Part shown: in pieces, positions 1 to 64,000 of the stretch
How positions within the stretch are numbered: the first letter of the stretch is position 1
Layout of the letters: every line of letters begins with the position of its first letter
Source: Candidatus Aquitaenariimonas noxiae
GTDB taxonomy: Bacteria; Omnitrophota; Gorgyraeia; Aquitaenariimonadales; Aquitaenariimonadaceae
Reading direction: 5' to 3'
Assembly (NCBI GenBank): GCA_002780005.1
Contig: PEWV01000075.1
Span: 14,133 to 78,132, forward strand
DNA length: 64,000 bases
The notes under the pieces: model-generated
Databases searched by the model: none
What the model was told of the DNA's origin: nothing
Seen by the model: the letters and a program-made list of their open reading frames with translations, nothing else
Translations under genes and position numbers: made by a program

Positions 1-448
1 CTTCTTTAGCGAGCGCTATATTTAAAAATTCTGCGTGCTCGCGCCAGAAATCACGGAGGCGCGTAGCGCTGGGAAGCTTGAAATCCATGGCTATTATATC
101 TACATAATCTATAATCTCTCTAAGCGCACCCGGCATGGTCCCATTGGTTTCTAAGTAAACTTTTTTGCCGATAACCTTCAGCGCCAGCAAAAATTCTTTT
201 AAGAATTTTTTTTGAACCAAGGGCTCTCCGCCTGTAATTGAAATCGAATGATAATCGTCATTAAAGTGCACTATTTCATCCAGCAGATCTTTTGCGTAAT
301 ACTCTTTGTATGACGATATCCTGGTATCGCAGAAACGGCATGATCCTAAATTGCATCCGTAGAATCTCACAAAAACTTGTTTGATCCCTGCGTACACACC
401 TTCGCCCTGAATCGAATAAAAAACTTCAGATATTTTTGCTTTTTCCAT
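1..448 (-). CDS. queE: 7-carboxy-7-deazaguanine synthase QueE (radical SAM), C-terminal end beyond window edge
   Basis: Own translation from ATG at 448: MEKAKISEVFYSIQGEGVYAGIKQVFVRFYGCNLGSCRFCDT, with CxxxCxxC radical-SAM motif. Not in ORF track because it runs off the window. Adjacent to queC and queD. Confidence 0.8.
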   Translation of the reverse strand, partial: MEKAKISEVFYSIQGEGVYAGIKQVFVRFYGCNLGSCRFCDTRISSYKEYYAKDLLDEIVHFNDDYHSISITGGEPLVQKKFLKEFLLALKVIGKKVYLETNGTMPGALREIIDYVDIIAMDFKLPSATRLRDFWREHAEFLNIALAKE

Positions 449-1106
449 ATATTATGGGATCCTCAATGCCTGCCTTTTTAAAACCATTTATCCTAAAAAG
501 GCAGCTATCACATTTTCCGCAAGGTCTACTGCCGCCCTTGTAGCAAGACCACGTTAGATCATAAGGAACCTTGAGCGCTAATCCTATTTTTATAATATCG
601 GTTTTATCCTTTTGTAAAAGAGGCGTGAATATTTTTATTGAATTACCTTTTATTCCGGCCTTTGTTCCGCTATCGGCCACCTTCTTAAAGGCCTTGAAAT
701 AAACCGGCCTGCAGTCCGGATATCCCGAATAATCCTGGGTATGCGCCCCTATAAAAATCGCTTCCGCCCTACTTGCTTCAGCGAATGAAAGGGCAAAGCT
801 TAAGAAGATCGTGTTCCTGGCAGGAACGTAAGTCGAGGGTATCTCTTTTATGATTGGTTTTTTATGCTGCGGGATATCTATATTCCTATCCAACAAAGAA
901 CTGCCACCCCATGGAAGCTTAAAACTTAAGACCTGAAAATCGCATCCGGCTCTTTTTGCGACTTTCCGAGCCGAAACTATCTCTCTTTTATTCCTCTGCC
1001 CATAATCAAAAATAAGGCAACTACACTTATAACCAAAACTTTTGGCAATATACAAAGTGGTGGATGAATCTATCCCGCCAGAAAGAAGCACTATCGCGTT
1101 TTTCAT
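426..1106 (-). CDS. queC: 7-cyano-7-deazaguanine synthase QueC
   Basis: LLSGGIDSS PP-loop motif; C-terminal Cys cluster (CGKCDSC) for Zn. Confidence 0.9.
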   Translation of the reverse strand: MKNAIVLLSGGIDSSTTLYIAKSFGYKCSCLIFDYGQRNKREIVSARKVAKRAGCDFQVLSFKLPWGGSSLLDRNIDIPQHKKPIIKEIPSTYVPARNTIFLSFALSFAEASRAEAIFIGAHTQDYSGYPDCRPVYFKAFKKVADSGTKAGIKGNSIKIFTPLLQKDKTDIIKIGLALKVPYDLTWSCYKGGSRPCGKCDSCLFRINGFKKAGIEDPIIYGKSKNI

Positions 1107-1136
1107 CTCTCACGATCTCGGTTAAGCTATTATTCC

Positions 1137-1505
1137 TTATAAATAAGAAGCGGCGGACGTATCTGTTTCCCAAACAGTAACCTTAGCTACCTTTAAACTT
1201 TCAGCCTTTTTAAGCTTCAAGCTCAAATTATAGTGAATGAATTTGGCAATATTCTCTGAGGTAGGATTTACTTTTTTGAAATACGGCACGTTATTTAAAT
1301 ATTTATGGTCCAGGACCGTCAATATTTTTTTTAAGCAGTGTTTCAGTTCTTTAAAATCCATGACCATGCCAAGGTCATCTAAACCATCCGAGCGCACAAT
1401 AGCTTTCACTTTCCAGTTGTGGCCGTGAAGCGCTTCGCATTTACCTTTGTAATGACGCAGGCGATGGGCGCTGTTAAATTCTGAAATTATTTCTACCTCA
1501 TACAT
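1137..1505 (-). CDS. queD: 6-carboxy-5,6,7,8-tetrahydropterin synthase QueD
   Basis: CEALHGHNW motif typical of QueD/PTPS; 122 aa. Confidence 0.88.
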   Translation of the reverse strand: MYEVEIISEFNSAHRLRHYKGKCEALHGHNWKVKAIVRSDGLDDLGMVMDFKELKHCLKKILTVLDHKYLNNVPYFKKVNPTSENIAKFIHYNLSLKLKKAESLKVAKVTVWETDTSAASYL

Positions 1506-1510
1506 ATATA

Positions 1511-1693
1511 TTATTTAACCGATATAGCCTCGACCGGACAGCTTTCAGCTGCATCTTTTAGATCGCAACTCGTGGATTTAAAATCTTTCACGCGAGCTAC
1601 GCTATCGTCGCCCATTTCGAAAACATCCGGGCACGTATCCACGCACAAGCCACAACCCGTACATAAGCTTTTGTCTACTGTAACCTTTGCCAT
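1511..1693 (-). CDS. small 4Fe-4S ferredoxin
   Basis: 60 aa with CTGCGLCVDTCP and a distal CP cysteine. Confidence 0.75.
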   Translation of the reverse strand: MAKVTVDKSLCTGCGLCVDTCPDVFEMGDDSVARVKDFKSTSCDLKDAAESCPVEAISVK

Positions 1694-1738
1694 ATTAATA
1701 CCTCCTGTTTTAAAAATCGCATTAACTCTTTATTCTGA

Positions 1739-2242
1739 CTATTCGTTTATCAATGTCTTAAGCAAAGACTCATCCGGAATATTAGAACCCTTTTCTCTTA
1801 CATTACCTTTTTTATCTATGGCGAAGAGCGAAGGGACCCCAAAGACGCCGTATTTCTGGGATACCGCGCCGTCCGTATCCATCAATATGGGATATGGCAT
1901 GCTATTTTTGCCTATAAAACTCGCTATCTTGTCTTTTCCTTCTTGTATATAAACAGCCAACACCTGCAAACCTTTTCCGTTATACTCGCTGTATAGTTTT
2001 TTCAAACCCGGAATTTTCTCTTTGCAATAAGGGCACCACGTAGTACTAAAAACCAATAGCACCGCATCCTTGCCTATAAAATCATTTAAACTAATATTCT
2101 TGCCGTTTATATCCGCAAGCGTGAAATCTGGAGCTGGACCAGACGACGCATTTCCGCCTTTACCATCCGCGCAGCCTGTTTGATATAGAAACGCGAAAGC
2201 TATAAAAGTAGCCAGAATATAGGAAATGATTTTCTTTTTCAT
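1739..2242 (-). CDS. TlpA/ResA-like thiol:disulfide oxidoreductase lipoprotein
   Basis: Lipoprotein-type signal peptide (LYQTGC); thioredoxin-fold WCPYC active site. Confidence 0.8.
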   Translation of the reverse strand: MKKKIISYILATFIAFAFLYQTGCADGKGGNASSGPAPDFTLADINGKNISLNDFIGKDAVLLVFSTTWCPYCKEKIPGLKKLYSEYNGKGLQVLAVYIQEGKDKIASFIGKNSMPYPILMDTDGAVSQKYGVFGVPSLFAIDKKGNVREKGSNIPDESLLKTLINE

Positions 2243-2255
2243 TTTACCTTCTCGT

Positions 2256-2966
2256 TCAAACCATTAATTTTCCCGTTGCAATTAAAAAATATTCGCCTAT
2301 AAGTATAAGGATCCAGCCAAATACCTTCTTTATCCGTTCAAGCCATAAGCCGGCCTTTGGCATCGACGCTATTAAACCCGTAAATGTGCCTAGAACTACT
2401 AGAAGAAAGCCCATGCCAAGAGCAAATACGAACATAAGCGTCATGCCGAATAGAACATTCTGTTTCGTAGCCACATACCCTAATATAACAGCTAAAGGCG
2501 GAGCCGTGCATGGCCCGACTACGAGACCTGAGGCCGCGCCGACAAGAAAGCTCGGCACAATACCTTTGCCTTTTGAAAGGAATTTGCCTTGGGTCAAAAA
2601 TTTTGGTATTGGTATCTCAAATACGCCAAGCATGGATAACCCCAGCAAAGCGCAAAGGTTCCCTACAAAAAAATTGGTCAAAGGGTTAGTCGCTATTCGG
2701 CCGAACAGGCTCCCCGTCAATGCGGCAATGCCGCCTAATACGGAATAAGCGAAAGCCATTCCAAAAACATAGAATAGGGATAATAAAAAAGCTTTGCCTT
2801 TTGATTTTACTCCGGAGGCGCCTATGTAGGAAATAGTTATGGGAATAATAGGATAAACGCAAGGGGTAAAACTTACTGCTACTCCTCCCGCAAAAGCTGC
2901 CAAATAGGCTAAAAGCGGAGCTCCTTCTATATACACTTCAAAGTTAGACAAGAGACCTTGTATCAC
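2256..2966 (-). CDS. ccdA: cytochrome c-type biogenesis/thiol-disulfide transporter CcdA (DsbD transmembrane domain)
   Basis: Polytopic membrane protein with conserved Cys in TM1 (FTPCVYP) and later TM (GPCTAPPL). Confidence 0.85.
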   Translation of the reverse strand: MIQGLLSNFEVYIEGAPLLAYLAAFAGGVAVSFTPCVYPIIPITISYIGASGVKSKGKAFLLSLFYVFGMAFAYSVLGGIAALTGSLFGRIATNPLTNFFVGNLCALLGLSMLGVFEIPIPKFLTQGKFLSKGKGIVPSFLVGAASGLVVGPCTAPPLAVILGYVATKQNVLFGMTLMFVFALGMGFLLVVLGTFTGLIASMPKAGLWLERIKKVFGWILILIGEYFLIATGKLMV

Positions 2967-3286
2967 AAAACACTCTCTATCTCAGATCTGAACTTTTCCT
3001 TTTGCGTAATGCCCATTATTCTTTTTACCTCTTCCTTGCCCTTGAATATTATAAAGGTAGGTATGGACATTACCCCGTAATTTGACGGCACTTGAGTATT
3101 GGCGCTTATATCGATCTTGCCAAAATCAGCCTTTCCGTTCAAATCTTCCGCTATATCTTTCAGAACAGGTTCCATCCTTTTGCACGGTTGGCACCAATCC
3201 GAGAAAAAATCAAGCACAAAAACTTTACCTGACCCTAAAACTAAATTTTCAAAATTTTCATCTGTAATGTTTTTTATATTTTCCAT
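2963..3286 (-). CDS. trx: thioredoxin
   Basis: 107 aa with WCQPC active-site motif; overlaps ccdA by 4 nt, suggesting translational coupling. Confidence 0.85.
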   Translation of the reverse strand: MENIKNITDENFENLVLGSGKVFVLDFFSDWCQPCKRMEPVLKDIAEDLNGKADFGKIDISANTQVPSNYGVMSIPTFIIFKGKEEVKRIMGITQKEKFRSEIESVL

Positions 3287-3305
3287 GCTTAGCCTATGGT
3301 TAAAG

Positions 3306-3360
3306 AAAAAGGGTGAGAATGTTTTTTCTCATATCTTTCGCATATCTCACCCTTTTTTAT
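3306..3360 (-). terminator. Rho-independent terminator-like hairpin downstream of the glycine-zipper gene
   Basis: Stem AAGGGTGAGA (3309-3318) pairs with TCTCACCCTT (3345-3354). T/A runs on both sides, so it could terminate in either direction. Confidence 0.5.
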
Positions 3361-3381
3361 TTTTATATCCCTACGGGATTA

Positions 3382-3762
3382 TTACCTCGGGGTTCCTGAT
3401 TTCAAACCTTCTTGATAACCATCTTTAAAACCTGATGCGTAGCCTTCTTGATATGCCTCTTGATACAAGTCGACCGTCTGTGATGTTCTTTGCACCTGTC
3501 GCGGGGTCGGTTCAACCGGAGGATTGTTTCCTTCCGTCATCACATCCAGAAGAACGTTACCGAGAATACCCGTTCCTGCCCCTATCAAAGCGCCCTTACC
3601 TGCTTTTCCGCCGCTAGCCCCAGCTGCTATCGCGCCTGTGCCGGCGCCGAGAAGCCCCTCTCTTAGAATCTTTGACGAATTCTGATCTGCGGCGAGTGCT
3701 TGCACGGTAAAATAGACAAGGCCGAAAGCTAGGACAAATACGACTACTATAAACCTCTTCAT
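3382..3762 (-). CDS. secreted glycine-zipper (Gly-rich) membrane-associated protein, hypothetical
   Basis: N-terminal signal/TM; GAGTGAIAAGASGGKAGKGALIGAGTGILG glycine-zipper stretch. Extended -10 (TGTGTTATAAT) and GGAGG SD upstream. Confidence 0.5.
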   Translation of the reverse strand: MKRFIVVVFVLAFGLVYFTVQALAADQNSSKILREGLLGAGTGAIAAGASGGKAGKGALIGAGTGILGNVLLDVMTEGNNPPVEPTPRQVQRTSQTVDLYQEAYQEGYASGFKDGYQEGLKSGTPR

Positions 3763-3822
3763 TTTAACACCTCCTTAATTTTCAGTTGTATATTATAACA
3801 CAAAAAGGGACAAAAAACTATC

Positions 3823-4971
3823 TTATTTATGCACCACTTTATTGTGTTTTTTGGTTTGACTGATTTTTGATTCTACGGAGCTAATAAGCTTATCAAATGA
3901 AACCTGAAATGCCTTAACGCCTTCGTCCTGGATCTCCTGGCAGGTCTTTTCTACGTTTATCCCAAAAGACGCCAAATCTTCTAAAACGTTTCTCGACCCT
4001 TCTAGATCATTTTCAATCCTAACACCCGGTTTACCATGATCCCTGAACGCTGCCAAGGTCGAATCCGGAATAGTGTTTATGCTCTGGGGCGCCACTAGTT
4101 CTTCAACGTACTTGACATCGCTGTATGATGGATTTTTCGTGCTCGTACTGGCCCATAAAACTTTCTGTATGCGCGCGTCGTTTTCCTGCAATTCGCCGAA
4201 ATTCTCATCAGAGAACAAGTCTTTAAAACGCTGATATATCATTTTAGTATGCGCAACGGCTGAGCGGCCTATCAAGGACTTGATTTTTAGGGATCTTGCT
4301 TTATCTTTTTCGATAACCAGTATTTTCTCCAGCATATTATCTATTTTTGTATCGAGGCGGCTTATAAATACGCTTGCCACGGAATTAACTCTGTCCAGGT
4401 CCTCGTCCCTCTTTAACCTATCTTTAAGGCCGTCAATATAAGCGTTAACGATAGCCTCATAATGCTGCATTGAAAAAAGCAGCGTCACATTCACGTTTAT
4501 GCCTTCGCTTATCAAAGTCTTGATAGCTTCCGGTGATTCTTTTGTGCCCGGGACTTTTATCATTATATTTTCTTTTCCTATGCGCTTAAATATCCTTTTA
4601 GCATCATTTATAGTCTTAGATACATCGTGCGCGTATTCCGGAAGCACCTCGATACTGACATAGCCGTCTTCACCTTTTGACCTCCTGAAAACGTCGTCCA
4701 AAATATCTGCAGCCATAGAAACATCACGAATGGTCAGTTCATCATAAATTTCTCTGGCACTTTTGCCGGATTTGATCAGTTCATAAATCTCTTCGTCGTA
4801 TTCCGTAGAGGAATTGATGGCGTTCTCGAATATAGACGGATTTGAGGTAACGCCGCGTATGCCGTCATCGCGTATCAATTTTTTAAGCCCGTCTCCGATC
4901 AAGAGAGACCTTTTGATATTGTCGTACCATGGGCTCTGTCCGAACTCTAACAATTTCTTTACAGGATTCAT
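3823..4971 (-). CDS. tal: transaldolase (long family-3 type)
   Basis: GVTSNPSIF motif and Schiff-base Lys context (IMIKVPGT); 382 aa. Confidence 0.85.
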   Translation of the reverse strand: MNPVKKLLEFGQSPWYDNIKRSLLIGDGLKKLIRDDGIRGVTSNPSIFENAINSSTEYDEEIYELIKSGKSAREIYDELTIRDVSMAADILDDVFRRSKGEDGYVSIEVLPEYAHDVSKTINDAKRIFKRIGKENIMIKVPGTKESPEAIKTLISEGINVNVTLLFSMQHYEAIVNAYIDGLKDRLKRDEDLDRVNSVASVFISRLDTKIDNMLEKILVIEKDKARSLKIKSLIGRSAVAHTKMIYQRFKDLFSDENFGELQENDARIQKVLWASTSTKNPSYSDVKYVEELVAPQSINTIPDSTLAAFRDHGKPGVRIENDLEGSRNVLEDLASFGINVEKTCQEIQDEGVKAFQVSFDKLISSVESKISQTKKHNKVVHK

Positions 4972-4989
4972 ACGCTTCCCTTCCCCTGC

Positions 4990-5700
4990 TTAACCCTTTA
5001 GTCTTTTTAAGCTCTTTATGGTTTCTTTAGGGTCTTTTGATTTGAAGAAAAAACTTGCGGTCGCTAAAATATTGGCGCCTGCCTGCACGGCTTTCTTGGC
5101 GGTCTCGTTATTTATGCCGCCGTCTACCGCTATATCACCTTTATAGATTTTTCGTAAAGCTTCTATCTTGGGTAGAACAGAGTCCATGAAAGCCTGGCCT
5201 GCAAATCCGGGATTTACAGACATGATTAAAACCATATCCACGTCATTCAAAACGTCTTGAATGCATAAAGGCGTACCGGGATTCAAAGCAATGGCCGCTT
5301 TTGCGCCTGATTTCTTTATTTTATTTAGATCTTTTCTTACCTTTTCCGGATTGATCTTTTCTATTTCTTTCGGGAACTTATTTCTGCCTTTCGAAAACGG
5401 TTTTAACTCGCCATAGCATTCGGCATGCACGGTAATTATATCAGCCCCTGACTTGGTAAAGGTTTCTATATACATATCCGGATTTTCTATCATGAGGTGG
5501 GCGTCCAGCGGAATTTTTGTATACGGTTTTACCGATTCTATAATTACGGGCCCTATGGTTATGTTGGGAACAAAATGGCCGTCCATAACGTCTATGTGAA
5601 TAATGTCAACTCCCGCATCTTCGCATTTTTTGATTTCATCCCCTAACCGAGCAAAATCTGCGGATAATATACTTACTGAAACTTTTATATCTTTATTCAA
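4990..5700 (-). CDS. rpe: ribulose-phosphate 3-epimerase
   Basis: SILSADFARLGDE...HIDVMDGHFVPN motifs; 236 aa. Confidence 0.9.
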   Translation of the reverse strand: MNKDIKVSVSILSADFARLGDEIKKCEDAGVDIIHIDVMDGHFVPNITIGPVIIESVKPYTKIPLDAHLMIENPDMYIETFTKSGADIITVHAECYGELKPFSKGRNKFPKEIEKINPEKVRKDLNKIKKSGAKAAIALNPGTPLCIQDVLNDVDMVLIMSVNPGFAGQAFMDSVLPKIEALRKIYKGDIAVDGGINNETAKKAVQAGANILATASFFFKSKDPKETIKSLKRLKG

Positions 5701-5754
5701 CCTTATCTCCTTTTTCCAGGTGTTATTTTACATTAATCACTCATTCTTATCAAG

Positions 5755-5815
5755 AAAAAAACAAAACCCGCCAGAATATCGAGCAATGCTTATTATCCCG
5801 GTGGGAATCTCTACA
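5755..5815 (-). terminator. possible Rho-independent terminator after the PilP-like gene
   Basis: On the minus strand, CCCACCGG...CTGGCGGG stem (one mismatch) followed by UUUUGUUUUUUU. Confidence 0.35.
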
Positions 5816-5824
5816 AAACGAAAT

Positions 5825-6259
5825 CTATATTTTCAGCTCTATTTCCTTTATGCCGTCTGAAAGAATTACGCTGTCGGGTGTTATATCTACAATCGTATAC
5901 TCCCCGACCTTTTCGCCTACACCTACTATCATTCCGCTTACAATAGCCTTTGGGCTTTGCTTATCCCACACGACACCATCCAGTTTAAAATCTCCTACCG
6001 CGTCGATAGGATGTAACGGCCTATACGTAAATGGATCAGCACCCCAAGCCAATGCTTTTGAGCACGCTTCCAAATCTTTAAAATCGGGAGTTGCCGGGGC
6101 GATGTTCGCTTTTTGGTCGTTCTGCTTTGAAATGTTGGGTTTAGTAATTTTTGTTTTATCTACAGCTTTCTTTTGTCTTTCAAAAAGACTTGCAACGGCA
6201 AGCAGTAATATCATGACTAAAGCTATAGTTACAACTGTCTCAACCGTATTTTTCTTCAT
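5825..6259 (-). CDS. PilP-like type IV pilus assembly lipoprotein/periplasmic protein
   Basis: N-terminal TM; C-terminal beta-rich segment (LKLDGVVW...IVDITPDSVIL...KEIELKI) resembling the PilP/GspC HR domain. Position directly after the PilO-like gene. Confidence 0.5.
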   Translation of the reverse strand: MKKNTVETVVTIALVMILLLAVASLFERQKKAVDKTKITKPNISKQNDQKANIAPATPDFKDLEACSKALAWGADPFTYRPLHPIDAVGDFKLDGVVWDKQSPKAIVSGMIVGVGEKVGEYTIVDITPDSVILSDGIKEIELKI

Positions 6260-6265
6260 AGAATT

Positions 6266-6841
6266 TTATTTTTCTTCTGTTAAAAGATACATCGTCATAT
6301 TTATATCTGCCCTGAGTTCCTTTTTTCCTGATTCTTTAAGCATTTTTAGATATTCAACCGTTATAAGCTGCGGCAGATTTTCTTTCAAGGCCAAAAAAAA
6401 CTTACCCAATCCTTTATAGCTGCTGTAGGCGGTTACAAAAACTTGGCTCTTTTGGCAGTATTTTCCTTCTATCATTATTGGTTTCCCGTTTTTACTCAAA
6501 AACGGAATTTTAACTTCGGGCTTCATCGATACAACATTCAATCCGTATTTATGCGCTATATCCGAAATGGAACGAAGCGCGCCTTTTTCATCCGAAGGAA
6601 ATTTGGCATCCAGTTCATCGAGTTTAGTTTTCAGAATAGAAAATCCTTCGTCTATGCTTCTCCCTTTCCCTGTCATGGATTCAACTGCATTAATCTCACC
6701 TTCTGTTTCTTTAAATTCAGTCATAAGTACCTCAACCGAATTTTTTGCCGGCAGATATACAAAAACCAGAAATACTATAAACAAGGTCGCGCTTATTGAA
6801 ATGACAATTAATATTTTTTTCTGTCCTAAGGTGATATACAT
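6266..6841 (-). CDS. PilO-like type IV pilus inner-membrane assembly protein
   Basis: Single N-terminal TM, coiled-coil, then periplasmic domain; located between the pilMN fusion and PilP-like genes. Confidence 0.55.
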   Translation of the reverse strand: MYITLGQKKILIVISISATLFIVFLVFVYLPAKNSVEVLMTEFKETEGEINAVESMTGKGRSIDEGFSILKTKLDELDAKFPSDEKGALRSISDIAHKYGLNVVSMKPEVKIPFLSKNGKPIMIEGKYCQKSQVFVTAYSSYKGLGKFFLALKENLPQLITVEYLKMLKESGKKELRADINMTMYLLTEEK

Positions 6842-6843
6842 TT

Positions 6844-8598
6844 TTACCTCGCCAAAACTGAGCGTATTTCAAATTTCAGAACATCTTTTCCATCGTAACT
6901 TGCCTTACTCGATGAAGAGAGGCTCGTTGCATTAAAAAACGGGGATGCTTCTAATTTTTCCATAAATCCCATCAGATCGCCTTCCAAGTTTTGCGGCGCC
7001 GTAACAACATATCCGTTTAAAATCAATAAATTCTTTTCCTGATTGATCTCTAATGATTCCAATAAGCAGCTCGGAGGCGTAATATTGCTGAGCTCCTTCA
7101 ACACCCAGTCGGGCGGCATCTTATCGCGTTCTATTTGTTCAACAAGAGTTAGTTTTGAAGCAACTTTATTATTTAAATCGCTTATCGCGCCTATAGCTTC
7201 TAAATGAAGTCTCGCATTTTTAAGCCTATTTTTATAGTCATTCACTTCCGACCTAACTACTACTAGGGAGAACAGAAATACAACACCGAGCACCACGCCT
7301 ATGACCCTTAGGGACATTTTTTGCAGGGCTTCCGCTTTCTCGGTCTTGTATTCTTTAGGCAAGAAGCTCGGGCTTTTGCCAGCGCCTATCGCTGCGCCTG
7401 TGAGGTTGTTCAGTTGCGCCATACCTTTATTTCGCGCATCTTTATCTATATTTTGTTTCGTGGCAATAATATTCGTCAAGGATAGTTTTCTCACATTGCA
7501 TTTTAATTCGTTTTGCAAATATACATCCAGGCCTTTTAAATTTGAGCCTCCGCCTGTAAGAAATAAATTTTGCGGAAATTCGTCTTCGAATTTTGAAACA
7601 TAGTAATTTATGGATCTATTTATTTCCGATATTAGCCTCTCAAGGGCGGGCCTCATCAAAGATATGATCTGGCTTCCTTTAATACCGTCTTTCAGTACCT
7701 CTTCCGGGTCTCGGGGGATGCCGAACTCTATTTTCATTTCTTCGGCCTTCTGGGTTGTTAATTCTATTTTGCCGGCGTCCGATACTAGCGTCCCGCTCAT
7801 ACCCATAGTAAGCTGATCTGAACTGAAAGGCAGGTTTCGCAGGAAACTCAATTTGCACTCTTTGTAAATCAAAAATGTAGAGAATGTTGCTCCTATATCA
7901 AGGACCGAGGCTGTACCGCTTTTCGGAATTTCGAGCTTCTCTAAAACATACGAGAAGATATACGAGAAATTAAAAGGCATTAACTTTATGTCTACCACGT
8001 TTAGGCCTGCTTCTTTTATAGGCTTGGCGTACTTGTCTATAAAATCATTTTTTACGCACCCCACCATTATATCTTTTCTTTTCGCTCCGTCTTTATCGGT
8101 GTATTCACCTATGATTTGCCAATCGATTTGAGCCTGCTCTAAATCAAACGGCGCATCACCCTTAATTTCCCATTTGATGGCCTCTTCCATCTCTCTCTGG
8201 GGCATATTCGGCAAAGATATCCTCTTCATTATCACCGAATCTAAATCCTGTGCGTTGATTATAATATCTTTATCTAATATGGAATTAACAGTTATAAAAT
8301 TATTTATAAAATCGAGAATGGCTTTATTATTATCCTCTGAATCGGATGAGCCCAACTCTTTTATATCATACTGCAGAAGTTCAGGCATGTCTTTTGACAG
8401 GCAAAAGAGAGCGATTTTAAGGGTGCGACTTCCTATGTCTAAGGATAAAATTTTACCTTTTTCTTTAGAAAAGATGCCTGTCAGCTCAGGGTTTTTACGT
8501 TTACACAAATTACCGTAGCTTTTAATAAACTGGTCATACAACTTAGTGATTATCTGCACAGGATCATTTGGCAATTGGAATCTTTTACTTGAGATCAT
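6844..8598 (-). CDS. pilMN: PilM-PilN fusion protein (actin-like ATPase domain plus bitopic PilN domain)
   Basis: LSLDIGSRTLKIALF sugar-kinase/actin-like N-terminal domain. Internal TM (LRVIGVVLGVVFLFSLVVV) followed by a PilN-like region. Confidence 0.8.
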   Translation of the reverse strand: MISSKRFQLPNDPVQIITKLYDQFIKSYGNLCKRKNPELTGIFSKEKGKILSLDIGSRTLKIALFCLSKDMPELLQYDIKELGSSDSEDNNKAILDFINNFITVNSILDKDIIINAQDLDSVIMKRISLPNMPQREMEEAIKWEIKGDAPFDLEQAQIDWQIIGEYTDKDGAKRKDIMVGCVKNDFIDKYAKPIKEAGLNVVDIKLMPFNFSYIFSYVLEKLEIPKSGTASVLDIGATFSTFLIYKECKLSFLRNLPFSSDQLTMGMSGTLVSDAGKIELTTQKAEEMKIEFGIPRDPEEVLKDGIKGSQIISLMRPALERLISEINRSINYYVSKFEDEFPQNLFLTGGGSNLKGLDVYLQNELKCNVRKLSLTNIIATKQNIDKDARNKGMAQLNNLTGAAIGAGKSPSFLPKEYKTEKAEALQKMSLRVIGVVLGVVFLFSLVVVRSEVNDYKNRLKNARLHLEAIGAISDLNNKVASKLTLVEQIERDKMPPDWVLKELSNITPPSCLLESLEINQEKNLLILNGYVVTAPQNLEGDLMGFMEKLEASPFFNATSLSSSSKASYDGKDVLKFEIRSVLAR

Positions 8599-8698
8599 TT
8601 TTATATTTTAATATTTTTAGCCTTTCTCACATTATAAAACTTTTCCCCGATATTAACAACGACTTTATTATATTTTCCGTTTAAGACCCGGACCGTTT

Positions 8699-10390
8699 TT
8701 AATTATCGTTCCAGGAATTCTCTTCTACAGAAACACCGTTTAAACCCTGTGGTATGGAAGAATCCACTGCTGAAGCATCATAAGTTATTGTCGCAGGGCC
8801 TAGTGAATCGGAGAAGAATTGGCGTACCAAAAGAGAGCCGGTAACGCTCGAGTTTCCGTTAACTTGGGCCAGCCCCTCGGTTGAGTTTCCATATTGATAA
8901 ACTATGCCTGAAACAGACGCGCCGGAATTTATCTGCAGAGATTGGTTATTTCTGCCCCTGCTTATGACAGCCCCGCTTACCGTTGTGCCGGAATCTTTTA
9001 TCTGCAGCAGATTATTAGAAGCCGAACTTGCATAGTCTACATATAAGGTGCTACTTGTTACATAAGCCCCATCTTGAACGATAAGGCACCGCTGCGCGAT
9101 GATCACGGCACCGTTAATATTGGTAGTTGAATTTCTTATCGTTAACGCATCGCCTGTCCCGCTAGGGCTCCTGGAATATAAATAGCAGTTTCGATTTAAA
9201 GTTACGGATGTGTCAGCTTGACTTGAGTTTAAATTCATATCGCCACCCGACAGGAAATAAATATTCCCTCCGGACGGCGCAGCCGTAAAGGTCCCGGCAT
9301 CGGCGTTCGCATTGTGAATCAATATCTTTCCTTTGACAGAAGTAACTATATAGCCGTAACCGCCCACGTTAACCGTCCCATTTGTGTCAAAATCAGTATG
9401 TATATAGATCTCAAAATTATTTGAATTAATAGCTGCTGTTCCTTCCAGATTAAATGTGCGGGAGCAATTTATTCGATAATCGCGCGCGGTTATCTGGGCA
9501 TTCCCAGTCATATTGAAATCAGTGCTGGTGTTAATAGTGAAATTTGAGGCGTTCGAATCTATGCTCGAGCCGTTTTGAAGGTTAAAAGCCCTGCAGTTTA
9601 CAGTAAAATTGGTACCGGTGATGGAAAACCCATTGGTGTTTATATCTCTTCGGCTTATATTCTGGTTTGTCCAGTTTACGTTGCCGGTCAAGGTAAGATC
9701 GCCTGCGCCGGGGCTGGTATTAATATTTGCATCGTTAATGCGGGTGTTCCAACCCGACATCAAATTATCATAGTAAGCCGTATCCAGAGAGGGCATATCC
9801 GGGAATGACGGCTGAATTGCTTCGGTTGAATATGTACCTGTGCCGTCTATTGTCTCGCCTGAGCCATAATACACTTTACCTCCCGTTACAGAACACGGGG
9901 TATTTATACGCGAGCTGCCCACAGACCAATAGTCGCCTACTATTTGTGTCCCGCTGCCTGTTGTCGAAAAATCGAGTCTCGCGCTCGGACCGTCAAGCTG
10001 CCAAAACACGGCAAACAGGCATGCCTTCGGAGTCTTTTTGGCTGTCGAGCTTATCTGTCTTTGGATGATCTGGCCTGAATAACCCGATACTTTTCCGGTC
10101 ACAGTAAACGAAACATTGTTTGCGCTGGCGCTATTAATTGTTATGTCAAAAGTTCCTGAGCCAAGCTCTATCCCGGTTTGATCGGTTTCATCGGTCCAAT
10201 CGCTGTCGCTGGCTAATTTCTCCAAATACCAATCCCTTCCGCCTTCTACTGCAGCAAATGCCTCGACTCCTCCTGAAAAACCCAGACTGCTTTCCGTGCC
10301 TTGAGTCAAAAGGGAAAAGGCAACTAACGCCACGAGTGAACACGCCAATACCAAAAAAATCATCAGAATTAACGCTACACCTTTTTCCAT
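8699..10390 (-). CDS. PilX-like / pilus tip-associated large secreted protein (Asn/Thr/Ser/Gly-rich, beta-helix-like repeats)
   Basis: N-terminus MEKGVALILMIFLVLACSLVALVAF matches the PilX_N-type hydrophobic segment. 563 aa rich in N/T/S/G. Translationally coupled to the upstream minor pilin (1-nt gap). Confidence 0.5.
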   Translation of the reverse strand: MEKGVALILMIFLVLACSLVALVAFSLLTQGTESSLGFSGGVEAFAAVEGGRDWYLEKLASDSDWTDETDQTGIELGSGTFDITINSASANNVSFTVTGKVSGYSGQIIQRQISSTAKKTPKACLFAVFWQLDGPSARLDFSTTGSGTQIVGDYWSVGSSRINTPCSVTGGKVYYGSGETIDGTGTYSTEAIQPSFPDMPSLDTAYYDNLMSGWNTRINDANINTSPGAGDLTLTGNVNWTNQNISRRDINTNGFSITGTNFTVNCRAFNLQNGSSIDSNASNFTINTSTDFNMTGNAQITARDYRINCSRTFNLEGTAAINSNNFEIYIHTDFDTNGTVNVGGYGYIVTSVKGKILIHNANADAGTFTAAPSGGNIYFLSGGDMNLNSSQADTSVTLNRNCYLYSRSPSGTGDALTIRNSTTNINGAVIIAQRCLIVQDGAYVTSSTLYVDYASSASNNLLQIKDSGTTVSGAVISRGRNNQSLQINSGASVSGIVYQYGNSTEGLAQVNGNSSVTGSLLVRQFFSDSLGPATITYDASAVDSSIPQGLNGVSVEENSWNDN

Positions 10391-10391
10391 A

Positions 10392-10991
10392 TTAAGAAAA
10401 TAGGTCCGAGACCTGTAGAATATTACGAAGCCTTATTTTTGTCCTGAAATAAACGGTATTGTTATTGGATGAGAGCGACATGTCAATTTGCACAAATCTT
10501 ATGTCAGTCGCCTGCGGGCTTACTAAAGGAGCTGGGATAACGTCTCCGTTCCCATCCAGGTATGAGAAGGTAAACGAGGAAACGTTTGAAACAAGCGTGT
10601 CGGCTGTGCCGTTATAGCTTCTTTCCAGATTTGATCCGTTAAGCTGGAATTGCATAGTATTATTATCTATGTCGACGAAACTATAGGAGGTAGCATTAGC
10701 TGTGATTACGCTTGTATTGTTTTTCAGACGACGTATCTCACGGCTCATTCTTCTAAAAGCTGTCTCGGCGCTTTGTGATAAATCTTTCCTATGTATGCTG
10801 TACTTATATGAGTCAACCAATTTAATAGCAACAGGGCCGCCGATACCTACTAATAGGCCTATGATAACTATGACCATTATTAGCTCGATCAGAGTAAACC
10901 CCGTTAGAGATGGGTTGTGTTCACCCATCGGACCTTTAATAGTGCTACGTTTAATGAAAAATTTACTTTTATCAATAATTATCTTGACCAT
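10392..10991 (-). CDS. minor (pseudo)pilin with prepilin-type N-terminal cleavage/methylation domain; 30-aa leader
   Basis: Leader ...EHNPSLTG then FTLIELIMVIVIIGLLVG (G-1, F+1, E+5). Confidence 0.8.
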   Translation of the reverse strand: MVKIIIDKSKFFIKRSTIKGPMGEHNPSLTGFTLIELIMVIVIIGLLVGIGGPVAIKLVDSYKYSIHRKDLSQSAETAFRRMSREIRRLKNNTSVITANATSYSFVDIDNNTMQFQLNGSNLERSYNGTADTLVSNVSSFTFSYLDGNGDVIPAPLVSPQATDIRFVQIDMSLSSNNNTVYFRTKIRLRNILQVSDLFS

Positions 10992-11091
10992 TTTTAGTAA
11001 GATATATTTTTATCTCTAACGGGGTAAACCCGTGCTTAGGTTTTAGGTGATAGGTTATAGGTGATAGGTGTTTTAACATTTTTAAATAGAA

Positions 11092-11568
11092 TCAGTTATT
11101 GGTTGCCAGCGTTACTGCCTCAACACTGGGAAATCCCGGGCGCGAAACTGTTATTTGGATTCTTTTATAGTTTGTAGAAGGGCTAGCGCTCAGCGTATTT
11201 AAATTTCCGCTGTCTACATAATAATAACTCACTTGATGTGAATAATCGCTGAAATTACCCGTGTACTCGGTCGGGCCCTCATTAACAACGTTAGAAAATC
11301 TCAAGTTCGTCACGCGTTCCAATTCGCTTTCTAATAGCGAAGACACTGCTATAAAATGTTCCGGTAAAAATGCGTTTTGCACTGATTCTATAATTACAAC
11401 CGAGACGGGAATTAATATAACAGAAGCAATAACGATCGTCATTATTAATTCTATAAGAGTAAGCCCTTTATCGGAGTTTCGATATTTCCCGCTTTTGCGG
11501 GATCCCGCACATGTATGTCCAAGGCTTGGTATAGGCGGGACGTATTTCGAATTTCGTATTTTTCTCAC
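11092..11568 (-). CDS. minor (pseudo)pilin; 34-aa leader
   Basis: ...NSDKG then LTLIELIMTIVIASVILIP. ATG overlaps the stop of the upstream pilin (ATGA), supporting this start. Confidence 0.75.
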   Translation of the reverse strand: MRKIRNSKYVPPIPSLGHTCAGSRKSGKYRNSDKGLTLIELIMTIVIASVILIPVSVVIIESVQNAFLPEHFIAVSSLLESELERVTNLRFSNVVNEGPTEYTGNFSDYSHQVSYYYVDSGNLNTLSASPSTNYKRIQITVSRPGFPSVEAVTLATNN

Positions 11569-12119
11569 TGTATATACACCCTGCCTGTTCCTCTCTCAAC
11601 CATTATATTTTTAGGACCTGTGATCGTTACGTTAGCCGGATTATTAAGCGCGGTACCACTGCCAGAACCGGCATCATAGCTATAGGGGTCCCCCCATTTG
11701 TCAAATGCCAGATCCTTATTGTTGTCATTAAAATAGACCTCTGTTATGTCAATGCCTTGGAATTCGCTCTCGTTAAACTGAACGGTGTAGTTATTTTTCG
11801 TTAATGGGTTGATCACTAAACTCCAATTTCCCGGGGTATCTTCTATGTAGACTGAGTAGCGATGTTGTGACGTGCTAAATGAGATCCGAGTCCTTTTTTG
11901 AATACTTACGGCTAGCGATTGCGCGTATCTTATGTCCGATTGAATTTTTTGCGCTGCCATATCCGAGCGCATAGCCGGCATATCGACCATCCTTGCGCTT
12001 GCCAGAACAGCCAAAATGCCGATAATGGCCATTACCATTATAAGCTCGAGAAGGGTAAACCCCGTTAGAAAGGCCCTACCCTTTTCATCAGGAATTGAAA
12101 TTCTGTTTGTTTCATCCAT
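11565..12119 (-). CDS. minor (pseudo)pilin (GspH/FimT-like); 19-aa leader
   Basis: ...GRAFLTG then FTLLELIMVMAIIGILA. Confidence 0.8.
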   Translation of the reverse strand: MDETNRISIPDEKGRAFLTGFTLLELIMVMAIIGILAVLASARMVDMPAMRSDMAAQKIQSDIRYAQSLAVSIQKRTRISFSTSQHRYSVYIEDTPGNWSLVINPLTKNNYTVQFNESEFQGIDITEVYFNDNNKDLAFDKWGDPYSYDAGSGSGTALNNPANVTITGPKNIMVERGTGRVYIQ

Positions 12120-12234
12120 ACTATCTATAAATCGCGCACCCCATTAAAAAGCATCTTTGTAATGAGATAAAGCTTTCTAACGGGGTAAACCCTCGTTTCA
12201 TATATAACATTTTCGGATGCTTCCCAATTACAGA

Positions 12235-12608
12235 TTACTGCTCGACAAATGAACCGTCGACATTGGAGTACGCATAAATGCCTCCGGCCGGACCAACGTA
12301 TTGGCTTGAGGCGTTTTTGGTCCACTCGCTTGTTATGCCGCCCTGGGAAAGAACCACAGTGAAAAACGCATTCGCCTTTGAGGCTGTCGAACTAGCAGCG
12401 GCAGCATCTAAATTGGCCGGCCATGCCTTATTTTGAGCGTAATAGGTATGGATACCTGCCCTGACGCCTCCTACCACACCCTTCTCGGCGGCTGATTTGG
12501 CATCGTTTTGCAGATCATAATATTTTGGGATCGCAACTGCTGCCAAAATACCCAATATAACAATAACCATGACTAATTCTATGAGCGTAAAACCCTTTTT
12601 CCGAACAT
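12235..12608 (-). CDS. pilA: major type IVa pilin (PilA-like), apparent +1 frameshift between SD-led ATG and the pilin frame
   Basis: GGAGGTAAAAATG at 12608 is 1 nt out of frame with the pilin body (KKGFTLIELVMVIVILGILAAVAIP...). One extra A in the A5 run (T5 at 12596-12600 on the plus strand) would give the classic leader MFGKKG/FTLIEL. ORF-track ORF 12235..12570 starts only at the internal Met. Confidence 0.6.
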
Positions 12609-12734
12609 TTTTACCTCCGTCAGGATTAATTTCAGCTCTTCATATTCTCTTTTTCTTTAACCGATCACCCCCCTAGCAAACCGTAATAAAAGTTATTTTC
12701 GGATCCAAAAATCGTTAAACCGCGTTTCGCCCTC

Positions 12735-12760
12735 ATATATTATCACTATATATTATCACT
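12735..12760. repeat. perfect tandem 13-mer ATATATTATCACT x2 spanning the pilC stop codon, about 125 nt upstream of the pilA ATG
   Basis: 12735-12747 and 12748-12760 are identical. Confidence 0.8.
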
Positions 12761-13967
12761 TAAACAATGACATCATATTCCACATCGGCAAAAATATGCC
12801 CAATGCCATGAATAGCACGCCGCAACCTAAGGCAAGTATGAGCACGGGTTCGATCAATGTCGTAAGATTTTTTACGGTATGGTCCGTTTGTGAGTCATAG
12901 TAATCAGATACGTATAAAAGCAACTCATCTACTTTACCCGTCGCCTCTCCGGAAGCGACCATTTGCACTACGATCGGAGGGAACATGCCGCACATTTTCA
13001 TGGGCTCAGACATACCCTTACCTTCATTCACGCTTACTTTTATAATATTAATGGCGCGGGCGATAACAACATTCCCTATGCTTCTTGAGACGAGATCCAA
13101 GATCTGCAATATGGGCACGCCGCTTTTTGTGAGGGTCCCTGTGATACGCGCAAACCTGGACATCGTGATCTTTGTAAAAAGCGGCCCGAAAACCGGAATT
13201 TTTAATTTCAGGCCGTCCCACCAGAACCTGCCGATCTCGGTTTTTACAAACCTGCTGAAACCGAATACAAAAGCTCCTATAACAGTAAGAATAAGCCACC
13301 AAAAATTGATAATAGCATAATGTATGCCTATAAGAACGCGCGTCGGCAAAGGCAGCTCTACATTAAACTGGCTGAATAAGCTCGCAAACCTGGGTATTAT
13401 AAACGTGGTCAAGATCATGAACGCTACTAAGAGCGCCGTTACTACCATAAGAGGATAGCGCGTAGCGGTCATTATCTTTGCCCTTGTCTCTTCTTCGTGC
13501 TCGCCAAGTATAGCGAGCCTGCTCAAGATCTCATCAAGCGTCCCGCTGACCTCTCCGGCCTTCACCATGCTGACATACAGACCATTAAAAACTCTCGGGT
13601 GCTTAGCCAAGGCATCCGAGAAATGCGAACCGGCTTCGATATCTTTTATTATACTCTCGATGGTTGCCTTTAAGATATCGCTACTACTCTGATCCCTGAT
13701 GGCGCTAAGGCTTGTCAAGAGCGGAAGGCCTGATTTCTGCAAAGTCACCAACTGCATCGTGAACATATTCAAGTCAGAAAATCTGACCCTTTTAAATCTC
13801 ATAATAAATTTATCTAAGCCGATCTCTCTTATTTTTTCTTTGATCGAAATAGGCACATAATTCATTTGCTTCAATTTGGAGCCGGCTAATTCTGCGTTAT
13901 CGGCTTCTATAATACCGATCGCCTGTTTTCCGAATTTGTCCCTGGCCTTATACTCAAAAATAGCCAT
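12756..13967 (-). CDS. pilC: type IV pilus platform protein PilC (GspF family)
   Basis: 403 aa; duplicated GspF domains; three TM segments. Confidence 0.9.
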   Translation of the reverse strand: MAIFEYKARDKFGKQAIGIIEADNAELAGSKLKQMNYVPISIKEKIREIGLDKFIMRFKRVRFSDLNMFTMQLVTLQKSGLPLLTSLSAIRDQSSSDILKATIESIIKDIEAGSHFSDALAKHPRVFNGLYVSMVKAGEVSGTLDEILSRLAILGEHEEETRAKIMTATRYPLMVVTALLVAFMILTTFIIPRFASLFSQFNVELPLPTRVLIGIHYAIINFWWLILTVIGAFVFGFSRFVKTEIGRFWWDGLKLKIPVFGPLFTKITMSRFARITGTLTKSGVPILQILDLVSRSIGNVVIARAINIIKVSVNEGKGMSEPMKMCGMFPPIVVQMVASGEATGKVDELLLYVSDYYDSQTDHTVKNLTTLIEPVLILALGCGVLFMALGIFLPMWNMMSLFK

Positions 13968-13968
13968 C

Positions 13969-15654
13969 TTATTCCTCTTCTGTCTTAGTTACCCTTAAAA
14001 CCTCTTCTACGGTCGTAATCCCTTCTTTTGCCTTTGATATGCCGTCGGAAAATAATGTGCCCATGCCTTTAGAGATCGCTATTTTTCTTATTTCGTCAGC
14101 CGAGGCCTTGGCGACTATAAGCTTTCTTATATCTTCGTCCATGATCAATAATTCAAATATGCCTATCCTGCCTGCAAAGCCTGTCCCCCTGCAAGACGCG
14201 CAGCCCTTTCCTCTATAAAATATCATTTTACCTTTAAGGCCCAGGTCTTTCAGCACTTCATCTGAAGGCGTGTGGTTTTCTTTGCATTTGGGACAAACGG
14301 CTCTTACAAGCCTTTGGCCCAGGATCCCCATAACAGAACTTGAAATCAAGAACGGTTCCACGCCCATATCTAAGAGCCTGGCAAGTGCGCTTGGGGCGTC
14401 GTTTGTATGTAGGGTAGAAAACACGAGATGCCCCGTAAGCGCCGCCTGGATCGAGATATCCGCAGTCTCCTTATCCCTTATTTCGCCGACCATAACAACA
14501 TCCGGGTCCTGCCTCAATATACTTCTAAGCCCTGCGGCGAACGTTAATCCGGCCTTTGGATTAACCTGCGTTTGCCTTATAAGAGGCAGCTCGTATTCTA
14601 CCGGGTCCTCAATAGTAATTATATTTTTTTCCATCGAATTGATCGTTGATAACGCGCCGTATAGAGTTGTCGTCTTGCCGCTGCCGGTAGGGCCTGTAAC
14701 CAATATTATCCCGTTTGGTTGATGAATAAGCTTCTCGAACTTTTTTAGGTCGCCTTTTGAGAGGCCAAGTTCGGGCAATCCCAATAGCGCCGTTGATTTA
14801 TCCAACAATCTCATAACGACATTTTCGCCGTGTATCGTCGGAAAACTTGAAACTCTTATATCGATATCGCGGTCTTCTTTCTTTAATTTGATCCGCCCGT
14901 CCTGCGGTTTTCTCTGTTCCGCTATATCCATCTTGGCTAAAATTTTTATCCTGGAAATAACCGCGCTCTGCAGGTGTTTCGGTATAACGTTTATCTCGTG
15001 CAAAATGCCGTCTATGCGATACCGTATCCTCACAGCCGTATCATCCGGTTCAATATGTATATCGCTAGCCCTATCCTTTACTGCCTGGGTGATCATCAAA
15101 TTAACCAATTTTATTATAGGCGGCTCGCCGGCCACCTCGCTTATATCTTTCAAGCCGCCCTTTGCCTTCGTTTCAAATTTCGCCTTATCGATATCTTTTA
15201 TTAATTCATCCACAGTTCCTATTACCCCGTAGTATGAATCCAAAACTTTCTGGATCCCCCGCTCACTCACCAATACGGTATCTACGGAATCTATTTTCGC
15301 CTTTAATCGTATTTCGTCAATCGCGATAATATCCTGAGGGTCAACCATTGCTAATGTAAGAGCATTGCCGATCTTAAATAACGGGACGGCCTTATGTTTT
15401 TTTGCCAGGGTTTCCGGAACAAGCTTTATCACCTCTTGATCTATTATGTAATCGGTCAGATCTATATAAGGAATGTCTAAGGTATCGGCAATGGTGCTCG
15501 CTATCTCTTCCTCGGTAATATAGCCTAATTTCTCGAGCGCCTTTTCCAGGGGAAGGCCCGTCTTTTTCACTTCCTCTCTGGCGCGTTCGATCTGGTCCCT
15601 AGTAATCAGGCCTTTTTTTATAAGTAATTCCATAGCTTCTTGGGTTTTTGCCAT
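13969..15654 (-). CDS. pilB: type IV pilus assembly ATPase PilB (GspE family) with GSPII_E_N/MshEN-like N-terminal domain
   Basis: Walker A GPTGSGKTTT; Asp/His boxes; C-terminal tetracysteine (CPKCK...CASCRGTG). N-terminus LLIKKGLITRDQIERAREE / LEKLGYITEEEIASTIADTL resembles MshEN repeats. Confidence 0.9.
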   Translation of the reverse strand: MAKTQEAMELLIKKGLITRDQIERAREEVKKTGLPLEKALEKLGYITEEEIASTIADTLDIPYIDLTDYIIDQEVIKLVPETLAKKHKAVPLFKIGNALTLAMVDPQDIIAIDEIRLKAKIDSVDTVLVSERGIQKVLDSYYGVIGTVDELIKDIDKAKFETKAKGGLKDISEVAGEPPIIKLVNLMITQAVKDRASDIHIEPDDTAVRIRYRIDGILHEINVIPKHLQSAVISRIKILAKMDIAEQRKPQDGRIKLKKEDRDIDIRVSSFPTIHGENVVMRLLDKSTALLGLPELGLSKGDLKKFEKLIHQPNGIILVTGPTGSGKTTTLYGALSTINSMEKNIITIEDPVEYELPLIRQTQVNPKAGLTFAAGLRSILRQDPDVVMVGEIRDKETADISIQAALTGHLVFSTLHTNDAPSALARLLDMGVEPFLISSSVMGILGQRLVRAVCPKCKENHTPSDEVLKDLGLKGKMIFYRGKGCASCRGTGFAGRIGIFELLIMDEDIRKLIVAKASADEIRKIAISKGMGTLFSDGISKAKEGITTVEEVLRVTKTEEE

Positions 15655-15696
15655 TTTGGTCTCCCAATAACATTTGATGCTTCGATGTTTCCCGGA

Positions 15697-16623
15697 TCAC
15701 ATGTTTTTCGGAAGCGTGAAAATAAAATTCGAGAATTTTCCTTTTTCCGATAAAACCCAGATTTTCCCCTTGTGGGCGTCAATAATGTTTTTCGCGATAG
15801 CCAGACCAAGCCCTATACCTGAAGATTTGAACTCTATATTGCCCGATGAATGTTTATCTATGTCGCCGATACCGTAGAAACTCTCAAATATGCTCCCCAA
15901 TTCATCTTTTGGTATACCTATACCGTTATCCTCTACCTCAACGCGTATATTATCTTCCTCATCTTTCGCCCGTATGGTTATTCTGCCCTTGTCCGGAGTA
16001 AATCTTATCGCATTAAGCAGAAGGTTTACCAACACTTGCCGCATACTGTTCCTGTCCATCATAACATGCGGTATGTCCCTTTCAATATCGACAATTATTT
16101 CCTGATTTCTTTTCTTAATAAAAGACATGATATCGCCGGCTGTCGATCTGATAATCACTTCTATAGATGAGGGCTGCAATCTTTTATCAAATCCGCTTGG
16201 AATGTCCAGATATATTTTCGAGAGATCGCTTTTTATTTCTTCCAATCTATTGCAATACTTAACCATTACATCCAGAGCGGTTTTCTGTTCTTCTGTCAGA
16301 GGCCCCAGCGATTTATCCGTGATTAAATTAACATAACCTTTTATAATAGTAATCGGTGTAGCGAGTTCATTTGAAATTGTAAAAGCTGCTTTGGACTTTA
16401 TTTCATGCAGCTTTTCTTTCTCGCCGTAAAGCCGCAGAATATTATATTTTTCTTCCATACTATCAAGCCAAAACAAAAAGAGTAACACGATCGCAAGCGC
16501 GACAAATAAATCCGCAGGCATGATTTGTACCTTTTGATAAACGAATATACTCGTAAGCCGAACCGTTAAAAGCAGGACGCCAACGGCAACTAACGCTACC
16601 TTACGTCTGGATTTTATATGCAT
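15697..16623 (-). CDS. membrane histidine kinase without extracytoplasmic sensor domain (2 TM, HisKA, HATPase_c)
   Basis: H-box ELATPITIIKGY; G-boxes DNGIGIP and GIGLGLAIAK. Confidence 0.8.
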   Translation of the reverse strand: MHIKSRRKVALVAVGVLLLTVRLTSIFVYQKVQIMPADLFVALAIVLLFLFWLDSMEEKYNILRLYGEKEKLHEIKSKAAFTISNELATPITIIKGYVNLITDKSLGPLTEEQKTALDVMVKYCNRLEEIKSDLSKIYLDIPSGFDKRLQPSSIEVIIRSTAGDIMSFIKKRNQEIIVDIERDIPHVMMDRNSMRQVLVNLLLNAIRFTPDKGRITIRAKDEEDNIRVEVEDNGIGIPKDELGSIFESFYGIGDIDKHSSGNIEFKSSGIGLGLAIAKNIIDAHKGKIWVLSEKGKFSNFIFTLPKNM

Positions 16624-16637
16624 TTTATCATCTCTGG

Positions 16638-17006
16638 CTATTTTCCTATTAATTCATGTATCTTAGAGATCAATACCGAAGGCTCAAAGGGCTTCGTTAT
16701 ATACCCATCGGCCCCGACCTCTTCACCAAGTTTCTTATCCGATTCCTGCGCCCTGGCCGTAAACATAAGTATGGGTATTTTCTTATATTTTTCATCAAAT
16801 TTAAGCATGCGGCAAACCTTGTATCCGTCAATTTTAGGTAACATCAAATCCAGTATAATCAGATCGGGCTTCTCTTTACGCGCCTTTTCAAGTGCCTCTT
16901 GGCCGTCGCCGGCTGTCAGCACAATATAGCCATTAGCCTGGAGCCTTAACTTAACCATTTCAACTAATTGAATTTCATCGTCCACTACCAAGATTTTTTT
17001 ACCCAT
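16638..17006 (-). CDS. stand-alone CheY-like response regulator receiver
   Basis: 122 aa; ILVVDDE ... LDLMLPKIDG ... T/K motifs; no output domain. Confidence 0.85.
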   Translation of the reverse strand: MGKKILVVDDEIQLVEMVKLRLQANGYIVLTAGDGQEALEKARKEKPDLIILDLMLPKIDGYKVCRMLKFDEKYKKIPILMFTARAQESDKKLGEEVGADGYITKPFEPSVLISKIHELIGK

Positions 17007-17410
17007 TATTTGTCTCGTTTTTTGGCCCCTTTATACTTATCGGCCATCCTTGAAGCACTAAATATATTAGCAAGTTCTTCTTTCAGGTCATTTGTCTTAA
17101 CAATGAAACCTGAGGCATCCAGCTTTTCGGCCAGATTAAATCTTTCCTCGTTGGAAAATGCCGTTACTATAAACACCGGCAAATTTTTGTCGCGCTTTCT
17201 TATCTTTTTTAACACCTGCAACCCGTTAAGGCCCGGCATCATTATATCAAGCAGCACGGCATCCGGTTTTTCATCTTTGATCTTTTCCAAAGCGCCTTTC
17301 CCGTCGCTAGCCGTAATCACATCATACCCGCTAGATTCTAATCTTAACTTTATCATTTCTACAAAATCAGGCTCGTCATCCACTACTAATATTTTTTTTC
17401 CCATGTTCAC
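17006..17410 (-). CDS. stand-alone CheY-like response regulator receiver
   Basis: 134 aa receiver only; start overlaps the upstream kinase stop. Confidence 0.85.
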   Translation of the reverse strand: MNMGKKILVVDDEPDFVEMIKLRLESSGYDVITASDGKGALEKIKDEKPDAVLLDIMMPGLNGLQVLKKIRKRDKNLPVFIVTAFSNEERFNLAEKLDASGFIVKTNDLKEELANIFSASRMADKYKGAKKRDK

Positions 17411-19161
17411 CTGCTTTTTTTATTTTTTAATTCCCGTTTACCTTTTCCCGGAATTCCCGTTCTGGCCTTATGCAATAACGCCTCATCCGTTATGGCGTCA
17501 TCCGGATAAGTGGCATTACCGAGCAGGACACGAATTTTCCCAAACCATTCTTTTTTGTTCTCCGATAAATAAGCATTGATCGCTTTTTCGATCCTATCCC
17601 TCACGACTTTAACGTTCTCTTTTGAGGTATCAACTAAAAAAACCATCAACTCGCCCGTATCTCTTAAGACGGTATCCGCCTGCCGCCTAAGCGAGCCGGC
17701 AACAACCTTTTCTATGCCCTTAAGTAAACTATGAAACTTATCGCAACCTAATCCTTTTTGCAACTTATCAAAATCTTTTATTCTAATAATTACTACCGAC
17801 AGAGGAATGTTCTTTTCGGATGTTTCCTTTATTTTATTATTAAGATACTCCCTGAACACGGACTCTACTTCCATTTTTGGAAGGTTAAAAGTAAATTCAG
17901 AGCCTTTATTAACTTCGCTCTCAACCATCACTGTTCCTTTATGCAGCTCGACGAGCTGTTTGACAATGCTAAGGCCGAGGCCCGTTCCTTTGGCCCCGGC
18001 GCCGGCAGCTCTATTAAACTGCTGAAACTTATTAAACACCCTCGGCAGGTCTTCTTTGGCAATACCTACGCCCGTGTCCGAAACCGAGATCTCCACTTCA
18101 TCCTTCTTGTCTTTCAGCTCGATTATAATCTTGCCTTTTTCAGGGGTGTATTTTATGGCATTCGAGATCAAATTATTCATAACCTGCGCTATTTTATCAG
18201 CGTCAATATACATGTTCACCTGTTCGTCGGGCACTAAAACTTTGAGCTCTTGGCCTTTCTTGTCAAACTCGGATTTCCATCTAATACACATATCCCTCAT
18301 CATAGCTGCAAAATCCACAAGGGCCCTTTTCAACTCGATCTTACCAGTCTCTATTTTTGATATGTCCAATAAATCATTTATAATACGCGCCAGTCTGTCA
18401 ACATTCTCTTTACTCATTGAAAGGACGTTTTTTTGTTTTTCGTTTATTTTTCCCAGCACCTCATCAAGGGTAAGCGCTAGGCCTTCTTTTATAATAGACA
18501 AGGGTGTACGCAACTCGTGAGAAACCGTAGAAACAAAATCGGACTTCAATTTATCTATTTTTTGGAGCTCTTTATTCTTTTGTTCCAGTTCTTTATAGAG
18601 AAGCTTTATGCCTTCGTTTGCCTTTTTAAGGCCCCATGCCTGCACTTCTAATTCATCCTTAGCGTCTTTAAGCGCCGTCATAGCATTTTTTCGTTCGGTT
18701 ATATCTTCGGCAACTTCAACGAAATGGGTAATTTCTCCTTTTGAATTTGTAATAGGCGAAATTGAGGCCATTTCCCAATATAATCCGCCGTTCTTCATCT
18801 TATTATGAAATTCTCCGCGCCATTCTTTACCCGAGATAATAACTTCCCATAATTCTTTATATACTTCGGGAGGCTGGTCGCCTGCTTTTAGAACACGCAG
18901 GTTTTTCCCCTTAACCTCCTTAAGCGCATAACCTGTCAGTTCGGTAAATTTAGGGTTCACGTATTCAAGATTGCCGTTTTTGTCTGTAATAACAACGGTG
19001 CTCGGGCTGTGCTGAACGGCGCGGGAGAGGATATAAACCTCTTCATTGAACTTATTCTTTTTAGAAAGGGCTGCTTCGAGCTTCCTTACCAGTTTTTGAA
19101 GAGTTTCTATTCTTTTGATAGGTTTTTTGTCTGGCTCTTTTTTATTTTTACTTTTTACCAT
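17407..19161 (-). CDS. PAS-sensor histidine kinase with C-terminal degenerate GGDEF-like domain
   Basis: Coiled-coil, PAS, HisKA (H-box SHELRTPLS), HATPase_c. C-terminal roughly 150 aa follow the GGDEF fold pattern, with RQAD (I-site-like RxxD) then DTGEL in place of GGDEF. Confidence 0.7.
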   Translation of the reverse strand: MVKSKNKKEPDKKPIKRIETLQKLVRKLEAALSKKNKFNEEVYILSRAVQHSPSTVVITDKNGNLEYVNPKFTELTGYALKEVKGKNLRVLKAGDQPPEVYKELWEVIISGKEWRGEFHNKMKNGGLYWEMASISPITNSKGEITHFVEVAEDITERKNAMTALKDAKDELEVQAWGLKKANEGIKLLYKELEQKNKELQKIDKLKSDFVSTVSHELRTPLSIIKEGLALTLDEVLGKINEKQKNVLSMSKENVDRLARIINDLLDISKIETGKIELKRALVDFAAMMRDMCIRWKSEFDKKGQELKVLVPDEQVNMYIDADKIAQVMNNLISNAIKYTPEKGKIIIELKDKKDEVEISVSDTGVGIAKEDLPRVFNKFQQFNRAAGAGAKGTGLGLSIVKQLVELHKGTVMVESEVNKGSEFTFNLPKMEVESVFREYLNNKIKETSEKNIPLSVVIIRIKDFDKLQKGLGCDKFHSLLKGIEKVVAGSLRRQADTVLRDTGELMVFLVDTSKENVKVVRDRIEKAINAYLSENKKEWFGKIRVLLGNATYPDDAITDEALLHKARTGIPGKGKRELKNKKSR

Positions 19162-19164
19162 TTT

Positions 19165-19530
19165 TTAAATAAATTTCTTGGCCGCCTTAAGCAGGCACGA
19201 ACAATCGCTTGTTTTGACGCAATAATCGTCTGCGCCTGCCTTCCGGGCTTTTACAGCATCTATAGCGTCTATAGAACCGGTCGTCACTATGATCTTGGGC
19301 TTAGCGCTGCCGTATTTTTCCCTGATCTTGCGGCAGACATCAAAACCTTCTCCGTCGGGAAGCATCGTGTCTATTATTACCAAATCCGGATTTACCGATT
19401 CCGCTCTCTCGATACCCTCTTTACAGCTCTCTGCTGTAAAAATCTCTCCGTAATTGGCTTTGGTGAAAAATCTTGTTATAATTTTCCTATCCTGCTCATT
19501 ATCGTCTATAACCAAAATCTTAACTTTCAT
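19165..19530 (-). CDS. stand-alone CheY-like response regulator receiver
   Basis: 121 aa receiver only. Confidence 0.85.
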   Translation of the reverse strand: MKVKILVIDDNEQDRKIITRFFTKANYGEIFTAESCKEGIERAESVNPDLVIIDTMLPDGEGFDVCRKIREKYGSAKPKIIVTTGSIDAIDAVKARKAGADDYCVKTSDCSCLLKAAKKFI

Positions 19531-19533
19531 ATA

Positions 19534-20004
19534 TTACGCTCCGCTTGGCAATCTATTTATATGGCACCAGTAGAAACTAAAACCGTCGACAATTTTGGCG
19601 AATTCTTTATAGTCCAGCGGCTTTTGGATAAAACTATTAGCGCCGCTTTTGTAGCTTCTCAATACGTCATTTTCATCCTTGGACGAGGTTAGCATGATTA
19701 TAGGTATAAAATTATACTTAGGGTCTTTTTTAAGCTTTTCTAAAACTCCGAAACCGTCCACCCCAGGCATATTAATATCTAAAATCACAAGGTGCGGCGC
19801 GGGAAACCTATATCTGTCCTGATACTTTCCGCAATTATAAATAAAATCCAGGACTTCCTGGCCGTTTTTAACCACATAAATATTATTTTTAAACTTCGAT
19901 CCGCTAAATGCCCTTAGGGTTATTTTAACATCGGCCTCATTGTCTTCGGCCAGAAGAATATTCATAGGTTTGCTCGTTACTTTTATATCTGAGTTTTTGT
20001 CCAT
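19534..20004 (-). CDS. stand-alone response regulator receiver (Rcp-like)
   Basis: 156 aa; ILLAEDNEAD ... ILDINMPGVDG. Confidence 0.85.
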   Translation of the reverse strand: MDKNSDIKVTSKPMNILLAEDNEADVKITLRAFSGSKFKNNIYVVKNGQEVLDFIYNCGKYQDRYRFPAPHLVILDINMPGVDGFGVLEKLKKDPKYNFIPIIMLTSSKDENDVLRSYKSGANSFIQKPLDYKEFAKIVDGFSFYWCHINRLPSGA

Positions 20005-20018
20005 GATTATTATCTGCT

Positions 20019-22070
20019 CTAAACTTCTATCTTATCTGGCGGAGTGCCTGTTTCTTTTGCCTTTTGTTTTTTAAGCTTCTCCTCGAGCTCCGCTTCGGTG
20101 ATAAGGCCGTCTTCGACAAGTATTTCTCCGATCTTTTTCTTTTCGACCAGGTCTTTCGGTATCGTAAAGTAAAAAGCGGCACCCTTGCCGACTTCCGAGT
20201 CGATCCAAATATTGCCACCATGATCGTCAATTACCTTTTTCACAATGCTCAAACCCGCACCTGTTCCCTCGTACTCATCCGAGGAATGCAGGCGTTTAAA
20301 AAGGCCAAATATCTGCGAGTGGTACTTGGGGTCAATACCTATACCGTTATCTTTGACGTAAAACTTGTGGAATTCGCCGCCATCCAAATACCCGACTTCA
20401 ACTTTAGGATTTTCTTTGTTATTTTTAGATGAAAATTTTATCGCGTTATTTATCAGATTCAAAAATACCTCGCCAAGTTTAATACGGTCGCAATGCACTA
20501 TCGGTATATTTTCATGAATTTTTAAATCTACCTTATTATGGGTGATGTCAAATTTGATGCGCTCCGTAATGGAGCTTATCAGTTCATTTATATCAACATC
20601 TTCGTAAGGGTTTTTAATTCTTGAAACGCGTGAAAGTTTAAGCAAATCTTCGATAAGTCTGTTCATCCTGTCGGCGCCTTTGCGTATCTCATTCAAATAA
20701 TCCTTGCCTTGCTCGTCCAGTTTGCTCTTATAATCCTCCTCCAGAAAACTAGCGAAAGATGAAATACCCCTTAAAGGAGCGCGGAGGTCATGGCTAGCTG
20801 TATACACGAAGGCGTCGAGTTCTTTATTTACCTTTTCTAAAAGTACTTTTTGCTCCTCCACCTTTTCCTTCTCTAATTCGACATTGGCCTTTGCTTGAAC
20901 AAGGGCATCTGTCATCTTATTGAAAGAATTAGCTAATTCTCCGATCTCATCTTTTGTATTTGATTTCACGCGAGCAGAAAAATCGCCTCCGCTTATTACG
21001 CCGGCAACCGCCGTCAAGTCTTTGATCGGTCTTGATACCGAATTTGCTATAATTGCGGCAAGCAACGTAATAAGCGCTAAAAGCGCAAGCCCTATTTTTA
21101 ATAAGGTATTTCTTAGCTCTCTTGCCGAAGTAATGACTTCTTCTGTGTCCATTTTAACAACCATGCCGAGGCGAAAAGAAGGTATATTACGCCATACGCC
21201 CAGGGTTTCTTTACCCATGCAATCAATAGTGGTACCAGAGCCTTCTTCTCCCTGGACGGCTTTTTGTATGCCTAAACCCTCTTTAGATCCAATAGTAATT
21301 TTTCTTGTGAAAGCGGCATTAGGATCGAACCGTGTAGGCGCGATGAATACAGCATCATTGCCGATCTTTGAAGCGATTATCGTTTCCCCTGTTTTACCCA
21401 AACCCGCATAGTCCTTTACAAGCTCGCAAATGCCATCGTTATTCATCTGCAATATAACAACTCCGACAAGGTCTGCGCCCCTAAAGACAGGGGCAGCAAT
21501 AAAAGCCGACGCCTTTTGCGTTTGGGGGTTATATTCAAAATCGGATATTTCCGTCTTTGAGCTCTCTTTGGCCCTCATGAATACTTTTGCCAGTTCAGAA
21601 TTTTTATTAAACAATACTATCTCATAAAGCGATTTCTGTTCTTCTTTTTTCTTTACGGAGAAAATAGCTTCGCCGTTAGGACGGATAAGAACGAGGTCTT
21701 CATAGCCATATGCCTTTTGATAGTACGCCAGAAACGGCCTGAATTCCTGGTCAACGGCTGTATATTCCGGGGAATTCATTCCTCCGGCGTAAAATGCTTT
21801 ATCAAATTTCTCTATAGCTATCACTATATCCGACATATAAGATAGCGTGGTTACATTTTTCTCTTTTTCATGCAGGTATGATTCAACCCGATTGGCCTTA
21901 TCGTCGGCAACAGCCAGAAGGCTATTAGCCACTTCTTTTTCAAGTACCTTTTTAGAAGTGCTATAGCTTATATAAGTAGCTATAATTAATGGTACTAATG
22001 CGATAAATAAAAACCACAGGATGAACTTGGCGGTTATCCTAAGATTATTAAAATATGCTAATTGGCGCAT
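20019..22070 (-). CDS. sensor histidine kinase (dCache-like periplasmic domain, HAMP, HisKA, HATPase_c) with C-terminal 24-aa MshEN-type motif
   Basis: Two TMs flank a roughly 280-aa extracytoplasmic domain; H-box SHDLRAPL. Tail KIGEILVEDGLITEAELEEKLKKQ matches RLGxxLLxxGLIxxxxLxxxLxxQ at all conserved positions. Confidence 0.8.
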   Translation of the reverse strand: MRQLAYFNNLRITAKFILWFLFIALVPLIIATYISYSTSKKVLEKEVANSLLAVADDKANRVESYLHEKEKNVTTLSYMSDIVIAIEKFDKAFYAGGMNSPEYTAVDQEFRPFLAYYQKAYGYEDLVLIRPNGEAIFSVKKKEEQKSLYEIVLFNKNSELAKVFMRAKESSKTEISDFEYNPQTQKASAFIAAPVFRGADLVGVVILQMNNDGICELVKDYAGLGKTGETIIASKIGNDAVFIAPTRFDPNAAFTRKITIGSKEGLGIQKAVQGEEGSGTTIDCMGKETLGVWRNIPSFRLGMVVKMDTEEVITSARELRNTLLKIGLALLALITLLAAIIANSVSRPIKDLTAVAGVISGGDFSARVKSNTKDEIGELANSFNKMTDALVQAKANVELEKEKVEEQKVLLEKVNKELDAFVYTASHDLRAPLRGISSFASFLEEDYKSKLDEQGKDYLNEIRKGADRMNRLIEDLLKLSRVSRIKNPYEDVDINELISSITERIKFDITHNKVDLKIHENIPIVHCDRIKLGEVFLNLINNAIKFSSKNNKENPKVEVGYLDGGEFHKFYVKDNGIGIDPKYHSQIFGLFKRLHSSDEYEGTGAGLSIVKKVIDDHGGNIWIDSEVGKGAAFYFTIPKDLVEKKKIGEILVEDGLITEAELEEKLKKQKAKETGTPPDKIEV

Positions 22071-22120
22071 GTCGTACCCTTTAAATTAAATAAAAAACCC
22101 AGGTGCCTATGTCCCGGGTG

Positions 22121-22312
22121 TTAATTATTTTGTGTATTACCGTTCACATGGCTGCTTCTAAACCATTCGTCAATTTCAGTCTTTTTAAATCTCCATAAAT
22201 GCCCAACCTTCGAAGCTGGGATCTTTCTGTTTTTGGCAAGACGATACACCGTCATTATGTCGACCTTTAGGTAGCTTGCCAACTCTTCTGCGGTAAGAAA
22301 ATCTGAAACCAA
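22121..22312 (-). CDS. small helix-turn-helix (excisionase/MerR-type) DNA-binding protein
   Basis: 63 aa; LTAEELASYLKVDIMTVYRLAKNRKIPASKVGHLWRFKKTEIDEW; TTG start with AGGAG SD. Confidence 0.6.
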   Translation of the reverse strand: MVSDFLTAEELASYLKVDIMTVYRLAKNRKIPASKVGHLWRFKKTEIDEWFRSSHVNGNTQNN

Positions 22313-22475
22313 CCTGCAACTCCTTTATATGCGGTATTATACGCTAATAATATGCAACTTACTTTATTTAACAGAAGTTTACATTAGTTTCTGCTATTTG
22401 TCAAGTTAGGAGTTTAAAAAAGTTAACCTTTTCTAAGCGGATTTTCTATTGGTCAAAAAATCTTGTAATGGCGCG

Positions 22476-23522
22476 TTATACTTTATTAATTATATGGATC
22501 ATGTCGCAAAGTCGGCCAAATTTGGATTTATTGAATTTCATGATAAGCCTGGGAAGGTAGGGGTATTCGTTTCTTTTAAGCTCTTCTTCCAGAGGGCCGG
22601 AATTCTTTATATAGCCGCGTATCAGAATATCGCTAAAGTCTTTTTTTATTTTCCGCAGCAGCCATTTGGGTAACGGGTGCTTTAATCTCATCACTGTAAG
22701 ACCTCTTACATAACGGATCGAATGATAGACCCTATAAAAATTTTCTACGTAGTCTGCCGCCTCTTTAACATCATTAATGTAAGTAAAAAGCTTCAGATCA
22801 TCCTCGGATATGTAGCCTCTCTTTAATAACTGCCCTTTAATAAAGCTCATCCAGCTCTTCCAGTAAATTCCGCCCTTTGGTTCCATAAGCACAATAGGCC
22901 TGGGGCGGCATTTGCCTGTCTGGATAAGCGTTAGATTTTCAAAACCTTCGTCATGCGTTCCGAATCCGCCAGGAAAAAGGACGGTTGCGTCAGATTCTTT
23001 TATAAAAATGAGTTTTCGCGTAAAGAAATGTTTAAAGCCAATAAGATAAGGACTATTTTTTATGAACTTATTTTCTCTCTGCTCGAACGGAAGCCGGATA
23101 TTTACCCCAAAACTTTTTCCTGGCCCTGCACCTTTGTTTGCCGCCTCCATTATCCCTGGGCCCGCTCCGGTGATAACCATGAACTTGCGTTTAACGATCT
23201 CTCTGGAAAAATTTTCGGCAAGCTTATAGTCCGGGCTCTCTTTTTTAGTCTTTGCCGAACCAAAGACTATTACTTTTCTAACATCGCGAAAAGGGGAAAA
23301 TACCCTGAAGGCGTATCTTAATTCTTTCAAGGATAAATTTATTAGCTTCAGATCACCGTTATCCCCGCCCTCCCTGCCGAGCTTGATAGCGGTTGTTATG
23401 ATTTCCCTCAACAGTTGGGCAGCTTCTCCGGACCCGTAGCCATTTGCAAGTTGAGTTATAATTCTGTCGATCTTTTCATCGCCGACTATATACGGTCTTC
23501 TCGTTTTAGTTTTTGACTTCAT
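22476..23522 (-). CDS. LOG-family (TIGR00730) protein, long PpnN-like form (putative nucleotide 5'-monophosphate nucleosidase)
   Basis: Core KVIVFGSA...ITGAGPGIMEAANKGA...PGGFGTHDE with N- and C-terminal extensions. Confidence 0.65.
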   Translation of the reverse strand: MKSKTKTRRPYIVGDEKIDRIITQLANGYGSGEAAQLLREIITTAIKLGREGGDNGDLKLINLSLKELRYAFRVFSPFRDVRKVIVFGSAKTKKESPDYKLAENFSREIVKRKFMVITGAGPGIMEAANKGAGPGKSFGVNIRLPFEQRENKFIKNSPYLIGFKHFFTRKLIFIKESDATVLFPGGFGTHDEGFENLTLIQTGKCRPRPIVLMEPKGGIYWKSWMSFIKGQLLKRGYISEDDLKLFTYINDVKEAADYVENFYRVYHSIRYVRGLTVMRLKHPLPKWLLRKIKKDFSDILIRGYIKNSGPLEEELKRNEYPYLPRLIMKFNKSKFGRLCDMIHIINKV

Positions 23523-23817
23523 TTTTTAACCACTCAAAAAAAATTTTATTCGGCTCTGTGTAAAACTTTAAAATACACGGAACCTTGTAAGGATGGACAC
23601 GTTCTACTTCTTTTTTCACCTTTTTAAAATTAGTTAAAGTCGTTTTCGCGATCAGAACGAATTCGTCTTCATCCGCTATTTTCCCTTCCCACCAGTATAC
23701 ACTATTTATCGGAAAAATGTTGGCGCACGCTATTAATTTTCGTTTGAGCAAGCGCCGCGCTATTTCCTTTGCGACCTTTTTCGTAGGATTTGTTATGTAG
23801 ATAAACTCAATTTTCAT
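23506..23817 (-). CDS. cutA: divalent-cation tolerance protein CutA
   Basis: 103 aa; ferredoxin-like CutA1 pattern (IACANIFP...SVYWWEGKI). Confidence 0.8.
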   Translation of the reverse strand: MKIEFIYITNPTKKVAKEIARRLLKRKLIACANIFPINSVYWWEGKIADEDEFVLIAKTTLTNFKKVKKEVERVHPYKVPCILKFYTEPNKIFFEWLKNEVKN

Positions 23818-23819
23818 CC

Positions 23820-24035
23820 TTATTTTTCAAATACCTCAACTGTCTTGTTCGGGCGCTTCCCGCCTGATACGATAATGACCCTAGATGAAAAATATTTCGA
23901 AACGAGTTTTATGCATGCCTTATTTGCCAATCCCCTGGAGGCGGGTTCCTTTACTTTTACTATCAAGGGCCTACCCTGAACGATCTCTTCTTTTTTTGAA
24001 TCCGGTACAACCCTTATTTTTAAAAGCCTGCCCAT
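23820..24035 (-). CDS. DUF167/YggU family protein
   Basis: 71 aa; LKIRVVP...EPASRGLANKA...VSG pattern. Confidence 0.55.
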   Translation of the reverse strand: MGRLLKIRVVPDSKKEEIVQGRPLIVKVKEPASRGLANKACIKLVSKYFSSRVIIVSGGKRPNKTVEVFEK

Positions 24036-24038
24036 TTT

Positions 24039-25439
24039 TTAGCTCTTAAGAAAAACTATATCGTTCTTAGCCGGAACCTGTACTTTTATATCCAGCTTCT
24101 TGATGTTCTTCCTTAAAATATTCGATTGCTCTTCCTCGCCGTGCACTATAAAAACCTGCTTTAATCTGTCGCCGCAACTTTTAACGTAATCTACCAATCC
24201 GTTCGCATCGGCATGCGAGCTAAAAGAATTTATAGCGACTACATTTGCCTGCACTTCATGCTGCTGCCCGAATATTTTTATCTTTTTCACTTTTTCAACC
24301 AGACGCCTCCCCAGCGTGTCTTTCGCCATGAACCCGACTATGAGGATAGTATTATTCGGGTTTTCGATATTATTCCTAAGATGGTGCAGAATGCGGCCGT
24401 TTTCACACATCCCTGACGCAGATATGATTATCATCGGCTTTGTTTCAGTATTCAACTTTTTTGAATCTTCCACATCTGTTATATAAGTGATATTATCGCA
24501 CCCGAACGGGTCTTCGCCGGTTAAAAAAATCTTTCTTGTCACATCGTCAAAGTATTCCCAATTTTCCCTGAACACCTTTGTAATATTAACGGCTAGAGGG
24601 CTGTCAACGAATATCGGGATTTTTTTGATCTTTTTCTTTCTCATCAGCTCGCTTATGCAAAATATGACCAGCTGAGTTCTTTCAAGGGCAAATGAGGGAA
24701 TAATTATTTTCCCTCTGCGCTTTATTGTCTCGTTTATAACGGTAGCTAATTCTTTTTCTGCTTTTTCCATGCTTCCATGCGTTCTGCCGCCATAAGTGCT
24801 CTCAATGATCAGATAATCTATATCTTTAGGCACTTCGGGGTCCCTTAAGAGCGGTATGTCATACCTGCCGAGATCTACAGCGTAGGCTATCCTCATACTG
24901 CCCTTCGATGTTTTTAAGTCAAGGATCGGTATTGCGGAACCAAGAATATGCCCCGGGTCAAAAAAGGTCAAATCGACGTCATCGCTAAGAGAAAATCTTT
25001 TATGGTACTCAACGGTCCTAAAATATTTGAGGCATACCTCAGCTTCGTCTTTGGTGTAAAGAGGAAAACGGGGCGGTAATCCTTTACGTTTGTTTATCTT
25101 ATTTACATACTTTATATCTTCCTCTTGAATGTGCCCGCTATCAGGCAGCATATACCGGCATAGGTCCCGCGTAACGGATGTAGAATATATCTTTGCCCTA
25201 TACCCTTTTTTTATCAGGGTGGGGAGGTTTCCGCAATGGTCTATGTGGGCGTGGGAAAGAACGCAGGCGTCCAGATTTTGCGGGTCAAACGAGAAATTTG
25301 AATTGACAGCATAAAATTCGTCCCTGTGGCCTTGAAAAAGCCCGCAGTCCAGCAGTATATTAGCTTTGTTGGTAGATACTAGGTGCATCGAACCCGTAAC
25401 GGTTCTGGCCCCTCCGCAAAATTTGATTGTTACTGTCAA
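24039..25439 (-). CDS. MBL-fold beta-CASP ribonuclease (RNA-metabolising metallo-beta-lactamase)
   Basis: HAHIDHCG motif and beta-CASP region; 466 aa. Confidence 0.75.
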   Translation of the reverse strand: MTVTIKFCGGARTVTGSMHLVSTNKANILLDCGLFQGHRDEFYAVNSNFSFDPQNLDACVLSHAHIDHCGNLPTLIKKGYRAKIYSTSVTRDLCRYMLPDSGHIQEEDIKYVNKINKRKGLPPRFPLYTKDEAEVCLKYFRTVEYHKRFSLSDDVDLTFFDPGHILGSAIPILDLKTSKGSMRIAYAVDLGRYDIPLLRDPEVPKDIDYLIIESTYGGRTHGSMEKAEKELATVINETIKRRGKIIIPSFALERTQLVIFCISELMRKKKIKKIPIFVDSPLAVNITKVFRENWEYFDDVTRKIFLTGEDPFGCDNITYITDVEDSKKLNTETKPMIIISASGMCENGRILHHLRNNIENPNNTILIVGFMAKDTLGRRLVEKVKKIKIFGQQHEVQANVVAINSFSSHADANGLVDYVKSCGDRLKQVFIVHGEEEQSNILRKNIKKLDIKVQVPAKNDIVFLKS

Positions 25440-25532
25440 AACTTTCCTCCTGTCTAAAAATATATTGTTCTAGATTATACTACTAGAAGAAGAAAAATAA
25501 AATAAATTTCACCTGCTATATAAATTCGATAC

Positions 25533-26216
25533 TTACTTAAAAATAAAGCCTGTCTGGTTAGACCAGAATAAAAGATCGAGTTCTTCGACCGGAATATTTA
25601 AAGAATCGGAGAATTTTCGCATTTTGCTTTCGATTTCGAGATAGGTTTTTTTCGTTATGGCGCGCGGTATTTCTTTTATAACTTTATATCGCTTTAAATT
25701 CTTCAATATATGTACGTCCAGTATGGACATATTTCTGCCAAGGCCTATATTCCTCAAAAAATGGCTCGCTTCTTTATATCCGAGGCCCTTTACGTTCTTA
25801 ACAAGCCATTCCCTAACTCTAAAAGTATCATTTATATCTAATATTTTCTTTATCTCTATCCTTTTCCCGTGTTTGAAAATATTACGCGCGCCTATCAGGT
25901 AACCTGTCTTATTATTAGGGAACCTGACTTTTTGCAGCTTAGACCTCACGGCGCGCTTGCCGCCATTAAAAAGCAGTCTTGATCTTTTCAGTTCTTTAAT
26001 AGCCTGGCCGCAATAAACTGCTTTTGATTGAGGGGTCAATAAACAAAAACATAGTTCTGAAAAAACATTTTCATCGTCGGATTTGTGAATATTTTCAAAC
26101 TCTTTTAGCCTTTGTTTTATGTGATGCTTTTTATCCTTGTAAACCTTGATCAGGTCTTTCGCCCCGTTAGAAATACAAATTTCTTTACAATTATTATAAT
26201 TATAGCGTTCTGCCAT
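25533..26216 (-). CDS. N-glycosylase/DNA lyase (Ogg2-type 8-oxoguanine DNA glycosylase, HhH-GPD)
   Basis: 227 aa; GYKEASHFLRNIGLG...ILDVHIL HhH region. Start overlaps trxB stop (TAATG). Confidence 0.5.
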   Translation of the reverse strand: MAERYNYNNCKEICISNGAKDLIKVYKDKKHHIKQRLKEFENIHKSDDENVFSELCFCLLTPQSKAVYCGQAIKELKRSRLLFNGGKRAVRSKLQKVRFPNNKTGYLIGARNIFKHGKRIEIKKILDINDTFRVREWLVKNVKGLGYKEASHFLRNIGLGRNMSILDVHILKNLKRYKVIKEIPRAITKKTYLEIESKMRKFSDSLNIPVEELDLLFWSNQTGFIFK

Positions 26217-27145
26217 TATCTACTCTGATTTAAGTATCTAAATGCCGAAAGAGCGGCCTTCGACCCTTCTCCGGCTGCTATTACAATTTGTTTTTCGGGC
26301 ACGTTTGTGACGTCGCCTGCGGCGAATATACCAGGCACATTAGTGCTGTTATGGCAATCTACTTTAATTTCACCCAACTCGTTCCTATCCACTTCCTTTG
26401 CAAATCCTGAATTTGGTATAAGGCCGATTTCCACAAAAATACCCTGGACAGGCAGGGTTTCTTCTTTCCCTTCTCTTTTTACCCTTATGCTCCTAACCGC
26501 CTTATCGCCGGTTATGGCCGTAACCTCGGCGCTGTTCAAAATAGTTACCTTATCGCTTTCTCTTATCTTTTCCTGCATTATCGGATCACCTGTGATGTTG
26601 GGCGTGATATTAATAAGGTATAAGCGCTTGGCTATTTTGATCAATTGAAGGGCGGCATCTAGGGCAGAATTCCCGCCGCCTATGATCGCCACATCCTTAC
26701 CTGAAAATAACGGACCGTCGCATGTAGCGCAGTAGGTAACGCCTCTATTTTTAAATTCTTTCTCTCCCGGAACGCCCAATTCTTTTGATTTTTTGCCTGA
26801 TGCTATAACTAAAGTCTTTGCCTCGTAGAGGCCCCTATTGGTTTTAACCGAAATAATATTATCTTTCCTTTTAACTTCTATAGCTTCTTCGCCTTCCCTT
26901 ACATTGTTTCCATATTTTTTCATATGCTCTTCAAATTTACTAGCCAGTTCCGGGCCTGTTATAAACTGATACCCTGTATAATTTTCTATATCCCCGCTCC
27001 ATGCCGCCTGGCCGCCTATATCCTTCGTGACAACTAAAAAAATTATTCTTTTACGGGCCGCGTATACGCTGGCAGTTATGCCGGCAGGGCCGGCGCCTAT
27101 TATTATAAGATCGTATATGTTTGACATGTTATGATAAAATTCCAA
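26216..27145 (-). CDS. trxB: thioredoxin-disulfide reductase
   Basis: IIGAGPAGITASVYAARK FAD motif; CATCDG redox centre; second GGGNSALD NADPH motif. Confidence 0.9.
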   Translation of the reverse strand: MEFYHNMSNIYDLIIIGAGPAGITASVYAARKRIIFLVVTKDIGGQAAWSGDIENYTGYQFITGPELASKFEEHMKKYGNNVREGEEAIEVKRKDNIISVKTNRGLYEAKTLVIASGKKSKELGVPGEKEFKNRGVTYCATCDGPLFSGKDVAIIGGGNSALDAALQLIKIAKRLYLINITPNITGDPIMQEKIRESDKVTILNSAEVTAITGDKAVRSIRVKREGKEETLPVQGIFVEIGLIPNSGFAKEVDRNELGEIKVDCHNSTNVPGIFAAGDVTNVPEKQIVIAAGEGSKAALSAFRYLNQSR

Positions 27146-27149
27146 AACA

Positions 27150-27330
27150 CAAATTCCAAATTACAATCTGAATTCGAAATCCGAATATCGAATATCGAAA
27201 CAATATCAAATGACAAAAATTCAAATGATCAAAACTATTGTTTTGGTAATTTGAACATTCTAGTTTCGAATTTGTTTCGGATTTCGTGCTTCGAATTTCG
27301 TATTTTATAACTTTGGTCATTGTTTATTGT
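27150..27330. promoter_or_regulatory. long AT-rich imperfect palindrome with TTCGAA-containing 10-bp-phased repeats, centred on CAAAAC-TATT-GTTTTG (27230-27245)
   Basis: Arms GAATTCGAAATCCGAATATCGAATATCGAAACAA and TTTCGAATTTGTTTCGGATTTCGTGCTTCGAATT are near reverse complements. Lies between the grx stop and trxB start. Confidence 0.5.
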
Positions 27331-27347
27331 ATATTGTAATTTTTTCA

Positions 27348-27587
27348 CTATATTCCCAACGCTTTCCTTATACTTTCTTTATCAAAGCCTACTATGATTT
27401 TACCGTCTATAATCAAAACAGGGACACCCATCTGGCCCGAAACATCTATCATCTCTTGGCCCTTTTCCGGGTTCAGGGATACGTCTATATCCTCAAATTC
27501 TACATTGTTGTCCTTTAAAAACTGTTTTGCTCTGATGCAGTAGGGACAGCTTGGAGTGCTATAAACTCTAACTTTTCTATCCATCAA
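27348..27587 (-). CDS. glutaredoxin-like protein
   Basis: 79 aa with CPYC active site. Confidence 0.8.
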   Translation of the reverse strand: MMDRKVRVYSTPSCPYCIRAKQFLKDNNVEFEDIDVSLNPEKGQEMIDVSGQMGVPVLIIDGKIIVGFDKESIRKALGI

Positions 27588-27603
27588 AACCTCCGTCAGT
27601 AAA

Positions 27604-28086
27604 CTAAAAATCCTTTTTTAAATCCAGCAATTGGCGCAAGTGGCATTGTTCCTGTATAATTAAAGCTTCTAGCACTTTGTGCTCATCCTCCGGCACGGAC
27701 CTCTTTATGCCTTCATAAAAAATAATGGAATCTTTTTCAAATCCTACGCCGGCTTCAATAGCCTCTTTATCGCTTTCCATCTTTTTTGCCATTTCGGCAC
27801 CTTTATTTTTCTTAGTAAAAACATAATCTCCGGCCAATGTATTCATATATGCAGCATATTCGCCGGGATACGATTCGGAAGGTTCATATTTTTCGAGCGA
27901 TTCCAATATTTTCTTAAATACGGCTATATGCTTTTCCTCCTCGCCTGCCAGATACCTAAACACATCGCGAGCCTTTTCGTTTTTCGATCGCTTGGCCAGC
28001 GCATTATAGAAGTCTCCTCCGTTTTTCTCTATCTGGATACCTATTTTGACAACCTCGCTACCGGAAAATAAATTTCCCATACCCAT
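27604..28086 (-). CDS. rubrerythrin-family ferritin-like diiron protein (no rubredoxin domain)
   Basis: Two ExxH motifs (EEEKH, QEQCH) in a four-helix-bundle-like sequence. Confidence 0.55.
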   Translation of the reverse strand: MGMGNLFSGSEVVKIGIQIEKNGGDFYNALAKRSKNEKARDVFRYLAGEEEKHIAVFKKILESLEKYEPSESYPGEYAAYMNTLAGDYVFTKKNKGAEMAKKMESDKEAIEAGVGFEKDSIIFYEGIKRSVPEDEHKVLEALIIQEQCHLRQLLDLKKDF

Positions 28087-28128
28087 AACCCCTCTTTTTC
28101 TCTATAAATCCCGGATGATATTTTAACC

Positions 28129-28248
28129 TTATAACTTTTCCATGGGCTCGCCGCAACAAACAAGCTCGCCGCCGCCTACCTTTGTTACCGTAACCTCGTT
28201 ACCGCAAATATTGCATTTATATTTTTCTCCCACTCTTTCTACTGCCAT
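28129..28248 (-). CDS. dsr: desulforedoxin (39 aa), not in ORF track
   Basis: Own translation [39 protein letters not shown]; GGAGG SD 7 nt upstream. Matches the Desulfovibrio gigas desulforedoxin pattern YKCxxCGxxVxV...GGGxLVCCGExM. Confidence 0.75.
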
Positions 28249-28267
28249 TTTACGCCTCCTTTCAAAA

Positions 28268-29005
28268 TCATTCCATTATAAATTTTGTCAATGCCATAAA
28301 AACAAGGCCCAGAACAAAAGCTACAAAGGCTGCGCCTGATCTCTTAATATTTTTTTGTTTGTGAAGCTCGGGTATTAAATCGGACGCGGCGATATATATA
28401 AAACCCCCTGCTGTGAAAGAAATAAGAAATAGAGAGGTATCTTTCATCAAGCTCGAGACGATGTAGCCTATTATGGCTCCCAATATCGCTGTCAATGAGC
28501 ATATGAAGTTGCATAAAAGCGCTTTGCGCTTACTGAAACCGCCATATACTAAAATTCCAAAATCCCCCATTTCCTGGGGAATTTCATGAAAAATAACCGC
28601 AAGCGTCGTTACTACGCCCAATCTCAAATCTGTTACAAAACTGGCCGCTATAACCAGGCCATCGACAAAATTATGCATGCCATCACCGATTAAACTAAGA
28701 TAGGTAAAGGTGTGTATTTCACATTTGCCTTCGTGACAGTGCCGCCAATGAAGATATTTTTCCATCAAGAAAAATATGCTAAAACCTACTATAACATAAC
28801 AGAAGACATGGTTGCTTCCCCCTTCCGCTATAGCCTCAGGCAGAATATGCAGGAACGCGCCACCTATTAAAGCGCCTGCCGCAAATCCTATAAATGAAAA
28901 TACTACTTTATCAAAAATATTTGATTTAATTACAAGGGTAAGCGCCCCTACCAGCGAAATAAGGCTGACGATAAAAGTAGCCAGCAAAATCCATATAAAA
29001 ACCAT
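28268..29005 (-). CDS. ZIP-family zinc/iron transporter (ZupT-like)
   Basis: [13 protein letters not shown] and [13 protein letters not shown] signature motifs; 8 TM. Confidence 0.85.
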
Positions 29006-29019
29006 TTTAGCTCCTTAAA

Positions 29020-29205
29020 CTATTTATTTTTCTTTTTCATTTGGTCTTTGTAATACAAATAGCACTTTTTGCACACCCCATCCGATTCGGCCCATTCCGG
29101 ATGTTTCTTTTTAATAGCACCCACTACGTGCCCCTCCGTATGGGAGATCATCATGAGTAGATCTCTTGGCATCGCCTTACCGCATGTAGGACAGATATAG
29201 TCCAT
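29020..29205 (-). CDS. small zinc-ribbon protein, hypothetical
   Basis: CPTCG ... CKKC cysteine pairs; 61 aa. Confidence 0.4.
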   Translation of the reverse strand: MDYICPTCGKAMPRDLLMMISHTEGHVVGAIKKKHPEWAESDGVCKKCYLYYKDQMKKKNK

Positions 29206-29217
29206 AATGATTTCCTT

Positions 29218-30174
29218 TTATAATTTTATTTTTCTGATTATATCTTTTAAAGTCTCTACCGAATGCTTAAGCTGTTTTTGTTCTATATCGGAAAGTTCCA
29301 GGTTCAGGAACCTCTCAGCCCCGCGAGCGTTGACAACCGAAGGAATGCTGAGGCAAACATCGTTTATGCCGTAGTAACCGTTTATTAAAGTCGAAACAGG
29401 AAGGACGGAATTTTCGTCCCGTAATATGGATTCTACGATCTTTACAAGAGCTAAACCTACAGCGTAATAGGTAGAGCCTTTTGCTTCTATGATTTTATAT
29501 GCCGCATTCTTGACTTCCTTAAAAATTTTATCAAACTCCATTTTGTAATCGCAATGTTTGCCGCAGGCCAGGCAATACTTATCTAAAGCGATCCCGCCTA
29601 TATTTGCGCGGCTCCAGACCGGAAGTTCGGTATCACCGTGCTCCCCTAAGATGTAGGCGTGGACATTTCTCGGGTCCACGCGGCAGTGCTCGCTTATTAA
29701 ATATCTCAACCTTGAACTATCCAAAACTGTGCCTGAACCTATGACGCGGCTTACAGGAAAATCTGATATTTTCAATGTTGCATAGGTAAGGATATCTACC
29801 GGATTTGTAACAATTAAAAAGATGGCGTCTTTAGCGTACTTCGAGATCTTGGGTATTATACTTTTAAAAATTTCGGTATTTCTCTGGACCAGATCTATCC
29901 TTGTCTCGCCGGGAGCCTGCTTAGCGCCGGCCGTTATGACTACGATACTGGCACCCTCGCATTCCTCATATCCGCCTGAAGCCACTTTAACAGGTTGAAC
30001 AAAACTTGCGCCGTGGTTTAAGTCCATCGATTCGCCTTTAGCGCGTTTTGCATCCATATCTATCATGGATATTTCCCTGGCTGATCCGCTTATCATCAAA
30101 GCGTACGCGAAACTGCTGCCCACGCTTCCGGTGCCGATTATAGCGACTTTAGACCGTACATTTTGCATTTTCAC
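29218..30174 (-). CDS. ldh: L-lactate dehydrogenase
   Basis: KVAIIGTGSVGSS; VVITAGAKQ (Gln at the substrate-specificity position); GEHGDT. Confidence 0.85.
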   Translation of the reverse strand: MKMQNVRSKVAIIGTGSVGSSFAYALMISGSAREISMIDMDAKRAKGESMDLNHGASFVQPVKVASGGYEECEGASIVVITAGAKQAPGETRIDLVQRNTEIFKSIIPKISKYAKDAIFLIVTNPVDILTYATLKISDFPVSRVIGSGTVLDSSRLRYLISEHCRVDPRNVHAYILGEHGDTELPVWSRANIGGIALDKYCLACGKHCDYKMEFDKIFKEVKNAAYKIIEAKGSTYYAVGLALVKIVESILRDENSVLPVSTLINGYYGINDVCLSIPSVVNARGAERFLNLELSDIEQKQLKHSVETLKDIIRKIKL

Positions 30175-30179
30175 TGCTC

Positions 30180-30827
30180 CTATTTCACTATATTTTTTAA
30201 TTGCGCCAGATCATCGATAATATAATCCGGCTTGGCTTTGACTATGTCCTCTTTTTTGCCGATACCGTATGTAACGGCGCAGGTAAAAACGCCGGCGCCT
30301 TTTCCGGCAAGCACATCTATATCCATATCGCCTACCATTATAGTCTTTTTTCTGTCAGCTATCTTAAACAAATCTATGACCTTATCCAAAGGGCATGAAG
30401 AAGGCTTCTTGCACCATAGATCGTCCCCGCCAAAAACGCCTTCAAAATAATCATATATCCCTAATTCCTTCATAGTGATCGCCGCGAATTCGTAATTCCT
30501 GTTCGTAGCTACGGCCTTCCGTTTATTTTTGAAATACTCAAGCACCTCCTTGACGCTCGGATACAGGTAAGAAGCGTCTGCGGCGTGCTTTCTATAATAT
30601 TGTTCGAATATTAAAAGCGCCTTTTCTAAAAGATGGTTATTTTTCATCTCGAGGGATTTTTCTACCAGATCCTGGACCCCGTTCCCTATATACGAAGAGA
30701 TCTCGGATCCTTTTTTTTCTTTAAGACCCAGTTCTCTAAGCGTAAAATTGACAGCGTTCGATATGTCTTCCCGGGAATCTACAAGGGTGCCGTCAAGATC
30801 AAATATAATAAGCTCTGTGTCTATCAT
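30180..30827 (-). CDS. HAD-family hydrolase (phosphoglycolate phosphatase-like)
   Basis: IIFDLDGTLVDS motif I; later K and GDxxxD motifs. Confidence 0.8.
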   Translation of the reverse strand: MIDTELIIFDLDGTLVDSREDISNAVNFTLRELGLKEKKGSEISSYIGNGVQDLVEKSLEMKNNHLLEKALLIFEQYYRKHAADASYLYPSVKEVLEYFKNKRKAVATNRNYEFAAITMKELGIYDYFEGVFGGDDLWCKKPSSCPLDKVIDLFKIADRKKTIMVGDMDIDVLAGKGAGVFTCAVTYGIGKKEDIVKAKPDYIIDDLAQLKNIVK

Positions 30828-30831
30828 GGCT

Positions 30832-31545
30832 TCAATATCCTATAAAATTTTCTGTCTTTATCATATTTTTCTGAATGTTCAACTTATCTTTTAAGATCTG
30901 CGCTAAGCCCTCAACCATCTTTGTCGGGCCGCAAATATAAAATACCCTTTCGGAAAAGTCGGGAATCTCTTCTTTTATCATTTGATCGTTTATATAGCCT
31001 ACCCTCCCGCGGTATACTTTTTTATCTATACCCTGCGCGGTTAATGTATGGACCACTTTAATGTTCTTATGGGCAGCACACATCTCGTCTAAATCTTCCT
31101 TGAACACTATATCAGACTCGGTATTGTTGCCATAGAGCAATACTATATCCGTGGGCAATTTTGTATCTGCGACAAATTTACACATGCTCCTTATGGGGGT
31201 TATTCCTATTCCGCCGGAAAGAAACGCTATTTTTTTATATTCTCCTTCGAATGTCATGGAGCCGTAGGGCATTTTCATATGCGCCGGATATCCGATTTTC
31301 ACTTTATTCAAAGTCTGCGAAAACGGGCTTTGCGTTATTCTTTTGGTGAATTCCAAATATCCTTTTTCTGTGGGGGAGTTGGAAAAAGAAAAATACTTTG
31401 ATTCGTCTTTCCCTTCAACTTTTATTGTAAAAAGAAAGAACTGCCCGGCCTTAAAATTAACGTCTGATGTAACTTTAAGCCTGAAACTTTTCACGTTGAA
31501 GGTTCTTTGTATTATATCTATTATTTCGGTATCGAATTCGATCAT
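30832..31545 (-). CDS. FAD/NAD(P)-binding oxidoreductase (ferredoxin-NADP reductase-like)
   Basis: GGIGITPIRSM NAD-binding motif; C-terminal YICGPTKM. Confidence 0.7.
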   Translation of the reverse strand: MIEFDTEIIDIIQRTFNVKSFRLKVTSDVNFKAGQFFLFTIKVEGKDESKYFSFSNSPTEKGYLEFTKRITQSPFSQTLNKVKIGYPAHMKMPYGSMTFEGEYKKIAFLSGGIGITPIRSMCKFVADTKLPTDIVLLYGNNTESDIVFKEDLDEMCAAHKNIKVVHTLTAQGIDKKVYRGRVGYINDQMIKEEIPDFSERVFYICGPTKMVEGLAQILKDKLNIQKNMIKTENFIGY

Positions 31546-31546
31546 A

Positions 31547-32713
31547 TCAGAATATTTTGTTTGCCAATATACCCAAGGCGACTACTTGCGGTACGGTAAC
31601 TAAGGGAAGGAAGATTGCCACTCTTTTCCCGACATTGAACCACAAAAGCCCTATCTCCGTATAATCCGTTACCACACCTGCCATCAAGAATACAAATGCG
31701 TTTCCGAGCGCTAACGTTTGTCTATATATCTCAAAAGCAAGCGGGGCTGTACCCTCCGAGCAAACTTCAAGCACGGTAGCGAGCGCAAGCGTTACAAAAA
31801 GCCCCATTGCAGTAGGCCCCATATATTTGTGAAATATATCGTGCGGAATATACGCTCCGGCTAAGCTCGCCAACCCTATGCCTATCAGTATCCACCATAA
31901 TACCATATTGGCCAGTGAAATTGAACCAGAAAATACACCTTTTACATCTTTTTTTATTGTTTCCATATTAAATTTATATGCTGCGAAATTCTTTTTAATC
32001 TCTTCAAATATGAAAAAATCTTCTCTTGTTGTTTTGATATTTTTGTTGCGCTCGATAAGGTCTTTCGAATCCAGGAATTGATATATAAACCCTGTTGTAA
32101 GCGCGATAATTAATGCGGAGATCACGATATAAAGCCCTTTCCAACCAAAAAGACTTACAAGCATTATGGTAAGCGGAAGGTTTGCCCATGGGCTTGCTAA
32201 AAGAAAGGCTACCACGGCAGGATTCGAAGCCCCCTTTTTGTGTAACTCAATAGAAAGCGCCAGGATACCATGGCTGCACGCGCTCATAAAGAACCCCAAT
32301 ATTACGGAATAAAATATTGTTCTCTTCTTTGGCCTGGAAAGAACATGGGATACGTACTCTCTGGCTACAAAATGGTCTATAACACCTCCCAAAATTAAAC
32401 CTAATAGTACTGCGAACCATATTTTTTGAAAATACATTACAAGCGTTTGTCTAAACGGAGTCAAAATCGAAAATTGGTATGAAAAAATAACGAGCATCGC
32501 TAACGCCGACACTGTTATTAATAGCTTATTTTGATACCATTTGGTATTTGGCTTAACTAAACAGATGGACAGCTCTTTATTATCGATGTGAGCATCTTTT
32601 GCGAATTTAAGAAGGCAATGTTTGCTGCAAAAATAGTAAGTCTCACTACCTCTGGTAAGCCTCAAGGCCTTGGCCTCATCTACGTTCATCCCGCATACAG
32701 GATCTTTTGCCAT
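31547..32713 (-). CDS. predicted permease with N-terminal YHS/TRASH metal-binding domain
   Basis: MAKDPVCGMNVDEAKAL...YYFCSKHC YHS domain followed by roughly 9 TM. Confidence 0.6.
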   Translation of the reverse strand: MAKDPVCGMNVDEAKALRLTRGSETYYFCSKHCLLKFAKDAHIDNKELSICLVKPNTKWYQNKLLITVSALAMLVIFSYQFSILTPFRQTLVMYFQKIWFAVLLGLILGGVIDHFVAREYVSHVLSRPKKRTIFYSVILGFFMSACSHGILALSIELHKKGASNPAVVAFLLASPWANLPLTIMLVSLFGWKGLYIVISALIIALTTGFIYQFLDSKDLIERNKNIKTTREDFFIFEEIKKNFAAYKFNMETIKKDVKGVFSGSISLANMVLWWILIGIGLASLAGAYIPHDIFHKYMGPTAMGLFVTLALATVLEVCSEGTAPLAFEIYRQTLALGNAFVFLMAGVVTDYTEIGLLWFNVGKRVAIFLPLVTVPQVVALGILANKIF

Positions 32714-32728
32714 TTAAACCCCTACAAA

Positions 32729-32790
32729 CAAAACCCCCTTTTAGAATAATTACCGGGCAATTTTTTCATAAAGGGGGTTTTGTCTTTTTT
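32729..32790 (-). terminator. terminator-like hairpin downstream of rubrerythrin
   Basis: AAACCCCCTT (32731-32740) pairs with AAGGGGGTTT (32771-32780); 30-nt loop; U-rich tracts flank both sides. Confidence 0.45.
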
Positions 32791-33380
32791 TAATAATTTT
32801 CGCAAAGTAACTCGTAATAACTCTGAGGGTGCGCGCACGCCGGGCATTCGGCAGGAGCCTCTTTACCTTCATGCACATATCCGCAGTTACGGCATTTCCA
32901 CTTAACTACCGTATCTTTTTTGAATACCTTGCCGTCTTTTATATTCTTCGCTAACTTTCTATATCTTTTTTCATGCTGCTCTTCTACTTCTGCTATTTCT
33001 TTAAATTGCTTGGCTATTTCTTCAAAACCTTCCTTGCAGGCTGTTTCTTCGGCTTCTTTATATAGCTTTGTCCACTCAAGGTTTTCTCCTGACGCCGCGG
33101 CTCCGAGATTTGACATCGTATCCTTTATGATCCCGGCAGGATATGAAGCGATGATCTCTACTTCTCCGCCTTCTAAATACTTAAAAAATCTTTTCGCATG
33201 CTCCTTTTCGTTCTCGGCTGTCTCAAGAAATATCGCTGATATCTGTTCATAGCCCTCCTTCTTCGCGGCAGACGCGAAATAGGTATAACGATTCCTCGCT
33301 TGAGACTCCCCTGCAAACGAAGCCAGAAGGTTCTTTTCTGTCTTTGTCCCCTTCAATCCCTTTGTTTTTGTCAATGCCAT
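32790..33380 (-). CDS. rbr: rubrerythrin (N-terminal diiron ferritin-like domain, C-terminal rubredoxin-like CxxC...CxxC)
   Basis: ExxH pairs plus C-terminal CRNCGY...CPACAHP. Confidence 0.9.
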   Translation of the reverse strand: MALTKTKGLKGTKTEKNLLASFAGESQARNRYTYFASAAKKEGYEQISAIFLETAENEKEHAKRFFKYLEGGEVEIIASYPAGIIKDTMSNLGAAASGENLEWTKLYKEAEETACKEGFEEIAKQFKEIAEVEEQHEKRYRKLAKNIKDGKVFKKDTVVKWKCRNCGYVHEGKEAPAECPACAHPQSYYELLCENY

Positions 33381-33397
33381 TTTACCATCCTCCTTTT

Positions 33398-33556
33398 TTA
33401 GATTTTTTCAAACATATCTTTTGCAACATTGCAAATAGGGCAAACCCAGCCATCCGGCAGATCCGAAAATGCCGTGCCTGGCTTTATCCCATTATCCGGG
33501 TCACCTTTTTCCGGATCATACACATAATCGCACACTGTGCAGCGATATTTATCCAT
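33398..33556 (-). CDS. rd: rubredoxin (52 aa), not in ORF track
   Basis: Own translation [52 protein letters not shown]; classic CxxC...CPxC rubredoxin. Confidence 0.85.
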
Positions 33557-33560
33557 GATC

Positions 33561-34757
33561 TTACCCTTTCTTTTTTACAATATCCGCAAAACTTTTTCCG
33601 TATTCATAGCACTTTTTTAATTCATCCTTATCAGGCGCGAATCTGGCCACAATAGCCTGTTGCGCTATTTCTACACCTGCTTTCTTAAGATATCCCTCGA
33701 TAGACCCTGTAGCACCGCCTGCCCAGCCATAGGATCCGAAACTGCAGCCGATCCTGTTCTTAGGCCTTAAGCCTTTTAAGAACTCCAAAAAGCCAGCGAT
33801 ATTTATAAGAAGGTCATTGTCATGCGTTGACGAGCCTATGATATAACCTTTGGCATCGAGCATCTCTTTGATCACCGTTGTGCGGTCAGTTTGATTGACA
33901 TCAAAAAGTTTTACGCTCACGCCTGAATCCGCCACACCTTCCGCTATTTTCTTTGCCATCTTCTCCGTAGAGCCCCACATTGTCTCATAGACAATAACAA
34001 TCTTTGGCTTTACTTCATTCTTTGCCCAGGAAACGTATGCATTCACGATTTTCATCGGGTCCTTCCGCCATATTATGCCGTGACTGGGCGCTATTATTTT
34101 TATAGGAATACCCATCTTTTGAACTTCTTCTATTTTTCTCAGAACAAGAGCGCTTAAAGGCCATAAGATATTACCGTAATACTTCGCCGATTCCTCCATA
34201 AGTGAAGGCGCGTCAACCTCATCGTCAAACCTCTCGGATGACGCGTAATGTTGGCCAAAGGCATCATTAGGTAAAAGTAAGGCGTCTTCGGCGATATAAG
34301 TAAACATACTGTCAGGCCAATGAAGCATTGGCGCCTCCAAAAAAGTAAGCGTTCTCCTGCCCAATTTTAATTTGTCGCCCGTTTTAACAACCTGGAAATC
34401 CCAGTCACCGTAGTAATACCTATAAAGGCCTTCTTTACACTTAGATGTCCCTATAACCTTAGCCTTCGGGCAAAGTTTCATTATTTCAGGAAGCGCTCCG
34501 GAATGGTCCATTTCCACGTGATTGGCAACAATGTAGTCTATTTTTTCCGGAGGGACGATTTGCCTGATATTTTCTATCATCTCCTGAGCAAAGGGACCGT
34601 AAACGGTATCTATGAGGGTGATCTTCTCGTCTACAATAAGATAGGCATTATATGTAGTTCCTCTGCTGGTCGTATATGTGTGCCCGTGAAAATTCCTTAT
34701 GTTCCAATCGACTGCTCCAACCCAATAAATGCCTTCTAATATCTTTACGGCGGACAT
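33561..34757 (-). CDS. fprA: flavodiiron protein (FprA / rubredoxin:oxygen oxidoreductase type)
   Basis: N-terminal MBL-like diiron domain (HxExDH: HVEMDHSG) and C-terminal flavodoxin domain; 398 aa. Confidence 0.9.
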
Positions 34758-34785
34758 TGTAGCCTTCTTTTCAGTTAAACTATTA

Positions 34786-35172
34786 TTAGCCTTCCACTTC
34801 GATGTCTTTGGTGCCTTGCCACAAACCGTGCATATTGCACTTTGCTATTGCTTTTAAAGGACCGTGGGCATGGCTAAGCTTTACTTTAAACAAAGCAACG
34901 GGATAGCTTGTCCCACCGCTATATTGCGCCCTTCCCAAGAAGGTATTTCCGCAATATAGCTCGACCCATTCTATAGAATGAGCAGGCTCATTAGGATGCG
35001 CCAACAAAGTCCCAACTTCAACTTTAACGTCAAAAGGCTGGTCCTTATTAACAGCGCTCGGCGCGCTTATAGTGGGAATGTGCTTCTTTTCTAAATCCGA
35101 CAAATTATTTTTGTCCTTAGGCAACTTTACTCCGCAAAGTATATCGTCGTCACAAGTCCATTTATTTTCCAT
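34786..35172 (-). CDS. sor: superoxide reductase (desulfoferrodoxin/neelaredoxin family; N-terminal domain lacking full Cys4 centre I)
   Basis: Centre II ligands HxxxH...CNxHGLW present. N-terminal domain has only 2 Cys (class III-like). Confidence 0.8.
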   Translation of the reverse strand: MENKWTCDDDILCGVKLPKDKNNLSDLEKKHIPTISAPSAVNKDQPFDVKVEVGTLLAHPNEPAHSIEWVELYCGNTFLGRAQYSGGTSYPVALFKVKLSHAHGPLKAIAKCNMHGLWQGTKDIEVEG

Positions 35173-35214
35173 TTCATACCTCCTTTTCTAAATATTACAT
35201 TCTACTATATATAG

Positions 35215-35739
35215 TTAAATTCCAGTTTTTTGCTCGGTCAATATTATGTGGTCTGACTCTATTTCCGTAAGGGCCTTGAAAAACTCCTTAATTTCTTCCT
35301 CAGACACTTGCCGCATCGCCTCTGTGTAGAATTTAACCGCCCTTTTCTCTCTTTTGTTAGATTCTTCTATGTTCTCCTTATCCGAGTCAAGGGCTTTGTC
35401 GCTTCCGACATTAGAATCGGGTTTTTCTATTTTTAAGTGCTTACATATCGTCGAAGCATGCTCTCTCTCGATTTTTGAGAGGCCCTTAAACATGCTTGAC
35501 ACGTAAACATCTTTGCTTTTTTCCGATACAGCCTTATAAAAATTAGTATTATCTATTTCAAGCTCGAGGGCCTTTTGCAGATGCTCTTTCGATGCGCCTG
35601 ATAAGGTTTTGCTTTCTAAGAGCTTCCAATCTTTTGCCAGAACAAAATACTTTTCATGCGCCCCGCAAAAAGGGCATGTATTGGGTCTTTCTCGTCCTAT
35701 ATAAACCTCGCCGCATATTCTGCAACGATATACTTTCAT
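35215..35739 (-). CDS. reverse rubrerythrin (N-terminal rubredoxin-like domain, C-terminal diiron domain)
   Basis: N-terminal YRCRICGEVY...CPFCGA followed by ferritin-like ExxH motifs. Confidence 0.8.
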   Translation of the reverse strand: MKVYRCRICGEVYIGRERPNTCPFCGAHEKYFVLAKDWKLLESKTLSGASKEHLQKALELEIDNTNFYKAVSEKSKDVYVSSMFKGLSKIEREHASTICKHLKIEKPDSNVGSDKALDSDKENIEESNKREKRAVKFYTEAMRQVSEEEIKEFFKALTEIESDHIILTEQKTGI

Positions 35740-35749
35740 AAAATTCTCC

Positions 35750-36256
35750 TTATTTTTTCTTTAAAAAATTTATGATCTCTTTGCAGAATGCGGGTAAGTC
35801 ATATGGGTTACGTGAAGTAATGAGATTACCGTCTACGACAACCTCACTATCTACAAATTTCGTCCCTGCATTTATTAAATCGTCTTTTATGGCAAAAAAC
35901 GATGTCGCCTTTTTGCCTTTTAAAATTCCGGCAGAAGCAAGCACCCATCCCGCATGGCATATGGCGGCAACCAGCTTATCTTTTTGGTACATACTTTTTA
36001 CAAATTCATTAACTTCTTTATATCTTCGTAAAATGTCAGGCGCGTACCCGCCGGGGATAACCACGCCTTGGAAATCGTCTACTTTTATCTTCTGGATAGC
36101 TTGCTCCTCTTTGGCTGGATAACCTTCTTTACTTTTATACTCACCTTTTCCCGTCCCAACAAGAACTGTTTCCACGCCTTCTTCTCGTAAACGCAAATAA
36201 GGATACCAGACTTCCAATACCTGATAATTATCTTCCACCAAAATCGCTATTTTCAT
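35750..36256 (-). CDS. DJ-1/PfpI family protein
   Basis: AAICHAGWVL nucleophile-elbow Cys; 168 aa. Confidence 0.8.
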   Translation of the reverse strand: MKIAILVEDNYQVLEVWYPYLRLREEGVETVLVGTGKGEYKSKEGYPAKEEQAIQKIKVDDFQGVVIPGGYAPDILRRYKEVNEFVKSMYQKDKLVAAICHAGWVLASAGILKGKKATSFFAIKDDLINAGTKFVDSEVVVDGNLITSRNPYDLPAFCKEIINFLKKK

Positions 36257-36275
36257 AATAGCCTCTCTTTAATGT

Positions 36276-37019
36276 TTAGTGAAAATACTCTGCGGCCAAT
36301 CTGCCAAGGAAGAAACCCGCGCCGCATGAAATCGCCCCTGTAATTAAAGTTTCCAATCCGCTCATGAGCCAGTGCGCTTTTGTGATTTTGGTCTTTATTA
36401 TACCTAAAAAAAAGAGAAACGTCAAAACCGATATCACGGAAGCGCTTAAGGCCCTATTTGTATTATCGAAAATAAAAAATGGCAACAGGGCAGGAAGTGT
36501 CCCGACGAAAAACGAAACCGCTGATATAAAACCTATTTACAAGGGATTATCAATAGACCCCGGGGTTATTCCTATTTCCTCCTGTGCCATAAATTCAAGC
36601 CATCTTTCTTTATTTGCCGTAATACGTTTTACAGCTATTTCTTGTTCGTCTTTCGCGAAACCCATTTCGTTAAAAATATATCTTATTTCCTGCCTTTCTT
36701 TTTCCGGGTCTTCTTCTATTTCTTTTCTCTCGCGTTCGATTTGACTTTCAAAAAAATGCTTTTGCGCCCTGGTCGAAACATATGCCCCGAAGAATATGGC
36801 CAGGGTACCCGCCGTTACCTGGATCATACCTGCTAATATCACTTTATTTATCGCTATCAAAGAAACAGAAACGCCGGCAAGAAAGGAAACCGTGGTCACC
36901 AGGCCCGTATCAATCGAATAAACAACGTCTCTTATAAGCCTTCCTTTTTCGGTATGCCATTCCTCGCCGTGCCAGGCCTTAAGCCTTTTTTCTAGCGGGC
37001 TTTTTATCATTCGCCTCAT
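36276..37019 (-). pseudogene. VIT1/CCC1-family iron/manganese transporter interrupted by a single in-frame TAA
   Basis: ORFs 36537..37019 (N-terminal part with cytoplasmic loop RERKEIEEDPEKERQEIRYIF) and 36276..36485 (C-terminal TMs) are in the same frame, separated by one TAA after ...GSIDNPL. Confidence 0.55.
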
Positions 37020-37245
37020 CTTTCTTCATTTTTTTAGTCTTATAAAAATCTCCGCCTATGCATTGCGGCGCGTATTTACACCAGTCAATGCAGGAAGGCA
37101 TATTTTTTCTATAAACGTAATTCTTGCATTTGGGGCATTTGGTTTTAACTTCATCGGAAAAAATCTCTACCTTGTACCCGCAATTCCCGCATTTTACGAG
37201 GCTAACCTTGAGGTAACGAGAATCTGTGCCGGGGCATTTGATCAT
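36979..37245 (-). CDS. Cys-rich small protein (zinc-ribbon-like), hypothetical
   Basis: 88 aa with CxxC pairs (CGNCGY, CPKCK) and DWCKYAPQC. Confidence 0.4.
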   Translation of the reverse strand: MIKCPGTDSRYLKVSLVKCGNCGYKVEIFSDEVKTKCPKCKNYVYRKNMPSCIDWCKYAPQCIGGDFYKTKKMKKDEANDKKPARKKA

Positions 37246-38084
37246 AGCAATTCACCTCTTATGCTAACGGTTACTTCTTTAAACGGTATCTTTTTCCCCG
37301 ATCCTGAAATAGCTGTTTTGATAACACCTACTAAACCGAAACAGCAGGGAACTTCCATATGAGCGTAGGTTGCGGATCTTATATTATTACTTTTTAAGAT
37401 TTGTGTTATTTTTTCTTGGTAGGCTCCGGTATCGTCAAGCTTTGGACATCCTACCAAAAGAATCTTTCCTTTTAATAACTCATCATGAAAGTCCGGATAC
37501 GCAAAAGGAACGCAGTCTGCCGCGATTAATAAATCAGCTTCCTTAAAATAGGGCGCATTTACAGGAACTAAAGAGATCTGAACAGGCCATTGTCTTAGCC
37601 TGGATATTCCCTTATGGGAAGATTTTTCCTTTTTAAACGTGCCTTCTTTTTCTCCTAGATCCATGACCCTTGAATCAGGGCAGCCGGAAAAACCATGCGA
37701 ATGGCCCGGGGCTTCGGCGCTTTCTTCAAGAGACGGGACCTTTATGCCCTTATTCTTTAAAACATCAACAGCTTGCTTCAGATACGCCTCTTCATTATGA
37801 TCTTTCAGGTGCTTGAGATGGGCTTTTATAACGTTTTTGCCCTGTTTTATTATATTTTCCATAACTTTTCGCTCATCATACTTCTCCGCTTCTCTTTCTT
37901 CTATATTAATAGCGCCCTCGGGGCAATGCCCTATGCAGGCTCCTAACCCGTCGCAAAAAAGATCGCTGATAAGTCTGGCCTTATTATCTATTATTTGCAG
38001 AGCGCCCTCAGGGCAATTCGGTATGCATAATCCGCACCCCGTGCATTTTTCTTCATCTATTTTTATTATTTTTCTTTTCGCCAT
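37242..38084 (-). CDS. 4Fe-4S dicluster domain protein with Cys-containing C-terminal domain of unknown function
   Basis: CTGCGLCIPNCP and CDGLGACIGHCP ferredoxin motifs. Probably co-transcribed with rrf2 (13-nt gap). Confidence 0.6.
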   Translation of the reverse strand: MAKRKIIKIDEEKCTGCGLCIPNCPEGALQIIDNKARLISDLFCDGLGACIGHCPEGAINIEEREAEKYDERKVMENIIKQGKNVIKAHLKHLKDHNEEAYLKQAVDVLKNKGIKVPSLEESAEAPGHSHGFSGCPDSRVMDLGEKEGTFKKEKSSHKGISRLRQWPVQISLVPVNAPYFKEADLLIAADCVPFAYPDFHDELLKGKILLVGCPKLDDTGAYQEKITQILKSNNIRSATYAHMEVPCCFGLVGVIKTAISGSGKKIPFKEVTVSIRGELL

Positions 38085-38096
38085 ATTATTTACCCC

Positions 38097-38492
38097 TCAT
38101 AATAAACATTCAAGCGTAATATCGCTTAGTTGCGAGAGAAGACCTTTCTCTATGTTGTCCAATTTTTTCTTAAGTTTACATTTACCCGTATCAGGACATA
38201 GCCTAGATTTAAACAAATGATCGCTGACTTTAAGCGAACCCTGGCATGCCGTTATCAGGTCCACTAATAATATCTGAGCAGGCCTTTTACTTAATTTAAA
38301 ACCGCCGCCTTTACCCTTGTAAGATTTAAGCAGCCCCTTCTTGCTCAAGACCTGGAGTATCTTTCTTAAGAACGGTTTCGGGATCTTTAATTCTTTCACC
38401 AGCTCCGATACAGAGGTCAGCTCTTTATCATTTTTCGCTATAAAACGCAGGGCCCTCACCGCATAATCCGTATCCCTTGTGATCAATTTCAT
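38097..38492 (-). CDS. Rrf2-family transcriptional regulator (probable Fe-S cluster-binding)
   Basis: N-terminal wHTH (TDYAVRALRFIA); three Cys (CQGS...C...C) typical of IscR/NsrR-like members. Confidence 0.8.
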   Translation of the reverse strand: MKLITRDTDYAVRALRFIAKNDKELTSVSELVKELKIPKPFLRKILQVLSKKGLLKSYKGKGGGFKLSKRPAQILLVDLITACQGSLKVSDHLFKSRLCPDTGKCKLKKKLDNIEKGLLSQLSDITLECLL

Positions 38493-38510
38493 ACTGTCTC
38501 CGGTTAATAT

Positions 38511-38540
38511 AATGATACTGTATTAGTATCTTTTTGTCAA
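38511..38540 (-). promoter_or_regulatory. sigma70-like promoter (TTGACA-17-TATCAT) overlapped by palindrome AATGATACTGTATTAGTATC, upstream of rrf2
   Basis: On the gene strand: TTGACAAAAAGATACTAATACAGTATCATTATATT. Near-identical module upstream of the YHS lipoprotein gene at 42164-42194. Confidence 0.5.
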
Positions 38541-38567
38541 GGAAAAAATTTCCACAAAAATCAGTTT

Positions 38568-40304
38568 TTATCTGAAAAATATTCTGTCGACGTCCTCTTT
38601 ACTGACGGCCTTATGTAATCGTTTGGATATTGTCTTATCGGGCCTCTTGTGATTCAACAGTTCGCACTTTATACTTGATAATTTAGAGGCCGCTACGCTG
38701 AAACTGCGCAGCCCAACGCTCAGCAGTAAAGGATAAAATTCTTCGAAACTGGCAACTTCGCCGCACAGGCAAACCTCTTTCTTGTGGGTTTTTCCCGATT
38801 TAACGACAAGTTCTATAAGTTTCACTAGAGAAGAATGTAAGATGTGATATCTTTTTTCTATTAGCGGATTGCCGCGGGAAGCGGCAAGCGTGTATTGCAA
38901 AAGGTCATTTGAGCCTATATTGACAAAATCAACATTCTTTATAAGCGAATCCAATAAGAGGGCCGCTGACGGAGTTTCCACCATAATGCCTTCTTTAATA
39001 CTTTTCTTGAATTTTTTACCCTCTTTTTTAAGGCTGGTTTTCGCGGACACGATCAATTTCTTGAATAAGTCTATATCGCTCATATCCGATATCATAGGAT
39101 ACAGGACTCTTAGGTCTCCAAAAACAGCTGCCCTAAGGATCGCCTTGACTTGCACCAGATATATGTCATAAAAGAAATCCAGCGCCCTTACACCCCTTAT
39201 GCCCAGATCAGGATTTTCCTGCGGCGGAAGATTTAAGTAAGGCGGCAACTTGTCAGGACTAATGTCCAAAAGTCTTACAGTAACGGGGAGGCCTTTGGCT
39301 TCTTCCAATATATGTTTATACATATTAAATTGCTCTTCTTCTGACGGAGGTGTTTCTTTGTTTAAAAAAAGAAATTCTGTCCTAAGCAAGCCTACCCCAT
39401 CGTATTGAAGTCCTCTCAATAGCTCTATTTCACCCGGCGTGCTAATATTGGCTTTTAACTTAATTCTAAGGCCTTTTTGAGTCTTGGAAGGCGCGTCTTT
39501 TACTGAAACACACACGGCTTTCCTTTTTTGAATATCCGATATCTTATTCGAATAGCGATCAAGCGTGGCCTGATCCGGAGAAACAAATACTTTACCGTCA
39601 AATCCGTCAACTATAATCTTATCACCGCATTTAATATTGACCTCTACGCTAACGCCAAAAACTACAGGCACATTGTAACCTCTTGCCAGAATAGTCGCAT
39701 GAGTAGTGAAGCCGCCTTCTTCGGTTACAAATGATAAAACATGTTCCTTAGGGATATTCAGCACCATTGAAGTGGTTAATCTTTTAGACACCACGATAAC
39801 AGGCTGCCTCTCGCCCACCGGGCATTCGAAATGACCTGCGAGATTGCCAAAAGATACCAAAAGCCTATTTCTAACATCTCTTACATCATGGGATAACTCT
39901 GAAAAATGAAGCTCACTTTTTTCATATGTTTTTACATATTCTTCAAAGGCATCACTTACCGCGTGTTCGGCATTAACCAATTTGGTGTTTATTAGATCCT
40001 TCATTCTTTCAAGTAGTACAGGGTCATCTAATATTAAGACGTGAGCGCTAAAGATTTCGCTCGCGCGTTTATCGAATAATTTTTCCGCAGCACGAGCCAT
40101 GCTTCCCATTGTTTCTTTGGCCTTCTTAATAGCTTCTTCCAGGCGAAGGATCTCCCCCTTAGTCCTATCTTTTTCTATTACATAGTGGGGGATCTCTTCT
40201 TCGACCTTTTCGGCATACAAACAGGCCGTTCCTATCACTACGCCGGAAGATGCCACCACACCTTTTAATATCTTCATAAAAATACGCTCCTTAGATTCAA
40301 GCAA
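38568..40304 (-). CDS. ptsI: phosphoenolpyruvate-protein phosphotransferase (PTS enzyme I-like); no HPr or EII genes in window
   Basis: EIN region, phosphohistidine domain (GGFTTHATILARGYNVPVV), C-terminal PEP-binding barrel (GLLRTEFLF ... MVETPSAA ... NDLLQYTLA). Confidence 0.8.
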   Translation of the reverse strand: MLESKERIFMKILKGVVASSGVVIGTACLYAEKVEEEIPHYVIEKDRTKGEILRLEEAIKKAKETMGSMARAAEKLFDKRASEIFSAHVLILDDPVLLERMKDLINTKLVNAEHAVSDAFEEYVKTYEKSELHFSELSHDVRDVRNRLLVSFGNLAGHFECPVGERQPVIVVSKRLTTSMVLNIPKEHVLSFVTEEGGFTTHATILARGYNVPVVFGVSVEVNIKCGDKIIVDGFDGKVFVSPDQATLDRYSNKISDIQKRKAVCVSVKDAPSKTQKGLRIKLKANISTPGEIELLRGLQYDGVGLLRTEFLFLNKETPPSEEEQFNMYKHILEEAKGLPVTVRLLDISPDKLPPYLNLPPQENPDLGIRGVRALDFFYDIYLVQVKAILRAAVFGDLRVLYPMISDMSDIDLFKKLIVSAKTSLKKEGKKFKKSIKEGIMVETPSAALLLDSLIKNVDFVNIGSNDLLQYTLAASRGNPLIEKRYHILHSSLVKLIELVVKSGKTHKKEVCLCGEVASFEEFYPLLLSVGLRSFSVAASKLSSIKCELLNHKRPDKTISKRLHKAVSKEDVDRIFFR

Positions 40305-40812
40305 TGACTTTCTTTAAAGCCGAAAGTGCGGCCTCATAATTCGGATGGGAAGACAGCTCAGGCACATATTCGACATACCTGGCTATATTATTTTTATCTA
40401 ATATAAAAATTGCCCTTGCCAGGAGCCTTAATTCCTTTATTAAAACTCCGTATTTGGATCCGAAATCAGCGTCTCTATGGTCAGAAAATGTTTTCACCTT
40501 TTTGATATCATTATCATGGCAAAATCTTTTTTGCGCGAAAGGCAGATCCATAGAGATAAAAATAATGACCAGGTCTTTTGATAATTTGCTCGCTTCATCG
40601 TTGAAGCGTTTTATTTCCAGATCGCAGACAGGCGTATCCAGGGAAGGCGCCGATGCGATTAATTTTATCTTGCCGGCAAACTTATCCAGGGAGACTTCGG
40701 CCAGTTCATTGTCTAAAACGGTGAAGCCTGGCGCCTTTGTCCCAAGTTTTATTTCTTCCCCGATCAATGTCAACGGTTTCCCTTTCACGGTTACCGCGTT
40801 TTGTCTTTCCAT
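40297..40812 (-). CDS. tpx: thiol peroxidase (Tpx, atypical 2-Cys peroxiredoxin)
   Basis: SLDTPVCDLE peroxidatic Cys context; resolving Cys near FAQKRFC. Confidence 0.85.
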   Translation of the reverse strand: MERQNAVTVKGKPLTLIGEEIKLGTKAPGFTVLDNELAEVSLDKFAGKIKLIASAPSLDTPVCDLEIKRFNDEASKLSKDLVIIFISMDLPFAQKRFCHDNDIKKVKTFSDHRDADFGSKYGVLIKELRLLARAIFILDKNNIARYVEYVPELSSHPNYEAALSALKKVIA

Positions 40813-40823
40813 AAAACCCCCTT

Positions 40824-41375
40824 CTATACTACCCTGCTGATAATATCCGATAAAACCACTATATCCTCCGTGCAGAAGATTTCTTTTACGCTTTGATCAA
40901 AGAGTATGTTCGCTTCGGCTGAAAACTCGTCATCCTGGCCCCATACGGTAACAAGCACGGGCACGAAATCAAAAGCTTCCAATACTATTCCGCCGTCTCC
41001 GTATTGAATGGCTTTTCCCGGTAATCTTTCCAGGCAAGAAACAATACCTTGAGGCATTTTGCCGTATTTACGGCCGATCAACTCAAGGGATCTTTTTTTA
41101 AATGCATCATAATAACCCTGGCCGCCAGGCAACTCCTGGAAAGATATCCACTTTCCGGTAACTTCGGGTAAACCCTGTATTTTTTTAGCCAAATAATGCA
41201 GTATCAAAATAGAAACGTGTTCATGCGGAGGAATGTTGCAGGATAATGAAACAACCTGATGGGAGGATAAATCAATACTATAATTGTCAGCTAAAAATTT
41301 AATATCAGAAATATTATCTGCTTTAAATTCTTTAAGCTTGACCCACGCCTTTTCCAGCGCATCCTTGTAGCTCAT
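40824..41375 (-). CDS. hypothetical protein
   Basis: 183-aa ORF with no motif I can assign; well-formed ORF in operon context. Confidence 0.4.
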   Translation of the reverse strand: MSYKDALEKAWVKLKEFKADNISDIKFLADNYSIDLSSHQVVSLSCNIPPHEHVSILILHYLAKKIQGLPEVTGKWISFQELPGGQGYYDAFKKRSLELIGRKYGKMPQGIVSCLERLPGKAIQYGDGGIVLEAFDFVPVLVTVWGQDDEFSAEANILFDQSVKEIFCTEDIVVLSDIISRVV

Positions 41376-41615
41376 GTTAACTTCTTTTAGACCATCCCGG
41401 CTATTGCCTGTTCCAAGGAAATGGCCGGTATCGCATCTGGTTATTTAGGCTTTGGCTTCTTCTTATCCTGGCAACCGCAGGTTTTGCACATACTTTCCTC
41501 CTTTTTCATTTAATCGGGCTATCTTATTCTACCAATAATTCTTATATATATTTTAGCATACAGCAAGAAGCTTGGAAACTTATTTTTGAAACATAATTAA
41601 TAAAAATAGTGGGCA

Positions 41616-41677
41616 GTTTACCCCGTTAGAGATTTATTCTCCAACGGGATAAACCCCAATCTCTAACGGGGTTTAAC
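41616..41677. repeat. hairpin built from two inverted copies of the ATCTCTAACGGGGT motif (14-bp perfect stem, 25-nt loop containing a third degenerate copy)
   Basis: ACCCCGTTAGAGAT 41620-41633 and ATCTCTAACGGGGT 41659-41672. Confidence 0.8.
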
Positions 41678-41815
41678 GTCGTGCCCGGGACTTAATACCG
41701 CAGCCCTCTTTACAATGGGCGACTGGACGTAGCATGTATCTAACATTTACCCACATATATCCTCCTTATTTTCTTAATTTGTTTTATCTTCAAAAGTGGA
41801 AAACTCTACTTTTCC

Positions 41816-42135
41816 TTAATTGGATGCTGCCTTCAGTTTTGTCGAATATTTCTCAGGATCGGCTTTAAAAACATCTGCACATGACGGGCAACAGAAACCC
41901 ACTGTCTTACCTTTATACTCAGTCGTATAAGGAGTATCTCCCGAAACCTTTCCTCCCAAAACCGGGCATTCGGTATTATAAACCTTGCCTTTCTCTACCG
42001 TACTAGCCGCGCCTGCGGCGCAACTAACTCCGGTTGCTCCTTGGGGGCCGCTTGATCCGCATCCTGCGTAGGCCCCTGCGGCAAAAAATGTCAACGTTAT
42101 GATCGCTATCAGAGCTATTAGTATAGTCTTATTCA
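41816..42135 (-). CDS. YHS-domain lipoprotein (putative metal-binding)
   Basis: Start revised to MNKTILIALIAI... (GGAGG SD). The longer ORF-track start would overlap purF. Lipobox-like AGAYAGCG; C-terminal YHS/TRASH (GFCCPSCADVF). Confidence 0.6.
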
Positions 42136-42163
42136 TATTGTTCACCTCCTCTTTACTTACTAT

Positions 42164-42194
42164 GTAATGATACCATATTAGTATCATTATGTCA
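42164..42194 (-). promoter_or_regulatory. sigma70-like promoter (TTGACA-17-TATCAT) overlapped by perfect palindrome TAATGATAC-CATATTA-GTATCATTA, upstream of the YHS lipoprotein gene
   Basis: Same architecture and near-identical half-sites as the rrf2 upstream module at 38511-38540. Confidence 0.5.
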
Positions 42195-42203
42195 AGAAGA
42201 AAA

Positions 42204-43577
42204 TTATTTTTTTTCCAGGATGCATTTTGACATTCTACCGCAGGGTTTGGCCGGGTAATTCCCATCAAAACAGGCCGTGCAGAATTCCTCTTTCGGGATC
42301 GGCATGGATTTGAGCATACCTTCTTTGCTTAAATACTCAAGGCTATCCAGACCGATAAAATCTTTTATCCATTTTATGCTGTGATTCGACGCTATTAATT
42401 CCTTTTTAGTCGGGAAATCTATACCGTAAAAACACGGGAACCTAAGCGGCGGACAGCTTACCCGCATATGGACTTCTTTAGCTCCAGCTTCCCGCAGTGT
42501 CTTTACCCTGACCCTGCTCGTTGTCCCGCGGACTATAGAATCTTCTATAATAACTGTGCGCTTATTTCTTAGGACATCTTTTATCGGATTAAGTTTTACC
42601 CTGACTCTGAAATCCCTTATAAACTGTGACGGCTGAATAAATGTCCTCCCAACATAATGGTTCCTTATCAAGGCTGCTTCATATGGGATCCCGGATTCTT
42701 CTGAAAAACCTAAAGCGGCGTAATTCCCCGAATCGGGCACAGGCATCACGAAATCGCCTTTAGCGGGAAATTCTTTTGCCAGCTGCTTGCCCAAACGCTT
42801 CCGGGTTAAATAAACATTCTGGCCAAAAATATTGCTATCGGGCCTGGCAAAATATATATATTCAAATATGCAAAACGAATGTTTCTTTCCAGAAAAAGGT
42901 TTTTGAGACTCTATGCCTTTCTTGCTTATAAAAACTATCTCACCTGGCTCAACTTCCCTGATATATTCCGCATTTATCAAGTCTAGCGCGCAGGTTTCGC
43001 TCGCCAATACATAGGCATCGTCCAATTTACCGATACAAAGCGGCCTCCATCCGCCCGGATCCCTTGCTCCGGCCAAGTATCCGTTAAGCATGAGTACAAG
43101 CGAATACGCCCCTTCAAGCCCGGATAAGGCGTCAACAAGATTTTGCCTGTGGTCCGGGCTTTGTGATTTAGCTAAAAGATGAACTATTGTTTCGGAATCC
43201 ATTGTAGTCTGAAAGATAGAACCCCTACCTTCCATATCATGTCGCAGCTTGAAAGCATTTGTAAGGTTACCGTTATGAGCGATAGCTATATGCCCCTTAC
43301 TATGGTTTACAGAGAACGGCTGGATGTTTTTGGAAATGCTTGAACCTGTCGTTGAATAGCGAACATGTCCTATCGCTACGTCGCCGCGCAGCGACTTTAT
43401 GCTTTTTTCATCAAATACATCTCCGACCAGGCCCATACCCTTATGGGACATGATCTTTTTTTCGCTTGAGACAACTATGCCTGCGCTTTCTTCGCCGCGA
43501 TGCTGGAGCGCGTAAAGGCCCAGATAAGTAAGCCGCGCCGCGTCTTTATGCCCATATATACCGAATATCCCGCACAT
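42204..43577 (-). CDS. purF: amidophosphoribosyltransferase
   Basis: MCGIFGIYGH Ntn-Cys start; PRT domain; C-terminal Fe-S Cys. Confidence 0.9.
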   Translation of the reverse strand: MCGIFGIYGHKDAARLTYLGLYALQHRGEESAGIVVSSEKKIMSHKGMGLVGDVFDEKSIKSLRGDVAIGHVRYSTTGSSISKNIQPFSVNHSKGHIAIAHNGNLTNAFKLRHDMEGRGSIFQTTMDSETIVHLLAKSQSPDHRQNLVDALSGLEGAYSLVLMLNGYLAGARDPGGWRPLCIGKLDDAYVLASETCALDLINAEYIREVEPGEIVFISKKGIESQKPFSGKKHSFCIFEYIYFARPDSNIFGQNVYLTRKRLGKQLAKEFPAKGDFVMPVPDSGNYAALGFSEESGIPYEAALIRNHYVGRTFIQPSQFIRDFRVRVKLNPIKDVLRNKRTVIIEDSIVRGTTSRVRVKTLREAGAKEVHMRVSCPPLRFPCFYGIDFPTKKELIASNHSIKWIKDFIGLDSLEYLSKEGMLKSMPIPKEEFCTACFDGNYPAKPCGRMSKCILEKK

Positions 43578-43581
43578 ACAC

Positions 43582-44394
43582 TTATATCCTCACAGGAATG
43601 CCTCTATCCTTAAGGTATTCCTTTGCCTCTCTGATCGAATATTTCCCGTAATGAAAAATAGATGCCGCAAGAACGGCATCAGCCCTGCCTGTTGTTAGCG
43701 CCTCATAAAGATGTTCTAAATCCCCTGCGCCGCCCGATGCTATAACCGGGATATTTACGGTTTCTGATATAGCCTTTGTCAGCTTCAGGTCATAACCCGC
43801 TGTCGTTCCGTCCATATCCATGCTGGTAAGCAGGATCTCGCCGGCCCCTGATCGTTCTGCCTTTTTTGCCCATTCGACCGCGTCAAGGCCGACCGGTTTT
43901 CTACCGCCGTAGGCATATACTTCCCATTTCTTTTTTTTGCTATGGACTATGGACTGTGGGCTGTGGACTAACTTCGCGTCTATGGCAACCACTATGCACT
44001 GGCTGCCAAATTCCTCGGATGCTTCTTTAATCAATGTAGGGTTTTCTATTGCCGCTGTATTTATAGAAACCTTATCGGCCCCAGATTTCAAGAGCTGTCT
44101 TATATCGCTTATATTTCGAATGCCGCCTCCAACCGTCAAAGGTATAAAGACCTGCTCTGCTGTTTTTATGACCACATCTAAAAATGCCTGGCGTTTTTCA
44201 ACGCTTGCTGTTATGTCTAAGAATACTACTTCGTCCGCGCCTTCTTTGGAATAGAAGGCTGCTGTCTTGACAGGGTCTCCCGTGTCTTTAAGGTCCAGGA
44301 AATTAATACCCTTCACAACTCTTCCGTCTTTTACATCCAGGCATGGTATTATTCTTTTAGTCAGCCCCGTTAGAAACTTAGCTCTTTCTACCAT
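43582..44394 (-). CDS. hisF: imidazole glycerol phosphate synthase cyclase subunit HisF
   Basis: [16 protein letters not shown] ... full HisF barrel. Carries the N-terminal extension [13 protein letters not shown] and an internal [14 protein letters not shown] segment encoded by heptamer repeats. Confidence 0.9.
43941..43968. repeat. 4 x 7-nt tandem repeat T(A/G)TGG(A/G)C inside hisF, next to a T8 run (43931-43938)
   Basis: TATGGAC TATGGAC TGTGGGC TGTGGAC. Confidence 0.8.
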
Positions 44395-44466
44395 AATATT
44401 TATTCTCCATCCCCATTAAGAAAACATAAGCCATATTCAGCAAACCAAAACGTTTCTAACGGGGTT
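44365..44466. repeat. inverted pair of the CCCCGTTAGAAAC / GTTTCTAACGGGG motif bracketing the hisF start codon
   Basis: 13-bp perfect inverted repeat: 44366-44378 (inside hisF codons 6-10) and 44452-44464 (5' UTR). Confidence 0.8.
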
Positions 44467-45085
44467 AGCATAGTTTGCAAAAATTCTCCAAAAATTTAAG
44501 GCCCAATTCTGAGCTTTTTTCTGGGTGAAACTGTACGCCCCAAATATTATCCTTATTTACTGCAGAGGCGAAATCTTTCCCATACTTGGTCGTGCCGATT
44601 ATAATTCCTTTATCATCCGGATCAACATAATAGGTGTGAACGAAGTAGAAATATGAATTATCAGCTATGTCTTCAAACAGCTGTGGACTGTGGACTGTGG
44701 ACTGTGGACTTTTTATTTTAACCTCGTTCCATCCCATATGCGGCGTCTTCAATTGCAGATCAAATCTCTTAACTTTTCCTTTTAATATATCGAGGCCTCT
44801 ATGAGTGCCATGCTCCTCGCTTTCCGTAAATAATAATTGCAAACCAAGGCATATGCCTAAAAAAGGTTTGCCGTCTTTAATGATCCTGGTTATAGCAGGC
44901 AGGATATCTAATTCCGTAAGGTTAGCCATGGCCCTGGCAAAGGCGCCTACCCCGGGCAGAACAACGGCTTTAGCGTCGCTCAAATCATTAGGATTATCCG
45001 TAACCTTTGCCTGGGCGCCTACCATCTGGAAAGCTTTACTGACGCTTTTCAGGTTTCCCATGCCATAGTCGATTATCGCTATCAT
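44465..45085 (-). CDS. hisH: imidazole glycerol phosphate synthase glutaminase subunit HisH
   Basis: Class I GATase with GICLGLQLL catalytic Cys and HPEKS. Confidence 0.9.
   Translation of the reverse strand: MIAIIDYGMGNLKSVSKAFQMVGAQAKVTDNPNDLSDAKAVVLPGVGAFARAMANLTELDILPAITRIIKDGKPFLGICLGLQLLFTESEEHGTHRGLDILKGKVKRFDLQLKTPHMGWNEVKIKSPQSTVHSPQLFEDIADNSYFYFVHTYYVDPDDKGIIIGTTKYGKDFASAVNKDNIWGVQFHPEKSSELGLKFLENFCKLC
44682..44709. repeat. perfect 4 x 7-nt tandem repeat TGTGGAC inside hisH (encodes SPQSTVHSPQ)
   Basis: 44682-44709 is TGTGGAC x4 exactly. Confidence 0.9.
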
Positions 45086-45088
45086 ATA

Positions 45089-46629
45089 TTACTCCCACTC
45101 TATCGTAGAAGGCGGCTTGGATGAAATATCATAAACAACCCTGTTGATGCCTTTGACTTCATTTATAATACGGCTCGATATGGTTTCAAGCAACTCGTAG
45201 GGAAGCTTGGCCCAGTGAGCGGTCATTGCGTCTTCGCTCGTCACAGCCCTTACCGCAACCACATTCTCGTAAGTCCTCTCATCACCCATAACCCCTACTG
45301 TTTTTATAGGTAACAATACGCAGAATGACTGCCATAATTTTCTATAAAGGCCACTTCGTTTTATTTCATCTATCAATATCCAGTCGGCTTCCCGTAAAAG
45401 GTCAAGCCTATTCTTAGTGATCTTGTCTATTACGCGAACCGCAAGGCCCGGCCCCGGGAAAGGCTGTCTATAAATAGCTTCTTCCGGCATACCTAGTTCT
45501 TTTCCGAGTAGCCTTACCTCATCTTTAAATAAATCCTTAAGAGGCTCTATCAGTTCAAAATCCATGCGGGAAGGAAGTCCTCCTACATTGTGATGTGTCT
45601 TAATGGTCGCCGAAGGCCCGCCTATCGGGGATTTTGATTCTATTACATCAGGGTATAACGTGCCCTGGGCTAAAAATTTTATTTTCCCCATTTTTTTTGC
45701 TTCTTTCTCAAAAATTCTTATAAATAACTTGCCTATGATCTTGCGTTTTTTCTCAGGGTCCGTGACCCCTTTTAAACCGTTCAAAAAAACTTTACTCGCG
45801 TCGATTACTTTCAGGTTTATACGAAAGTTTTTTCTGAATCTTTTCTCGACAAGCTCGGACTCATGTTTGCGCAACAGCCCGTTATCGATAAAGATGGCGA
45901 CAAGATTTTTACCTATAGCCTTATGAAGAAGCACTGCCAACACCGAAGAATCCACGCCGCCGCTTAACCCGCATAGAACTTTTTCACCGTTTATCCGGTT
46001 TCTTAATTCTTTAATCGTGTTTTGCGCAAAAGAATACATATCCCACGATGGCTTGCATCCTGCTATATTAAATAGAAAATTTTTCAATATGATCTTCCCT
46101 TTTGGCGTGTGAACGACCTCGGGATGGAACTGAACCCCGAAAAAGTTTTTTTCAGGATGTTCCATAGCGGCGACCGGAGAATTTGAGGTGGAGCCTATTA
46201 CCCTAAAGCCCTTTGGCAATTTTGTTATCCTGTCTCCGTGGCTCATCCAGATCGTCTCTTTCGAAAGTAAATCTTTAAACAATGTCTTTTTTGATCTAAT
46301 GCTAAGGGTCGCCTTTCCATATTCCCGTGTCTTAGCCTTAGCAACATTCCCTTCCAATAATTTGGCCATAAGCTGCGCGCCGTAGCATATGCCGAGAACG
46401 GGTATGCCCATATTAAAAATATCCTTATCACATACGGGAGATTTTGCTGCGGTAACGCTGGCAGGGCCGCCTGACAAAATAACCGCTTTTGGTTTGCGAG
46501 CCGAAAGTTCATCCGCCCCTATATTGTAAGGCACTATTCCAGAGTAAACCTTATGCTCGCGTATCCTGCGGGTAATAAGATGGGTGTATTGAGAGCCAAA
46601 ATCTAAAATCGCTATCCAGTCTCTATCCA
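45089..46629 (-). CDS. guaA: GMP synthase (glutamine-hydrolysing)
   Basis: GATase domain (ILDFGSQYT, catalytic GICYG) plus ATP-PPase SGGVDSSV and C-terminal dimerisation domain. Start revised to GTG at 46629 (GGAGGA SD). The ORF-track N-terminal extension overlaps carB. Confidence 0.88.
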
Positions 46630-48287
46630 CGGGACTCGTCCTCCATTTCGTAAGTAGAGTAAAAATACGGCGTATAAGCTTCGAACTCGGCGCCGCAGGT
46701 ATCAACCAGCTTATATGTTGTTTTTATGCCAAATTTGTTGCGCAACTTTCGAATATTATCTTCTTTTGTGCTGACTAAATTTGCGATCTGCTTATCGCTA
46801 AAACCAAACTGTTTTGCTTCGAAAAGCAAGCTCTTAAACATATTGGTATTATATTTACTTTTTGCTTTTTTGATCTTCTTCTCAAGGTCCACTATCTCTT
46901 CAATGTTATGAAGGAACCATCTGTCTATTTTTGTATGCTCGTAGATTTCATCTATATTCATCTTATTTTTTATGGCATATTTTATATAAAAAATCCTCTC
47001 CGCATTCGGGGTTTTTAATCTATCTATAAGTTGTTCGCGTGATACATCAAATTTTAAATCTTCCAAACCGGACACGCCTATCTCAAGTGACCTTAACCCC
47101 TTTTGCAGCGACTCTTTAAAAGTCCTTCCGATAGACATAGCCTCGCCTACGGATTTCATAGATATCGTGAGCGTTGAATCCGCCTGGGAGAATTTTTCAA
47201 ACGTAAAACGAGGAATTTTAACGACACAATAATCGATAGTAGGCTCAAAACATGCCGGCGTTTCCTTCGTAATATCATTCGGGATCTCATCAAGCGTATA
47301 CCCCACGGCCAGTTTCGCTGCTATCTTTGCAATAGGAAACCCCGTTGCCTTGGAAGCCAGGGCCGAACTCCTAGAGACCCTGGGATTCATTTCTATGACT
47401 ACCATTCTACCACTATCGGGGTGAACGGCAAACTGAATATTTGAACCTCCGGTCTCTACGCCGATCTCTCTAATGCAGGCTATCGCGGCATCGCGCATCT
47501 TTTGATATTCCCTATCCGTGAGGGTCTGCACCGGGGCAACTGTAATTGAATCGCCGGTATGGACCCCCATTGGATCAAAGTTTTCTATTGAACATATGAT
47601 AACAACATTATCTCTTTTATCTCTCATCACTTCAAGCTCGAATTCTTTCCAGCCGATAACCGATTCCTCTATTAATATCTCGCTTATCATGCTCGACTCA
47701 AGGCCTCGTTGGGCAATTTTCTTAAACTCCTCTATATTATATGCCACGCCGCCGCCTGTACCGCCCAGTGTGAAGCTCGGACGCACAATTACGGGGAAAC
47801 TGATCCTGCTTATTATCTCGTATGCTTCTTTTAACGTATGGGCTTCTCCGCTTTGGGGCAGATCAAGTCCGATCTTCTGCATTGCTTCTTTAAAAAGCTG
47901 CCTATTTTCGGCCTTTTTAATAGCTTTAATGTTTGCGCCTATAACCTCTACGCCATATTTATCAAAAATTCCGTTTTCGGCCACTTTCACGGTGACATTC
48001 AAGGCCGTCTGGCCTCCGAGCGTAGGCAAAATAGCGTCCGGTTTTTCTTTTTCTATTATTCTTTCAACTATTTCCGGAGTAATAGGCTCAATATATGTTT
48101 TATCCGCCATAACCGGGTCCGTCATTATGGTAGCCGGGTTACTATTCAATAAAACCACTTCAAATCCTTCCGACCTTAATACCTTGCACGCCTGGGTGCC
48201 GGAATAGTCAAATTCGCACGCCTGGCCTATTATGATAGGACCGGAACCGATTATGAGAATCTTTTTTATGTCTGTACGTTTTGGCAT
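46623..48287 (-). CDS. carB: carbamoyl-phosphate synthase large subunit, N-terminal half only (split carB)
   Basis: 554 aa starting [24 protein letters not shown]. Ends ...[20 protein letters not shown], just before the second synthetase domain would begin. guaA follows immediately. Confidence 0.85.
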
Positions 48288-48289
48288 TT

Positions 48290-48366
48290 ATTTTAGCGTT
48301 TAGGGGTTAGCGTCTAGCGTTTAGTACTTTTACTAATCGCTAGCCGCTAATCGCTAGTCGCTGATC
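48290..48366. repeat. compound palindrome of TAGCG-containing repeats in the carA-carB intergenic region
   Basis: TTAGCGTTTAG / TTAGCGTCTAG direct repeats, a CTAGCGTTTAGTA-CTTT-TACTAATCGCTAG inverted core (48314-48343), then TAATCGCTAG(C/T)CGC x2. Confidence 0.7.
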
Positions 48367-48369
48367 CTT

Positions 48370-49458
48370 TCACTTACGCTTTCTTGTTTTCTCCATCAAT
48401 TTGACAAACTCATCAAACAAATACTCCGCGTCATGGGGGCCGGGCGAGGCCTCGGGGTGAAATTGCACGGAGAAAATCGGAAGCTTCTTATGCCTCATCC
48501 CTTCCGATGTTTTATCATTCAAATTTATATGCGTAGTTTCCATCTCTTTTTTATTTAAAGAATCTATATCAACACAAAAACCGTGGTTTTGTGCCGTAAT
48601 AGCTATTTTGCCTGTCTTTAGATCCTTTACCGGATGATTGGCGCCATGATGCCCGAATTTTAACTTGTATGTTTTTCCGCCAAAGGCCAATCCCAGTATC
48701 TGATGTCCGAGACAGATACCGAATATCGGACATTTCCCTACCAAGTTTTTCACGGTTTCAACTACGTAAGGAACTCCTTCCGGGTCCCCGGGGCCGTTTG
48801 AAAGCAGGATCCCGTCAGGCTTAAAAGCCATGATATCTCCTGCGCCTGTCTTTGCCGGGACAACTGTGACCCGGCAATTTCTTCCAGCCAGCTCCCTTAA
48901 TATATTAAATTTAACTCCACAATCTATTACCACAACTTTATATTTTCCTTTGTTGCTCCATTCCCTTACTTTATTAAGGCTGACTTCTTTAACCAGATCC
49001 CTGCCGATAAGACCTTTGGAGGATCTCGCCTTCTGTATCAAACTTTTATCATCCAAGTCTTCGGTGGATAAGACCGCTTTCATCGCACCTTTTAACCTTA
49101 TATGCCTTGTAAGCGCGCGGGTGTCTATGCCTTCAATGCCTATTATGTCGTTTTGTTGAAGGTATTCCTCCAGATCCAACTGGGAGCGCCAATTGCTTGA
49201 AATGCGGCTACGCTCTCTTACTACAAATCCTTCCACAAACGGTTTGCGCGATTCCATATCATCGCTGTTAATGCCGTAATTACCTATCAACGGATATGCC
49301 ATTGTAACAATCTGGCCCTTGTAGGAGGGGTCCGTCAGGATCTCCTGATAACCGGTCATTGAGGTATTAAAAACCACTTCTCCGTATGTGGTTCCTTCGG
49401 CCGCGAACGACTTGCCTTTGAATATCTTGCCATCTTCTAAAACCAATATAGCATTCAT
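48370..49458 (-). CDS. carA: carbamoyl-phosphate synthase small (glutaminase) subunit
   Basis: 362 aa; GICLGHQ catalytic Cys; class I GATase. Confidence 0.9.
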
Positions 49459-49459
49459 A

Positions 49460-53318
<3,859 letters not shown>

Positions 53319-53319
53319 A

Positions 53320-54015
53320 TTATTTACCTTTCAGCCATTTCAGTGTAGATTTAAAAATTAAGGAGCCGTGATCGGACCCAAGTAGTTTCTCAGCGCTTCT
53401 TTCCGGATGAGGCATCATCCCTAATACATTACCCTGTTTATTTATAATACCGGCAACATTGCCTATGGCTCCATTTGGGTTAAATCTATCGCCAACCTCT
53501 CCTTGTTCGCTGCAGTAACGAAAAACAATCTGCTTATTTTCTGTAAGGTTTTTAAGCCCTTTTGTATCGATATAGTAGTTACCCTCATTATGGGCTATTG
53601 GGATCTTTAAAATTTGATCCCTTTTGCCCAAATTTGTAAATGGCGTAGCATTGTTTTCTAACTTTATATGTACATGCTTACAAATAAAATGAAGGTTTTT
53701 GTTTCTTAGCATCGCGCCGGGTAGCAGGCCGGCTTCCAGTAATATTTGAAAACCGTTACAAATTCCAATAACCAACCCTCCTCTATGGGCAAATCTAGTC
53801 ACCGATTTCATCACAGGAGAAAATCGAGCCACCGCGCCAGTTCTCAGATAGTCGCCATAACTGAACCCCCCCGGTAATACCAAACAATCATATGCATCCA
53901 CTTTGGTATTTTTGTGCCAGATATATTCCGCAGGCTGCTTTAAAATATCTCTGATCGCATAGAAGCAATCTTGTTCGCAATTAGAACCTGGAAAAACTAT
54001 AACACCGAATTTCAT
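53320..54015 (-). CDS. purQ: phosphoribosylformylglycinamidine synthase glutaminase subunit PurQ
   Basis: GICNGFQ catalytic Cys; HPER. Confidence 0.9.
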
Positions 54016-54263
54016 TTATCACCTTTCATCTTAACGTTATAATCTTCTGTTATTGGATTAGCTAATAATTTCCTGCACATATTATCGATTTTCTTTTTAG
54101 CCTTCTCTTTATTTTGGCAATCTATTTTAATAGTAATAAATTTACCGATTCGGACTTCGTCTAAACCTTTATACCCCATTGACTCTAATGCGTGTTTAAT
54201 GGTTAAACCTTGCGGATCAACTATTTTTTTCTTCAAAGTAATGTAAATTTCTGACTTTAACAT
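54012..54263 (-). CDS. purS: phosphoribosylformylglycinamidine synthase subunit PurS
   Basis: 83 aa; overlaps the purQ start. Confidence 0.85.
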
Positions 54264-54356
54264 ATTCTACTCCTCCCTATGTGTACTAAAAGAACAACCC
54301 TTAAAAAATTTTTCTGTCTTCAAAGGCTGTTTTTGCCTTCATATGGATATTCTCTT

Positions 54357-55931
54357 CTAACCTGAAAAACATACAATTTTTTGCGATACTACATCCGATA
54401 CTATTTTTAAGTCCCTGCCTTCTGCATCGTAGACGCTGACAACGTCGTTATATGCGGCTGCCTTAGGCATTAGTTTCATAAATAAATTTTTAGACTTTGA
54501 GAACCATTTATTATTCAATGCGACTTTTTCTTTTTGAGGAAATAACGCAACATAGAATATGTTCGTCTCCACAAGGTCCTGGAAAAAATGCGTTCCGAAG
54601 GATAATTCAGGCATGAGATTTCCGCCGGAAAAAGCGACTTCCACAAGCACGGCTATATTGTTTATCTCGGCAAACTTGACCGGTACGCCCAGGGACGGGG
54701 TTGTCGTGCCCCATCTCCCCGGCCCCATAAGAAGTGTTGGTAATTTTTCTCTGTCTTCTATATTTTTATTCAGCGTTCCTACTATGCGCGCGACTTCATA
54801 CTGGTCGGACAATACAAGCTTACCGTACTTCTCCGGATCGACACATATAATTCTTTTGATTTCCTGAGATATATTGCCGCCTAAAAAATATCCGTGCGAT
54901 TCAAAAAGTATCTTTTCCCTGCTTATGCTGCCAGGTATATCAACCTTACAGCCGATCCTTCTTGTCTGCAGGGGGCGGCATTGCAGCAGGTTTATCTTGA
55001 AGGCGTTGTTCTTTGTAAAGTTTACGGTAAATTCTATTTCAATAGGATAGCGGTAATTCTTTTCGATCGTCACAAGTATTTTCCTGAAGGAATCTGCCAA
55101 CGTATTATAGTCGAATACCTTGTCGAGTGTCAATATCCAATATTCCTTATCTCCCGCGCCTCGATCGTTCATCATGCGCATGGATTCATAATCTTTTACC
55201 GCCACGCGGCTTGTATCTCTGTAAGTCTTCTCGCTTACAAGTCTTTCGAACGGAACAGTTTGGAAAACATTTTCTTTTGTATTTATGAGATCTACTTCGT
55301 GCTGTGAGAATTTCCTTAAATCATCCTTCTCCGCGTACGGCCTTCTTAAAGGATCGTCAAGCGCAACCATTCTCGGGTAATCACCCTCTACGCGATTGAC
55401 CGCCCTTGTGCCTAACCCGAACACCAGTCTAAGCATACCTGCCTTCGGGTCCATATTTTCATTCCAGACATATGTATTATGGGACACGCCGACGCCGGCA
55501 AGGTCCGGAAAAAAATAATTTTTATGATGGGCCCCGGAAACGCGCTGCACCAGGAGCGCCATCTGTTCATCTAATTTATCCAAACCCCTCTGTTTTCTGT
55601 ATACGAGGGCATCTTCGCTCATCGTGCTTGCATAAATTCTTTTTACGGCCTCTGCAAACTGTATATATCTCTGCTCCGGCGTGCCCTGATTTGCCAAAAA
55701 TATGCTTTCGTATTTACCGGCAAATGCGTTCCCGAAGCCATCCTCCAGAAGAGAGCTCGAGCGTATTATAATAGGAGATGAGCCGAAATACTCCACGATC
55801 TGCTGAAAGCTTTCCATTATATCATCGGAAAATACGCCGTAAAGCATCTTTTCTTTTAAGATCTTTGCGATATTAAAATATCCATCCTCGGTCTTCTGCT
55901 GCATACGCAGTTTCCACCATCGATTTTGCAC
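54357..55931 (-). CDS. PEP/pyruvate-binding (PPDK_N, ATP-grasp-like) domain protein, C-terminal portion; likely continuous with the upstream ORF via frameshift
   Basis: IIIRSSSLLEDGFGNAFAGKYES matches the VRSSATAED..SFAGQ signature of the PEP synthase/PPDK N-terminal domain. GTG start overlaps the upstream ORF by 59 nt in another frame. Confidence 0.6.
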   Translation of the reverse strand: MQNRWWKLRMQQKTEDGYFNIAKILKEKMLYGVFSDDIMESFQQIVEYFGSSPIIIRSSSLLEDGFGNAFAGKYESIFLANQGTPEQRYIQFAEAVKRIYASTMSEDALVYRKQRGLDKLDEQMALLVQRVSGAHHKNYFFPDLAGVGVSHNTYVWNENMDPKAGMLRLVFGLGTRAVNRVEGDYPRMVALDDPLRRPYAEKDDLRKFSQHEVDLINTKENVFQTVPFERLVSEKTYRDTSRVAVKDYESMRMMNDRGAGDKEYWILTLDKVFDYNTLADSFRKILVTIEKNYRYPIEIEFTVNFTKNNAFKINLLQCRPLQTRRIGCKVDIPGSISREKILFESHGYFLGGNISQEIKRIICVDPEKYGKLVLSDQYEVARIVGTLNKNIEDREKLPTLLMGPGRWGTTTPSLGVPVKFAEINNIAVLVEVAFSGGNLMPELSFGTHFFQDLVETNIFYVALFPQKEKVALNNKWFSKSKNLFMKLMPKAAAYNDVVSVYDAEGRDLKIVSDVVSQKIVCFSG

Positions 55932-56967
55932 TATATAAGAATAAAATATATCCGAACCTATCTATATAGAACGAGTCGTGCAGTTCCGAGAGTTTTTTCC
56001 AATCAAGAGATTTATCTTTCGATAGTATTTTTCTGGCCAAAAGCATGCCTACGCTTTTCCCTCCGATAAAACCCGTTCCTATCAGCCTGTATTTTATATC
56101 TACGAGCTCCTCAAGCGAAAAATTTTGTATCGCCAAGGATAAGATCTTCTTATTCTTGGTCACCATTATGCTCGATAGCTTCTTTATCATATCTTTTATC
56201 TTCTCTTTTTTCGCAGGACTTTTTACAAGCTCCTCCGCATCAATGAATAAGCGGTCCCAGTAATCGTGATTTCTCTTGGCGTTCTCCGCTCCTTTTTCGC
56301 GAATATAAGAGAGTATTTTTACGGCGTTAACGCTGTCGGTAATGGGTATAAACCTTTCGTTCTTCTTTTGGTGCGGAAGGAACATTGTCGGCGAATACCG
56401 GTTCCATACTTTAAGCGGGTGTATATACAAGCTACCCTCGCAATGGTACACATCCATCAAGAGCTGAGTAGTTTCGCGTATGCTGGCTATGGACTTGAAG
56501 GAATGGTTATTGCGCAATATAGAAAAATATGTAATAGTCTTAAGTTCGTAAAGGTACGGGCATGTAACCATAAAAAAGTTTCCTGTCATAAGATCGGTAG
56601 CCCACGCCGAAAGGAGTTCTGACAGGCAATCAAACACATAATACGCCCCTTCGCCTTCCTGGGTAATAATATTATTTACCCTTGTGGTAAAATATTCGAA
56701 TCCGGCATTGGCATTAAGTTCGTATCGTTTTATCTTTTTTGAGGGCTTAAGCAGTTCCTTGTGTGATGCAAACCGCATGTATATAACTTTCTTATTCTCG
56801 CCAAGCGCCTGACGCACAAACGGCGTTACAAGGTCAATATAATCTTTTATATCGTCTATCTGCCAGACTACATTGTCCCCGGTCCTCAAGCCCGTGATCA
56901 CGCTATCCAAACCTTTTATGCCTGTACTTATCATATCAATAACCCTTCGCCCTTCGATTCCGCACAA
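55873..56967 (-). CDS. N-terminal portion: degenerate RecA/KaiC-like domain followed by the start of the PPDK_N domain (GGKSVGMLLARKIL)
   Basis: TGIKGLDSVITGLRTGDNVVWQ resembles KaiC/RadA N-terminus but lacks Walker A. C-terminal FIGGKSVGMLLARKI matches the LVGGKNASLGEM start of PPDK_N, which continues in the downstream ORF. Confidence 0.5.
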   Translation of the reverse strand: MCGIEGRRVIDMISTGIKGLDSVITGLRTGDNVVWQIDDIKDYIDLVTPFVRQALGENKKVIYMRFASHKELLKPSKKIKRYELNANAGFEYFTTRVNNIITQEGEGAYYVFDCLSELLSAWATDLMTGNFFMVTCPYLYELKTITYFSILRNNHSFKSIASIRETTQLLMDVYHCEGSLYIHPLKVWNRYSPTMFLPHQKKNERFIPITDSVNAVKILSYIREKGAENAKRNHDYWDRLFIDAEELVKSPAKKEKIKDMIKKLSSIMVTKNKKILSLAIQNFSLEELVDIKYRLIGTGFIGGKSVGMLLARKILSKDKSLDWKKLSELHDSFYIDRFGYILFLYSAKSMVETAYAAEDRGWIF

Positions 56968-56972
56968 TAGTT

Positions 56973-58439
56973 TTACATAGACGGCAAATTGCTTTCGCCT
57001 ATCAGATATTTATCAATACAATAGGCCGAACGCCTGCCTTCGGATATGGCCCAAACTATTAGCGATTGTCCTCTTCTGGCGTCACCTGCCGAAAATATAT
57101 TCTTAATAGAAGTTATATATTTTTCATCTGTTTTGATGTTGCCGCGATTGTCTAATTCCAGACCCAGATCATTCAGAAGACCTCCGCGCTCGGGATGCAT
57201 GAATCCTATCGCGAGGATCACCAGATCAGCCTCTATTTCAAACTCTGTGCCCGGGATCTCTTTCATGACCTGACAGTTTTTCCCATTTTCTTTAGAAAAT
57301 TCAATTTTAACGCACGATACTTTTTTTACGCAGCCTTTTTCTCCGATAAATCGTTTTGTCAACACCGCCCAATGGCGCTCGCCGCCCTCTTCGTGGCTGG
57401 TGGAAGTTTTCAAAATAAAAGGATACCTTGGCCAGGGATCGCTAGCGGTCCTGCATTCGGAAGGCTTAGGAAGCACTTCTATCTGCACAACGCAGCTCGC
57501 CCCCTGCCTGTGCGCAGTCCCGACGCAATCCGCCCCGGTATCTCCGCCTCCTATCACAAGAACTTTCTTACCCTTGGCGTCTATGGGTTCGCCCCCAGAA
57601 CGCTTTTCACCAGACACTCTGCAATTGGACTGCATTAAATAATCCATGGCAAAATATATTCCCTTTAGTTCCCTGCCTTCAATAGTCAAATCCCTGGGAA
57701 TGCGTGAACCTATGGCGATACAAATAGCATCAAACTCCTCTTTTAATTTTGAAATCGGGTAATCAGGCCCCACATTAAGGCCTGTTTTAAATTTAATTCC
57801 TTCTTTTTCTAAAATCTTGACCCTTCTCTCGATTATCTTTTTTTCCAGTTTAAAATCAGGTATACCGTAACGTAAAATACCTCCGACCTTATCATCTTTT
57901 TCAAACACCGTTACCGAATGGCCTGCCTTATTAAGCTGGCCTGCGCACGATAATCCTGCAGGGCCGGAACCTATGACAGCTATTTTCTTTCCCGTGCGGA
58001 TTTTTGGAGCCTTTGGCTTGATAAGACTTTCCTTAAAGGCATATTCTATTATAGACAGCTCGTTTTCTCTTATAGTTACAGGATCATCTGTTAAGCCCAG
58101 CACGCAGGCGTATTCACAAAGCGCTGGGCATAATCTGCCAGTTATCTCAGGCAGGTTATTTGTAGCTTGAAGGAGGTCAAGCGCGGCTTCCCATTTACCT
58201 TTAAACATATAATCGTTCCATTCAGGAATGTAGTTCCCTACCGGGCAACCCCAATGGCAAAACGGCGTCGCGCAGTCCATGCAGCGCGAAGCTTGTTCCT
58301 GCGACTGCTTCTCAGGGCACATTTTTGAAACATCCTTAAAGTCTTTGACGCGCTCGCAGACTTCTCTGTAAAGAGTTTTTTCTCTTCCCAATTTTAAGAA
58401 TCCTCGCGGATCACCCATCTGATGCCTCCACCAAATCAA
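56973..58439 (-). CDS. gltD: glutamate synthase (NADPH) small subunit
   Basis: N-terminal Fe-S Cys cluster; FAD/NAD(P) Rossmann motifs (IAVIGSGPAGL, VLVIGGGDTG). Confidence 0.85.
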   Translation of the reverse strand: MIWWRHQMGDPRGFLKLGREKTLYREVCERVKDFKDVSKMCPEKQSQEQASRCMDCATPFCHWGCPVGNYIPEWNDYMFKGKWEAALDLLQATNNLPEITGRLCPALCEYACVLGLTDDPVTIRENELSIIEYAFKESLIKPKAPKIRTGKKIAVIGSGPAGLSCAGQLNKAGHSVTVFEKDDKVGGILRYGIPDFKLEKKIIERRVKILEKEGIKFKTGLNVGPDYPISKLKEEFDAICIAIGSRIPRDLTIEGRELKGIYFAMDYLMQSNCRVSGEKRSGGEPIDAKGKKVLVIGGGDTGADCVGTAHRQGASCVVQIEVLPKPSECRTASDPWPRYPFILKTSTSHEEGGERHWAVLTKRFIGEKGCVKKVSCVKIEFSKENGKNCQVMKEIPGTEFEIEADLVILAIGFMHPERGGLLNDLGLELDNRGNIKTDEKYITSIKNIFSAGDARRGQSLIVWAISEGRRSAYCIDKYLIGESNLPSM

Positions 58440-61400
58440 GCTTTTCCTCTACCTTTATACCTTCCAGGATGCGTTTATATTCTATCGGTATAACTTTGAC
58501 AAATTTTTTGAGTTCTTCCCGCATGTTGCCCGTAATTTTTTTTGCTTTCTCACTTTTTGTATATTTAAAGTGATTATGAAGCAAGTGATATATCACATCT
58601 TTATCTCCTTCCTTCATTCCTTCGAGCTTTATCATATCCATGTTGCACTTGTCTTTGAACGTTCCATCTTCATCGTATACATACGCTATTCCGCCTGACA
58701 TGCCTGCGGCAAAATTCCTGCCCGTCTTGCCAAGGATAATTATTCTTCCGCCTGTCATATATTCGCAACCATGGTCGCCGACACCTTCCACAACAGCATG
58801 GAGCCCTGAATTCCTCACGCAAAATCTTTCTCCGGCAACGCCGCATATATAAGCCTCTCCGGAAATGGCCCCATAGAAGGTCGTATTGCCTATAATAATA
58901 TTCTCGTCCGGTTTATATTGCGCCGTTCTATCCTGATAAATGATGATCTTTCCGCCCGATATCCCTTTTCCAACATAGTCATTGGCCATTCCTTCCAGTT
59001 CAAGCGTAATACCTTTTGCCAGAAACGCGCCGAAACTTTGCCCTGCAATACCCCTGAATTTGCACATTATGGTATCTTCTAAAAGGATACCGTCGCCGCA
59101 TTTTCTCGTAACTTCACCGCTCAGCATTGTGCCGGTAGCCCTGTTAGTATTGTTAATTTCGAGTGAAAGTTTGACCGGTTTATTTTTCTCAAATGCGTCT
59201 TTGCACAATTTAATCAGTTCTTTATCGAGAACTGTATCAAGCCCACTTTCTTGTTTGGACTTGCAATACCGTCCTACGCTTTCAGGCAGGTCCGGTTTAT
59301 AAAGGATCTTGGAGTAATCTATTTCCTTAACTTTTAAAGGAATAAGGTTTTTGTTCACATGAAGAAGGTCCGTTCTCCCTATCATCTCGTCGATGGTCCG
59401 CACCCCTAAGCTTGCCATTATCTCCCGAAGTTCCTGCGCTACAAATCTAAAATAATTCACTATATATTCCGGCCTTCCGCTGAAATGCTTCTGTAAAATA
59501 TCATCCTGCGTAGCCACGCCGACCGAACAGTTGTTTAAATGGCAGTGCCTCAGCATGACGCATCCCATCACAATAAGCACGGCCGTGCAAAAACCGTACT
59601 CTTCGGCCCCCAGCAAAGCCGCGATAGCGACATCACGACCCGTGCGCATCTGCCCATCAGTTTGTATCCTGGTCCTTGAACGCAGATTATTAAGGACAAG
59701 CGTCTGGTGCGTCTCGGAAAGGCCCAGTTCCCAAGGAAGTCCGGCATATCTTATAGAGCTCAAAGGAGATGCCCCGGTCCCTCCGTCTCCGCCTGAAATC
59801 AGGATCATATCTGCCCGGCCTTTTGCCACACCGGCCGCAACGGTCCCAACGCCTATTTCTGATACGAGCTTCACGCTTATCCGCGCCGTTGGGTTAACAT
59901 TTTTTAGATCAAAGATCAGCTGTGCGAGGTCTTCTATAGAATATATATCGTGATGGGGCGGAGGCGATATTAAAGTAACGCCCGGAGTCGTATATCTGGT
60001 TCGCGCAATTATTTCACTAACCTTGTGTCCGGGCAGCTGGCCACCCTCTCCGGGTTTTGCGCCTTGAGCAATCTTTATTTGTATCTCATCCGCATTAACA
60101 AGATAATTCGTCGTAACTCCGAACCTTCCCGAAGCGACCTGCTTTATGGCGCTCCGCCTGGAATCGCCGTTAGGCAGGGTTATAAATCTATTAGGGTCCT
60201 CACCGCCTTCTCCTGTATTAGACTTGCCGCCTATTCTGTTCATAGCGATAGCTATTGTTTCATGCGCCAATCTGCTTATCGAGCCGAAGCTCATAGCCCC
60301 TGTCGCGAATCTTCTCATAATATTCTCGATAGGCTCAACCTCATTGATAGGGATCGCTTTTGTTTTTTCGGAAGAAAATTTAAACAAGCTCCTTAATGTC
60401 GTGGGATTTGCCGACTGATCGTTTATGATATTGGCGAATTCTCTATATCGATCATAGCTATTCTCGAGTGTAGCGTCCTGCAAGGCATGGATCGTCTCCG
60501 GGTTCCAAAGGTGGGATTCGCCGTCCTTTTTCCATTGGTAGATCCCGCCGCTTGACAAATAAGGACTGTCTATGTCTCTTTCGTAATAAGCGCTCATGTG
60601 TCTCGATATGTACTCATCCGCAATACCGCTAAGGCCAACTCCTCCGATCCGCGACACAGTCCCCGTAAAATATTTATCTATAAATTCATTATCTAGGCCC
60701 AAAGCTTCAAATATTTGGGCGCCGCGATAACTTCTAAGAGTGGATATTCCCATCTTTGATAATATTTTTAATATACCGTCCGTTAAGGCTTTATTGTAAT
60801 TCTTAAGCGCGCTTTTAAGTTCTAGGCGGATCTCTTTTTGCGTTATAAGATATTCTATTCCTTCATACGCAAGATACGGATTAACGCAATCGGCTCCGTA
60901 ACCAAAAAGCAAGGCAAAATGATGCACCTCTCTTGGTTCGGCACTTTCAATTATTATCGCGACTTGTGAGCGTATTGTCTTCCTTACAAGATGCTGATGG
61001 ACAGCGCTTGTAGCCAAAAGTGAAGGCAGGGCAATATTATCTTTACCCGAACCCCGGTCGCTCAATATTATAAAAGAATATCCCTTTTCGATAGCATATT
61101 CGGCTTCAAACGAGATCCTCTCCAATGCCCGCACAAAGCCTTCCCTGCCGCTTGCCGCATCAAAAAAGGTGTATATTGTTTTTGTTTTAAAACCGTTTAT
61201 GCTTATATCGCGTATTCTTTCAAGCTCATCATCCGTTAATATAGGGTTTTTTACCATAAGTTTATGACTATGCTTCGGAGTCTCCTCTAATATATTCTTT
61301 TCAGGGCCTATGAAACTTTCAAGACTCATGACAAGCTTCTCCCTTATGGGATCTATGGGGGGATTGGTCACTTGCGCAAATAATTGTTTAAAATAATTAT

Positions 61401-62952
61401 ATAAAGCTTGAGGCTTCTTCGATAAGAAGGCATGAGGCGTGTCATTACCCATGGAGCCTACGGGTTCTTTTCCGTCTTCAGCCATAGGCTTTATGATCAC
61501 TTTGACATCTTCCCGGGAATAACCAAAGGCCTTGAGATAGGATACTATATCTTCGGATTTTTGACTTTTCACACTACTACTGGTAAGTTTTCCAAGATCA
61601 ACCATGTTCTCGGCATTCCATTCTTCATACGGACAACGGGCGGATACGCTCTTTTTTATCTCAGAATCATGCACAATAGAGCCCAATTCTGTATCTATAA
61701 AAAAGATCTTACCCGGCTCAAGTCTCCCGGAAACCTTAATGCTAGAGGGCTCTATGTCGAGAACGCCGACTTCGGACGCCATAACCACAAAATCGTTTTT
61801 GGTTACGATGTAACGGGCAGGGCGCAAACCATTCCTGTCAAGCACGGCCCCAATACATCTTCCGTCGGTAAAGGCTACTGCCGCCGGGCCGTCCCACGGT
61901 TCCATAAAACAGGCGTGATATTTGTAAAACTCTTTGAGTTCTTTGTTCATAAATTTATTGTGCTCCCAGGCCTCCGGGATCAGCATCATCATAGCGTGTT
62001 CAAGGGGCCTGCCGGATAACACTAAAAGTTCAAAGAAGTTATCGATCGTGGCCGAATCGCTTCCGCCTTCAACGATAACAGGCTTCGCCTTCTCTATATC
62101 CGTGCCGAATAATTCGCTTGCGATCAACCTCTCTCTCGCGCTCACCCAATTTATATTGCCGCGCAGGGTGTTTATTTCCCCGTTATGAGCTAAAAACCTA
62201 AAGGGCTGCGCCAGATCCCAGGTCGGAAACGTATTGGTGCTGTAACGGGAATGTACTAACGAAATAGCGCTTTCAATATTTTCATTTTTCAGATCAATGA
62301 AAAAATCTCCAAGCTGACTCGGCGTCAATAACCCTTTATAACTCAACGTCCTGGATGAAAGGTTGGTAATATAAAAAAATAATTTCTGCTTTAGCTCTGA
62401 TGCGCGGATAGTTTTTTCTATTTGCCTGCGAATAACATATAGCTTGCGCTCAAAGGAAAGCGCATCCTTGGCATTTTTACCCTGCGCTATAAAGATCTGG
62501 CGGATCACGGGTTTTGTCTCTTTTGCGGTTGTGCCTATTATAGAATCATTTACAGGCACATCCCTCCATCCGAGTATTTTTTGCCCTTCTTCCTCTACGA
62601 TTTTATCAAATATGCCTATGCAAAAATTCAGTTCCTGCTTATCCGTAGGCAGAAAGATGAGCCCCGTACCGTAAGTGCCGGGATCGGGCAGGGAAACCCC
62701 TGCCCGACGGCATTCTTCCGACAAAAACTTATGAGGGATCTGGATAAGGATACCAGCGCCGTCCCCTGTATTAGGATCGGCGCCAACGGCTCCGCGGTGG
62801 CTCAAACGGTTTAGGACCTTAAGCCCCTGCCTTATAATTTCGTGGGATCTCCTACCTTTAATATCACAGACAAATCCCACGCCGCAGCTGTCATGTTCGA
62901 ACTGCGGGTCATAAAGCCCCTGTTTATGAGGAAACCGGTTATGCATCGTCAT
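58411..62952 (-). CDS. gltB: glutamate synthase large subunit
   Basis: 1513 aa; Ntn Cys (HDSCGVGFV), central, FMN and C-terminal GXGXG domains. Confidence 0.9.
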   Translation of the reverse strand: MTMHNRFPHKQGLYDPQFEHDSCGVGFVCDIKGRRSHEIIRQGLKVLNRLSHRGAVGADPNTGDGAGILIQIPHKFLSEECRRAGVSLPDPGTYGTGLIFLPTDKQELNFCIGIFDKIVEEEGQKILGWRDVPVNDSIIGTTAKETKPVIRQIFIAQGKNAKDALSFERKLYVIRRQIEKTIRASELKQKLFFYITNLSSRTLSYKGLLTPSQLGDFFIDLKNENIESAISLVHSRYSTNTFPTWDLAQPFRFLAHNGEINTLRGNINWVSARERLIASELFGTDIEKAKPVIVEGGSDSATIDNFFELLVLSGRPLEHAMMMLIPEAWEHNKFMNKELKEFYKYHACFMEPWDGPAAVAFTDGRCIGAVLDRNGLRPARYIVTKNDFVVMASEVGVLDIEPSSIKVSGRLEPGKIFFIDTELGSIVHDSEIKKSVSARCPYEEWNAENMVDLGKLTSSSVKSQKSEDIVSYLKAFGYSREDVKVIIKPMAEDGKEPVGSMGNDTPHAFLSKKPQALYNYFKQLFAQVTNPPIDPIREKLVMSLESFIGPEKNILEETPKHSHKLMVKNPILTDDELERIRDISINGFKTKTIYTFFDAASGREGFVRALERISFEAEYAIEKGYSFIILSDRGSGKDNIALPSLLATSAVHQHLVRKTIRSQVAIIIESAEPREVHHFALLFGYGADCVNPYLAYEGIEYLITQKEIRLELKSALKNYNKALTDGILKILSKMGISTLRSYRGAQIFEALGLDNEFIDKYFTGTVSRIGGVGLSGIADEYISRHMSAYYERDIDSPYLSSGGIYQWKKDGESHLWNPETIHALQDATLENSYDRYREFANIINDQSANPTTLRSLFKFSSEKTKAIPINEVEPIENIMRRFATGAMSFGSISRLAHETIAIAMNRIGGKSNTGEGGEDPNRFITLPNGDSRRSAIKQVASGRFGVTTNYLVNADEIQIKIAQGAKPGEGGQLPGHKVSEIIARTRYTTPGVTLISPPPHHDIYSIEDLAQLIFDLKNVNPTARISVKLVSEIGVGTVAAGVAKGRADMILISGGDGGTGASPLSSIRYAGLPWELGLSETHQTLVLNNLRSRTRIQTDGQMRTGRDVAIAALLGAEEYGFCTAVLIVMGCVMLRHCHLNNCSVGVATQDDILQKHFSGRPEYIVNYFRFVAQELREIMASLGVRTIDEMIGRTDLLHVNKNLIPLKVKEIDYSKILYKPDLPESVGRYCKSKQESGLDTVLDKELIKLCKDAFEKNKPVKLSLEINNTNRATGTMLSGEVTRKCGDGILLEDTIMCKFRGIAGQSFGAFLAKGITLELEGMANDYVGKGISGGKIIIYQDRTAQYKPDENIIIGNTTFYGAISGEAYICGVAGERFCVRNSGLHAVVEGVGDHGCEYMTGGRIIILGKTGRNFAAGMSGGIAYVYDEDGTFKDKCNMDMIKLEGMKEGDKDVIYHLLHNHFKYTKSEKAKKITGNMREELKKFVKVIPIEYKRILEGIKVEEKLDLVEASDG

Positions 62953-62963
62953 TAAAACTCTCC

Positions 62964-64000
62964 CTACAGAATCGGTAGATACTTTTCAAGCTCATACTGT
63001 GAAACCTGGATCCTGTAATCATCCCATTCTTTCTTTTTTAACTCAACAAACCTTGGGAATATGTGGTCTCCCAATATTTTTTTAACAAGTTTACTTTCTT
63101 CGGTTATTGCTATTGCCGCGCCAAGACTGTCAGGCAATGTTTCTATGCCTTTTTCTTTTCTTTCGATATCTGTCAAATGGTACAGGTTCTTATCCATAGG
63201 GGCCGGCGCTTTATACCTTTTTTCTATACCCTCAAGGCCTGCGTGAAGCATTGCCGCAAAGGTAAGATATGGGTTGCAAGCCGGGTCGCAGGCCCTGAAC
63301 TCACATCTTGTTGCCTTTTCTTTTCCCGGATAGTAAAGCGGTACCCTTATAAGCGCGCTCCTGTTCCTCCTGCTCCAGGCTATATAGACTGGCGCTTCAT
63401 AACCAGGCACAAGCCTCTTGTAGGAGTTTACCGTCTGGGCAAATATTGAACATATCTCTTTTGAATGTTTCAGGAGGCCCGCTATATAGTAATGGGCTGT
63501 CTCGGAAAGGCCATCTTTTGCCTTAGGGTCAAAAAACGTATTCTTCTCGCCCTTAAACAGGGACTGGTGCGTATGCATACCGGAACCGTTCTGACCGAAG
63601 ATAGGCTTTGGCATAAAAGTAGCGTATACGCCGAATTTATTGGCTATTTCTTTAACGGCCACCCTGTATGATATAACATTATCGGCCATCTTTAGGGCAT
63701 CGTCATATCTCATGTCAACCTCATGCTGGGAAGGGGCAACTTCATGGTGCGAGTACTCTATACGCACGCCCATCTTCTCAAGAGCCAGTACCGTTTCTCT
63801 TCTGAGATCGCTTGCCACATCGAGAGTCGTCAGATCGAAATACCCGCCTTTATCCAAGATACCTGTCCCCTGATCGTTCTTGAAATAGAAGAACTCCAGT
63901 TCCGGCCCGACATAATAATGGTCATAACCCATTTTCTTTGCCCGCTCAATGGCTCTTTTCAAAACGTAACGCGGATCGCCTTCATAAGGCGTTTTGTCCG
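62964..64000 (-). CDS. glnA: glutamine synthetase type I (5' end beyond window)
   Basis: Frame stays open upstream of the ORF-track TTG to the window edge (..DKTPYEGDPRYV..). Catalytic-domain motifs follow: GPELEFFYF, NGSGMHTHQSLF, adenylylation-loop region. Confidence 0.85.
   Translation of the reverse strand, partial: DKTPYEGDPRYVLKRAIERAKKMGYDHYYVGPELEFFYFKNDQGTGILDKGGYFDLTTLDVASDLRRETVLALEKMGVRIEYSHHEVAPSQHEVDMRYDDALKMADNVISYRVAVKEIANKFGVYATFMPKPIFGQNGSGMHTHQSLFKGEKNTFFDPKAKDGLSETAHYYIAGLLKHSKEICSIFAQTVNSYKRLVPGYEAPVYIAWSRRNRSALIRVPLYYPGKEKATRCEFRACDPACNPYLTFAAMLHAGLEGIEKRYKAPAPMDKNLYHLTDIERKEKGIETLPDSLGAAIAITEESKLVKKILGDHIFPRFVELKKKEWDDYRIQVSQYELEKYLPIL

What the first reader, a model, noticed from the sequence alone, without database searches (positions are those of the whole stretch)
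41441..41756. Two strongly SD-led Cys-containing sORFs and a motif hairpin in the largest intergenic gap
The 440-nt gap (41376..41815) has no annotated gene but contains two sORFs. sORF1 (41673..41756) has AAGGAGG-4nt-ATG and encodes MWVNVRYMLRPVAHCKEGCGIKSRARR. sORF2 (41441..41491) has AAAGGAGG-5nt-ATG and encodes MCKTCGCQDKKKPKPK. Both are basic and share a C-x2-3-C-G-C signature. sORF1 ends exactly at the ATCTCTAACGGGGT hairpin (41616-41677). That hairpin has a 14-bp stem and a 25-nt loop with a third degenerate motif copy, and may terminate or regulate it. The sORFs could be metal-binding micro-proteins or regulatory leader peptides in the metal/redox island.
Basis: seen in the sequence. 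Interest (0 to 1): 0.5.

Follow-up and report, generated by a model that had tools for sequence, protein, structure and literature searches.

The report
Conserved micro-ORF fused to RNA pseudoknot
One of the two tiny ORFs is real: it belongs to a large, never-annotated family (hundreds of metagenomic copies, mainly Omnitrophota) whose first 19 codons are conserved as protein and whose last codons are conserved as an RNA pseudoknot, while the "motif hairpin" beside it is a small mobile palindromic element that landed in a loop of that pseudoknot.

Summary
In detail: both SD-led sORFs and the perfect 15-bp hairpin sit at the stated coordinates. sORF1 (41673..41756, minus strand) is real. The same 25-27-codon ORF occurs in all five synteny-derived relatives and in 419 metagenomic stretches. 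Codons 7-19 (YMLRPVAHCKEGC) show 91 synonymous against 5 non-synonymous pairwise differences. From codon 22 onward all three codon positions are conserved and in-frame stops are tolerated, so selection there acts on RNA. That segment fits a 27-nt H-type pseudoknot with compensatory changes in both stems; its loop 3 carries the stop codon, and a U-rich tract usually follows. Pfam, NCBIfam, Rfam and PDB have no match. The family usually lies just behind a conserved palindromic operator/promoter and ahead of an Rrf2 regulator or redox/metal genes. My preferred mechanism, inferred and not shown, is a ribosome-dependent leader/attenuator. A trans-acting His/Cys micropeptide is the close rival. The hairpin is not a native terminator. 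It is a 51-bp MITE-like insertion with a TAAA duplication in pseudoknot loop 3, and three more copies sit in two pilin genes and hisF. sORF2 (MCKTCGC + Lys tail) resembles the HypB N-terminus, has two loose counterparts in other genomes, and is probably translated; support is weaker.

The parts
41673..41756 (-). sORF1 coding sequence: 27 codons plus TAA. Codons 1-19 are under amino-acid selection (core YMLRPVAHCKEGC). Codons 22-27 double as the pseudoknot.
41761..41767 (-). Shine-Dalgarno AAGGAGG of sORF1, 4 nt before the ATG.
41689..41692 (-). Pseudoknot stem 1, 5' arm (AGUC; family consensus UGUC).
41682..41686 (-). Pseudoknot stem 2, 5' arm (GGGCA).
41677..41680 (-). Pseudoknot stem 1, 3' arm (GACG).
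41611..41615 (-). Pseudoknot stem 2, 3' arm (UGCCC). The insertion has displaced it 55 nt (51-bp core plus one TAAA copy); ACUAUUUUUAUU follows it.
41621..41671 (.). Inserted MITE-like palindromic element (core CCCCGTTAGAGAT...ATCTCTAACGGGG).
41672..41675 (-). Left copy of the 4-nt target duplication TAAA. It contains the sORF1 stop codon TAA.
41617..41620 (-). Right copy of the target duplication TAAA.
41550..41578 (-). Promoter-like site TTTCCA-17-TAAAAT with TG, upstream of sORF2. This is a consensus match only.
41441..41491 (-). sORF2, MCKTCGCQDKKKPKPK. Its SD AAAGGAGG is at 41497-41504.
42167..42195 (-). Promoter TTGACA-17-TATCAT enclosing the palindromic operator TGATACTAATATGGTATCA, upstream of the YHS gene. 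It heads the unit that contains sORF1.
41816..42136 (-). YHS-domain gene (106 aa) immediately upstream of sORF1. The YHS-sORF1 adjacency recurs in relatives.
40824..41375 (-). DUF3786 gene downstream. It was used to fetch the syntenic relatives.

Best explanation
What it is (shown). sORF1 is a translated micro-ORF from a large un-annotated family. Its first 19 codons are held by protein-level selection (core [YWF]-M-L-R-P-V-A-H-C-K-E-G-C). Its last codons plus the next 8 nt are held by RNA-level selection. That RNA segment fits a compact H-type pseudoknot: S1 UGUC/GACG, S2 GGGCA/UGCCC, L1 CC, L2 of 1 nt, and L3 UUAAAC, which contains the stop codon. A U-rich tract usually follows. The family typically sits right behind a conserved promoter/palindromic operator and ahead of an Rrf2 regulator or redox/metal genes.

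How it most likely works (inferred). It is a ribosome-dependent leader. With Cys19 in the P site the pseudoknot starts at +11/+12, which is the mRNA entrance of the ribosome, and the conserved 13 residues fill the exit tunnel. Whether the ribosome pauses there or runs on to the stop codon in L3 would decide whether the pseudoknot and U-tract fold. That in turn would set transcription or translation of the downstream genes, as a second control layer on top of the Rrf2 operator.

The hairpin (shown). It is a 51-bp MITE-like element inserted, with a TAAA duplication, into L3 of this pseudoknot in this lineage only.

sORF2 (probable). It is a separate, translated Cys3 plus Lys-rich micro-ORF of HypB-N-terminus type behind its own promoter-like site.
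For: Protein-level selection. All 5 relatives fetched through the neighbouring DUF3786 gene carry the sORF. In these 6 genomes, codons 7-19 vary at positions 1/2/3 in 3/0/11 sites, and pairwise codon differences are 91 synonymous against 5 non-synonymous. A metagenome scan gave 453 pattern matches, of which 419 were confirmed. In 73 unique sequences, codons outside the search pattern behave as coding: T4 uses ACN evenly, and CKEGC varies only at third positions.

RNA-level selection. Codons 23-30 have near-zero entropy at all three positions. In-frame stops occur at codon 22 (4 sequences), codon 24 (2) and codon 26 (13).

Pseudoknot. 94.7% of cells pair, against 87.5% in shuffles (0 of 500 reach the observed value) and 32-44% when partners are slid. 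Six of 9 pairs show changes on both sides: 15-28 is GC:57/CG:12 with no mispairs, and S2 shows GC to AU and GC to UA changes. The loop adenines A32-A34 are invariant. The pseudoknot consensus occurs 55 times in the loci; 54 copies follow the sORF directly and the 55th (L036) follows it across an inserted element. Three independent palindromic insertions (window, L024, L036) all fall in loops and none in stems.

Context. The operator/promoter precedes the sORF in 49 of 89 loci and occurs twice in the window. Downstream genes are Rrf2 (the majority), rubredoxin, Hcp, flavodiiron-like, flavin reductase and DUF3786, among others. At least 5 T in a 7-nt window follows S2 in 41 of 71 loci.

No known family. 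Pfam and NCBIfam give no hit, nor does Rfam or PDB. Only 3 proteins match in the 5.8-billion-protein database. Fifty-nine hits, nearly all tiny ORFs, match among 1.84 billion representatives.

Hairpin as an insertion. It is absent at every orthologous site. The motif is confined to this genome. In-silico excision of the three other copies with a 4-nt flank restores intact prepilin leaders and the canonical HisF start.

sORF2. It scores E~0.01 against HypB_prefix models. MC..CGC is observed twice against 0.016 expected. It carries one of only 8 perfect SD-ATG sites in the window.
Against: No stalling, termination or ligand has been shown; the mechanism is inferred from geometry and conservation only.

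Co-directionality with a downstream gene carries little weight, because every gene in this window is on one strand.

One diverged member (L095) is a stand-alone unit with its own strong terminator and a convergent neighbour, so it has nothing obvious to regulate in cis.

In diverged members the reading frame through the pseudoknot shifts or the stop codon is missing (L096, L099), so 'stop codon in L3' is not universal.

The U-tract is only moderate (41 of 71) in AT-rich genomes. No alternative antiterminator helix was found.

Many of the compensatory changes sit in single clades, so the number of independent events is small. Eleven sequences carry a C-A mismatch in S2.

In the window itself the sORF is now 297 nt from the next gene, with the insertion, a promoter-like site and sORF2 in between, so any cis link here may be lost.

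The sORF2 family rests on only 3 loose examples.
Confidence: 0.45

Rival explanations
1. sORF1 encodes a trans-acting micro-protein. A His14/Cys15/Cys19 peptide of 20-27 residues would bind a metal or act as a redox or partner peptide for the YHS, HMA or Rrf2/Fe-S proteins. The pseudoknot would serve only as a structured 3' end, terminator or mRNA stabiliser.
For: Strict amino-acid conservation covers three potential ligands and a beta-strand-like [VI]-T-[VI]-[RK]-Y-M-L stretch. The SD is very strong. The sORF recurs next to metal genes: YHS (window, L008, L010, L042, L077, L085, L093, L099), an HMA/CopZ-like gene (L096), RND pumps, and an ArsR plus CdhD/Fer4 pair. L095 is a stand-alone unit with its own terminator and no co-directional gene after it. 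In some loci a true terminator separates the sORF from Rrf2 (L087, L016).
Against: A generic terminator does not need invariant loop nucleotides or a second interleaved helix conserved across relatives whose flanking proteins are only about 50% identical. The peptide's C-terminus is unconstrained: it ends at 20, 21, 23, 25 or 27 residues, or reads on for 30-60 residues, and amino-acid conservation stops exactly 7 nt before the structure. Ser20 is almost always AGU (50 of 51), which points to an RNA or codon-level constraint. No homologue exists among solved or annotated proteins.
Confidence: 0.35
2. sORF2 is a chance ORF: an AT-rich spacer that happens to carry an SD-like purine run and an ATG.
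For: It is only 16 codons long. It is absent from the five closest relatives at this position. The HypB_prefix scores are far below cut-off (16.5-16.9 bits against 30-35). The two counterparts, L008 and L013, sit in different gene contexts, and L013 has a different Cys pattern.
Against: It has a perfect AGGAGG at 5 nt, one of only 8 such sites in 64 kb, all in front of gene starts. M-C-x2-C-G-C at an ORF start is seen twice in 467 kb against 0.016 expected, and both cases are followed by a Lys-rich tail and preceded by an SD. An extended -10-type promoter-like site lies upstream.
Confidence: 0.25
3. The hairpin is a native functional structure of this locus: an intrinsic terminator for sORF1, an invertible (phase-variation) segment, or a transcription-factor site.
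For: It is a perfect 15-bp stem directly after the stop codon, and the RNA fold is strong (-39.2 kcal/mol, z = -4.1). The same inverted repeats bracket the 5' ends of two pilin genes, which is a classic setting for phase variation.
Against: It is absent from about 70 orthologous sites, where the flanks join as GACGYTAAACTGCCC. It is flanked by a TAAA direct repeat. No U-run follows the hairpin itself. Inversion would not restore any reading frame, whereas precise excision restores all three interrupted genes. Arm spacing of 23, 74 and 100 nt does not fit a dimeric DNA-binding site.
Confidence: 0.05
4. The sORF1 region is purely a non-coding RNA (riboswitch or sRNA) and the open frame is incidental.
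For: The 3' third is clearly under RNA-level selection and folds.
Against: Codons 7-19 show 91 synonymous against 5 non-synonymous differences, Leu and Arg switch between their six-codon families, and an ATG and SD are present in every member. Rfam gives no hit.
Confidence: 0.03

Closest known systems
TnaC / tna operon leader, and other sensory arrest peptides (SpeFL, SecM, ErmCL). From my own knowledge; related papers are listed.
   Same: A short (about 24-34 codon), SD-led ORF upstream of regulated genes. A block of 10-20 residues is conserved as amino acids up to a defined codon. The ribosome's position at the ORF end controls an RNA signal (a Rho site or hairpin) just downstream.
   Different: There is no sequence similarity. 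The RNA partner here is a conserved H-type pseudoknot that overlaps the last codons and holds the stop codon in a loop. Stalling and a ligand have not been shown. Some members stand alone.
Small H-type pseudoknot riboswitch aptamers with an A-rich loop 3 (preQ1-I, SAM-II type). From my own knowledge.
   Same: Compact size (27 nt), two short interleaved helices, a 1-2-nt L1/L2, an invariant A-rich L3, and a position directly before a U-tract or the next gene.
   Different: No Rfam model matches, even at E<=1. It lies inside a translated ORF. No ligand is known.
Classical amino-acid attenuator leaders (trpL, hisL, and Cys leaders of Actinobacteria; PMC1262725 is listed).
   Same: A translated leader followed by a stem and U-tract.
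   Different: There is no run of regulatory codons (two separated Cys codons only). The whole 13-residue core is conserved rather than only its codon content. No terminator/antiterminator alternative was found.
MITE-type palindromic elements that sit in transcribed or coding DNA (Neisseria Correia elements, Rickettsia RPEs, ERIC). From my own knowledge.
   Same: Size of 51-126 bp, 13-15-bp terminal inverted repeats, a short target duplication, several copies per genome, formation of RNA hairpins, and tolerance inside genes.
   Different: The repeat sequence and the 4-bp TAAA target differ. In three genes the element replaces the original N-terminus by supplying its own ATG and an in-frame ...LTG. 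No partner transposase was identified.
HypB N-terminal high-affinity Ni/Zn site (NCBIfam HypB_prefix_1/2).
   Same: sORF2 begins M-C-x2-C-G-C exactly like profile positions 1-7.
   Different: The score is below cut-off, there is no GTPase domain, and it is a stand-alone 16-residue ORF with a Lys/Pro tail.

Membership tests
Sensory ribosome-arrest leader peptide (TnaC/SpeFL/SecM kind) | A short translated ORF located 5' of the gene(s) it controls. | tested here: inconclusive
   This holds in most loci: the ORF sits behind the promoter/operator and 15-100 nt ahead of the next gene. Strand bias makes it weak evidence, and L095 has no downstream gene.
Sensory ribosome-arrest leader peptide (TnaC/SpeFL/SecM kind) | Amino-acid-level conservation of the residues that would occupy the exit tunnel, ending at the stall codon. 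| tested here: met
   Codons 7-19 are conserved as protein. Conservation switches to the RNA level from codon 20-22, and the frame and stop codon beyond that point are free.
Sensory ribosome-arrest leader peptide (TnaC/SpeFL/SecM kind) | Demonstrated ribosome stalling, with or without an effector. | not testable with these tools
   This needs toeprinting, ribosome profiling or cryo-EM.
Sensory ribosome-arrest leader peptide (TnaC/SpeFL/SecM kind) | Sequence homology to a known arrest peptide. | tested here: not met
   No PDB chain matches at E<=10. Pfam and NCBIfam give no hit.
H-type RNA pseudoknot | Two interleaved helices, each supported by compensatory changes. | tested here: met
   S1 has 3 of 4 pairs and S2 has 3 of 5 pairs with changes on both sides. 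94.7% of cells pair, against 32-44% in slid controls and 0 of 500 shuffles reaching the observed value. Independent events are few.
H-type RNA pseudoknot | Both helices form at the same time (physical fold). | not testable with these tools
   ViennaRNA does not model pseudoknots. This needs SHAPE, NMR or a crystal structure.
Known Rfam families (riboswitches, leaders, sRNAs) | A covariance-model match. | tested here: not met
   The window gives none at gathering score. Nine loci searched at E<=1 give no match at the sORF.
Intrinsic terminator | A G+C-rich stem immediately followed by a U-tract. | tested here: inconclusive
   The 5-7-bp S2 stem is followed by at least 5 T in a 7-nt window in 41 of 71 loci. 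In the window the scan finds only a weak 5-bp site at 41623..41611.
Amino-acid attenuator leader (trpL type) | A run of codons for the sensed amino acid, plus mutually exclusive terminator and antiterminator helices. | tested here: not met
   There are only two separated Cys codons, and RNAalifold finds no conserved alternative helix.
-1 programmed frameshift signal | A conserved slippery heptamer X XXY YYZ 5-9 nt upstream of the pseudoknot. | tested here: not met
   Codons 19-22 read UGC AGU AUY NNG, and codons 21-22 are variable.
MITE-like mobile palindromic element | Terminal inverted repeats and no coding capacity. | tested here: met
   Four pairs have 13-15-nt perfect arms sharing CCCCGTTAGA(G/A)A; core lengths are 51, 100, 126 and 126 bp.
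MITE-like mobile palindromic element | A target-site duplication, and empty sites in relatives. | tested here: met
   TAAA flanks 3 copies, and CTGA/CTAA flanks the fourth. About 70 orthologous pseudoknots lack the insert. In-silico excision restores 3 ORFs.
MITE-like mobile palindromic element | A cognate transposase in the genome. | not tested
   Only 64 kb of this genome is held.
HypB N-terminal metal-binding prefix (NF053667/NF053668) | An M-C-x2-C-G-C N-terminus scoring above the family cut-off and attached to the HypB GTPase. | tested here: not met
   The motif is present, but the scores are 16.5 and 16.9 bits against cut-offs of 35 and 30, and there is no GTPase domain.

The most novel reading that the evidence does not exclude
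sORF1 and its pseudoknot form a new class of translational sensor. A 13-residue nascent peptide with a His-Cys-x3-Cys triad would stall the ribosome in response to a metal ion or oxidant. The stall would come exactly when a 27-nt pseudoknot reaches the mRNA entrance, and the outcome would gate Rrf2-controlled redox/metal-stress operons across Omnitrophota and beyond, including a copy upstream of an HgcAB-like pair.
Probability: 0.25. Interest if true: 0.85.

Novelty: new variant of a known kind. Interest (0 to 1): 0.68.

Why it matters
Omnitrophota are abundant, mostly uncultured bacteria, and their gene regulation is essentially unknown. Gene callers miss this element: it is found in only 3 of 5.8 billion predicted proteins. 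Yet it occurs in hundreds of metagenomic copies, at the head of operons for oxygen, nitrosative and metal stress.

One short stretch shows protein-level and RNA-level selection back to back. Few known cases couple a conserved nascent peptide to a conserved pseudoknot. The system is small and easy to test, either for ribosome-RNA-peptide sensing or for a new His/Cys micropeptide.

The finding also shows that short palindromic mobile elements insert into the loops of a functional RNA, and into the 5' ends of genes while supplying a new start codon.

Tried and rejected
- The genome-contig scan with the DUF3786 protein returned only one 29%-identical Spirochaetota locus and was of no use.
A 41-aa extended form found only 3 proteins.
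- A full-text search for 'RPVAHCKEGC' found nothing, and 'Omnitrophota' plus 'Rrf2' found nothing relevant.
- Rfam gave nothing at gathering score or at E<=1.
- RNAalifold on 31 full leaders found no conserved antiterminator or SD-sequestering helix; it found only a weak, non-conserved coding-region helix.
- A frameshift signal was rejected because there is no slippery site.
- A Cys-codon attenuator was rejected because there are only two Cys codons and the whole core is conserved.
- An inverton or phase-variation switch for the inverted-repeat pairs was rejected, because inversion restores no frame while excision restores all three.
- A transcription-factor site was rejected because the arm spacing varies.
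- A remnant of a larger gene was rejected: an HMM search of 1.84 billion representatives found almost only tiny ORFs.
- The internal sequences of the four element copies align poorly, so their common origin rests on the ends, the flanks and a shared GGAGAATAAAT stretch in two copies.
Full report
**1. The observation**

All genes in the window lie on the minus strand. The gap 41376..41815 separates a YHS-domain gene (41816..42136) from a DUF3786 gene (40824..41375). It sits in a redox/metal island that also holds Tpx, a PEP-utilising enzyme, Rrf2, a Fer4 protein, VIT1, DJ-1, rubrerythrin and desulfoferrodoxin.

The hairpin has two perfect 15-nt arms (41620-41634 and 41658-41672) 23 nt apart, with a third copy matching 11 of 14 between them.

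Perfect AGGAGG-N4-8-ATG occurs only 8 times in 64 kb, against 2.2 expected. All 8 are on the coding strand, and each precedes a gene start: a 60-aa ferredoxin, a 39-aa desulforedoxin-like gene, desulfoferrodoxin, YHS, two other genes (3382..3762 and 32790..33380), sORF1 and sORF2.

The source organism is a Candidatus Omnitrophica MAG from the CG07_land series.

**2. sORF1 is conserved and coding**

Using the DUF3786 neighbour, I fetched the five nearest relatives, whose flanking protein is 62-68% identical. All five carry the same ORF next to the YHS gene or upstream of DUF3786:

| Locus | Peptide |
|---|---|
| L008 | MRATIKYMLRPVAHCKEGCSILSWARR |
| L010 | MRVTTRYMLRPVAHCKEGCSILSWA |
| L012 | MNVTVRYMLRPIAHCKEGCSS |
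| L093 | MKVTIKYMLRPVAHCKEGCCNRSRARR |
| L094 | MYATIRYMLRPVAHCKEGCSSGSWA |

This set was not chosen through the sORF itself. In it, codons 7-19 vary at 3, 0 and 11 of 13 first, second and third positions. Pairwise codon differences are 91 synonymous against 5 non-synonymous, all of the latter V/I.

A metagenome scan with YMLRP[VI]AH gave 453 stretches, of which 419 were confirmed; 80 loci were fetched. In 73 unique sequences, every copy has an ATG, and nearly every copy has a strong SD. Codons outside the search pattern also behave as coding: T4 is ACC/ACT/ACA/ACG at 20/20/14/12, and C-K-E-G-C varies only at third positions.

Named neighbours are all Candidatus Omnitrophota. Gene callers almost never report this ORF. 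It has 3 hits among 5.8 billion proteins and 59 hits, nearly all tiny ORFs, among 1.84 billion representatives. Those hits also show diverged members with the wider motif [YWF]-[MR]-[LI]-R-x-[VIA]-[AST]-H-C-x-x-G-C. Pfam, NCBIfam, PDB and the paper library give nothing.

**3. The 3' end is an RNA element**

From codon 22 the pattern flips. The sequence TCC CGG GCA NGA CGT TAA ACT GCC C is conserved at all three codon positions. In-frame stops are tolerated at codon 22 (4 sequences), codon 24 (2) and codon 26 (13). Ser20 is AGU in 50 of 51 cases.

The segment fits an H-type pseudoknot:
- S1 is UGUC/GACG.
- L1 is CC.
- S2 is GGGCA/UGCCC.
- L2 is 1 nt.
- L3 is UUAAAC and holds the stop codon.

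On 69 distinct sequences, 94.7% of cells pair. Shuffles give 87.5% (0 of 500 reach the observed value) and slid controls give 32-44%. Six of 9 pairs show changes on both sides. S1 pair 15-28 is GC:57/CG:12 with no mispairs, and pair 16-27 is UA:68/CG:1. S2 shows GC to AU and GC to UA changes. The loop adenines A32-A34 are invariant.

There are caveats. Many of the compensations fall in single clades, and 11 sequences have a C-A mismatch in S2.

The pseudoknot consensus occurs 55 times in the fetched loci. Fifty-four copies lie directly after the sORF, and the 55th (L036) is separated from it by an insertion. Three independent palindromic insertions all sit in loops and none in stems: the window in L3, L024 in L3 and L036 in L1. 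This fits selection on the helices. A U-rich tract (at least 5 T in 7) follows S2 in 41 of 71 loci. Rfam has no match.

**4. Context**

In 49 of 89 loci the sORF lies 15-40 nt behind a near-consensus promoter that encloses the palindrome TGATAC-N5-7-GTATCA. The next gene, about 40 nt on, is most often an Rrf2 regulator followed by a Fer4 (PF27217-type) protein. Otherwise it is rubredoxin, Hcp, a flavodiiron-like protein, flavin reductase, an FNR-like reductase, DUF3786, a flavodoxin-like protein, rhodanese, a NicO-like protein or GH5.

In the window the same operator/promoter occurs twice: upstream of YHS (42167-42195) and upstream of Rrf2 (38513-38540). The local unit is therefore operator, YHS, sORF1, and then the remaining genes.

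Diverged members sit beside an HMA gene (L096), between an RND pump gene and YHS (L099), and between an ArsR/methyltransferase pair and a CdhD plus Fer4 (HgcAB-like) pair (P0175). One high-GC member (L095) is a stand-alone unit. It has a hairpin and a strong terminator, no in-frame stop before the terminator, and a convergent neighbour. Its relative L098 stops right after ...GCSI.

**5. Mechanism**

*Shown:* the ORF is under protein-level selection and has a strong SD, which argues for translation; an overlapping conserved RNA structure is supported by covariation; and the element sits ahead of redox/metal genes.

*Inferred:* with Cys19 in the P site, S1 begins at +11/+12, where the ribosome takes in mRNA (established knowledge of ribosome geometry). 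The whole conserved peptide would still be inside the exit tunnel. Amino-acid conservation ends there, and the frame and stop codon beyond that point are free.

This is the pattern expected if the decisive event is a pause or arrest at codons 18-21, with the pseudoknot and U-tract folding or not as a result. I therefore favour a ribosome-dependent leader/attenuator (about 0.45).

The close rival (about 0.35) is a free His/Cys micropeptide acting on metal or redox partners, with the pseudoknot as a 3' structure. The stand-alone L095 unit and the metal-gene neighbours favour this rival. The invariant loops, the free C-terminus and the AGU codon bias argue against it. Both could be true at once.

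**6. The hairpin**

At about 70 orthologous sites the flanks are contiguous (GACGYTAAACTGCCC). In the window a 51-bp core (CCCCGTTAGAGAT...ATCTCTAACGGGG) lies between two TAAA copies, inside L3. S2 still closes the structure in the RNA fold (-39.2 kcal/mol, z = -4.1).

The motif occurs 9 times in the window. In about 430 kb of other genomes it occurs only once, and that looks like a chance hit. Three further full copies interrupt the 5' ends of two type IV pilin-like genes and hisF.

Removing each core plus one 4-nt flank restores three reading frames:
- MLKHLSPITYHLKPKHG|FTLIEL..., an intact prepilin leader.
- MLYMKRG|FTLLEL..., an intact prepilin leader.
- The canonical HisF start [12 protein letters not shown], overlapping the hisH stop as ATGCTGA.

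As they stand, each gene uses an ATG inside the element, with ...LTG encoded by the repeat. The pilins still pass TIGR02532.

This is a MITE-like insertion family, not a native terminator, inverton or operator.

**7. sORF2**

MCKTCGCQDKKKPKPK aligns to positions 1-12 of the NCBIfam HypB_prefix models at E~0.01, below cut-off. It is absent at this position in the five relatives.

Two loose counterparts exist elsewhere. MCKSCGCTAKKKKKKKKKK, with an SD, lies upstream of a Zn-ribbon ORF and a ZIP transporter in L008. MGCGKCSCGSKKKKKKAKKK lies after Rrf2 in L013. M-C-x2-C-G-C is seen twice against 0.016 expected.

sORF2 also has a perfect SD and a promoter-like site. It is therefore probably a real Cys3/Lys-rich micro-ORF. 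The family is thinly sampled, and I leave about a 0.25 chance that it is spurious.

**8. Verdict**

The valuable part is sORF1. It is a widespread, un-annotated micro-ORF fused to a conserved pseudoknot, with no match in Pfam, NCBIfam, Rfam or PDB. The hairpin is a mobile insertion into that pseudoknot. sORF2 is a plausible but weakly supported extra.

Noticed in passing
window 10899-11024, 12060-12185, 44365-44464: Three further copies of the CCCCGTTAGA... inverted-repeat element interrupt the 5' ends of two type IV pilin-like genes (exactly at the G|F prepilin cleavage codons) and of hisF. In-silico excision with a 4-nt flank restores the original leaders and the canonical hisH/hisF overlap ATGCTGA. 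As they stand, each gene uses an ATG inside the element, with ...LTG read from the terminal repeat.
   Followed up: yes
window 26161-26174 (-): A solitary half-copy of the same motif (ATTTCTAACGGGGC) lies near the 5' end of the ORF 25533..26216, with no inverted partner nearby.
   Followed up: no
window 42167-42195 (-) and 38513-38540 (-): Two copies of a near-consensus promoter enclose the palindrome TGATAC-N7-GTATCA, one upstream of YHS and one upstream of Rrf2. The same operator precedes sORF1 in 49 of 89 loci from other genomes, so it is presumably the Rrf2 autoregulatory site.
   Followed up: partly
L008 11875-11934; L013 2310-2372: Other SD-led Cys-rich, poly-Lys micro-ORFs occur in Omnitrophota redox/metal clusters. 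MCKSCGCTAKKKKKKKKKK lies ahead of a 59-aa Zn-ribbon ORF and a ZIP transporter. MGCGKCSCGSKKKKKKAKKK lies between Rrf2 and a Met-rich membrane protein, rubredoxin and a reductase.
   Followed up: partly
L024 ~676-737; L036 ~1985-2062; L010 5115-5275; L094 ~150-295: Unrelated palindromic elements have inserted independently into loops L3 (L024) and L1 (L036) of the pseudoknot. A different inverted repeat (GGGGACGTTTCACTTTG...) sits just downstream of sORF1 in L094 and upstream of DUF3786 in L010. The pseudoknot and terminator region appears to attract such insertions.
   Followed up: partly
P0175 contig (JGI 3300072015, no DNA held): A diverged family member (MTKVALKRWMLRPIAHCSEGCQPQSWVRR...) lies between an ArsR-type regulator plus methyltransferase and a CdhD-domain protein plus an 89-aa ferredoxin. 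That layout resembles hgcA-hgcB (mercury methylation).
   Followed up: no
L095 307-440: A high-GC diverged member has no in-frame stop before a strong intrinsic terminator (GCCCCCGC...GCGGGGGC plus T6), and the next gene is convergent. It is either a non-stop message or a stand-alone small gene.
   Followed up: partly
window 1511..1693 (-), 28129..28248 (-), 27348..27587 (-): Small genes that are easy to miss: a 60-aa ferredoxin, a 39-aa desulforedoxin-like protein (both with perfect AGGAGG) and a 79-aa glutaredoxin-like protein.
   Followed up: no
L043-L050, L068, L074, L076, L080, L090: In one sORF1 subfamily (MKVT[IV]HYMLRPVAHCKEGCS[LI][SG]SRARA, with S1 changed to GCUC/GAGC), the next gene is a GH5 glycoside hydrolase. 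In most of these loci its ATG lies only 15-18 nt after the sORF stop, with no SD, which suggests translational coupling.
   Followed up: no

What the first reader, a model, noticed from the sequence alone, without database searches (positions are those of the whole stretch)
42204..64000. 22-kb co-oriented string consisting almost entirely of glutamine-amidotransferase systems plus glutamine synthetase
The order is glnA, gltB, gltD, a PEP-binding-domain gene, purS, purQ, purL, pyrG, carA, carB N-half, guaA, hisH, hisF, purF. Every enzyme except the PEP-binding protein either makes glutamine or uses its amide nitrogen (PurF, HisHF, GuaA, CarAB, PyrG, PurLQS, GltBD). Gaps are 0-93 nt. Genes from four different pathways are clustered by shared substrate rather than by pathway. 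This suggests a single nitrogen-distribution transcription unit, probably with internal RNA elements: the carA-carB palindrome and the hisF motif helix.
Basis: partly seen in the sequence, partly recalled or inferred. Interest (0 to 1): 0.65.

Follow-up and report, generated by a model that had tools for sequence, protein, structure and literature searches.

The report
Glutamine-enzyme gene supercluster in Omnitrophota
In this uncultured groundwater bacterium (Candidatus Omnitrophota), the genes that make glutamine sit in one tightly packed, same-direction row with ten genes from purine, pyrimidine, arginine and histidine synthesis that all consume glutamine's nitrogen, and related species keep the same grouping in shuffled orders, so the genes appear grouped by shared substrate rather than by pathway.

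Summary
On the minus strand, window 42204-64000 encodes glnA (cut by the window end), gltB, gltD, a PPDK_N-domain gene, purS, purQ, purL, pyrG, carA, the N-half of carB, guaA, hisH, hisF and purF. Every enzyme scores above its curated NCBIfam cut-off, and junctions range from an 8-nt overlap to a 93-nt gap.

Near-identical public contigs show the string starts further upstream with a GAF-ANTAR regulator, a GltB-like gene, amtB and glnK. The organism is Candidatus Omnitrophota.

In 27 related species, amtB-glnK-glnA-gltBD-PPDK_N is nearly invariant. It is followed by differing subsets and orders of the same glutamine-amidotransferase genes. Some relatives or other lineages add gdhA, asnB or wbuX with hisH/F-like genes. 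This looks like a selected, rearranging gene neighbourhood centred on glutamine.

A single transcript is plausible but unproven, because strong promoter-like sites lie inside PPDK_N, glnK and hisH.

The two proposed RNA elements are genuine strong hairpins but are not conserved. The carA-carB palindrome is species-specific. The hisF helix is a copy of a dispersed inverted-repeat element inserted at a junction that overlaps in a relative.

The "exception" gene is the cluster's most constant partner, and in this window it is frameshifted by a 4-bp duplication. I found no paper describing such a cluster.

The parts
62964..64000 (-). glnA, type I glutamine synthetase. The C-terminal 344 codons are in the window and the gene continues past the window end. 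It is 443 aa in the identical public contig L007.
58411..62952 (-). gltB, glutamate synthase large subunit (1513 aa). It starts 11 nt after the glnA stop.
   Evidence: 1794 bits vs cut-off 1047
56973..58418 (-). gltD, glutamate synthase small subunit (481 aa). It overlaps the gltB end by 8 nt.
54357..56934 (-). Gene for an 857-aa protein. It has an unassigned N-terminal region of about 290 aa (only an insignificant MEDS match, E 0.18), a PPDK_N ATP-binding domain (residues 290-658) and an unassigned C-terminal region. In this window it is frameshifted by the 4-bp duplication at 55962-55965.
55962..55965 (-). 4-bp tandem duplication (ATAG) that breaks the PPDK_N gene. It is absent from the four other assemblies of the same population that were compared (L007-L010).
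55104..55133 (-). Perfect sigma-70-type consensus (TTGACA, 18-nt spacer, TATAAT) inside the PPDK_N gene, about 750 nt before its stop codon. It is a candidate internal promoter for purS and the genes after it.
   Evidence: By my own estimate from base composition, about 0.01-0.02 such perfect matches are expected by chance in 20 kb.
54012..54263 (-). purS
53320..54015 (-). purQ, the glutaminase subunit of FGAM synthase
51057..53318 (-). purL
49460..51064 (-). pyrG, CTP synthase (534 aa)
48370..49458 (-). carA, the glutaminase subunit of carbamoyl-phosphate synthase
48295..48362 (-). Palindrome with a 7-nt period (AGCGAYT x4, then AAACGCT-like x4) in the 82-nt carA-carB gap. The RNA hairpin has dG -30.1 kcal/mol and z -4.7, with no U-run after it. 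It is specific to this species.
46623..48287 (-). carB N-terminal half only (554 aa, model positions 1-545 of 1058). The C-terminal half is not in the window.
45089..46630 (-). guaA, GMP synthase (513 aa, GTG start, 8-nt overlap with the carB N-half)
44465..45085 (-). hisH
44365..44464 (-). Inverted-repeat element, CCCCGTTAGAAAC, 74 nt, GTTTCTAACGGGG, with perfect 13-bp arms. It encloses the hisF ribosome-binding site, ATG and first 10 codons. Folded with flanks it gives dG -34.4 kcal/mol and z -4.1. It belongs to a dispersed repeat family.
43582..44394 (-). hisF (270 aa, with a 9-aa N-terminal extension encoded inside the repeat element)
42204..43577 (-). purF, the last gene of the glutamine string
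42167..42195 (-). Promoter-like site (TTGACA, 17-nt spacer, TATCAT, with a TG extension) directly after the purF stop and ahead of the YHS-domain gene. It marks the start of the next themed block, which is oxidative stress.

Best explanation
The region is a lineage-specific gene neighbourhood of the über-operon type, centred on glutamine.

Core. A conserved nitrogen-assimilation core produces and recycles glutamine. It consists of amtB, glnK, glnA, gltB, gltD and a PPDK_N ATP-binding-domain protein. A GAF-ANTAR RNA-binding regulator is encoded just upstream.

Tail. In Omnitrophota, genes for the major glutamine-amidotransferase systems have been recruited behind this core, out of their pathway operons. 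They are PurSQL, PyrG, CarA with CarB, GuaA, HisHF and PurF.

Likely function (inferred). The arrangement ties expression of the glutamine consumers to that of the glutamine producers and to nitrogen status. Expression would run as one long read-through transcript, or more likely as two to four overlapping transcripts.

What is shown:
- the gene identities
- the tight packing
- the upstream extension
- conservation of the gene set despite changes in order among relatives

What is inferred:
- co-transcription
- control by nitrogen status. Upstream of amtB there is a perfect sigma-70-type promoter followed by three terminator-like hairpins. The GAF domain of the ANTAR protein most resembles the GAF domains of PtsP and NifA.

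The two hairpins inside the string are recent insertions specific to this species, not parts of a conserved mechanism.
For: 1. Enzyme identities all exceed the curated cut-offs.

2. Nine of the 13 junctions between the 14 genes are 11 nt or shorter, or overlap, which fits translational coupling.

3. Terminator-like sites in the string are no more frequent than in shuffled sequence (23 found against 19.6 +/- 4.4), and none lies in a gap.

4. The upstream extension, with the ANTAR regulator, a perfect promoter and a highly structured leader (z -5.4), is seen in identical public contigs.

5. Synteny across 80 species-level genomes:
- Among 27 species with at least 70% PPDK_N identity, gltD is immediately upstream in 24 of 25.
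- A glutamine-amidotransferase-system gene is immediately downstream in 15 of 22.
- At least eight different arrangements occur. Examples are pyrG-carA-carB-purSQL-purF, carA-carB-purF-pyrG, gltBD-purSQL-pyrG-PPDK_N and purF-pyrG-gltBD-PPDK_N.

6. Other glutamine-linked genes join the cluster elsewhere:
- gdhA, in a relative
- wbuX with hisH/F-like genes, in a relative
- asnB, in carB-glnA-PPDK_N-asnB-hisH-hisF-guaA, on an unassigned metagenome contig
- FGAM synthase-hisH-hisF-guaA, on an unassigned metagenome contig

7. ANTAR regulons are typically nitrogen regulons that include glnK and amtB (PMC3369931; PMC2995071).
Against: - There are no transcript data.
- Strong promoter-like sites lie inside PPDK_N (12/12), glnK (11/12) and hisH (10/12), so several independent transcripts are possible.
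- No canonical ANTAR dual-hexaloop target was found in the leaders, and there is no Rfam hit.
- The whole 64-kb window is co-oriented, tightly packed and made of themed blocks (a secretion/pilus block and an oxidative-stress block). Long strings are therefore a general habit of this genome.
- Six of the 22 close relatives with enough downstream sequence have no amidotransferase gene within the 10-kb flank.
- The 10-kb flanks limit what could be seen in relatives.
Confidence: 0.6

Rival explanations
1. A strictly single polycistronic 'nitrogen-distribution' operon, controlled from one upstream point and tuned by internal RNA elements (the carA-carB palindrome and the hisF helix).
For: - The gaps are short or overlapping, and no intergenic promoter or terminator was found between glnA and purF.
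- Both hairpins are far more stable than shuffled sequence, with z -4.7 and -4.1.
- A promoter followed by a terminator-rich leader lies upstream of amtB.
Against: - The carA-carB hairpin is absent from 15 relatives. carA and carB abut or overlap in 14 of them, and the one with a 94-nt gap has no such hairpin. Its repeat unit was found only in this population.
- The hisF helix is a dispersed repeat copy inserted at a junction that overlaps in relative L092.
- Consensus-grade promoters lie inside coding regions.
- There is no Rfam match.
Confidence: 0.2
2. A neutral by-product of genome architecture. In a strongly strand-biased genome built of long co-directional strings, housekeeping biosynthetic genes happen to lie together, with no selection for the glutamine theme.
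For: - The whole 64-kb window is on one strand with uniformly negative GC skew.
- Neighbouring blocks are also long and tightly packed.
- The gene tail is variable, and it is absent from six of the 22 close relatives with enough flank.
Against: - Membership is restricted to glutamine makers and users.
- The same gene set recurs in at least eight different orders.
- Other lineages add other glutamine-dependent enzymes (asnB, wbuX with hisH/F-like genes) and gdhA, rather than random housekeeping genes.
- Pathway neighbours such as hisA, guaB and purM are absent from the window's string.
Confidence: 0.12
3. The clustering serves physical assembly rather than regulation. Proteins translated together would form a glutamine-handling complex (a metabolon), possibly organised or regulated by the PPDK_N-domain protein.
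For: - The support is only indirect.
- The PPDK_N protein is 76-82% identical across diverse Omnitrophota.
- It is almost always fused to the end of the glnA-gltBD core.
- In the 53 loci from more distant lineages (Planctomycetota, Aegiribacteria and others), 22 carry ANTAR, amtB, glnK, glnA, gltB or gltD within 10 kb of the PPDK_N gene.
Against: - There is no structural or interaction evidence, and the AlphaFold model failed (pLDDT 38).
- The gene is frameshifted in this window.
- In Geobacter sp. OR-1 a doubled homologue sits between an alpha-amylase-family gene and pgi, not beside nitrogen genes.
Confidence: 0.08

Closest known systems
amtB-glnK(-glnA) and gltBD nitrogen-assimilation operons
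   Same: The upstream half of the string (amtB, glnK, glnA, gltB, gltD) is this classical module. It is co-oriented and tightly packed.
   Different: Here the module is extended by ten genes of glutamine-amidotransferase systems from purine, pyrimidine/arginine and histidine synthesis, and by a PPDK_N-domain gene. No such extension was found in four literature searches.
Über-operons, meaning gene neighbourhoods conserved above the operon level (Lathe, Snel and Bork 2000; cited from my own knowledge)
   Same: A functionally coherent gene set stays together across species while its internal order and exact membership change.
   Different: Classical examples group genes of one process, such as ribosome or flagellum genes. 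Here the unifying feature is a shared co-substrate used by enzymes of four or five otherwise separate pathways.
ANTAR antitermination regulons for nitrogen genes (Geobacter GnfR, PMC2995071; the survey in PMC3369931)
   Same: An ANTAR-domain regulator is encoded next to the cluster. A promoter followed by terminator-like hairpins precedes amtB. ANTAR targets elsewhere include glnK, amtB and the glutamine and glutamate synthase genes.
   Different: The sensor domain is GAF rather than a receiver domain. The defining pair of hexaloop hairpins (A at loop position 1, G at position 4) was not found. The regulator lies outside the window.
Pathway operons: B. subtilis purEKBCSQLFMNHD, and E. coli carAB, guaBA and hisGDCBHAFI (from my own knowledge)
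   Same: The subunit pairs stay adjacent, namely purS-purQ-purL, carA-carB and hisH-hisF.
   Different: The pathway neighbours are missing. There is no hisA between hisH and hisF, no guaB and no purM/N/D. Only the glutamine-dependent steps have been brought together.
Split carbamoyl-phosphate synthase large subunit of Aquifex aeolicus and Methanocaldococcus jannaschii (from my own knowledge)
   Same: carB ends at the boundary of its internal duplication, at model position 545 of 1058. The same truncation, with carB followed directly by guaA or purS, occurs in relatives L016 and L028.
   Different: The C-terminal half was not found in the window. Most relatives carry the second half contiguous with the first.

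Membership tests
Operon in the strict sense (one transcript) | Genes co-oriented, with short or overlapping junctions | tested here: met
   All genes are on the minus strand. Junctions range from an 8-nt overlap to a 93-nt gap, and nine of the 13 are 11 nt or shorter.
Operon in the strict sense (one transcript) | No internal promoter or terminator, and a single mRNA | tested here: inconclusive
   No promoter-like or terminator-like site lies in any gap. Consensus-grade promoter-like sites do lie inside PPDK_N, glnK and hisH. There are no transcript data.
Über-operon / conserved gene neighbourhood | The same gene set stays associated across genomes despite rearrangement | tested here: met
   Among species with at least 70% PPDK_N identity, gltD is immediately upstream in 24 of 25. 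A glutamine-amidotransferase gene is immediately downstream in 15 of 22. At least eight different orders occur.
ANTAR-regulated transcription unit | An ANTAR-domain protein encoded nearby | tested here: met
   GAF plus ANTAR domains (ANTAR E-value 1e-21) at L007 4000-4743, about 2.2 kb upstream of amtB.
ANTAR-regulated transcription unit | A leader with an intrinsic terminator downstream of the promoter | tested here: met
   A perfect promoter at L007 6684-6711 is followed by three hairpins with U-runs. The leader fold has z -5.4.
ANTAR-regulated transcription unit | Two adjacent small hairpins with hexaloops (A at position 1, G at position 4), one overlapping the terminator | tested here: not met
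   No such pair with stems of 4 bp or more occurs in either leader. Relaxing the loop rule gave nothing convincing.
Glutamine riboswitch or any other curated RNA family | A match to an Rfam covariance model | tested here: not met
   No match at gathering score in the window. No match with E-value up to 1 in window 41000-64000. In L007 the only match with E-value up to 1 is a sub-threshold sau-30 sRNA hit (36 bits against a gathering score of 70) on the opposite strand, upstream of the cluster, taken as chance.
Glutamine-amidotransferase systems and GS/GOGAT | Each protein scores above the curated cut-off of its NCBIfam model | tested here: met
   See the list of scores in the observation check.
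Split CarB (Aquifex type) | The N-half gene ends at the boundary of the internal duplication | tested here: met
   The 554-aa product covers model positions 1-545 of 1058, and guaA overlaps its stop codon.
Split CarB (Aquifex type) | A separate C-half gene elsewhere in the genome | not testable with these tools
   It is not in the window, and the whole genome is not available here.
PEP synthase / pyruvate phosphate dikinase | An ATP-binding PPDK_N domain together with a phosphohistidine swivel domain and a PEP/pyruvate-binding domain | tested here: not met
   Only PPDK_N is detected, at residues 290-658. There is no PEP-utilizers or PEP-utilizers_C domain. Matches to solved structures are weak (best E-value 0.001) and cover only part of the PPDK_N region, residues 353-474.

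The most novel reading that the evidence does not exclude
Omnitrophota, and in part Planctomycetota and other lineages, may organise nitrogen distribution as a glutamine-centred regulon. In this reading the highly conserved PPDK_N-domain protein (with its unassigned N-terminal region) and the GAF-ANTAR protein form a previously unrecognised nitrogen-status control module. That module would take the role played in proteobacteria by the nitrogen-status regulators GlnD, GlnE and NtrBC. The co-encoded synthetase and amidotransferases would be expressed, and possibly assembled, as one glutamine-handling unit.
Probability: 0.15. Interest if true: 0.8.

Novelty: new variant of a known kind. Interest (0 to 1): 0.55.

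Why it matters
Operons normally group the steps of one pathway. Here the glutamine-dependent steps of four or five pathways have been pulled out of their pathway context and placed behind glutamine synthetase and glutamate synthase. Selection has kept that set together through repeated rearrangement across a phylum.

If the genes are co-regulated, this would be a clear natural case of gene order organised around a shared co-substrate. It would bear on how operons form, whether by co-regulation, by a balanced demand for one metabolite, or by channelling.

The cluster also points to a very conserved but uncharacterised ATP-binding (PPDK_N-domain) protein and a GAF-ANTAR regulator as candidate nitrogen-control components in uncultured lineages.

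Tried and rejected
- **Rfam:** no family reached its gathering score or a credible E-value in the window or in the upstream contig. The only listed match was a sub-threshold sau-30 hit on the opposite strand of L007, taken as chance. There is therefore no glutamine riboswitch, T-box, PyrR site or purine riboswitch.
- **Sigma-54 promoter motif:** matches are no more frequent than chance.
- **ANTAR dual-hexaloop scan:** nothing in the leaders, with either the canonical or a relaxed loop rule.
- **carA-carB palindrome as a conserved RNA:** rejected. It is absent from 15 relatives, and its repeat unit is found only in this population.
- **hisF helix as a dedicated regulator of hisF:** rejected in that form. 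It is a dispersed inverted-repeat element inserted at a junction that overlaps in relative L092. A resemblance to integron attC sites was considered and dropped, because the core motifs are in the opposite order (read directly from the sequence).
- **PPDK_N-purS gap:** its predicted structure is not significant (z -2.1).
- **Structure of the PPDK_N protein:** the AlphaFold2 model from 12 similar sequences failed (mean pLDDT 38), so no fold search was run. The PDB sequence search gave only weak matches (best E-value 0.001) to part of the ATP-binding region of PEP synthases.
- **carB C-terminal half:** not in the window.
- **Metagenome scan with hisH:** Only four loci were informative: L092, L143, L149 and L159.
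- **Literature:** four searches found no description of a glutamine-amidotransferase supercluster.


Full report
**1. Checking the observation**

All open reading frames of any size in the window lie on the minus strand. The order is glnA, gltB, gltD, a PPDK_N-domain gene, purS, purQ, purL, pyrG, carA, the N-terminal half of carB, guaA, hisH, hisF and purF. Each enzyme scores above the curated cut-off of its family model. The carB product covers only positions 1-545 of the 1058-position model.

The junctions, in gene order, are 11, -8, 38, 93, -4, 1, -8, 1, 82, -8, 3, 70 and 4 nt. By established biochemistry, GlnA makes glutamine. GltBD, PurLQS, PyrG, CarAB, GuaA, HisHF and PurF all use its amide nitrogen.

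glnA is cut by the window end.

**2. Origin of the sequence and what lies beyond the window**

Exact-protein look-ups found the same DNA in several groundwater metagenome assemblies. They are 99.96% or more identical to the window over 15-20 kb.

These contigs show that the string begins upstream of the window end. The order there is a GAF-ANTAR regulator, a 529-aa Glu_synthase-domain gene, amtB, glnK and then glnA. amtB is split into two ORFs at a run of seven G in all five assemblies returned by that look-up.

A terminator-like hairpin follows the Glu_synthase-domain gene. After it comes a perfect sigma-70-type promoter (TTGACA, 16-nt spacer, TATAAT, with a TG extension). A 220-nt leader with three hairpins followed by U-runs then precedes amtB. 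The leader fold has z -5.4.

The GAF domain of the ANTAR protein best matches the GAF domains of PtsP and NifA.

Homologues of the PPDK_N protein are annotated as Candidatus Omnitrophota.

**3. The 'exception' gene**

In the public contigs, the two window ORFs 55873-56967 and 54357-55931 form one 857-aa gene. The window carries a 4-bp tandem duplication (ATAG, 55962-55965) that frameshifts it.

The protein has a PPDK_N ATP-binding domain at residues 290-658 but none of the other PEP synthase domains. Its N-terminal and C-terminal regions are unassigned.

It is 76-82% identical across many Omnitrophota, and the family is very large. An AlphaFold2 attempt with a shallow alignment failed, with mean pLDDT 38.

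**4. Synteny in relatives**

I fetched 80 loci from species-representative genomes around homologues of the PPDK_N gene. I located homologues of all the window's cluster genes in them by tblastn.

Among the 27 species whose PPDK_N protein is at least 70% identical:
- gltD lies immediately upstream in 24 of the 25 with enough upstream flank, usually preceded by amtB-glnK-glnA-gltB.
- A glutamine-amidotransferase-system gene lies immediately downstream in 15 of the 22 with enough downstream flank.
- Between 0 and 7 of the ten tail genes are visible within the 10-kb flank.

The order differs between species. Arrangements seen include:
- pyrG-carA-carB-purSQL-purF
- carA-carB-purSQL-pyrG
- carA-carB-purF-pyrG
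- carA-pyrG-carB-purF
- pyrG-purF
- gltBD-purSQL-pyrG-PPDK_N
- purF-pyrG-gltBD-PPDK_N
- carA-carB...PPDK_N-gltBD

The unexplained genes inside these clusters turned out to be gdhA in one relative. In another they were wbuX, an N-acetyl sugar amidotransferase, followed by hisH/F-like genes.

A metagenome scan with HisH mostly returned ordinary hisH-hisA operons. It also found purL-hisH-hisF, carB-glnA-PPDK_N-asnB-hisH-hisF-guaA and FGAM synthase-hisH-hisF-guaA.

In 22 of the 53 more distant loci, nitrogen-assimilation genes or the ANTAR gene lie within 10 kb of the PPDK_N gene. These loci include Planctomycetota and Aegiribacteria. A common layout there is ANTAR-PPDK_N facing away from amtB-glnK-glnA-gltB.

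A doubled Geobacter homologue instead sits between an alpha-amylase-family gene and pgi.

The window's organism therefore has the largest version I saw of a recurrent, rearranging, glutamine-themed neighbourhood.

**5. One transcript or several?**

No promoter-like or terminator-like site falls in any gap between glnA and purF. Terminator-like sites overall are at chance level.

Intergenic promoters in this genome do resemble the E. coli consensus. Examples are amtB (12/12), the YHS gene (11/12), the Rrf2 gene (11/12) and one further site at 36425-36397 (11/12).

This makes three coding-region sites noteworthy:
- a perfect 12/12 match inside PPDK_N at 55133-55104, pointing towards purS
- an 11/12 match inside glnK, upstream of glnA
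- a 10/12 match inside hisH

By my own estimate from base composition, a perfect match is expected only about 0.01-0.02 times by chance in 20 kb.

The first of these sites coincides with the boundary between the conserved core and the variable tail.

The promoter-like site right after the purF stop (42195-42167) begins a different themed block. That block contains a YHS-domain gene, DUF3786, thiol peroxidase, an Rrf2 regulator, rubrerythrins, desulfoferrodoxin and a flavorubredoxin-family (FprA-like) protein.

Co-expression is plausible. A single transcript is unproven.

**6. The proposed internal RNA elements**

The 82-nt carA-carB gap holds a palindrome with a 7-nt period. It folds into a hairpin of dG -30.1 kcal/mol and z -4.7, with no U-run after it. 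None of 15 relatives has it. In 14 of them carA and carB abut or overlap, and the one with a 94-nt gap has no such hairpin. The repeat unit occurs only in this population's contigs.

The hisH-hisF gap is bounded by a perfect 13-bp inverted repeat that encloses the hisF ribosome-binding site, start codon and first ten codons. It folds with dG -34.4 kcal/mol and z -4.1. Its 10-nt core, CCCCGTTAGA, occurs nine times exactly in the window. Eight of the nine copies form four inverted pairs. Two pairs bracket the starts of pseudopilin genes, and one lies after the YHS gene.

The element also occurs in other lineages, including once between amtB and glnK. Several copies are flanked by direct TTTA or TAAA, which suggests a miniature mobile element.

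In the relative L092, hisH and hisF overlap directly and HisF starts [11 protein letters not shown]. The window's HisF starts [20 protein letters not shown]. The element is therefore an insertion that now supplies the hisF translation start.

The PPDK_N-purS gap has no significant structure. No Rfam family matches anywhere in the region. No sigma-54 motif stands out from chance. No canonical ANTAR dual-hexaloop target was found.

**7. Interpretation**

The best-supported reading is a glutamine-centred neighbourhood of the über-operon type. A conserved nitrogen-assimilation core has accreted the glutamine-consuming amidotransferase systems of several pathways. The most likely reason is that producers and consumers of glutamine can then be expressed together according to nitrogen status.

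The adjacent GAF-ANTAR regulator and the terminator-rich amtB leader make ANTAR-type antitermination the most likely entry point. There is precedent for this in Geobacter and in the broad link between ANTAR regulons and nitrogen genes. The defining RNA motif was not found, however, so this step is inference.

The rival explanations are given in the rival-explanations section with their confidences:
- a strict single operon tuned by the hairpins
- a neutral by-product of a strand-biased, block-structured genome
- a physical glutamine metabolon

**8. Novelty**

Four full-text searches found no description of a cluster joining GS/GOGAT with amidotransferases of several pathways, in Omnitrophota or elsewhere. 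The components are all known. The organising principle, the shared co-substrate, and its conservation through rearrangement are the unusual part. I rate it a new variant of a known kind, of moderate to fairly high interest.

Noticed in passing
window 55962-55965: A 4-bp tandem duplication (ATAG) frameshifts the otherwise highly conserved 857-aa PPDK_N-domain gene. Four other assemblies of the same population lack it. It is either a strain-specific pseudogene or an assembly error.
   Followed up: yes
window 1-64000: Every gene in the 64-kb window is on the minus strand, and GC skew is negative throughout. The window is built of functionally themed blocks: a type II secretion / type IV pilus-like block at about 6.8-15.7 kb, sensor kinases at 15.7-22 kb, an oxidative-stress block at about 26-42 kb, and the glutamine block at 42-64 kb.
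   Followed up: partly
window 10900-11023, 12061-12184, 41622-41670 and 44366-44463; also L084 5684-5782, L066 8453-8529, L070 18072-18148 and L168 4663-4710: A dispersed inverted-repeat element, CCCCGTTAGA...TCTAACGGGG, with a variable interior of 23-106 nt between the 10-nt cores, often flanked by direct TTTA or TAAA. In three of the four window copies it brackets a translation start. At the two pseudopilin genes the 3' arm encodes the LTG of the prepilin leader (..LTGFTLIEL). In L084 it lies between amtB and glnK. It may be a miniature mobile element or a binding site.
   Followed up: partly
L007 6931-8185 (upstream of the window end): amtB is split into 167-aa and 254-aa ORFs at a run of seven G (about L007 7393-7400). 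The split is the same in all five public assemblies returned by the gltB look-up.
   Followed up: partly
L007 6610-6935 (upstream of the window end): A terminator-like hairpin, then a perfect sigma-70 consensus promoter, then a leader with three hairpins followed by U-runs and repeated CGAAGA motifs, all ahead of amtB (leader fold z -5.4). A GAF-ANTAR gene lies 2.2 kb upstream. No canonical ANTAR target motif was found.
   Followed up: partly
window 46623-48287: Only the N-terminal half of carB is present. The same truncation, with carB followed directly by guaA or purS, occurs in relatives L016 and L028, whereas most relatives have the second half contiguous. The location of the C-terminal half in this genome is unknown.
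   Followed up: partly
window 43661-43680 (minus strand): A good terminator-like hairpin, GATGCCGTTCTTGCGGCATC followed by TATTTTT, lies inside the 3' end of hisF, about 80 nt before its stop codon and ahead of purF.
   Followed up: no
window 41480-41530 (minus strand): A 16-codon cysteine-rich ORF (MCKTCGCQDKKKPKPK) with a strong ribosome-binding site lies between the YHS-domain gene and the DUF3786 gene, in the metal and oxidative-stress block.
   Followed up: no
window 38568-40277: A PTS enzyme I-like protein (PEP-utilisers_N, mobile and C-terminal domains, no GAF domain) lies inside the oxidative-stress block, next to thiol peroxidase and an Rrf2 regulator.
   Followed up: no
L172 8001-12419 (Geobacter sp. 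OR-1): A 1472-aa doubled homologue of the PPDK_N protein lies between an alpha-amylase-family gene and glucose-6-phosphate isomerase. More distant family members may therefore act in glucan or sugar metabolism rather than nitrogen metabolism.
   Followed up: no
L013 18588-22562: In this relative the cluster also contains gdhA (NADP-specific glutamate dehydrogenase) and a second carB copy that is 49% identical to the window's carB N-half.
   Followed up: partly

Follow-up and report, generated by a model that had tools for sequence, protein, structure and literature searches.

The start of hisF in the 64,000-nucleotide stretch of DNA analysed here (the window) lies within a pair of inverted repeats that recurs at pilin-like genes, and its product begins with residues reminiscent of a pilin leader, which raises the question of what this repeat is and what it does at the junction of hisH and hisF. 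The two arms, at 44365-44377 and 44452-44464, are 100% complementary over 13 bp, lie 74 nt apart and enclose both the ribosome-binding site (RBS) and the ATG of hisF; the preliminary description had rightly recognised this pair, with the coordinates of the arm in the coding sequence (44366-44378) shifted by one. On the gene strand (-), the hisH stop TAA is followed directly by the upstream arm CCCCGTTAGAAAC (44452..44464, -), then by 57 nt carrying GGAG and by the hisF ATG, from which the opening codons read ATG GTA GAA AGA GCT AAG TTT CTA ACG GGG CTG ACT AAA AGA. The downstream arm GTTTCTAACGGGG (44365..44377, -) runs from the last base of hisF codon 6 to codon 10 and reads (K)FLTG in the hisF frame. 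It is, as had been proposed, the source of the FLTG-bearing N-terminal extension of HisF (43582..44394, -; 270 aa), whose His_biosynth match (Pfam) begins at residue 14, and most relatives start canonically. The gene directly ahead is hisH (44465..45085, -), which encodes a class-I glutamine amidotransferase of 206 aa. Scanning for promoters and terminators gave nothing within the segment bounded by the arms, and Rfam returned chance-level matches only, both for the whole window at gathering thresholds and for 44300-44520 at E values up to 10.

With as many as 2 mismatches allowed, the window holds 9 copies of the 13-mer where 1.45 are expected; a count of 9 was reached in 0 of 100 shuffles, and its abundance is above chance. 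Its exact 10-mer core TCTAACGGGG is found nine times, as four inverted pairs (10899/11024, 12060/12185, 41621/41671 and 44365/44464) and one solo end at 26162. Gene starts lie within the first two pairs, and both genes match the N-terminal methylation motif, one of them also GspH. The architecture at hisF is indeed that of the pseudopilin genes, and the motif is, as had been proposed, not specific to pilins. A 126-bp copy (12060..12185, -) lies in the GspH-type pseudopilin gene (11565..12119), another of 126 bp (10899..11024, -) in the pilin-like gene at 10392..~10931, and a 51-bp copy (41621..41671, strand unassigned) that forms one hairpin is intergenic and shares the 11-mer GGAGAATAAAT with the hisF copy. 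The solo 13-mer end ATTTCTAACGGGG (26162..26174, -) is perfect and occupies codons 13-17 of an Ogg-type glycosylase gene in another frame (ISNG); a search for its partner arm found none, and it may be a remnant like that of the relative L137 described below, or chance. Altogether, four copies of 51-126 bp and one solo end are present within 64 kb, and the interiors of the copies hold short frames only, with no transposase gene.

Just outside the arms, all three other copies are flanked by a TTTA/TTTA duplication, and the hisF copy by CTAA/CTGA, which agree in 3 of 4 bases; the duplication is perfect at three of the four copies in the window. Read as an inserted MITE-like element, the hisF segment would comprise 100 bp (44365..44464, -) with the upstream and downstream arms as its left and right terminal inverted repeats and a diverged 4-bp direct repeat around them. 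The upstream copy of the target-site duplication, CTAA (44465..44468, -), includes the hisH stop TAA (44465-44467), and the downstream copy, CTGA (44361..44364, -), is part of the ancestral codons 2-4 (L T K). The putative ancestral hisF ATG (44469-44471, -) stands just before the CTAA copy; relatives carry TTAG in the place of CTAA. The element itself bears the GGAG (44405-44408) and the present hisF ATG (44392-44394; together 44392..44408, -), the ATG lying 30 nt from the right end. An upstream ORF of 23 codons (44400..44471, -) begins at the ancestral hisF ATG, overlaps the hisH stop, crosses the left arm and stops 5 nt ahead of the new hisF ATG. A degenerate internal copy of the right end, GTTTTCTTAATGGGG (44411..44425, -), could form a shorter hairpin with the left end, and the predicted fold of 44400-44475 does pair it with the left arm; an internal end copy, perfect or degenerate, is present at the same place in L011, L012, L134, L220 and the second pilin element.

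Comparison with relatives revealed the same site in both occupied and empty form. An occupied site reads ATG-TTAG-[element]-TTAG-CTAAAAGG, and an empty relative with a 94% identical HisF reads ATGTTAGCTAAAAGG; at greater length, L134 carries ...agcaatgTTAG[ccccgttagaaat ... ATGAAAAGCGAATCCAAATTTCTAACGGGG]TTAGCTAAAAGGGTTATAG with an element of 101 bp, and the empty L135, with a HisF 94% identical, carries ...ATGTTAGCTAAAAGGGTTATAG (longer view ...agcaATGTTAGCTAAAAGGGTTATAG). The same relation holds between the occupied L013 and the empty L136 (88% identical). When the element and one repeat are taken out, hisF begins ATG TTA GCT AAA AGR (MLAKR) and overlaps the hisH stop, and MLAKR/MLTKR-type canonical starts are found in most of the best 120 relatives of HisF. 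Removal restores starts at the pilin-like genes as well. In the pseudopilin gene (11565..12119), the ancestral ATG at 12199-12201 then opens ATG AAA CGA GGG TTT ACC, that is, MKRG/FTLLEL (a slash marks the point of insertion), and in the pilin-like gene (10392..~10931), the ancestral ATG at 11077-11079 opens MLKHLSPITYHLKPKHG/FTLIEL (...KHG/FTLIEL), where the new ATG, 30 nt from the right end, gives MGEHNPSLTG. Plausible starts are also recovered elsewhere, with RibB becoming MTVT/FSEIPE and YidC becoming MRTV/LTF.

To the scale of many genomes, the pattern CCCCGTTAGA-N78-108-TCTAACGGGG was scanned in one genome per species and gave at least 120 loci. Among the matches listed, perfect 4-bp flanking repeats were present at 64/122 pairs and 5-bp repeats at 0/122, the next 4 bp outward, taken as a control, were identical in 2/122, and about half of the pairs were without a perfect duplication. 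The duplicated tetramers in these matches vary (TAAA, TGAA, TTTA, TCAA, TTCA, TTGA and others) around a consensus T-N-N-A, with T at +1 in 0.79 and A at +4 in 0.80. Conservation covers about 13 nt, (A)(T/C)(T/C)TCTAACGGGG, at both ends, and the interiors vary yet are self-complementary. Nested (L071) and tandem (L081) copies are present, and several loci hold 2-4 copies per 8 kb. All the genome matches listed (at least 120) are MAGs, labelled Omnitrophota, many Patescibacteria groups, Planctomycetota, Deltaproteobacteria/Desulfobacterota, Nitrospirota, Stahlbacteria, Cloacimonadota and others, a list of phyla that mis-binning may inflate; the breadth and the uniformity of the ends in these loci should not be over-read, as exact 10-mers were demanded. 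The window itself represents a groundwater population present in many samples, and its nearest HisF relatives are annotated as Omnitrophota or Ratteibacteria. A scan of viral contigs for the end pair gave 0 matches. Hairpins of 29-31 nt, considered as separate elements, had duplications in 0/7 cases and proved to be the inner left-end hairpins of longer elements. In a Spirochaetia MAG (L057:431-539, QYPD01000002.1), a pair brackets a seemingly complete tRNA gene, with no flanking duplication.

From these features of the sequence, the arms are very probably (probability about 0.85) the terminal inverted repeats of a non-autonomous, MITE-like DNA transposon of ~100 bp that makes a 4-bp T-N-N-A duplication and ends in 5'-CCCCGTTAGA...TCTAACGGGG-3'. 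The copies are short and multicopy, lack an internal transposase, share inverted ends, are flanked by duplications of fixed length and variable sequence, and have occupied and empty sites, as is the case in MITEs. A parent insertion sequence or transposase with the same ends was looked for in 1.74 Mb, among pairs of ends separated by 400-4000 bp that agreed in their extended ends or in their duplications, and beside solo ends, and none was found; Pfam searches with 17 large ORFs adjoining solo ends gave no transposase. In four metagenome contigs (L143, L230, L233 and L254) the short frame MMGIRKFLTGYETLVYSDDESNELVKTI* recurs, and in L233 and L254 it adjoins an ORF of 400-430 aa that has no Pfam match.

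The distribution of the element in HisF relatives was then considered for what it says about its history. A ten-residue extension of the same pattern (MKSESKFLTG, MGKKSKFLTG, MEKKPKFLTG) is present in 12 of the best 120 HisF relatives, and a neighbour-joining tree scatters the extension-bearing proteins among canonical ones, either through several precise losses or through repeated gains at the site. Seven occupied hisF loci were compared (the window, L011, L012, L013, L134, L158 and L220). Their elements measure 68-107 bp, lie at the same TTAG-type site in the same orientation, in relatives with perfect TTAG/TTAG repeats among them, and have interiors alignable in part; all seven carry the ATG at -30 from the right end with a purine-rich stretch ahead of it. 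Arm pairing is 13/13 in 5/7, 12/13 in L012 and ~9/13 in L013. The paired motif proposed for the hisH-hisF spacers of relatives is found in these seven and is missing from the empty L135, L136 and L138, and it is these three, with most of the best 120, that supply the hisF orthologues without extension and upstream arm which had been named beforehand as evidence against a functional motif. L137 holds only the ATG and 27 nt of the right end, its upstream RBS being the same as in the empty relative L138; because it keeps the extension without an upstream arm, the extension is tolerated without that arm and the helix is dispensable. In ten assemblies of the window's species, the hisF spacer and element are identical and in one orientation, and an empty allele of the second pilin site gave 0 matches in JGI metagenomes; nothing therefore points to recent activity in the species. 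In L134 (L134:2957-3110), the ancestral hisF ATG is open through the element without a stop (ML-APLEIVLSYEQVFLFSDEARNKIKMKSESKFLTG-LAKR), and by its reading frame this HisF could contain 36 inserted residues rather than begin at a new start.

The events at hisF may then be pictured as follows. The ancestor would have had overlapping genes, with hisH ending ...TAT GTT AGC TAA and hisF beginning ATG TTA GCT AAA AGR (MLAKR) in the other frame, and insertion at TTAG/CTAA just past the hisF ATG would have severed that ATG from its gene. hisF would now be read from the GGAG and the ATG within the element, 30 nt from the right end; with the start inside the element, the right end would therefore add ...K-F-L-T-G ahead of ancestral codon 2 (L-T-K-R-I-I-P), residues 1-10 being element-derived. 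The left arm might be opened by ribosomes that leave hisH and translate the 23-codon upstream ORF, by which hisF could stay coupled to hisH. The copies of the same family at the pilin-like genes appear to have taken the TTTA within the codons GGG-TTT-AC(N) (G-F-T) as their target.

The preliminary description held that the motif acts on hisF in an RNA-structural or binding-site role, and the rival closest to it is a cis-regulatory RNA in which the 13-bp helix, or the pairing of the internal copy, controls translation initiation of hisF and the pilins or the processing of their mRNA, any likeness to a mobile element being secondary. The RNA from 44355-44475 (-) is predicted to keep the 13-bp helix in a strong fold (-34.4 kcal/mol, z = -4.1) with GGAG and AUG in the loop between the arms, the upstream ORF, which spans the left arm, would permit coupling, and the perfect arms of 5/7 loci despite diverged interiors include one C-G to T-A double change at pair 13. 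Besides, the internal copies differ mostly by C-to-T or A-to-G changes that retain G-U pairs on the sense strand (judged by eye, from few independent events). A leader RNA, however, is expected to be conserved with its gene and to show compensatory pairing, whereas this one is scattered in the HisF tree, is absent with the extension from many hisF orthologues, including relatives with 88-94% identical HisF, and has lost its pairing in L013, where it has decayed, and in L137, which keeps the extension. The same pair also stands around a tRNA gene, in intergenic DNA and within ORFs, Rfam holds no match, and an RNA motif has no use for 4-bp duplications of varying sequence. What surrounds the arms are the hallmarks of transposon ends, namely 4-bp duplications and exact empty sites, and we regard regulation as the reason for the motif as improbable. 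Even in a transposon insertion, the helix may still have a side effect on how hisF is translated, for example via the upstream ORF. A purely neutral old insertion would be expected to decay, yet the arms are perfect in 5/7 loci despite diverged interiors and HisF proteins. Some constraint may therefore act, whether selection on the RNA helix, conversion by other copies or turnover at this position.

The resemblance of HisF to a pilin leader also finds its explanation in the transposon end. In hisF and the pilin genes alike, one reading frame runs through the right end, TTT CTA ACG GGG, and yields FLTG or SLTG; the likeness is limited to these four element-coded residues. Because the pilin insertions lie at the TTTA of GGG-TTT-AC(N), the element closes with a GGG codon, and FTLIEL keeps its preceding glycine. 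In HisF, FLTG is followed by the start of the barrel domain. The mimicry of a pilin leader described earlier is thus one DNA end translated in one frame and not convergence on a pilin signal. A class-III pilin signal peptide in HisF was considered and rejected, since no FTLIE-type segment with E at +5 follows the G. In an Omnitrophota MAG (L026:900-1012), the whole element is open in frame within a pilin leader (MKNNA/FTPLE...SSLTG/FTFIEMF), where cleavage past the element-coded glycine would, judging by the leader sequence, remove the inserted peptide along with the leader.

The same end opens other genes too. A metagenome scan for ATG-N12-AAR-TTTCTAACGGGG gave at least 118 loci, a set that is biased since the search pattern demanded the ATG. 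Among the matches listed, the frame meets a stop codon within 40 codons in 88/118, and an ORF of 90 codons or more begins at the ATG in 16 distinct loci; of the listed matches with a left arm, 40/64 showed a perfect 4-bp duplication. Products of the loci with at least 90 codons were assigned by Pfam for ten and by sequence for the hisF loci. The M-x4-KFLTG start (ATG-N12-AAR-TTT-CTA-ACG-GGG) opens genes for HisF, pilins/T2SS-G, RibBA, UvrB and YidC, and also for a molybdopterin oxidoreductase with a twin-arginine leader, an NTP-transferase and YtxH; a right end with ATG further heads an open frame that runs into UppS. These ATG-bearing copies have a common build of left end, mini-hairpin with a degenerate internal end copy, spacer and the ATG-bearing 30 nt. 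An ATG at -30 as a trait of the whole family was rejected, being found in 2/244 ends of the unbiased long-element set (matches listed) and in 0/18 incidental short pairs. It is at most a trait of one subfamily, and survivorship may have sharpened it, since a copy within the opening codons of an essential gene can last only if it offers a start. Reading outward, 62/244 ends (matches listed) lead into ORFs of 80 codons or longer, which is about what compact genomes give anyway, and no preference for gene starts is claimed.

A bolder view, which we offer tentatively and consider rather unlikely, is that one MITE subfamily, present in MAGs labelled as many uncultivated phyla, is a portable gene-start cassette with precise exit, whose helix ties the invaded gene to the translation of the upstream gene. 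The cassette would consist of the left end, the mini-hairpin of the internal copy, a purine-rich spacer, the ATG, 12 nt and AAR TTT CTA ACG GGG, and it could settle within the first codons of the essential hisF, ribBA, uvrB and yidC genes because it brings its own RBS, ATG and open right end. At the leader/mature junction of pilins its last codon would restore the -1 glycine, and the leftover upstream ORF would link translation to the upstream gene.

Two further explanations fare worse than the cis-regulatory RNA. The 10-mer might be a genomic signature bound by a host protein, such as a pilus DNA-uptake sequence or an operator, given that it is over-represented, often in inverted pairs and present in pilus-rich lineages; DNA-uptake sequences of Neisseria occur in inverted pairs. 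However, the core is found in MAGs labelled as about a dozen phyla whereas uptake sequences are lineage-specific, and the pairs are discrete insertions with duplicated targets and nested copies, which makes a signature highly improbable. Weakest of all, an invertible DNA switch flipping the RBS and ATG segment (phase variation) would suit identical inverted repeats with a shared core around start segments at several loci, as in multi-locus invertase systems, but is hardly credible where ten assemblies of the species are all in one orientation, some pairs lie 9-31 nt apart and are too short for inversion, flanking direct repeats and empty sites indicate insertion, and a phase-varying hisF would be odd. 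REP/REPIN sequences, which are extragenic, moved by RAYT and make no duplication, were ruled out by the duplications and by the copies within coding sequence.

Among known systems, a MITE-like transposon at hisF compares best with bacterial MITEs such as the Correia elements of Neisseria and Chunjie of Geobacter uraniireducens, which are short, lack a transposase and have inverted ends and duplications (PMC10969869). It resembles them in its ~50-130 bp, its hairpin-forming sequence, its several copies per genome and its place in or near operons that are not destroyed. It differs in its end sequence, as compared with the named families by their description, in being found here in MAGs only (about a dozen phyla among the matches listed), and in the subfamily that brings an ATG at 30 nt from its end and lodges among the first codons of essential genes. 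Intragenic MITEs (ERIC, BOX, QMITE1) form in-frame fusions with host ORFs, the extreme case being the Rickettsia palindromic elements (RPE; PMC10969869). Like RPE, the present element is palindromic, mobile and survives in coding genes, where it is read in frame and adds a peptide; unlike RPE, which by their description are internal segments, it usually replaces the start region and supplies a new start with a 10-residue N-terminus, although the elements in the L026 pilin and L134 hisF are also readable straight through. The piggyBac/IS1380 group has a 4-bp TTAA-type target duplication, CCC ends and precise empty sites (piggyBac features: PMC10813416). The element shares with it 4-bp duplications (TAAA, TGAA, TTTA, TCAA, TTAG), ends beginning CCC and apparently precise empty sites, a resemblance only, as no transposase of any family was found beside the ends in the 1.74 Mb searched. 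With leader hairpins of translational control it has in common a stable predicted helix that encloses the RBS and AUG and an upstream ORF crossing one arm; unlike them, it is not conserved in orthologues, brackets unrelated things and is flanked by duplicated target sites. A literature search gave no description of the end sequence or of a KFLTG N-terminus, and nothing relevant on MITEs in Omnitrophota or Patescibacteria. The element thus has an undescribed end sequence, is of the ordinary MITE kind and has the unusual habit of supplying gene starts.

For this locus, a tempting regulatory story gives way to a mobile-element explanation, and the case shows how such insertions are recognised. 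In annotation, proteins beginning M-x4-KFLTG in Omnitrophota, Patescibacteria and other uncultivated lineages should be taken as products of the element and not as lineage-specific signals, and the same goes for pilin-like genes with odd leaders or apparently split starts. The locus is also a clean case from nature in which a transposon has remade the start within an essential, translationally coupled gene pair (HisH/HisF) without being lethal. Were the element to combine its own start signals with precise excision, it would provide a model for how small genomes tolerate transposons in coding sequence.

Apart from the element, several features of the neighbourhood were observed. The region ~42200-52000, together with L001 and L011-L013, holds a glutamine-amidotransferase cluster (purS/purQ/purL, pyrG, carA, carB, guaA, hisH-hisF, purF), with an asparagine or glutamate synthase nearby in relatives, and hisH is followed directly by hisF with no hisA between. 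In L136, a relative with the empty hisF site, a small GIY-YIG ORF (L136:2027-2281) lies between guaA and hisH. Heptanucleotide tandem repeats of ~4 units occur at 44681-44710 (hisH), 43940-43970 (hisF), 11037-11070 and 48292-48366. Those in hisH and hisF lie within the coding sequence and keep its frame, the hisH repeat AGTCCAC x4 coding for SPQSTVHSPQ, and the one at 11037-11070 lies within the ancestral leader ORF of the first pilin gene. In L002 (ERZ27293391 k141_891906), one assembly of the window's species, hisH (7912-8325) has 3 units of AGTCCAC against 4, and the resulting frameshift leaves a HisH of 137 aa; this is either real variation in copy number or an assembly error. The major pilin gene at 12235.. 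(start ~12570-12620, -) has a sole ATG (MFGKRVLRS*) that is out of frame with the GFTLIELVMVIV... body, and the run GGAAAAAGGG stands at the junction of ATG and body, the cause being a frameshift, a slippery run or a sequencing error.

Follow-up and report, generated by a model that had tools for sequence, protein, structure and literature searches.

Why do two adjacent genes that encode the subunits of a single enzyme, hisH and hisF, both contain tandem copies of the same 7-nt unit? We addressed this question in a 64-kb window of genomic DNA (the whole stretch that was analyzed, 64,000 nucleotides) from a groundwater Omnitrophota bacterium. Both genes belong to core histidine biosynthesis and lie inside an amidotransferase gene cluster. 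The original prediction for this locus offered two readings of the repeats, a spreading mini-repeat or a contingency locus.

A heptamer array in each of two adjacent genes

The two genes are intact, and in both of them the array sits on the coding (minus) strand:

43582–44394, minus strand: hisF, intact, 270 amino acids as the ORF runs (TIGR00735, 389.1 bits), with residues 1–9 doubtful
43931–43938, minus strand: run of eight A's (T8 on the plus strand) encoding KKKK, interpreted by comparison with locus L218
43940–43970, minus strand: degenerate hisF array GTCCACA GCCCACA GTCCATA GTCCATA GC, at the tip of the beta5 hairpin, encoding 10 residues
44465–45085, minus strand: hisH, intact, 206 amino acids (TIGR01855, 237.7 bits; NCBI PIU40909.1, Candidatus Omnitrophica / Aquitaenariimonas)
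44681–44710, minus strand: perfect hisH array (GTCCACA)x4.3, encoding SPQSTVHSPQ, in the loop after the GWNEV strand

The hisH array (44681–44710 in plus-strand coordinates) is a perfect period-7 match of 4.3 copies, in agreement with the original prediction of (TGTGGAC)4 at 44682–44709 and of the peptide that it encodes. The hisF array (43940–43970, also in plus-strand coordinates) has 4.4 copies at 83% match and is interrupted by three substitutions; this imperfect array, its peptide and the adjacent T8 run had likewise been described correctly. The hisH array is the sole perfect array of at least three copies among periods 4–15 in the 64-kb window, and shuffled sequence contained none at periods 6–15. 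The original prediction had proposed a survey for further (TGTGGAC)n arrays, and in the 64 kb that we surveyed the motif occurs five times, every one within the hisF and hisH arrays.

Both arrays lie in loops that are often expanded in orthologs

AlphaFold2 models of the two proteins have overall confidences of 89.4 and 83.2, and pLDDT values below 50 are confined to the inserts and the HisF N-terminus (residues 1–9). HisH residues 124–134 are modeled as coil, with pLDDT < 50 at 129–131, and HisF residues 143–156 are also coil, with pLDDT < 50 at 146–152. By alignment, the HisH loop is 6 amino acids longer than that of PDB entry 4gud and 13 longer than that of 1gpw_B, and HisF carries a 10-residue insertion relative to HisF-LUCA (4evz). 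The models indicate that both arrays are in-frame insertions in surface loops predicted to be disordered, where they would simply be translated.

Comparing loop lengths with orthologs, a check suggested with the original prediction, revealed expansion at both sites. The HisH loop, which has a base length of 27–30 residues, exceeds 30 residues in 83 of 119 homologs. The HisF segment is 20–22 residues long in 37 of 120 homologs and is expanded in the remaining 83, by up to 41 residues; the inserts add 10–41 amino acids that bear no relation to the sequence of the minimal loop. DNA checks found that these two loops are occupied in other Omnitrophota by heptamer arrays built from no fewer than six further units, among them (AARACAG)x7, (CAGAAGA)x3.4, (AATGCAA)x4, (AGGATTC)x7, (AGCCATC)x4 and (AACCAGT)-type. 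The description of the repeats as very unusual can therefore stand only with a qualification, since within Omnitrophota both loops routinely hold heptamer arrays. The peptides at both loops in orthologs are unrelated to those in the window, or absent. The arrays are located exactly at the sites where orthologs tolerate any insert.

A HisH ortholog with 68% identity, from locus L263, has (GTCCACG)x3 followed by GTCCACA at the site of the hisH array. Its array is in a different reading frame from that of the window, and its upstream A-run is shorter by 2 nt, a comparison that clearly points to concerted evolution of the units together with resetting of the frame. Window hisH, window hisF and the L263 ortholog all use different reading frames of the heptamer unit. 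Small palindromes are inserted within the heptamer arrays of two other hisH genes (L264 and L217).

The hisF array as one arm of a former hairpin insert

The hisF inserts of loci L216 and L218 consist of a left arm, an A-rich spacer and a right arm of (CTATCGA)x4. L216 reads (GTCCACA)x4, GAGAAAAT, (CTATCGA)x4. L218 shares the GTCCAYR pattern of the window, including both GTCCATA units, and reads ...GTCCATA GAAAAAGA (CTATCGA)x4 CTAAAAAATGG where the window reads ...GTCCATA GCAAAAAAAAGAAATGG. The L218 insert folds at −25 kcal/mol, and a two-arm insert made of other units in L217 hisF folds at −30 kcal/mol. The right-arm unit CTATCGA is complementary at 6 of 7 positions to the GTCCATA variant; a reading of the right-arm peptide LSTIDYRLST as the exact reverse complement of GTCCACA was ruled out by the DNA. 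We infer that the hisF array in the window is the old left arm of a two-array hairpin insert whose right arm has been lost, and that the A8 run is probably a fused remnant of the A-rich spacer and of an A-run that once lay 3' of the lost right arm. The pattern of the hisF array is shared with species that are only ~71–78% identical in HisF, and so it would have been inherited from an ancestor common to them. In their present form, the hisF and hisH arrays of the window have no inverted partner and no fold on their own (z = +0.5 and −0.3).

Period-7 arrays are widespread in Omnitrophota

In 181 kb of Omnitrophota DNA, comprising the window (64 kb from this genome) and seven related Omnitrophota loci, we found 45 tandem arrays of ~4 copies with period 7, versus 3 with periods of 5, 6 or 8–12, and shuffles gave none. 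HisH relatives from a metagenome scan, which are mostly distant (≤62% identity), served as no more than a rough check on period enrichment. One heptamer unit recurs 3–7 times within a few kilobases in each of loci L212–L215, and individual MAGs have GTCCACA at many loci. The spreading mini-repeat of the original prediction was thus the right general idea: period 7 is dominant, and units recur at neighboring sites within a locus.

Besides the two arrays within genes, the window has about three intergenic array regions, none assigned to a strand:

11035–11073: array (TAGGTGA/TAGGTTA) of ~5 copies, intergenic
27137–27340: cluster of degenerate inverted arrays (CGAATAT and TTCGAAA types), intergenic; positions 27160–27305 fold at −41.9 kcal/mol (z = −5.2)
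48292–48366: inverted array pair (TTTAGCG)n / (CTAATCG)n in the carA–carB spacer, forming a long hairpin (RNA fold −30.1 kcal/mol, z = −5.6)

The genes beside these intergenic arrays encode pseudopilins, an oxidoreductase, rubrerythrin, a ZIP transporter and response regulators. An Rfam search found no family at gathering score anywhere in the 64-kb window, and the literature that we searched makes no mention of GTCCACA arrays or of heptamer repeats in Omnitrophota.

The GTCCACA unit across phyla

Across phyla, 44% of GTCCACA arrays are located within ORFs of at least 600 nt, compared to a baseline of 74.5%, so the arrays are under-represented in ORFs yet far from excluded. In long ORFs the reading SPQSTVH is used 45 times and CGLWTVD 13 times; from this bias and the under-representation in ORFs, the encoded peptide is under selection. 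The unit also turns up in non-coding DNA, as well as in numerous unrelated ORFs. It is free of stop codons in all six frames, a property shown by 590 of the 1170 heptamer classes, or half of them. The idea that GTCCACA is a specially over-represented unit was rejected: in viral contigs, three composition-matched stop-free heptamers formed 5, 16 and 11 stretches versus 12 for GTCCACA, and generic array formation therefore fits these counts as well as a spreading family does. Around 131 GTCCACA arrays we found neither conserved flanks (no flank position is more than 38% conserved) nor target duplications, so no defined boundary of a mobile element is visible; a larger mobile element surrounding the arrays was rejected on the same evidence.

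Heptamer arrays flank TIGR02436 genes

Heptamer arrays are associated with cassettes containing small TIGR02436 (S23p, Avd-like) genes. In metagenome loci, all six TIGR02436 genes have a tandem array on one side and the reverse complement of that array on the other; in three of these genes the flanking arrays are GTCCACA/TGTGGAC. On finished plasmids from isolates, period-7 or period-8 arrays, mostly inverted, are present on one or both flanks of 7 of the 8 TIGR02436 genes; the background of arrays in plasmid pNPUN02 is ~4 sites per 50 kb. TIGR02436 cassettes from unrelated phyla have arms made of identical units. The L213 and L214 versions of the gene cluster contain cassettes of this type, and in L214 the cassette arms share the unit AGGATTC with an array internal to hisH, only ~350 nt away. 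Heptamer arrays may therefore be the ends or relics of TIGR02436 cassettes. In the window, phmmer searches with two cassette proteins found no TIGR02436 homolog among the ORFs of the 64 kb, and none of the genes adjoining the window's other arrays is a TIGR02436 gene, so the link between cassettes and the hisF/hisH arrays is indirect.

A broader proposal, which we regard as possible but less likely than not, is that heptamer arrays (perhaps including the cyanobacterial STRRs) are terminal repeats and relics of a cryptic, widespread mobile cassette. This cassette would encode the four-helix-bundle protein TIGR02436, and the 23S rRNA intervening sequence would be another element of its kind. The cassette would settle in operon spacers, in rRNA helices and, without its ORF, in insertion-tolerant loops of essential enzymes, HisF and HisH among them. 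On this view, the window's arrays would be such relics.

Origin of the arrays in hisF and hisH

The account that we favor, and consider probable as a whole, is that of a lineage-wide population of heptamer arrays that are translated when they lie in tolerant loops and that occasionally slip and break the frame. The hisF and hisH arrays would be members of a large set of tandem heptanucleotide arrays spread across Omnitrophota, which occur as intergenic inverted hairpin pairs, as inverted flanks of TIGR02436 cassettes and, without an ORF, in insertion-tolerant loops of housekeeping proteins. At the tip of the HisF beta5 hairpin, an old insert of left arm, A-rich spacer and right arm would have lost its right arm by deletion, leaving the A8 run. 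The hisH array would be an old occupant of the loop after the GWNxV strand, kept uniform by replication slippage, and slippage would be the mechanism behind the behavior of the arrays generally. Since 7 is not divisible by 3, gain or loss of one or two units by slippage puts the gene out of frame; frameshift alleles would arise and normally be purged by selection, or have their frame restored by a compensatory indel in the adjacent A-run.

We also infer that the arrays within genes were derived from hairpin or cassette elements rather than formed on the spot. The converse is that they are local microsatellites, made on site by polymerase slippage with a preference for 7 nt and without any inserted hairpin or cassette, and that hisF and hisH came to share a unit secondarily, for instance by local template switching. 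Several observations would fit such an origin: the flanks are unconserved and lack target duplications, any stop-free heptamer seems to be about equally common, and different species have different units at one site. A polymerase-linked preference for 7-nt slippage has also been proposed (Mrazek et al. 2007, to the extent that it is summarized in PMC4679880). However, slippage alone does not build an inverted partner array and a spacer, yet this arrangement is the usual one in hisF orthologs and in intergenic spacers. Nor does it readily account for inserts of 10–41 amino acids unrelated to the minimal loop, or for identical units at several sites per locus and as TIGR02436 cassette arms in unrelated phyla, and we consider on-site formation unlikely.

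Repeat number and the question of a switch

The hisH array is present in all 10 of the contigs that we fetched (picked by exact HisH identity), and the hisF array is identical in all seven fetched contigs that cover its site; the contigs represent several JGI and ENA assemblies that were built by different programs. The 4-unit allele is carried by each of the 23 contigs read for the exact HisH protein and by a variant with one amino acid change (P0002). A 3-unit allele was found on a single assembled contig, L131 (protein P0056), from a metagenome assembly, ERZ27293391, of the same strain. L131 is 99.94% identical over 18.3 kb, and the sole indel removes 7 nt from the hisH array and so shortens HisH to 137 amino acids. 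The original prediction that the unit is frame-breaking and that loss of one copy would disable the gene is thus supported, for hisH, by a natural allele. The L131 sample belongs to an accession series that also includes samples with the 4-unit (ON) allele. Within nine clusters of orthologs at 90% identity there is no variation in loop length, and no in-frame variants differing by ±3 units were found in the 90%-identity clusters, where length differences are due to start sites or contig ends.

We conclude that the hisH array is a mutational hot spot and not a demonstrated contingency locus, because its length has changed in one assembly alone and in none of the others or of the nine clusters. 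A true contingency locus would mean that the arrays are selected hypermutable switches, reversibly toggling the glutamine-dependent imidazole-glycerol-phosphate synthase in ultra-small, possibly host-dependent cells. The non-triplet unit, the perfection of the hisH array, the presence of the same unit in both subunits of one enzyme and the OFF allele (3 units, 137-residue HisH) in a near-identical strain, from an accession series shared with ON samples, are all consistent with this idea. However, known phase-variable repeat tracts are usually much longer than 4 units, and the tracts here, with four perfect units in hisH and four units bearing three substitutions in hisF, fall short of the length and purity expected for high mutability. 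The 4-unit allele is found on at least 23 contigs versus one for the 3-unit allele, and the degenerate hisF array is invariant and common to distant species, apparently by descent from a distant ancestor. The nine clusters are invariant too. The same loops elsewhere hold unrelated units or palindrome-interrupted arrays, as would be expected of tolerated junk and not of a tuned switch, and housekeeping genes such as hisH and hisF are atypical for phase variation, which usually concerns surface structures, restriction-modification or host interaction. The contingency-locus part of the original prediction therefore fares poorly, and we regard it as improbable. Nothing indicates a purpose-built on/off switch; the arrays probably slip now and then and break a gene.

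An explanation at the protein level, in which an SPQSTVH-type peptide was selected in both subunits, for example as matched loops for complex formation or regulation, would account for the same peptide alphabet in both halves of one heterodimer. We consider it very improbable, as the periodicity is 7 nt and not 3n, the unit is read in different frames in hisF, hisH and the L263 ortholog, the peptides at orthologous sites are unrelated or absent, both segments are predicted to be disordered, and, across phyla, non-coding DNA and numerous unrelated ORFs contain the same DNA unit. Short tandem repeats are prone to mis-assembly, and two contigs (L005 and L006) stop ~40 nt before the hisF array, but an assembly or sequencing artifact has a negligible chance of being the explanation, given that independent assemblies, made in several projects with several assemblers, contain identical arrays, that the ORFs are intact and that many species have orthologous arrays.

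Implications

These arrays indicate that non-triplet microsatellites can persist for a long time inside core metabolic enzymes, provided that the loops are disordered and the units stop-free. Their cost is a standing supply of frameshift alleles, of which one that truncates HisH has already been seen in nature. Inserts of this kind should be anticipated when Omnitrophota and similar MAGs are annotated, and truncated genes or contig breaks beside arrays are not in themselves evidence for loss of a pathway. We know of no explanation of heptanucleotide repeats since they were first reported in cyanobacteria in 1990, and their tight association with TIGR02436/S23p genes offers a testable handle on both the origin of the repeats and the role of the protein family found in 23S rRNA intervening sequences.

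Comparison with known systems

Heptanucleotide STRR (short tandemly repeated repetitive) sequences were reportedly first described in cyanobacteria by Mazel and colleagues in 1990. Like these and other heptanucleotide simple-sequence repeats, the arrays described here have 7-nt tandem units, usually in 3–6 copies, with many arrays per genome and a preference for period 7; unit families are genome-specific, and inverted pairs capable of forming hairpins are frequent. Long heptanucleotide simple-sequence repeats are the subject of Mrazek et al. (2007), according to the summaries in PMC4679880 and PMC4692102. The host phylum here is different, Omnitrophota not being described as heptamer-rich in the literature searched, and so is the location: published heptamer families are reported to be mainly intergenic and under-represented in ORFs, whereas these arrays lie within conserved housekeeping enzymes, in recurrent orthologous loops.

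The TAACTGA direct repeats of marine Beggiatoaceae, Cyanobacteria and Bacteroidetes (MacGregor 2015, PMC4679880) are similarly scattered heptamer arrays (2–6 copies of TAACTGA), patchy across phyla, and in both cases the stop codons of the unit govern its placement and orientation relative to ORFs. TAACTGA has forward stops and is concentrated just upstream of start codons, whereas the stop-free GTCCACA is frequent within ORFs.

The 7-bp repeats of HMW1A in H. influenzae lie in the hmw1A and hmw2A promoters. As in the contingency loci of host-adapted pathogens such as Haemophilus and Neisseria, the unit described here is not a multiple of 3 and slippage alters expression, as in the natural frameshift allele. 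HMW1A is called phase-variable in PMC8262952. Unlike those loci, hisH has a 4-unit tract in a housekeeping gene with almost no polymorphism between assemblies, and its companion array in hisF is degenerate and ancient.

REP/BIME and MITE-like elements resemble the arrays in being short, hairpin-forming, non-autonomous repeats in operon spacers. Small dispersed repeats are said to occur inside heptamer arrays in Nostoc (by Elhai and colleagues, in 2008), and the palindromes within the hisH arrays of L264 and L217 are similar to these. The arrays differ from REP/BIME and MITE-like elements in that their arms are tandem 7-mers and not a unique palindrome, and in that conserved ends, target duplications and an associated transposase were not found. 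The two-arm pairing of such elements is missing from the window's hisF and hisH arrays but is seen in hisF of L216–L218 and in the window's intergenic arrays.

Intervening sequences of 23S rRNA that carry S23p are known from Leptospira as well as from Coxiella burnetii. In C. burnetii, three tandem heptamers (GACAGAT) are located just upstream of S23p, and their number varies among strains (PMC4990558). The hisF and hisH arrays are unlike these in having no ORF and in lying in protein-coding sequence and not in rRNA, and they do not imply excision or processing by RNase III. The likeness is in the TIGR02436 genes, whose flanking inverted heptamer arrays form a candidate stem like that of the intervening sequence.

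Heptamer arrays in the hisH and hisF genes

The original prediction described a perfect heptamer array in hisH, encoding SPQSTVHSPQ, and an imperfect one in hisF beside a T8 run. We found both:

44465-45085, minus strand: hisH, intact ORF of 206 aa (TIGR01855, 237.7 bits)
44681-44710, coding strand minus: hisH array, perfect period 7, 4.3 copies of CTGTGGA/TGTGGAC (plus strand)
43582-44394, minus strand: hisF, intact ORF of 270 aa (TIGR00735, 389.1 bits)
43940-43970, coding strand minus: hisF array, imperfect, 4.4 copies, 83% matches
43931-43938, plus strand: T8 run beside the hisF array

The arrays are 740 nt apart, share the sense-strand unit GTCCACA, and contain all five occurrences of TGTGGAC in the 64-kb window. 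The hisH array (AGT CCA CAG TCC ACA GTC CAC AGT CCA CAG, read as SPQSTVHSPQ) is the only perfect array in the window with at least three copies and a period of 4-15; shuffled sequences gave none for periods 6-15. The hisF array reads GTCCACA GCCCACA GTCCATA GTCCATA GC on the sense strand. Folded alone as RNA, neither array forms a hairpin. The source is a groundwater Candidatus Omnitrophica (Candidatus Aquitaenariimonas in UniRef; NCBI proteins PIU40909.1 and PIU40908.1).

Alignment of the window HisF to the HisF-LUCA structure 4evz has a single 10-residue gap, between krvgg and gwev of 4evz, and the inserted residues are exactly those encoded by the array plus lysines. The HisH array region is a 6-residue insertion relative to Vibrio HisH (4gud) and a 13-residue insertion relative to Thermotoga HisH (1gpw_B). 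The AlphaFold2 models of the two proteins have high overall confidence (mean pLDDT 89.4 and 83.2) and place both inserts in coil, with pLDDT <50 at HisH 129-131 and HisF 146-152. In HisF the insert occupies the tip of the hairpin after strand beta5; it starts four residues past the AID motif's invariant Asp, which we take to be the catalytic Asp130 of Thermotoga HisF.

Stability of the arrays and a truncated hisH allele

At least 23 contigs in JGI, ENA and Logan assemblies encode a 206-aa HisH identical to that of the window. We fetched 10 contigs, picked by HisH protein identity with the hisF array playing no part in the selection, and found the hisH array identical in all 10 and the hisF array identical in all seven that span it. 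The arrays are not assembly artefacts and are largely stable.

One HisH homologue of only 137 aa (P0056) matches exactly through ...SPQSTVHS and then ends in CLKT-stop. Its contig (L131; ENA ERZ27293391, 33 kb, MEGAHIT k141) matches the window at 99.94% identity across 18.3 kb, with four substitutions, none of them in his genes, and a sole indel: exactly one heptamer is missing from the hisH array. Loss of one unit, probably by slippage, therefore does happen and truncates HisH, so the expectation that loss of a unit would switch the gene off holds for hisH. Alleles with 1, 5 or 7 units were absent among the HisH homologues and contigs examined.

The arrays had also been proposed as a possible contingency locus. 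We consider a selected switch of this kind improbable: it would predict frequent length polymorphism, which is seen neither among this population's assemblies nor across nine orthologue clusters. We think it probable that the arrays are heptanucleotide inserts that are translated and tolerated. They would occupy the enzyme's two most permissive loops, one array inherited from older insertions and the other held uniform through slippage, and would create a frameshift hot spot in hisH without selected switching.

Some metagenome sequences (L005, L006 at locus position 11108, and P0256/P0257) come from contigs that end within tens of bases of the hisF/hisH arrays, which suggests that heptamer arrays break assemblies and yield 'partial' gene calls.

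Origin and evolution of the two arrays

Many HisF orthologues contain LVHSPQS(I/T)VH-R/N, a short basic spacer and then LSTIDYRLST-KKW. The underlying hisF DNA is TTA (GTCCACA)x4 GAGAAAAT (CTATCGA)x3 CTATCAA CTAAAAAG in the orthologue L216, and TTG GTCCACG GTCCACA GTCCATA GTCCATA GAAAAAGA (CTATCGA)x4 CTAAAAAATGG in L218. The right-arm unit CTATCGA is complementary to the left-arm variant GTCCATA at 6/7 positions, and in L218 the segment has a predicted stepped-hairpin fold (-25 kcal/mol). The hisF gene of L217 has the same two-arm design with unrelated units, (AGCCAAG/AGCAAAG)x4 and (CTACGCT)x4, and a fold of -30 kcal/mol. The window sequence, TTA GTCCACA GCCCACA GTCCATA GTCCATA GCAAAAAAAAGAAATGG, corresponds to the L218 left arm, with both GTCCATA units kept, followed directly by the A-run and TGG. 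From these sequences we infer that the window hisF array is probably the left half of one ancestral two-armed insert, whose right arm would have been deleted in the window lineage between two A-runs, leaving behind the A8 run (T8 on the plus strand). The array is degenerate, and as half of an ancestral insert it would be old and a poor substrate for slippage.

At the hisH site, the 68%-identical orthologue L263 has AAAATAAA (GTCCACG)x3 GTCCACA GATATT and the window has AAAATAAAAA (GTCCACA)x4 GCTGTT. Units are thus alike within a species and different between species, a signature of concerted evolution by repeated contraction and expansion. The reading frames differ (STVHGPRST in L263, SPQSTVHSPQ in the window), and the frame is restored by a 2-nt difference in the upstream A-run. 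Because four units amount to 28 nt, which is never in frame alone, past frameshifts must have been compensated. By this comparison the hisH array appears to be old too, yet kept uniform.

The loop-length comparison that the original prediction called for showed that expanded loops recur at both sites. Among 119 HisH homologues, mostly from Omnitrophota, the HMGWN...YFYFVH segment has 27-30 residues in 36; in the other 83 it is extended by up to 23 residues, and many of these longer segments show a 7-aa periodicity. The corresponding HisF segment has 20-22 residues in 37 of 120 homologues and up to 61 in the rest. Both loops are insertion hot spots throughout the lineage. DNA of five orthologues was checked at the HisH site, and heptamer arrays with other units were found:

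L212: (AARACAG)x7
L213: (CAGAAGA)x3.4
L214: perfect (AATGCAA)x4 and a second array, (AGGATTC)x7
L215: A-rich array

Period 7 across the lineage

Of the imperfect arrays of ~4 copies with periods of 5-12 in the window and seven Omnitrophota loci (181 kb), 45 have period 7 and 3 have any other period; a shuffled window contained none. A period of 7 is characteristic of the lineage. Within a locus, one unit recurs nearby at coding and non-coding sites:

L212: GAAGACA, 3 times within 5 kb
L213: AGCTGTA-type, ~7 times within 2 kb
L214: AGGATTC and AATGCAA, each 3-5 times

That hisF and hisH have GTCCACA in common fits this pattern of local recurrence. The intergenic arrays of the window are inverted pairs with strong folds:

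48285-48372: array pair in the carA-carB spacer, -30.1 kcal/mol, z -5.6
27160-27305: intergenic array pair, -41.9 kcal/mol, z -5.2

Genome-collection DNA contains at least 120 stretches of (GTCCACA)3; the matches listed include Verrucomicrobiota, Bacteroidota, Planctomycetota (including Kuenenia), Omnitrophota, Cyanobacteria, Saccharibacteria, Acidimicrobiia and others, and among them single MAGs often have it at many loci. GTCCACA, like half of all heptamer classes, has no stop codon in any of the six frames. Of 131 GTCCACA arrays, 44% are in ORFs of >=600 nt (baseline 74.5%), where the hydrophilic reading SPQSTVH is found 45 times and CGLWTVD 13 times, and the flanks of the 131 show no conservation. 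We rejected GTCCACA as a special element, since three control heptamers of matched composition occur in viral contigs about as often. This parity, the reading bias and the unconserved flanks point to a general heptamer-array phenomenon, filtered by the permissible encoded peptide.

Arrays flanking TIGR02436 genes

In L213 and L214 a small gene adjoins hisH or hisF. It matches Pfam PF05635/PF22296 and NCBIfam TIGR02436 ('four helix bundle protein') and, more weakly, the diversity-generating-retroelement protein Avd; the TIGR02436 family is that of S23p, the protein of 23S rRNA intervening sequences (IVS). By phmmer over all ORFs of the collected metagenome-locus DNA we found six TIGR02436 (PF05635) genes:

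L213, 11465-11989
L214, 9576-9995
L121 (Acidimicrobiaceae), 2614-3123
L053 (Chitinophagales), 3924-4360
L062 (Rickettsiales), about 100-600
L097, about 3830-4400

Each of the six is preceded by a tandem array and followed by the reverse complement of that array (in L097 the repeated unit is an 8-mer), and the arms are GTCCACA/TGTGGAC in L121, L053 and L062. In L214 the cassette-arm unit AGGATTC is also the unit of the hisH-internal array ~350 nt away. TIGR02436 genes occur as single-gene inserts within operons (cas6/cas4, cas10/cmr3, guaA/hisH, hisF/purF).

Finished isolate plasmids, an independent sample drawn by protein similarity only, yielded 37 records with TIGR02436-like proteins, dominated by heterocystous cyanobacteria, the classic STRR organisms. 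In seven of the eight regions inspected (L265-L272), arrays of period 7 or 8, mostly inverted, border the gene on at least one side: Pseudanabaena (with its two arrays in direct orientation), Nostoc punctiforme, Trichormus variabilis, Picosynechococcus, PCC 7120, Azospirillum and Riemerella. The eighth, from a Calothrix PCC 7716 plasmid, has no flanking array. As background, 50 kb of pNPUN02 contains ~4 array sites, one of them beside the TIGR02436 gene. In the Coxiella 23S rRNA intervening sequence, three tandem GACAGAT heptamers precede the S23p ORF, and their copy number differs between strains (PMC4990558).

We tentatively suggest that the two-arm hairpins and solo arrays could be ORF-less derivatives or relics of TIGR02436 cassettes. 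Since the window has no TIGR02436 gene (by phmmer against its ORFs, and among the neighbours of the arrays) and no visible element boundaries, a relic origin is something we infer.

Other features of the window

The sequence CTAACGGGG occurs nine times in the window (0.5 expected), mostly in inverted pairs 42-117 nt apart:

44365-44373 / 44456-44464: pair
10899-10907 / 11016-11024: pair
12060-12068 / 12177-12185: pair
41621-41629 / 41663-41671: pair
26162-26170: single copy

Three of the pairs enclose the start region (ribosome-binding site, start codon and first codons) of hisF and of two pseudopilin-cluster genes; in the latter two, the prepilin-type L-T-G-F-T motif is encoded by the downstream copy. 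For the hisF pair, the predicted fold is -34.4 kcal/mol (z -3.7) and would sequester the annotated hisF start. The N-terminal extension, xxKF(L/P)TGL, is common to the HisF proteins of L212 and L213.

A co-directional row on the minus strand (~42204-54015) comprises purS, purQ, purL, pyrG, carA, carB, guaA, hisH, hisF and purF, and so holds nearly all glutamine amidotransferase enzymes; related Omnitrophota loci also group these genes, though in shuffled order, and L212 has asnB as well. The window carB (46623-48287, minus strand) is short: its 554 aa cover domains D1-D3, a single ATP-grasp half, and the gene overlaps the guaA ORF at the 5' end of the latter. In L212 and L217 carB is full length (~1080 aa). 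The window gene encodes a carbamoyl-phosphate synthase large subunit that is either split or half-size. No Rfam family reached its gathering score on either strand of the window (1-64000).

Comparison with known heptamer repeats

Cyanobacterial STRRs were reportedly described by Mazel in 1990. Heptanucleotide SSR over-representation in bacteria, cyanobacterial STRRs, the GGGNATC repeats of Xanthomonas/Nostoc and the TAACTGA repeats of Beggiatoaceae are all documented, and the literature places these families chiefly in intergenic DNA and gives their origin as unknown (PMC4679880, PMC4692102). The literature searched, with incomplete coverage, yielded no description of heptamer arrays in Omnitrophota, of recurrent array occupation of orthologous core-enzyme loops, or of a general link between heptamer arrays and TIGR02436. 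The same-site hisH array of L264 (hisH at 2315-2959) is interrupted by a perfect 21-nt palindrome, CTGCCTTGCCGGCAGGCAGGC, inside (GTCCACG)n, and the hisH gene of L217 (9241-9951) has a perfect palindrome, CCCCGCACCAAAAAATGGTGCGGGG, inside (AATCACC)n; both are translated in frame. These palindromes within coding heptamer arrays are like the small dispersed repeats that Elhai et al. are said to have found inside heptamer arrays in Nostoc in 2008.
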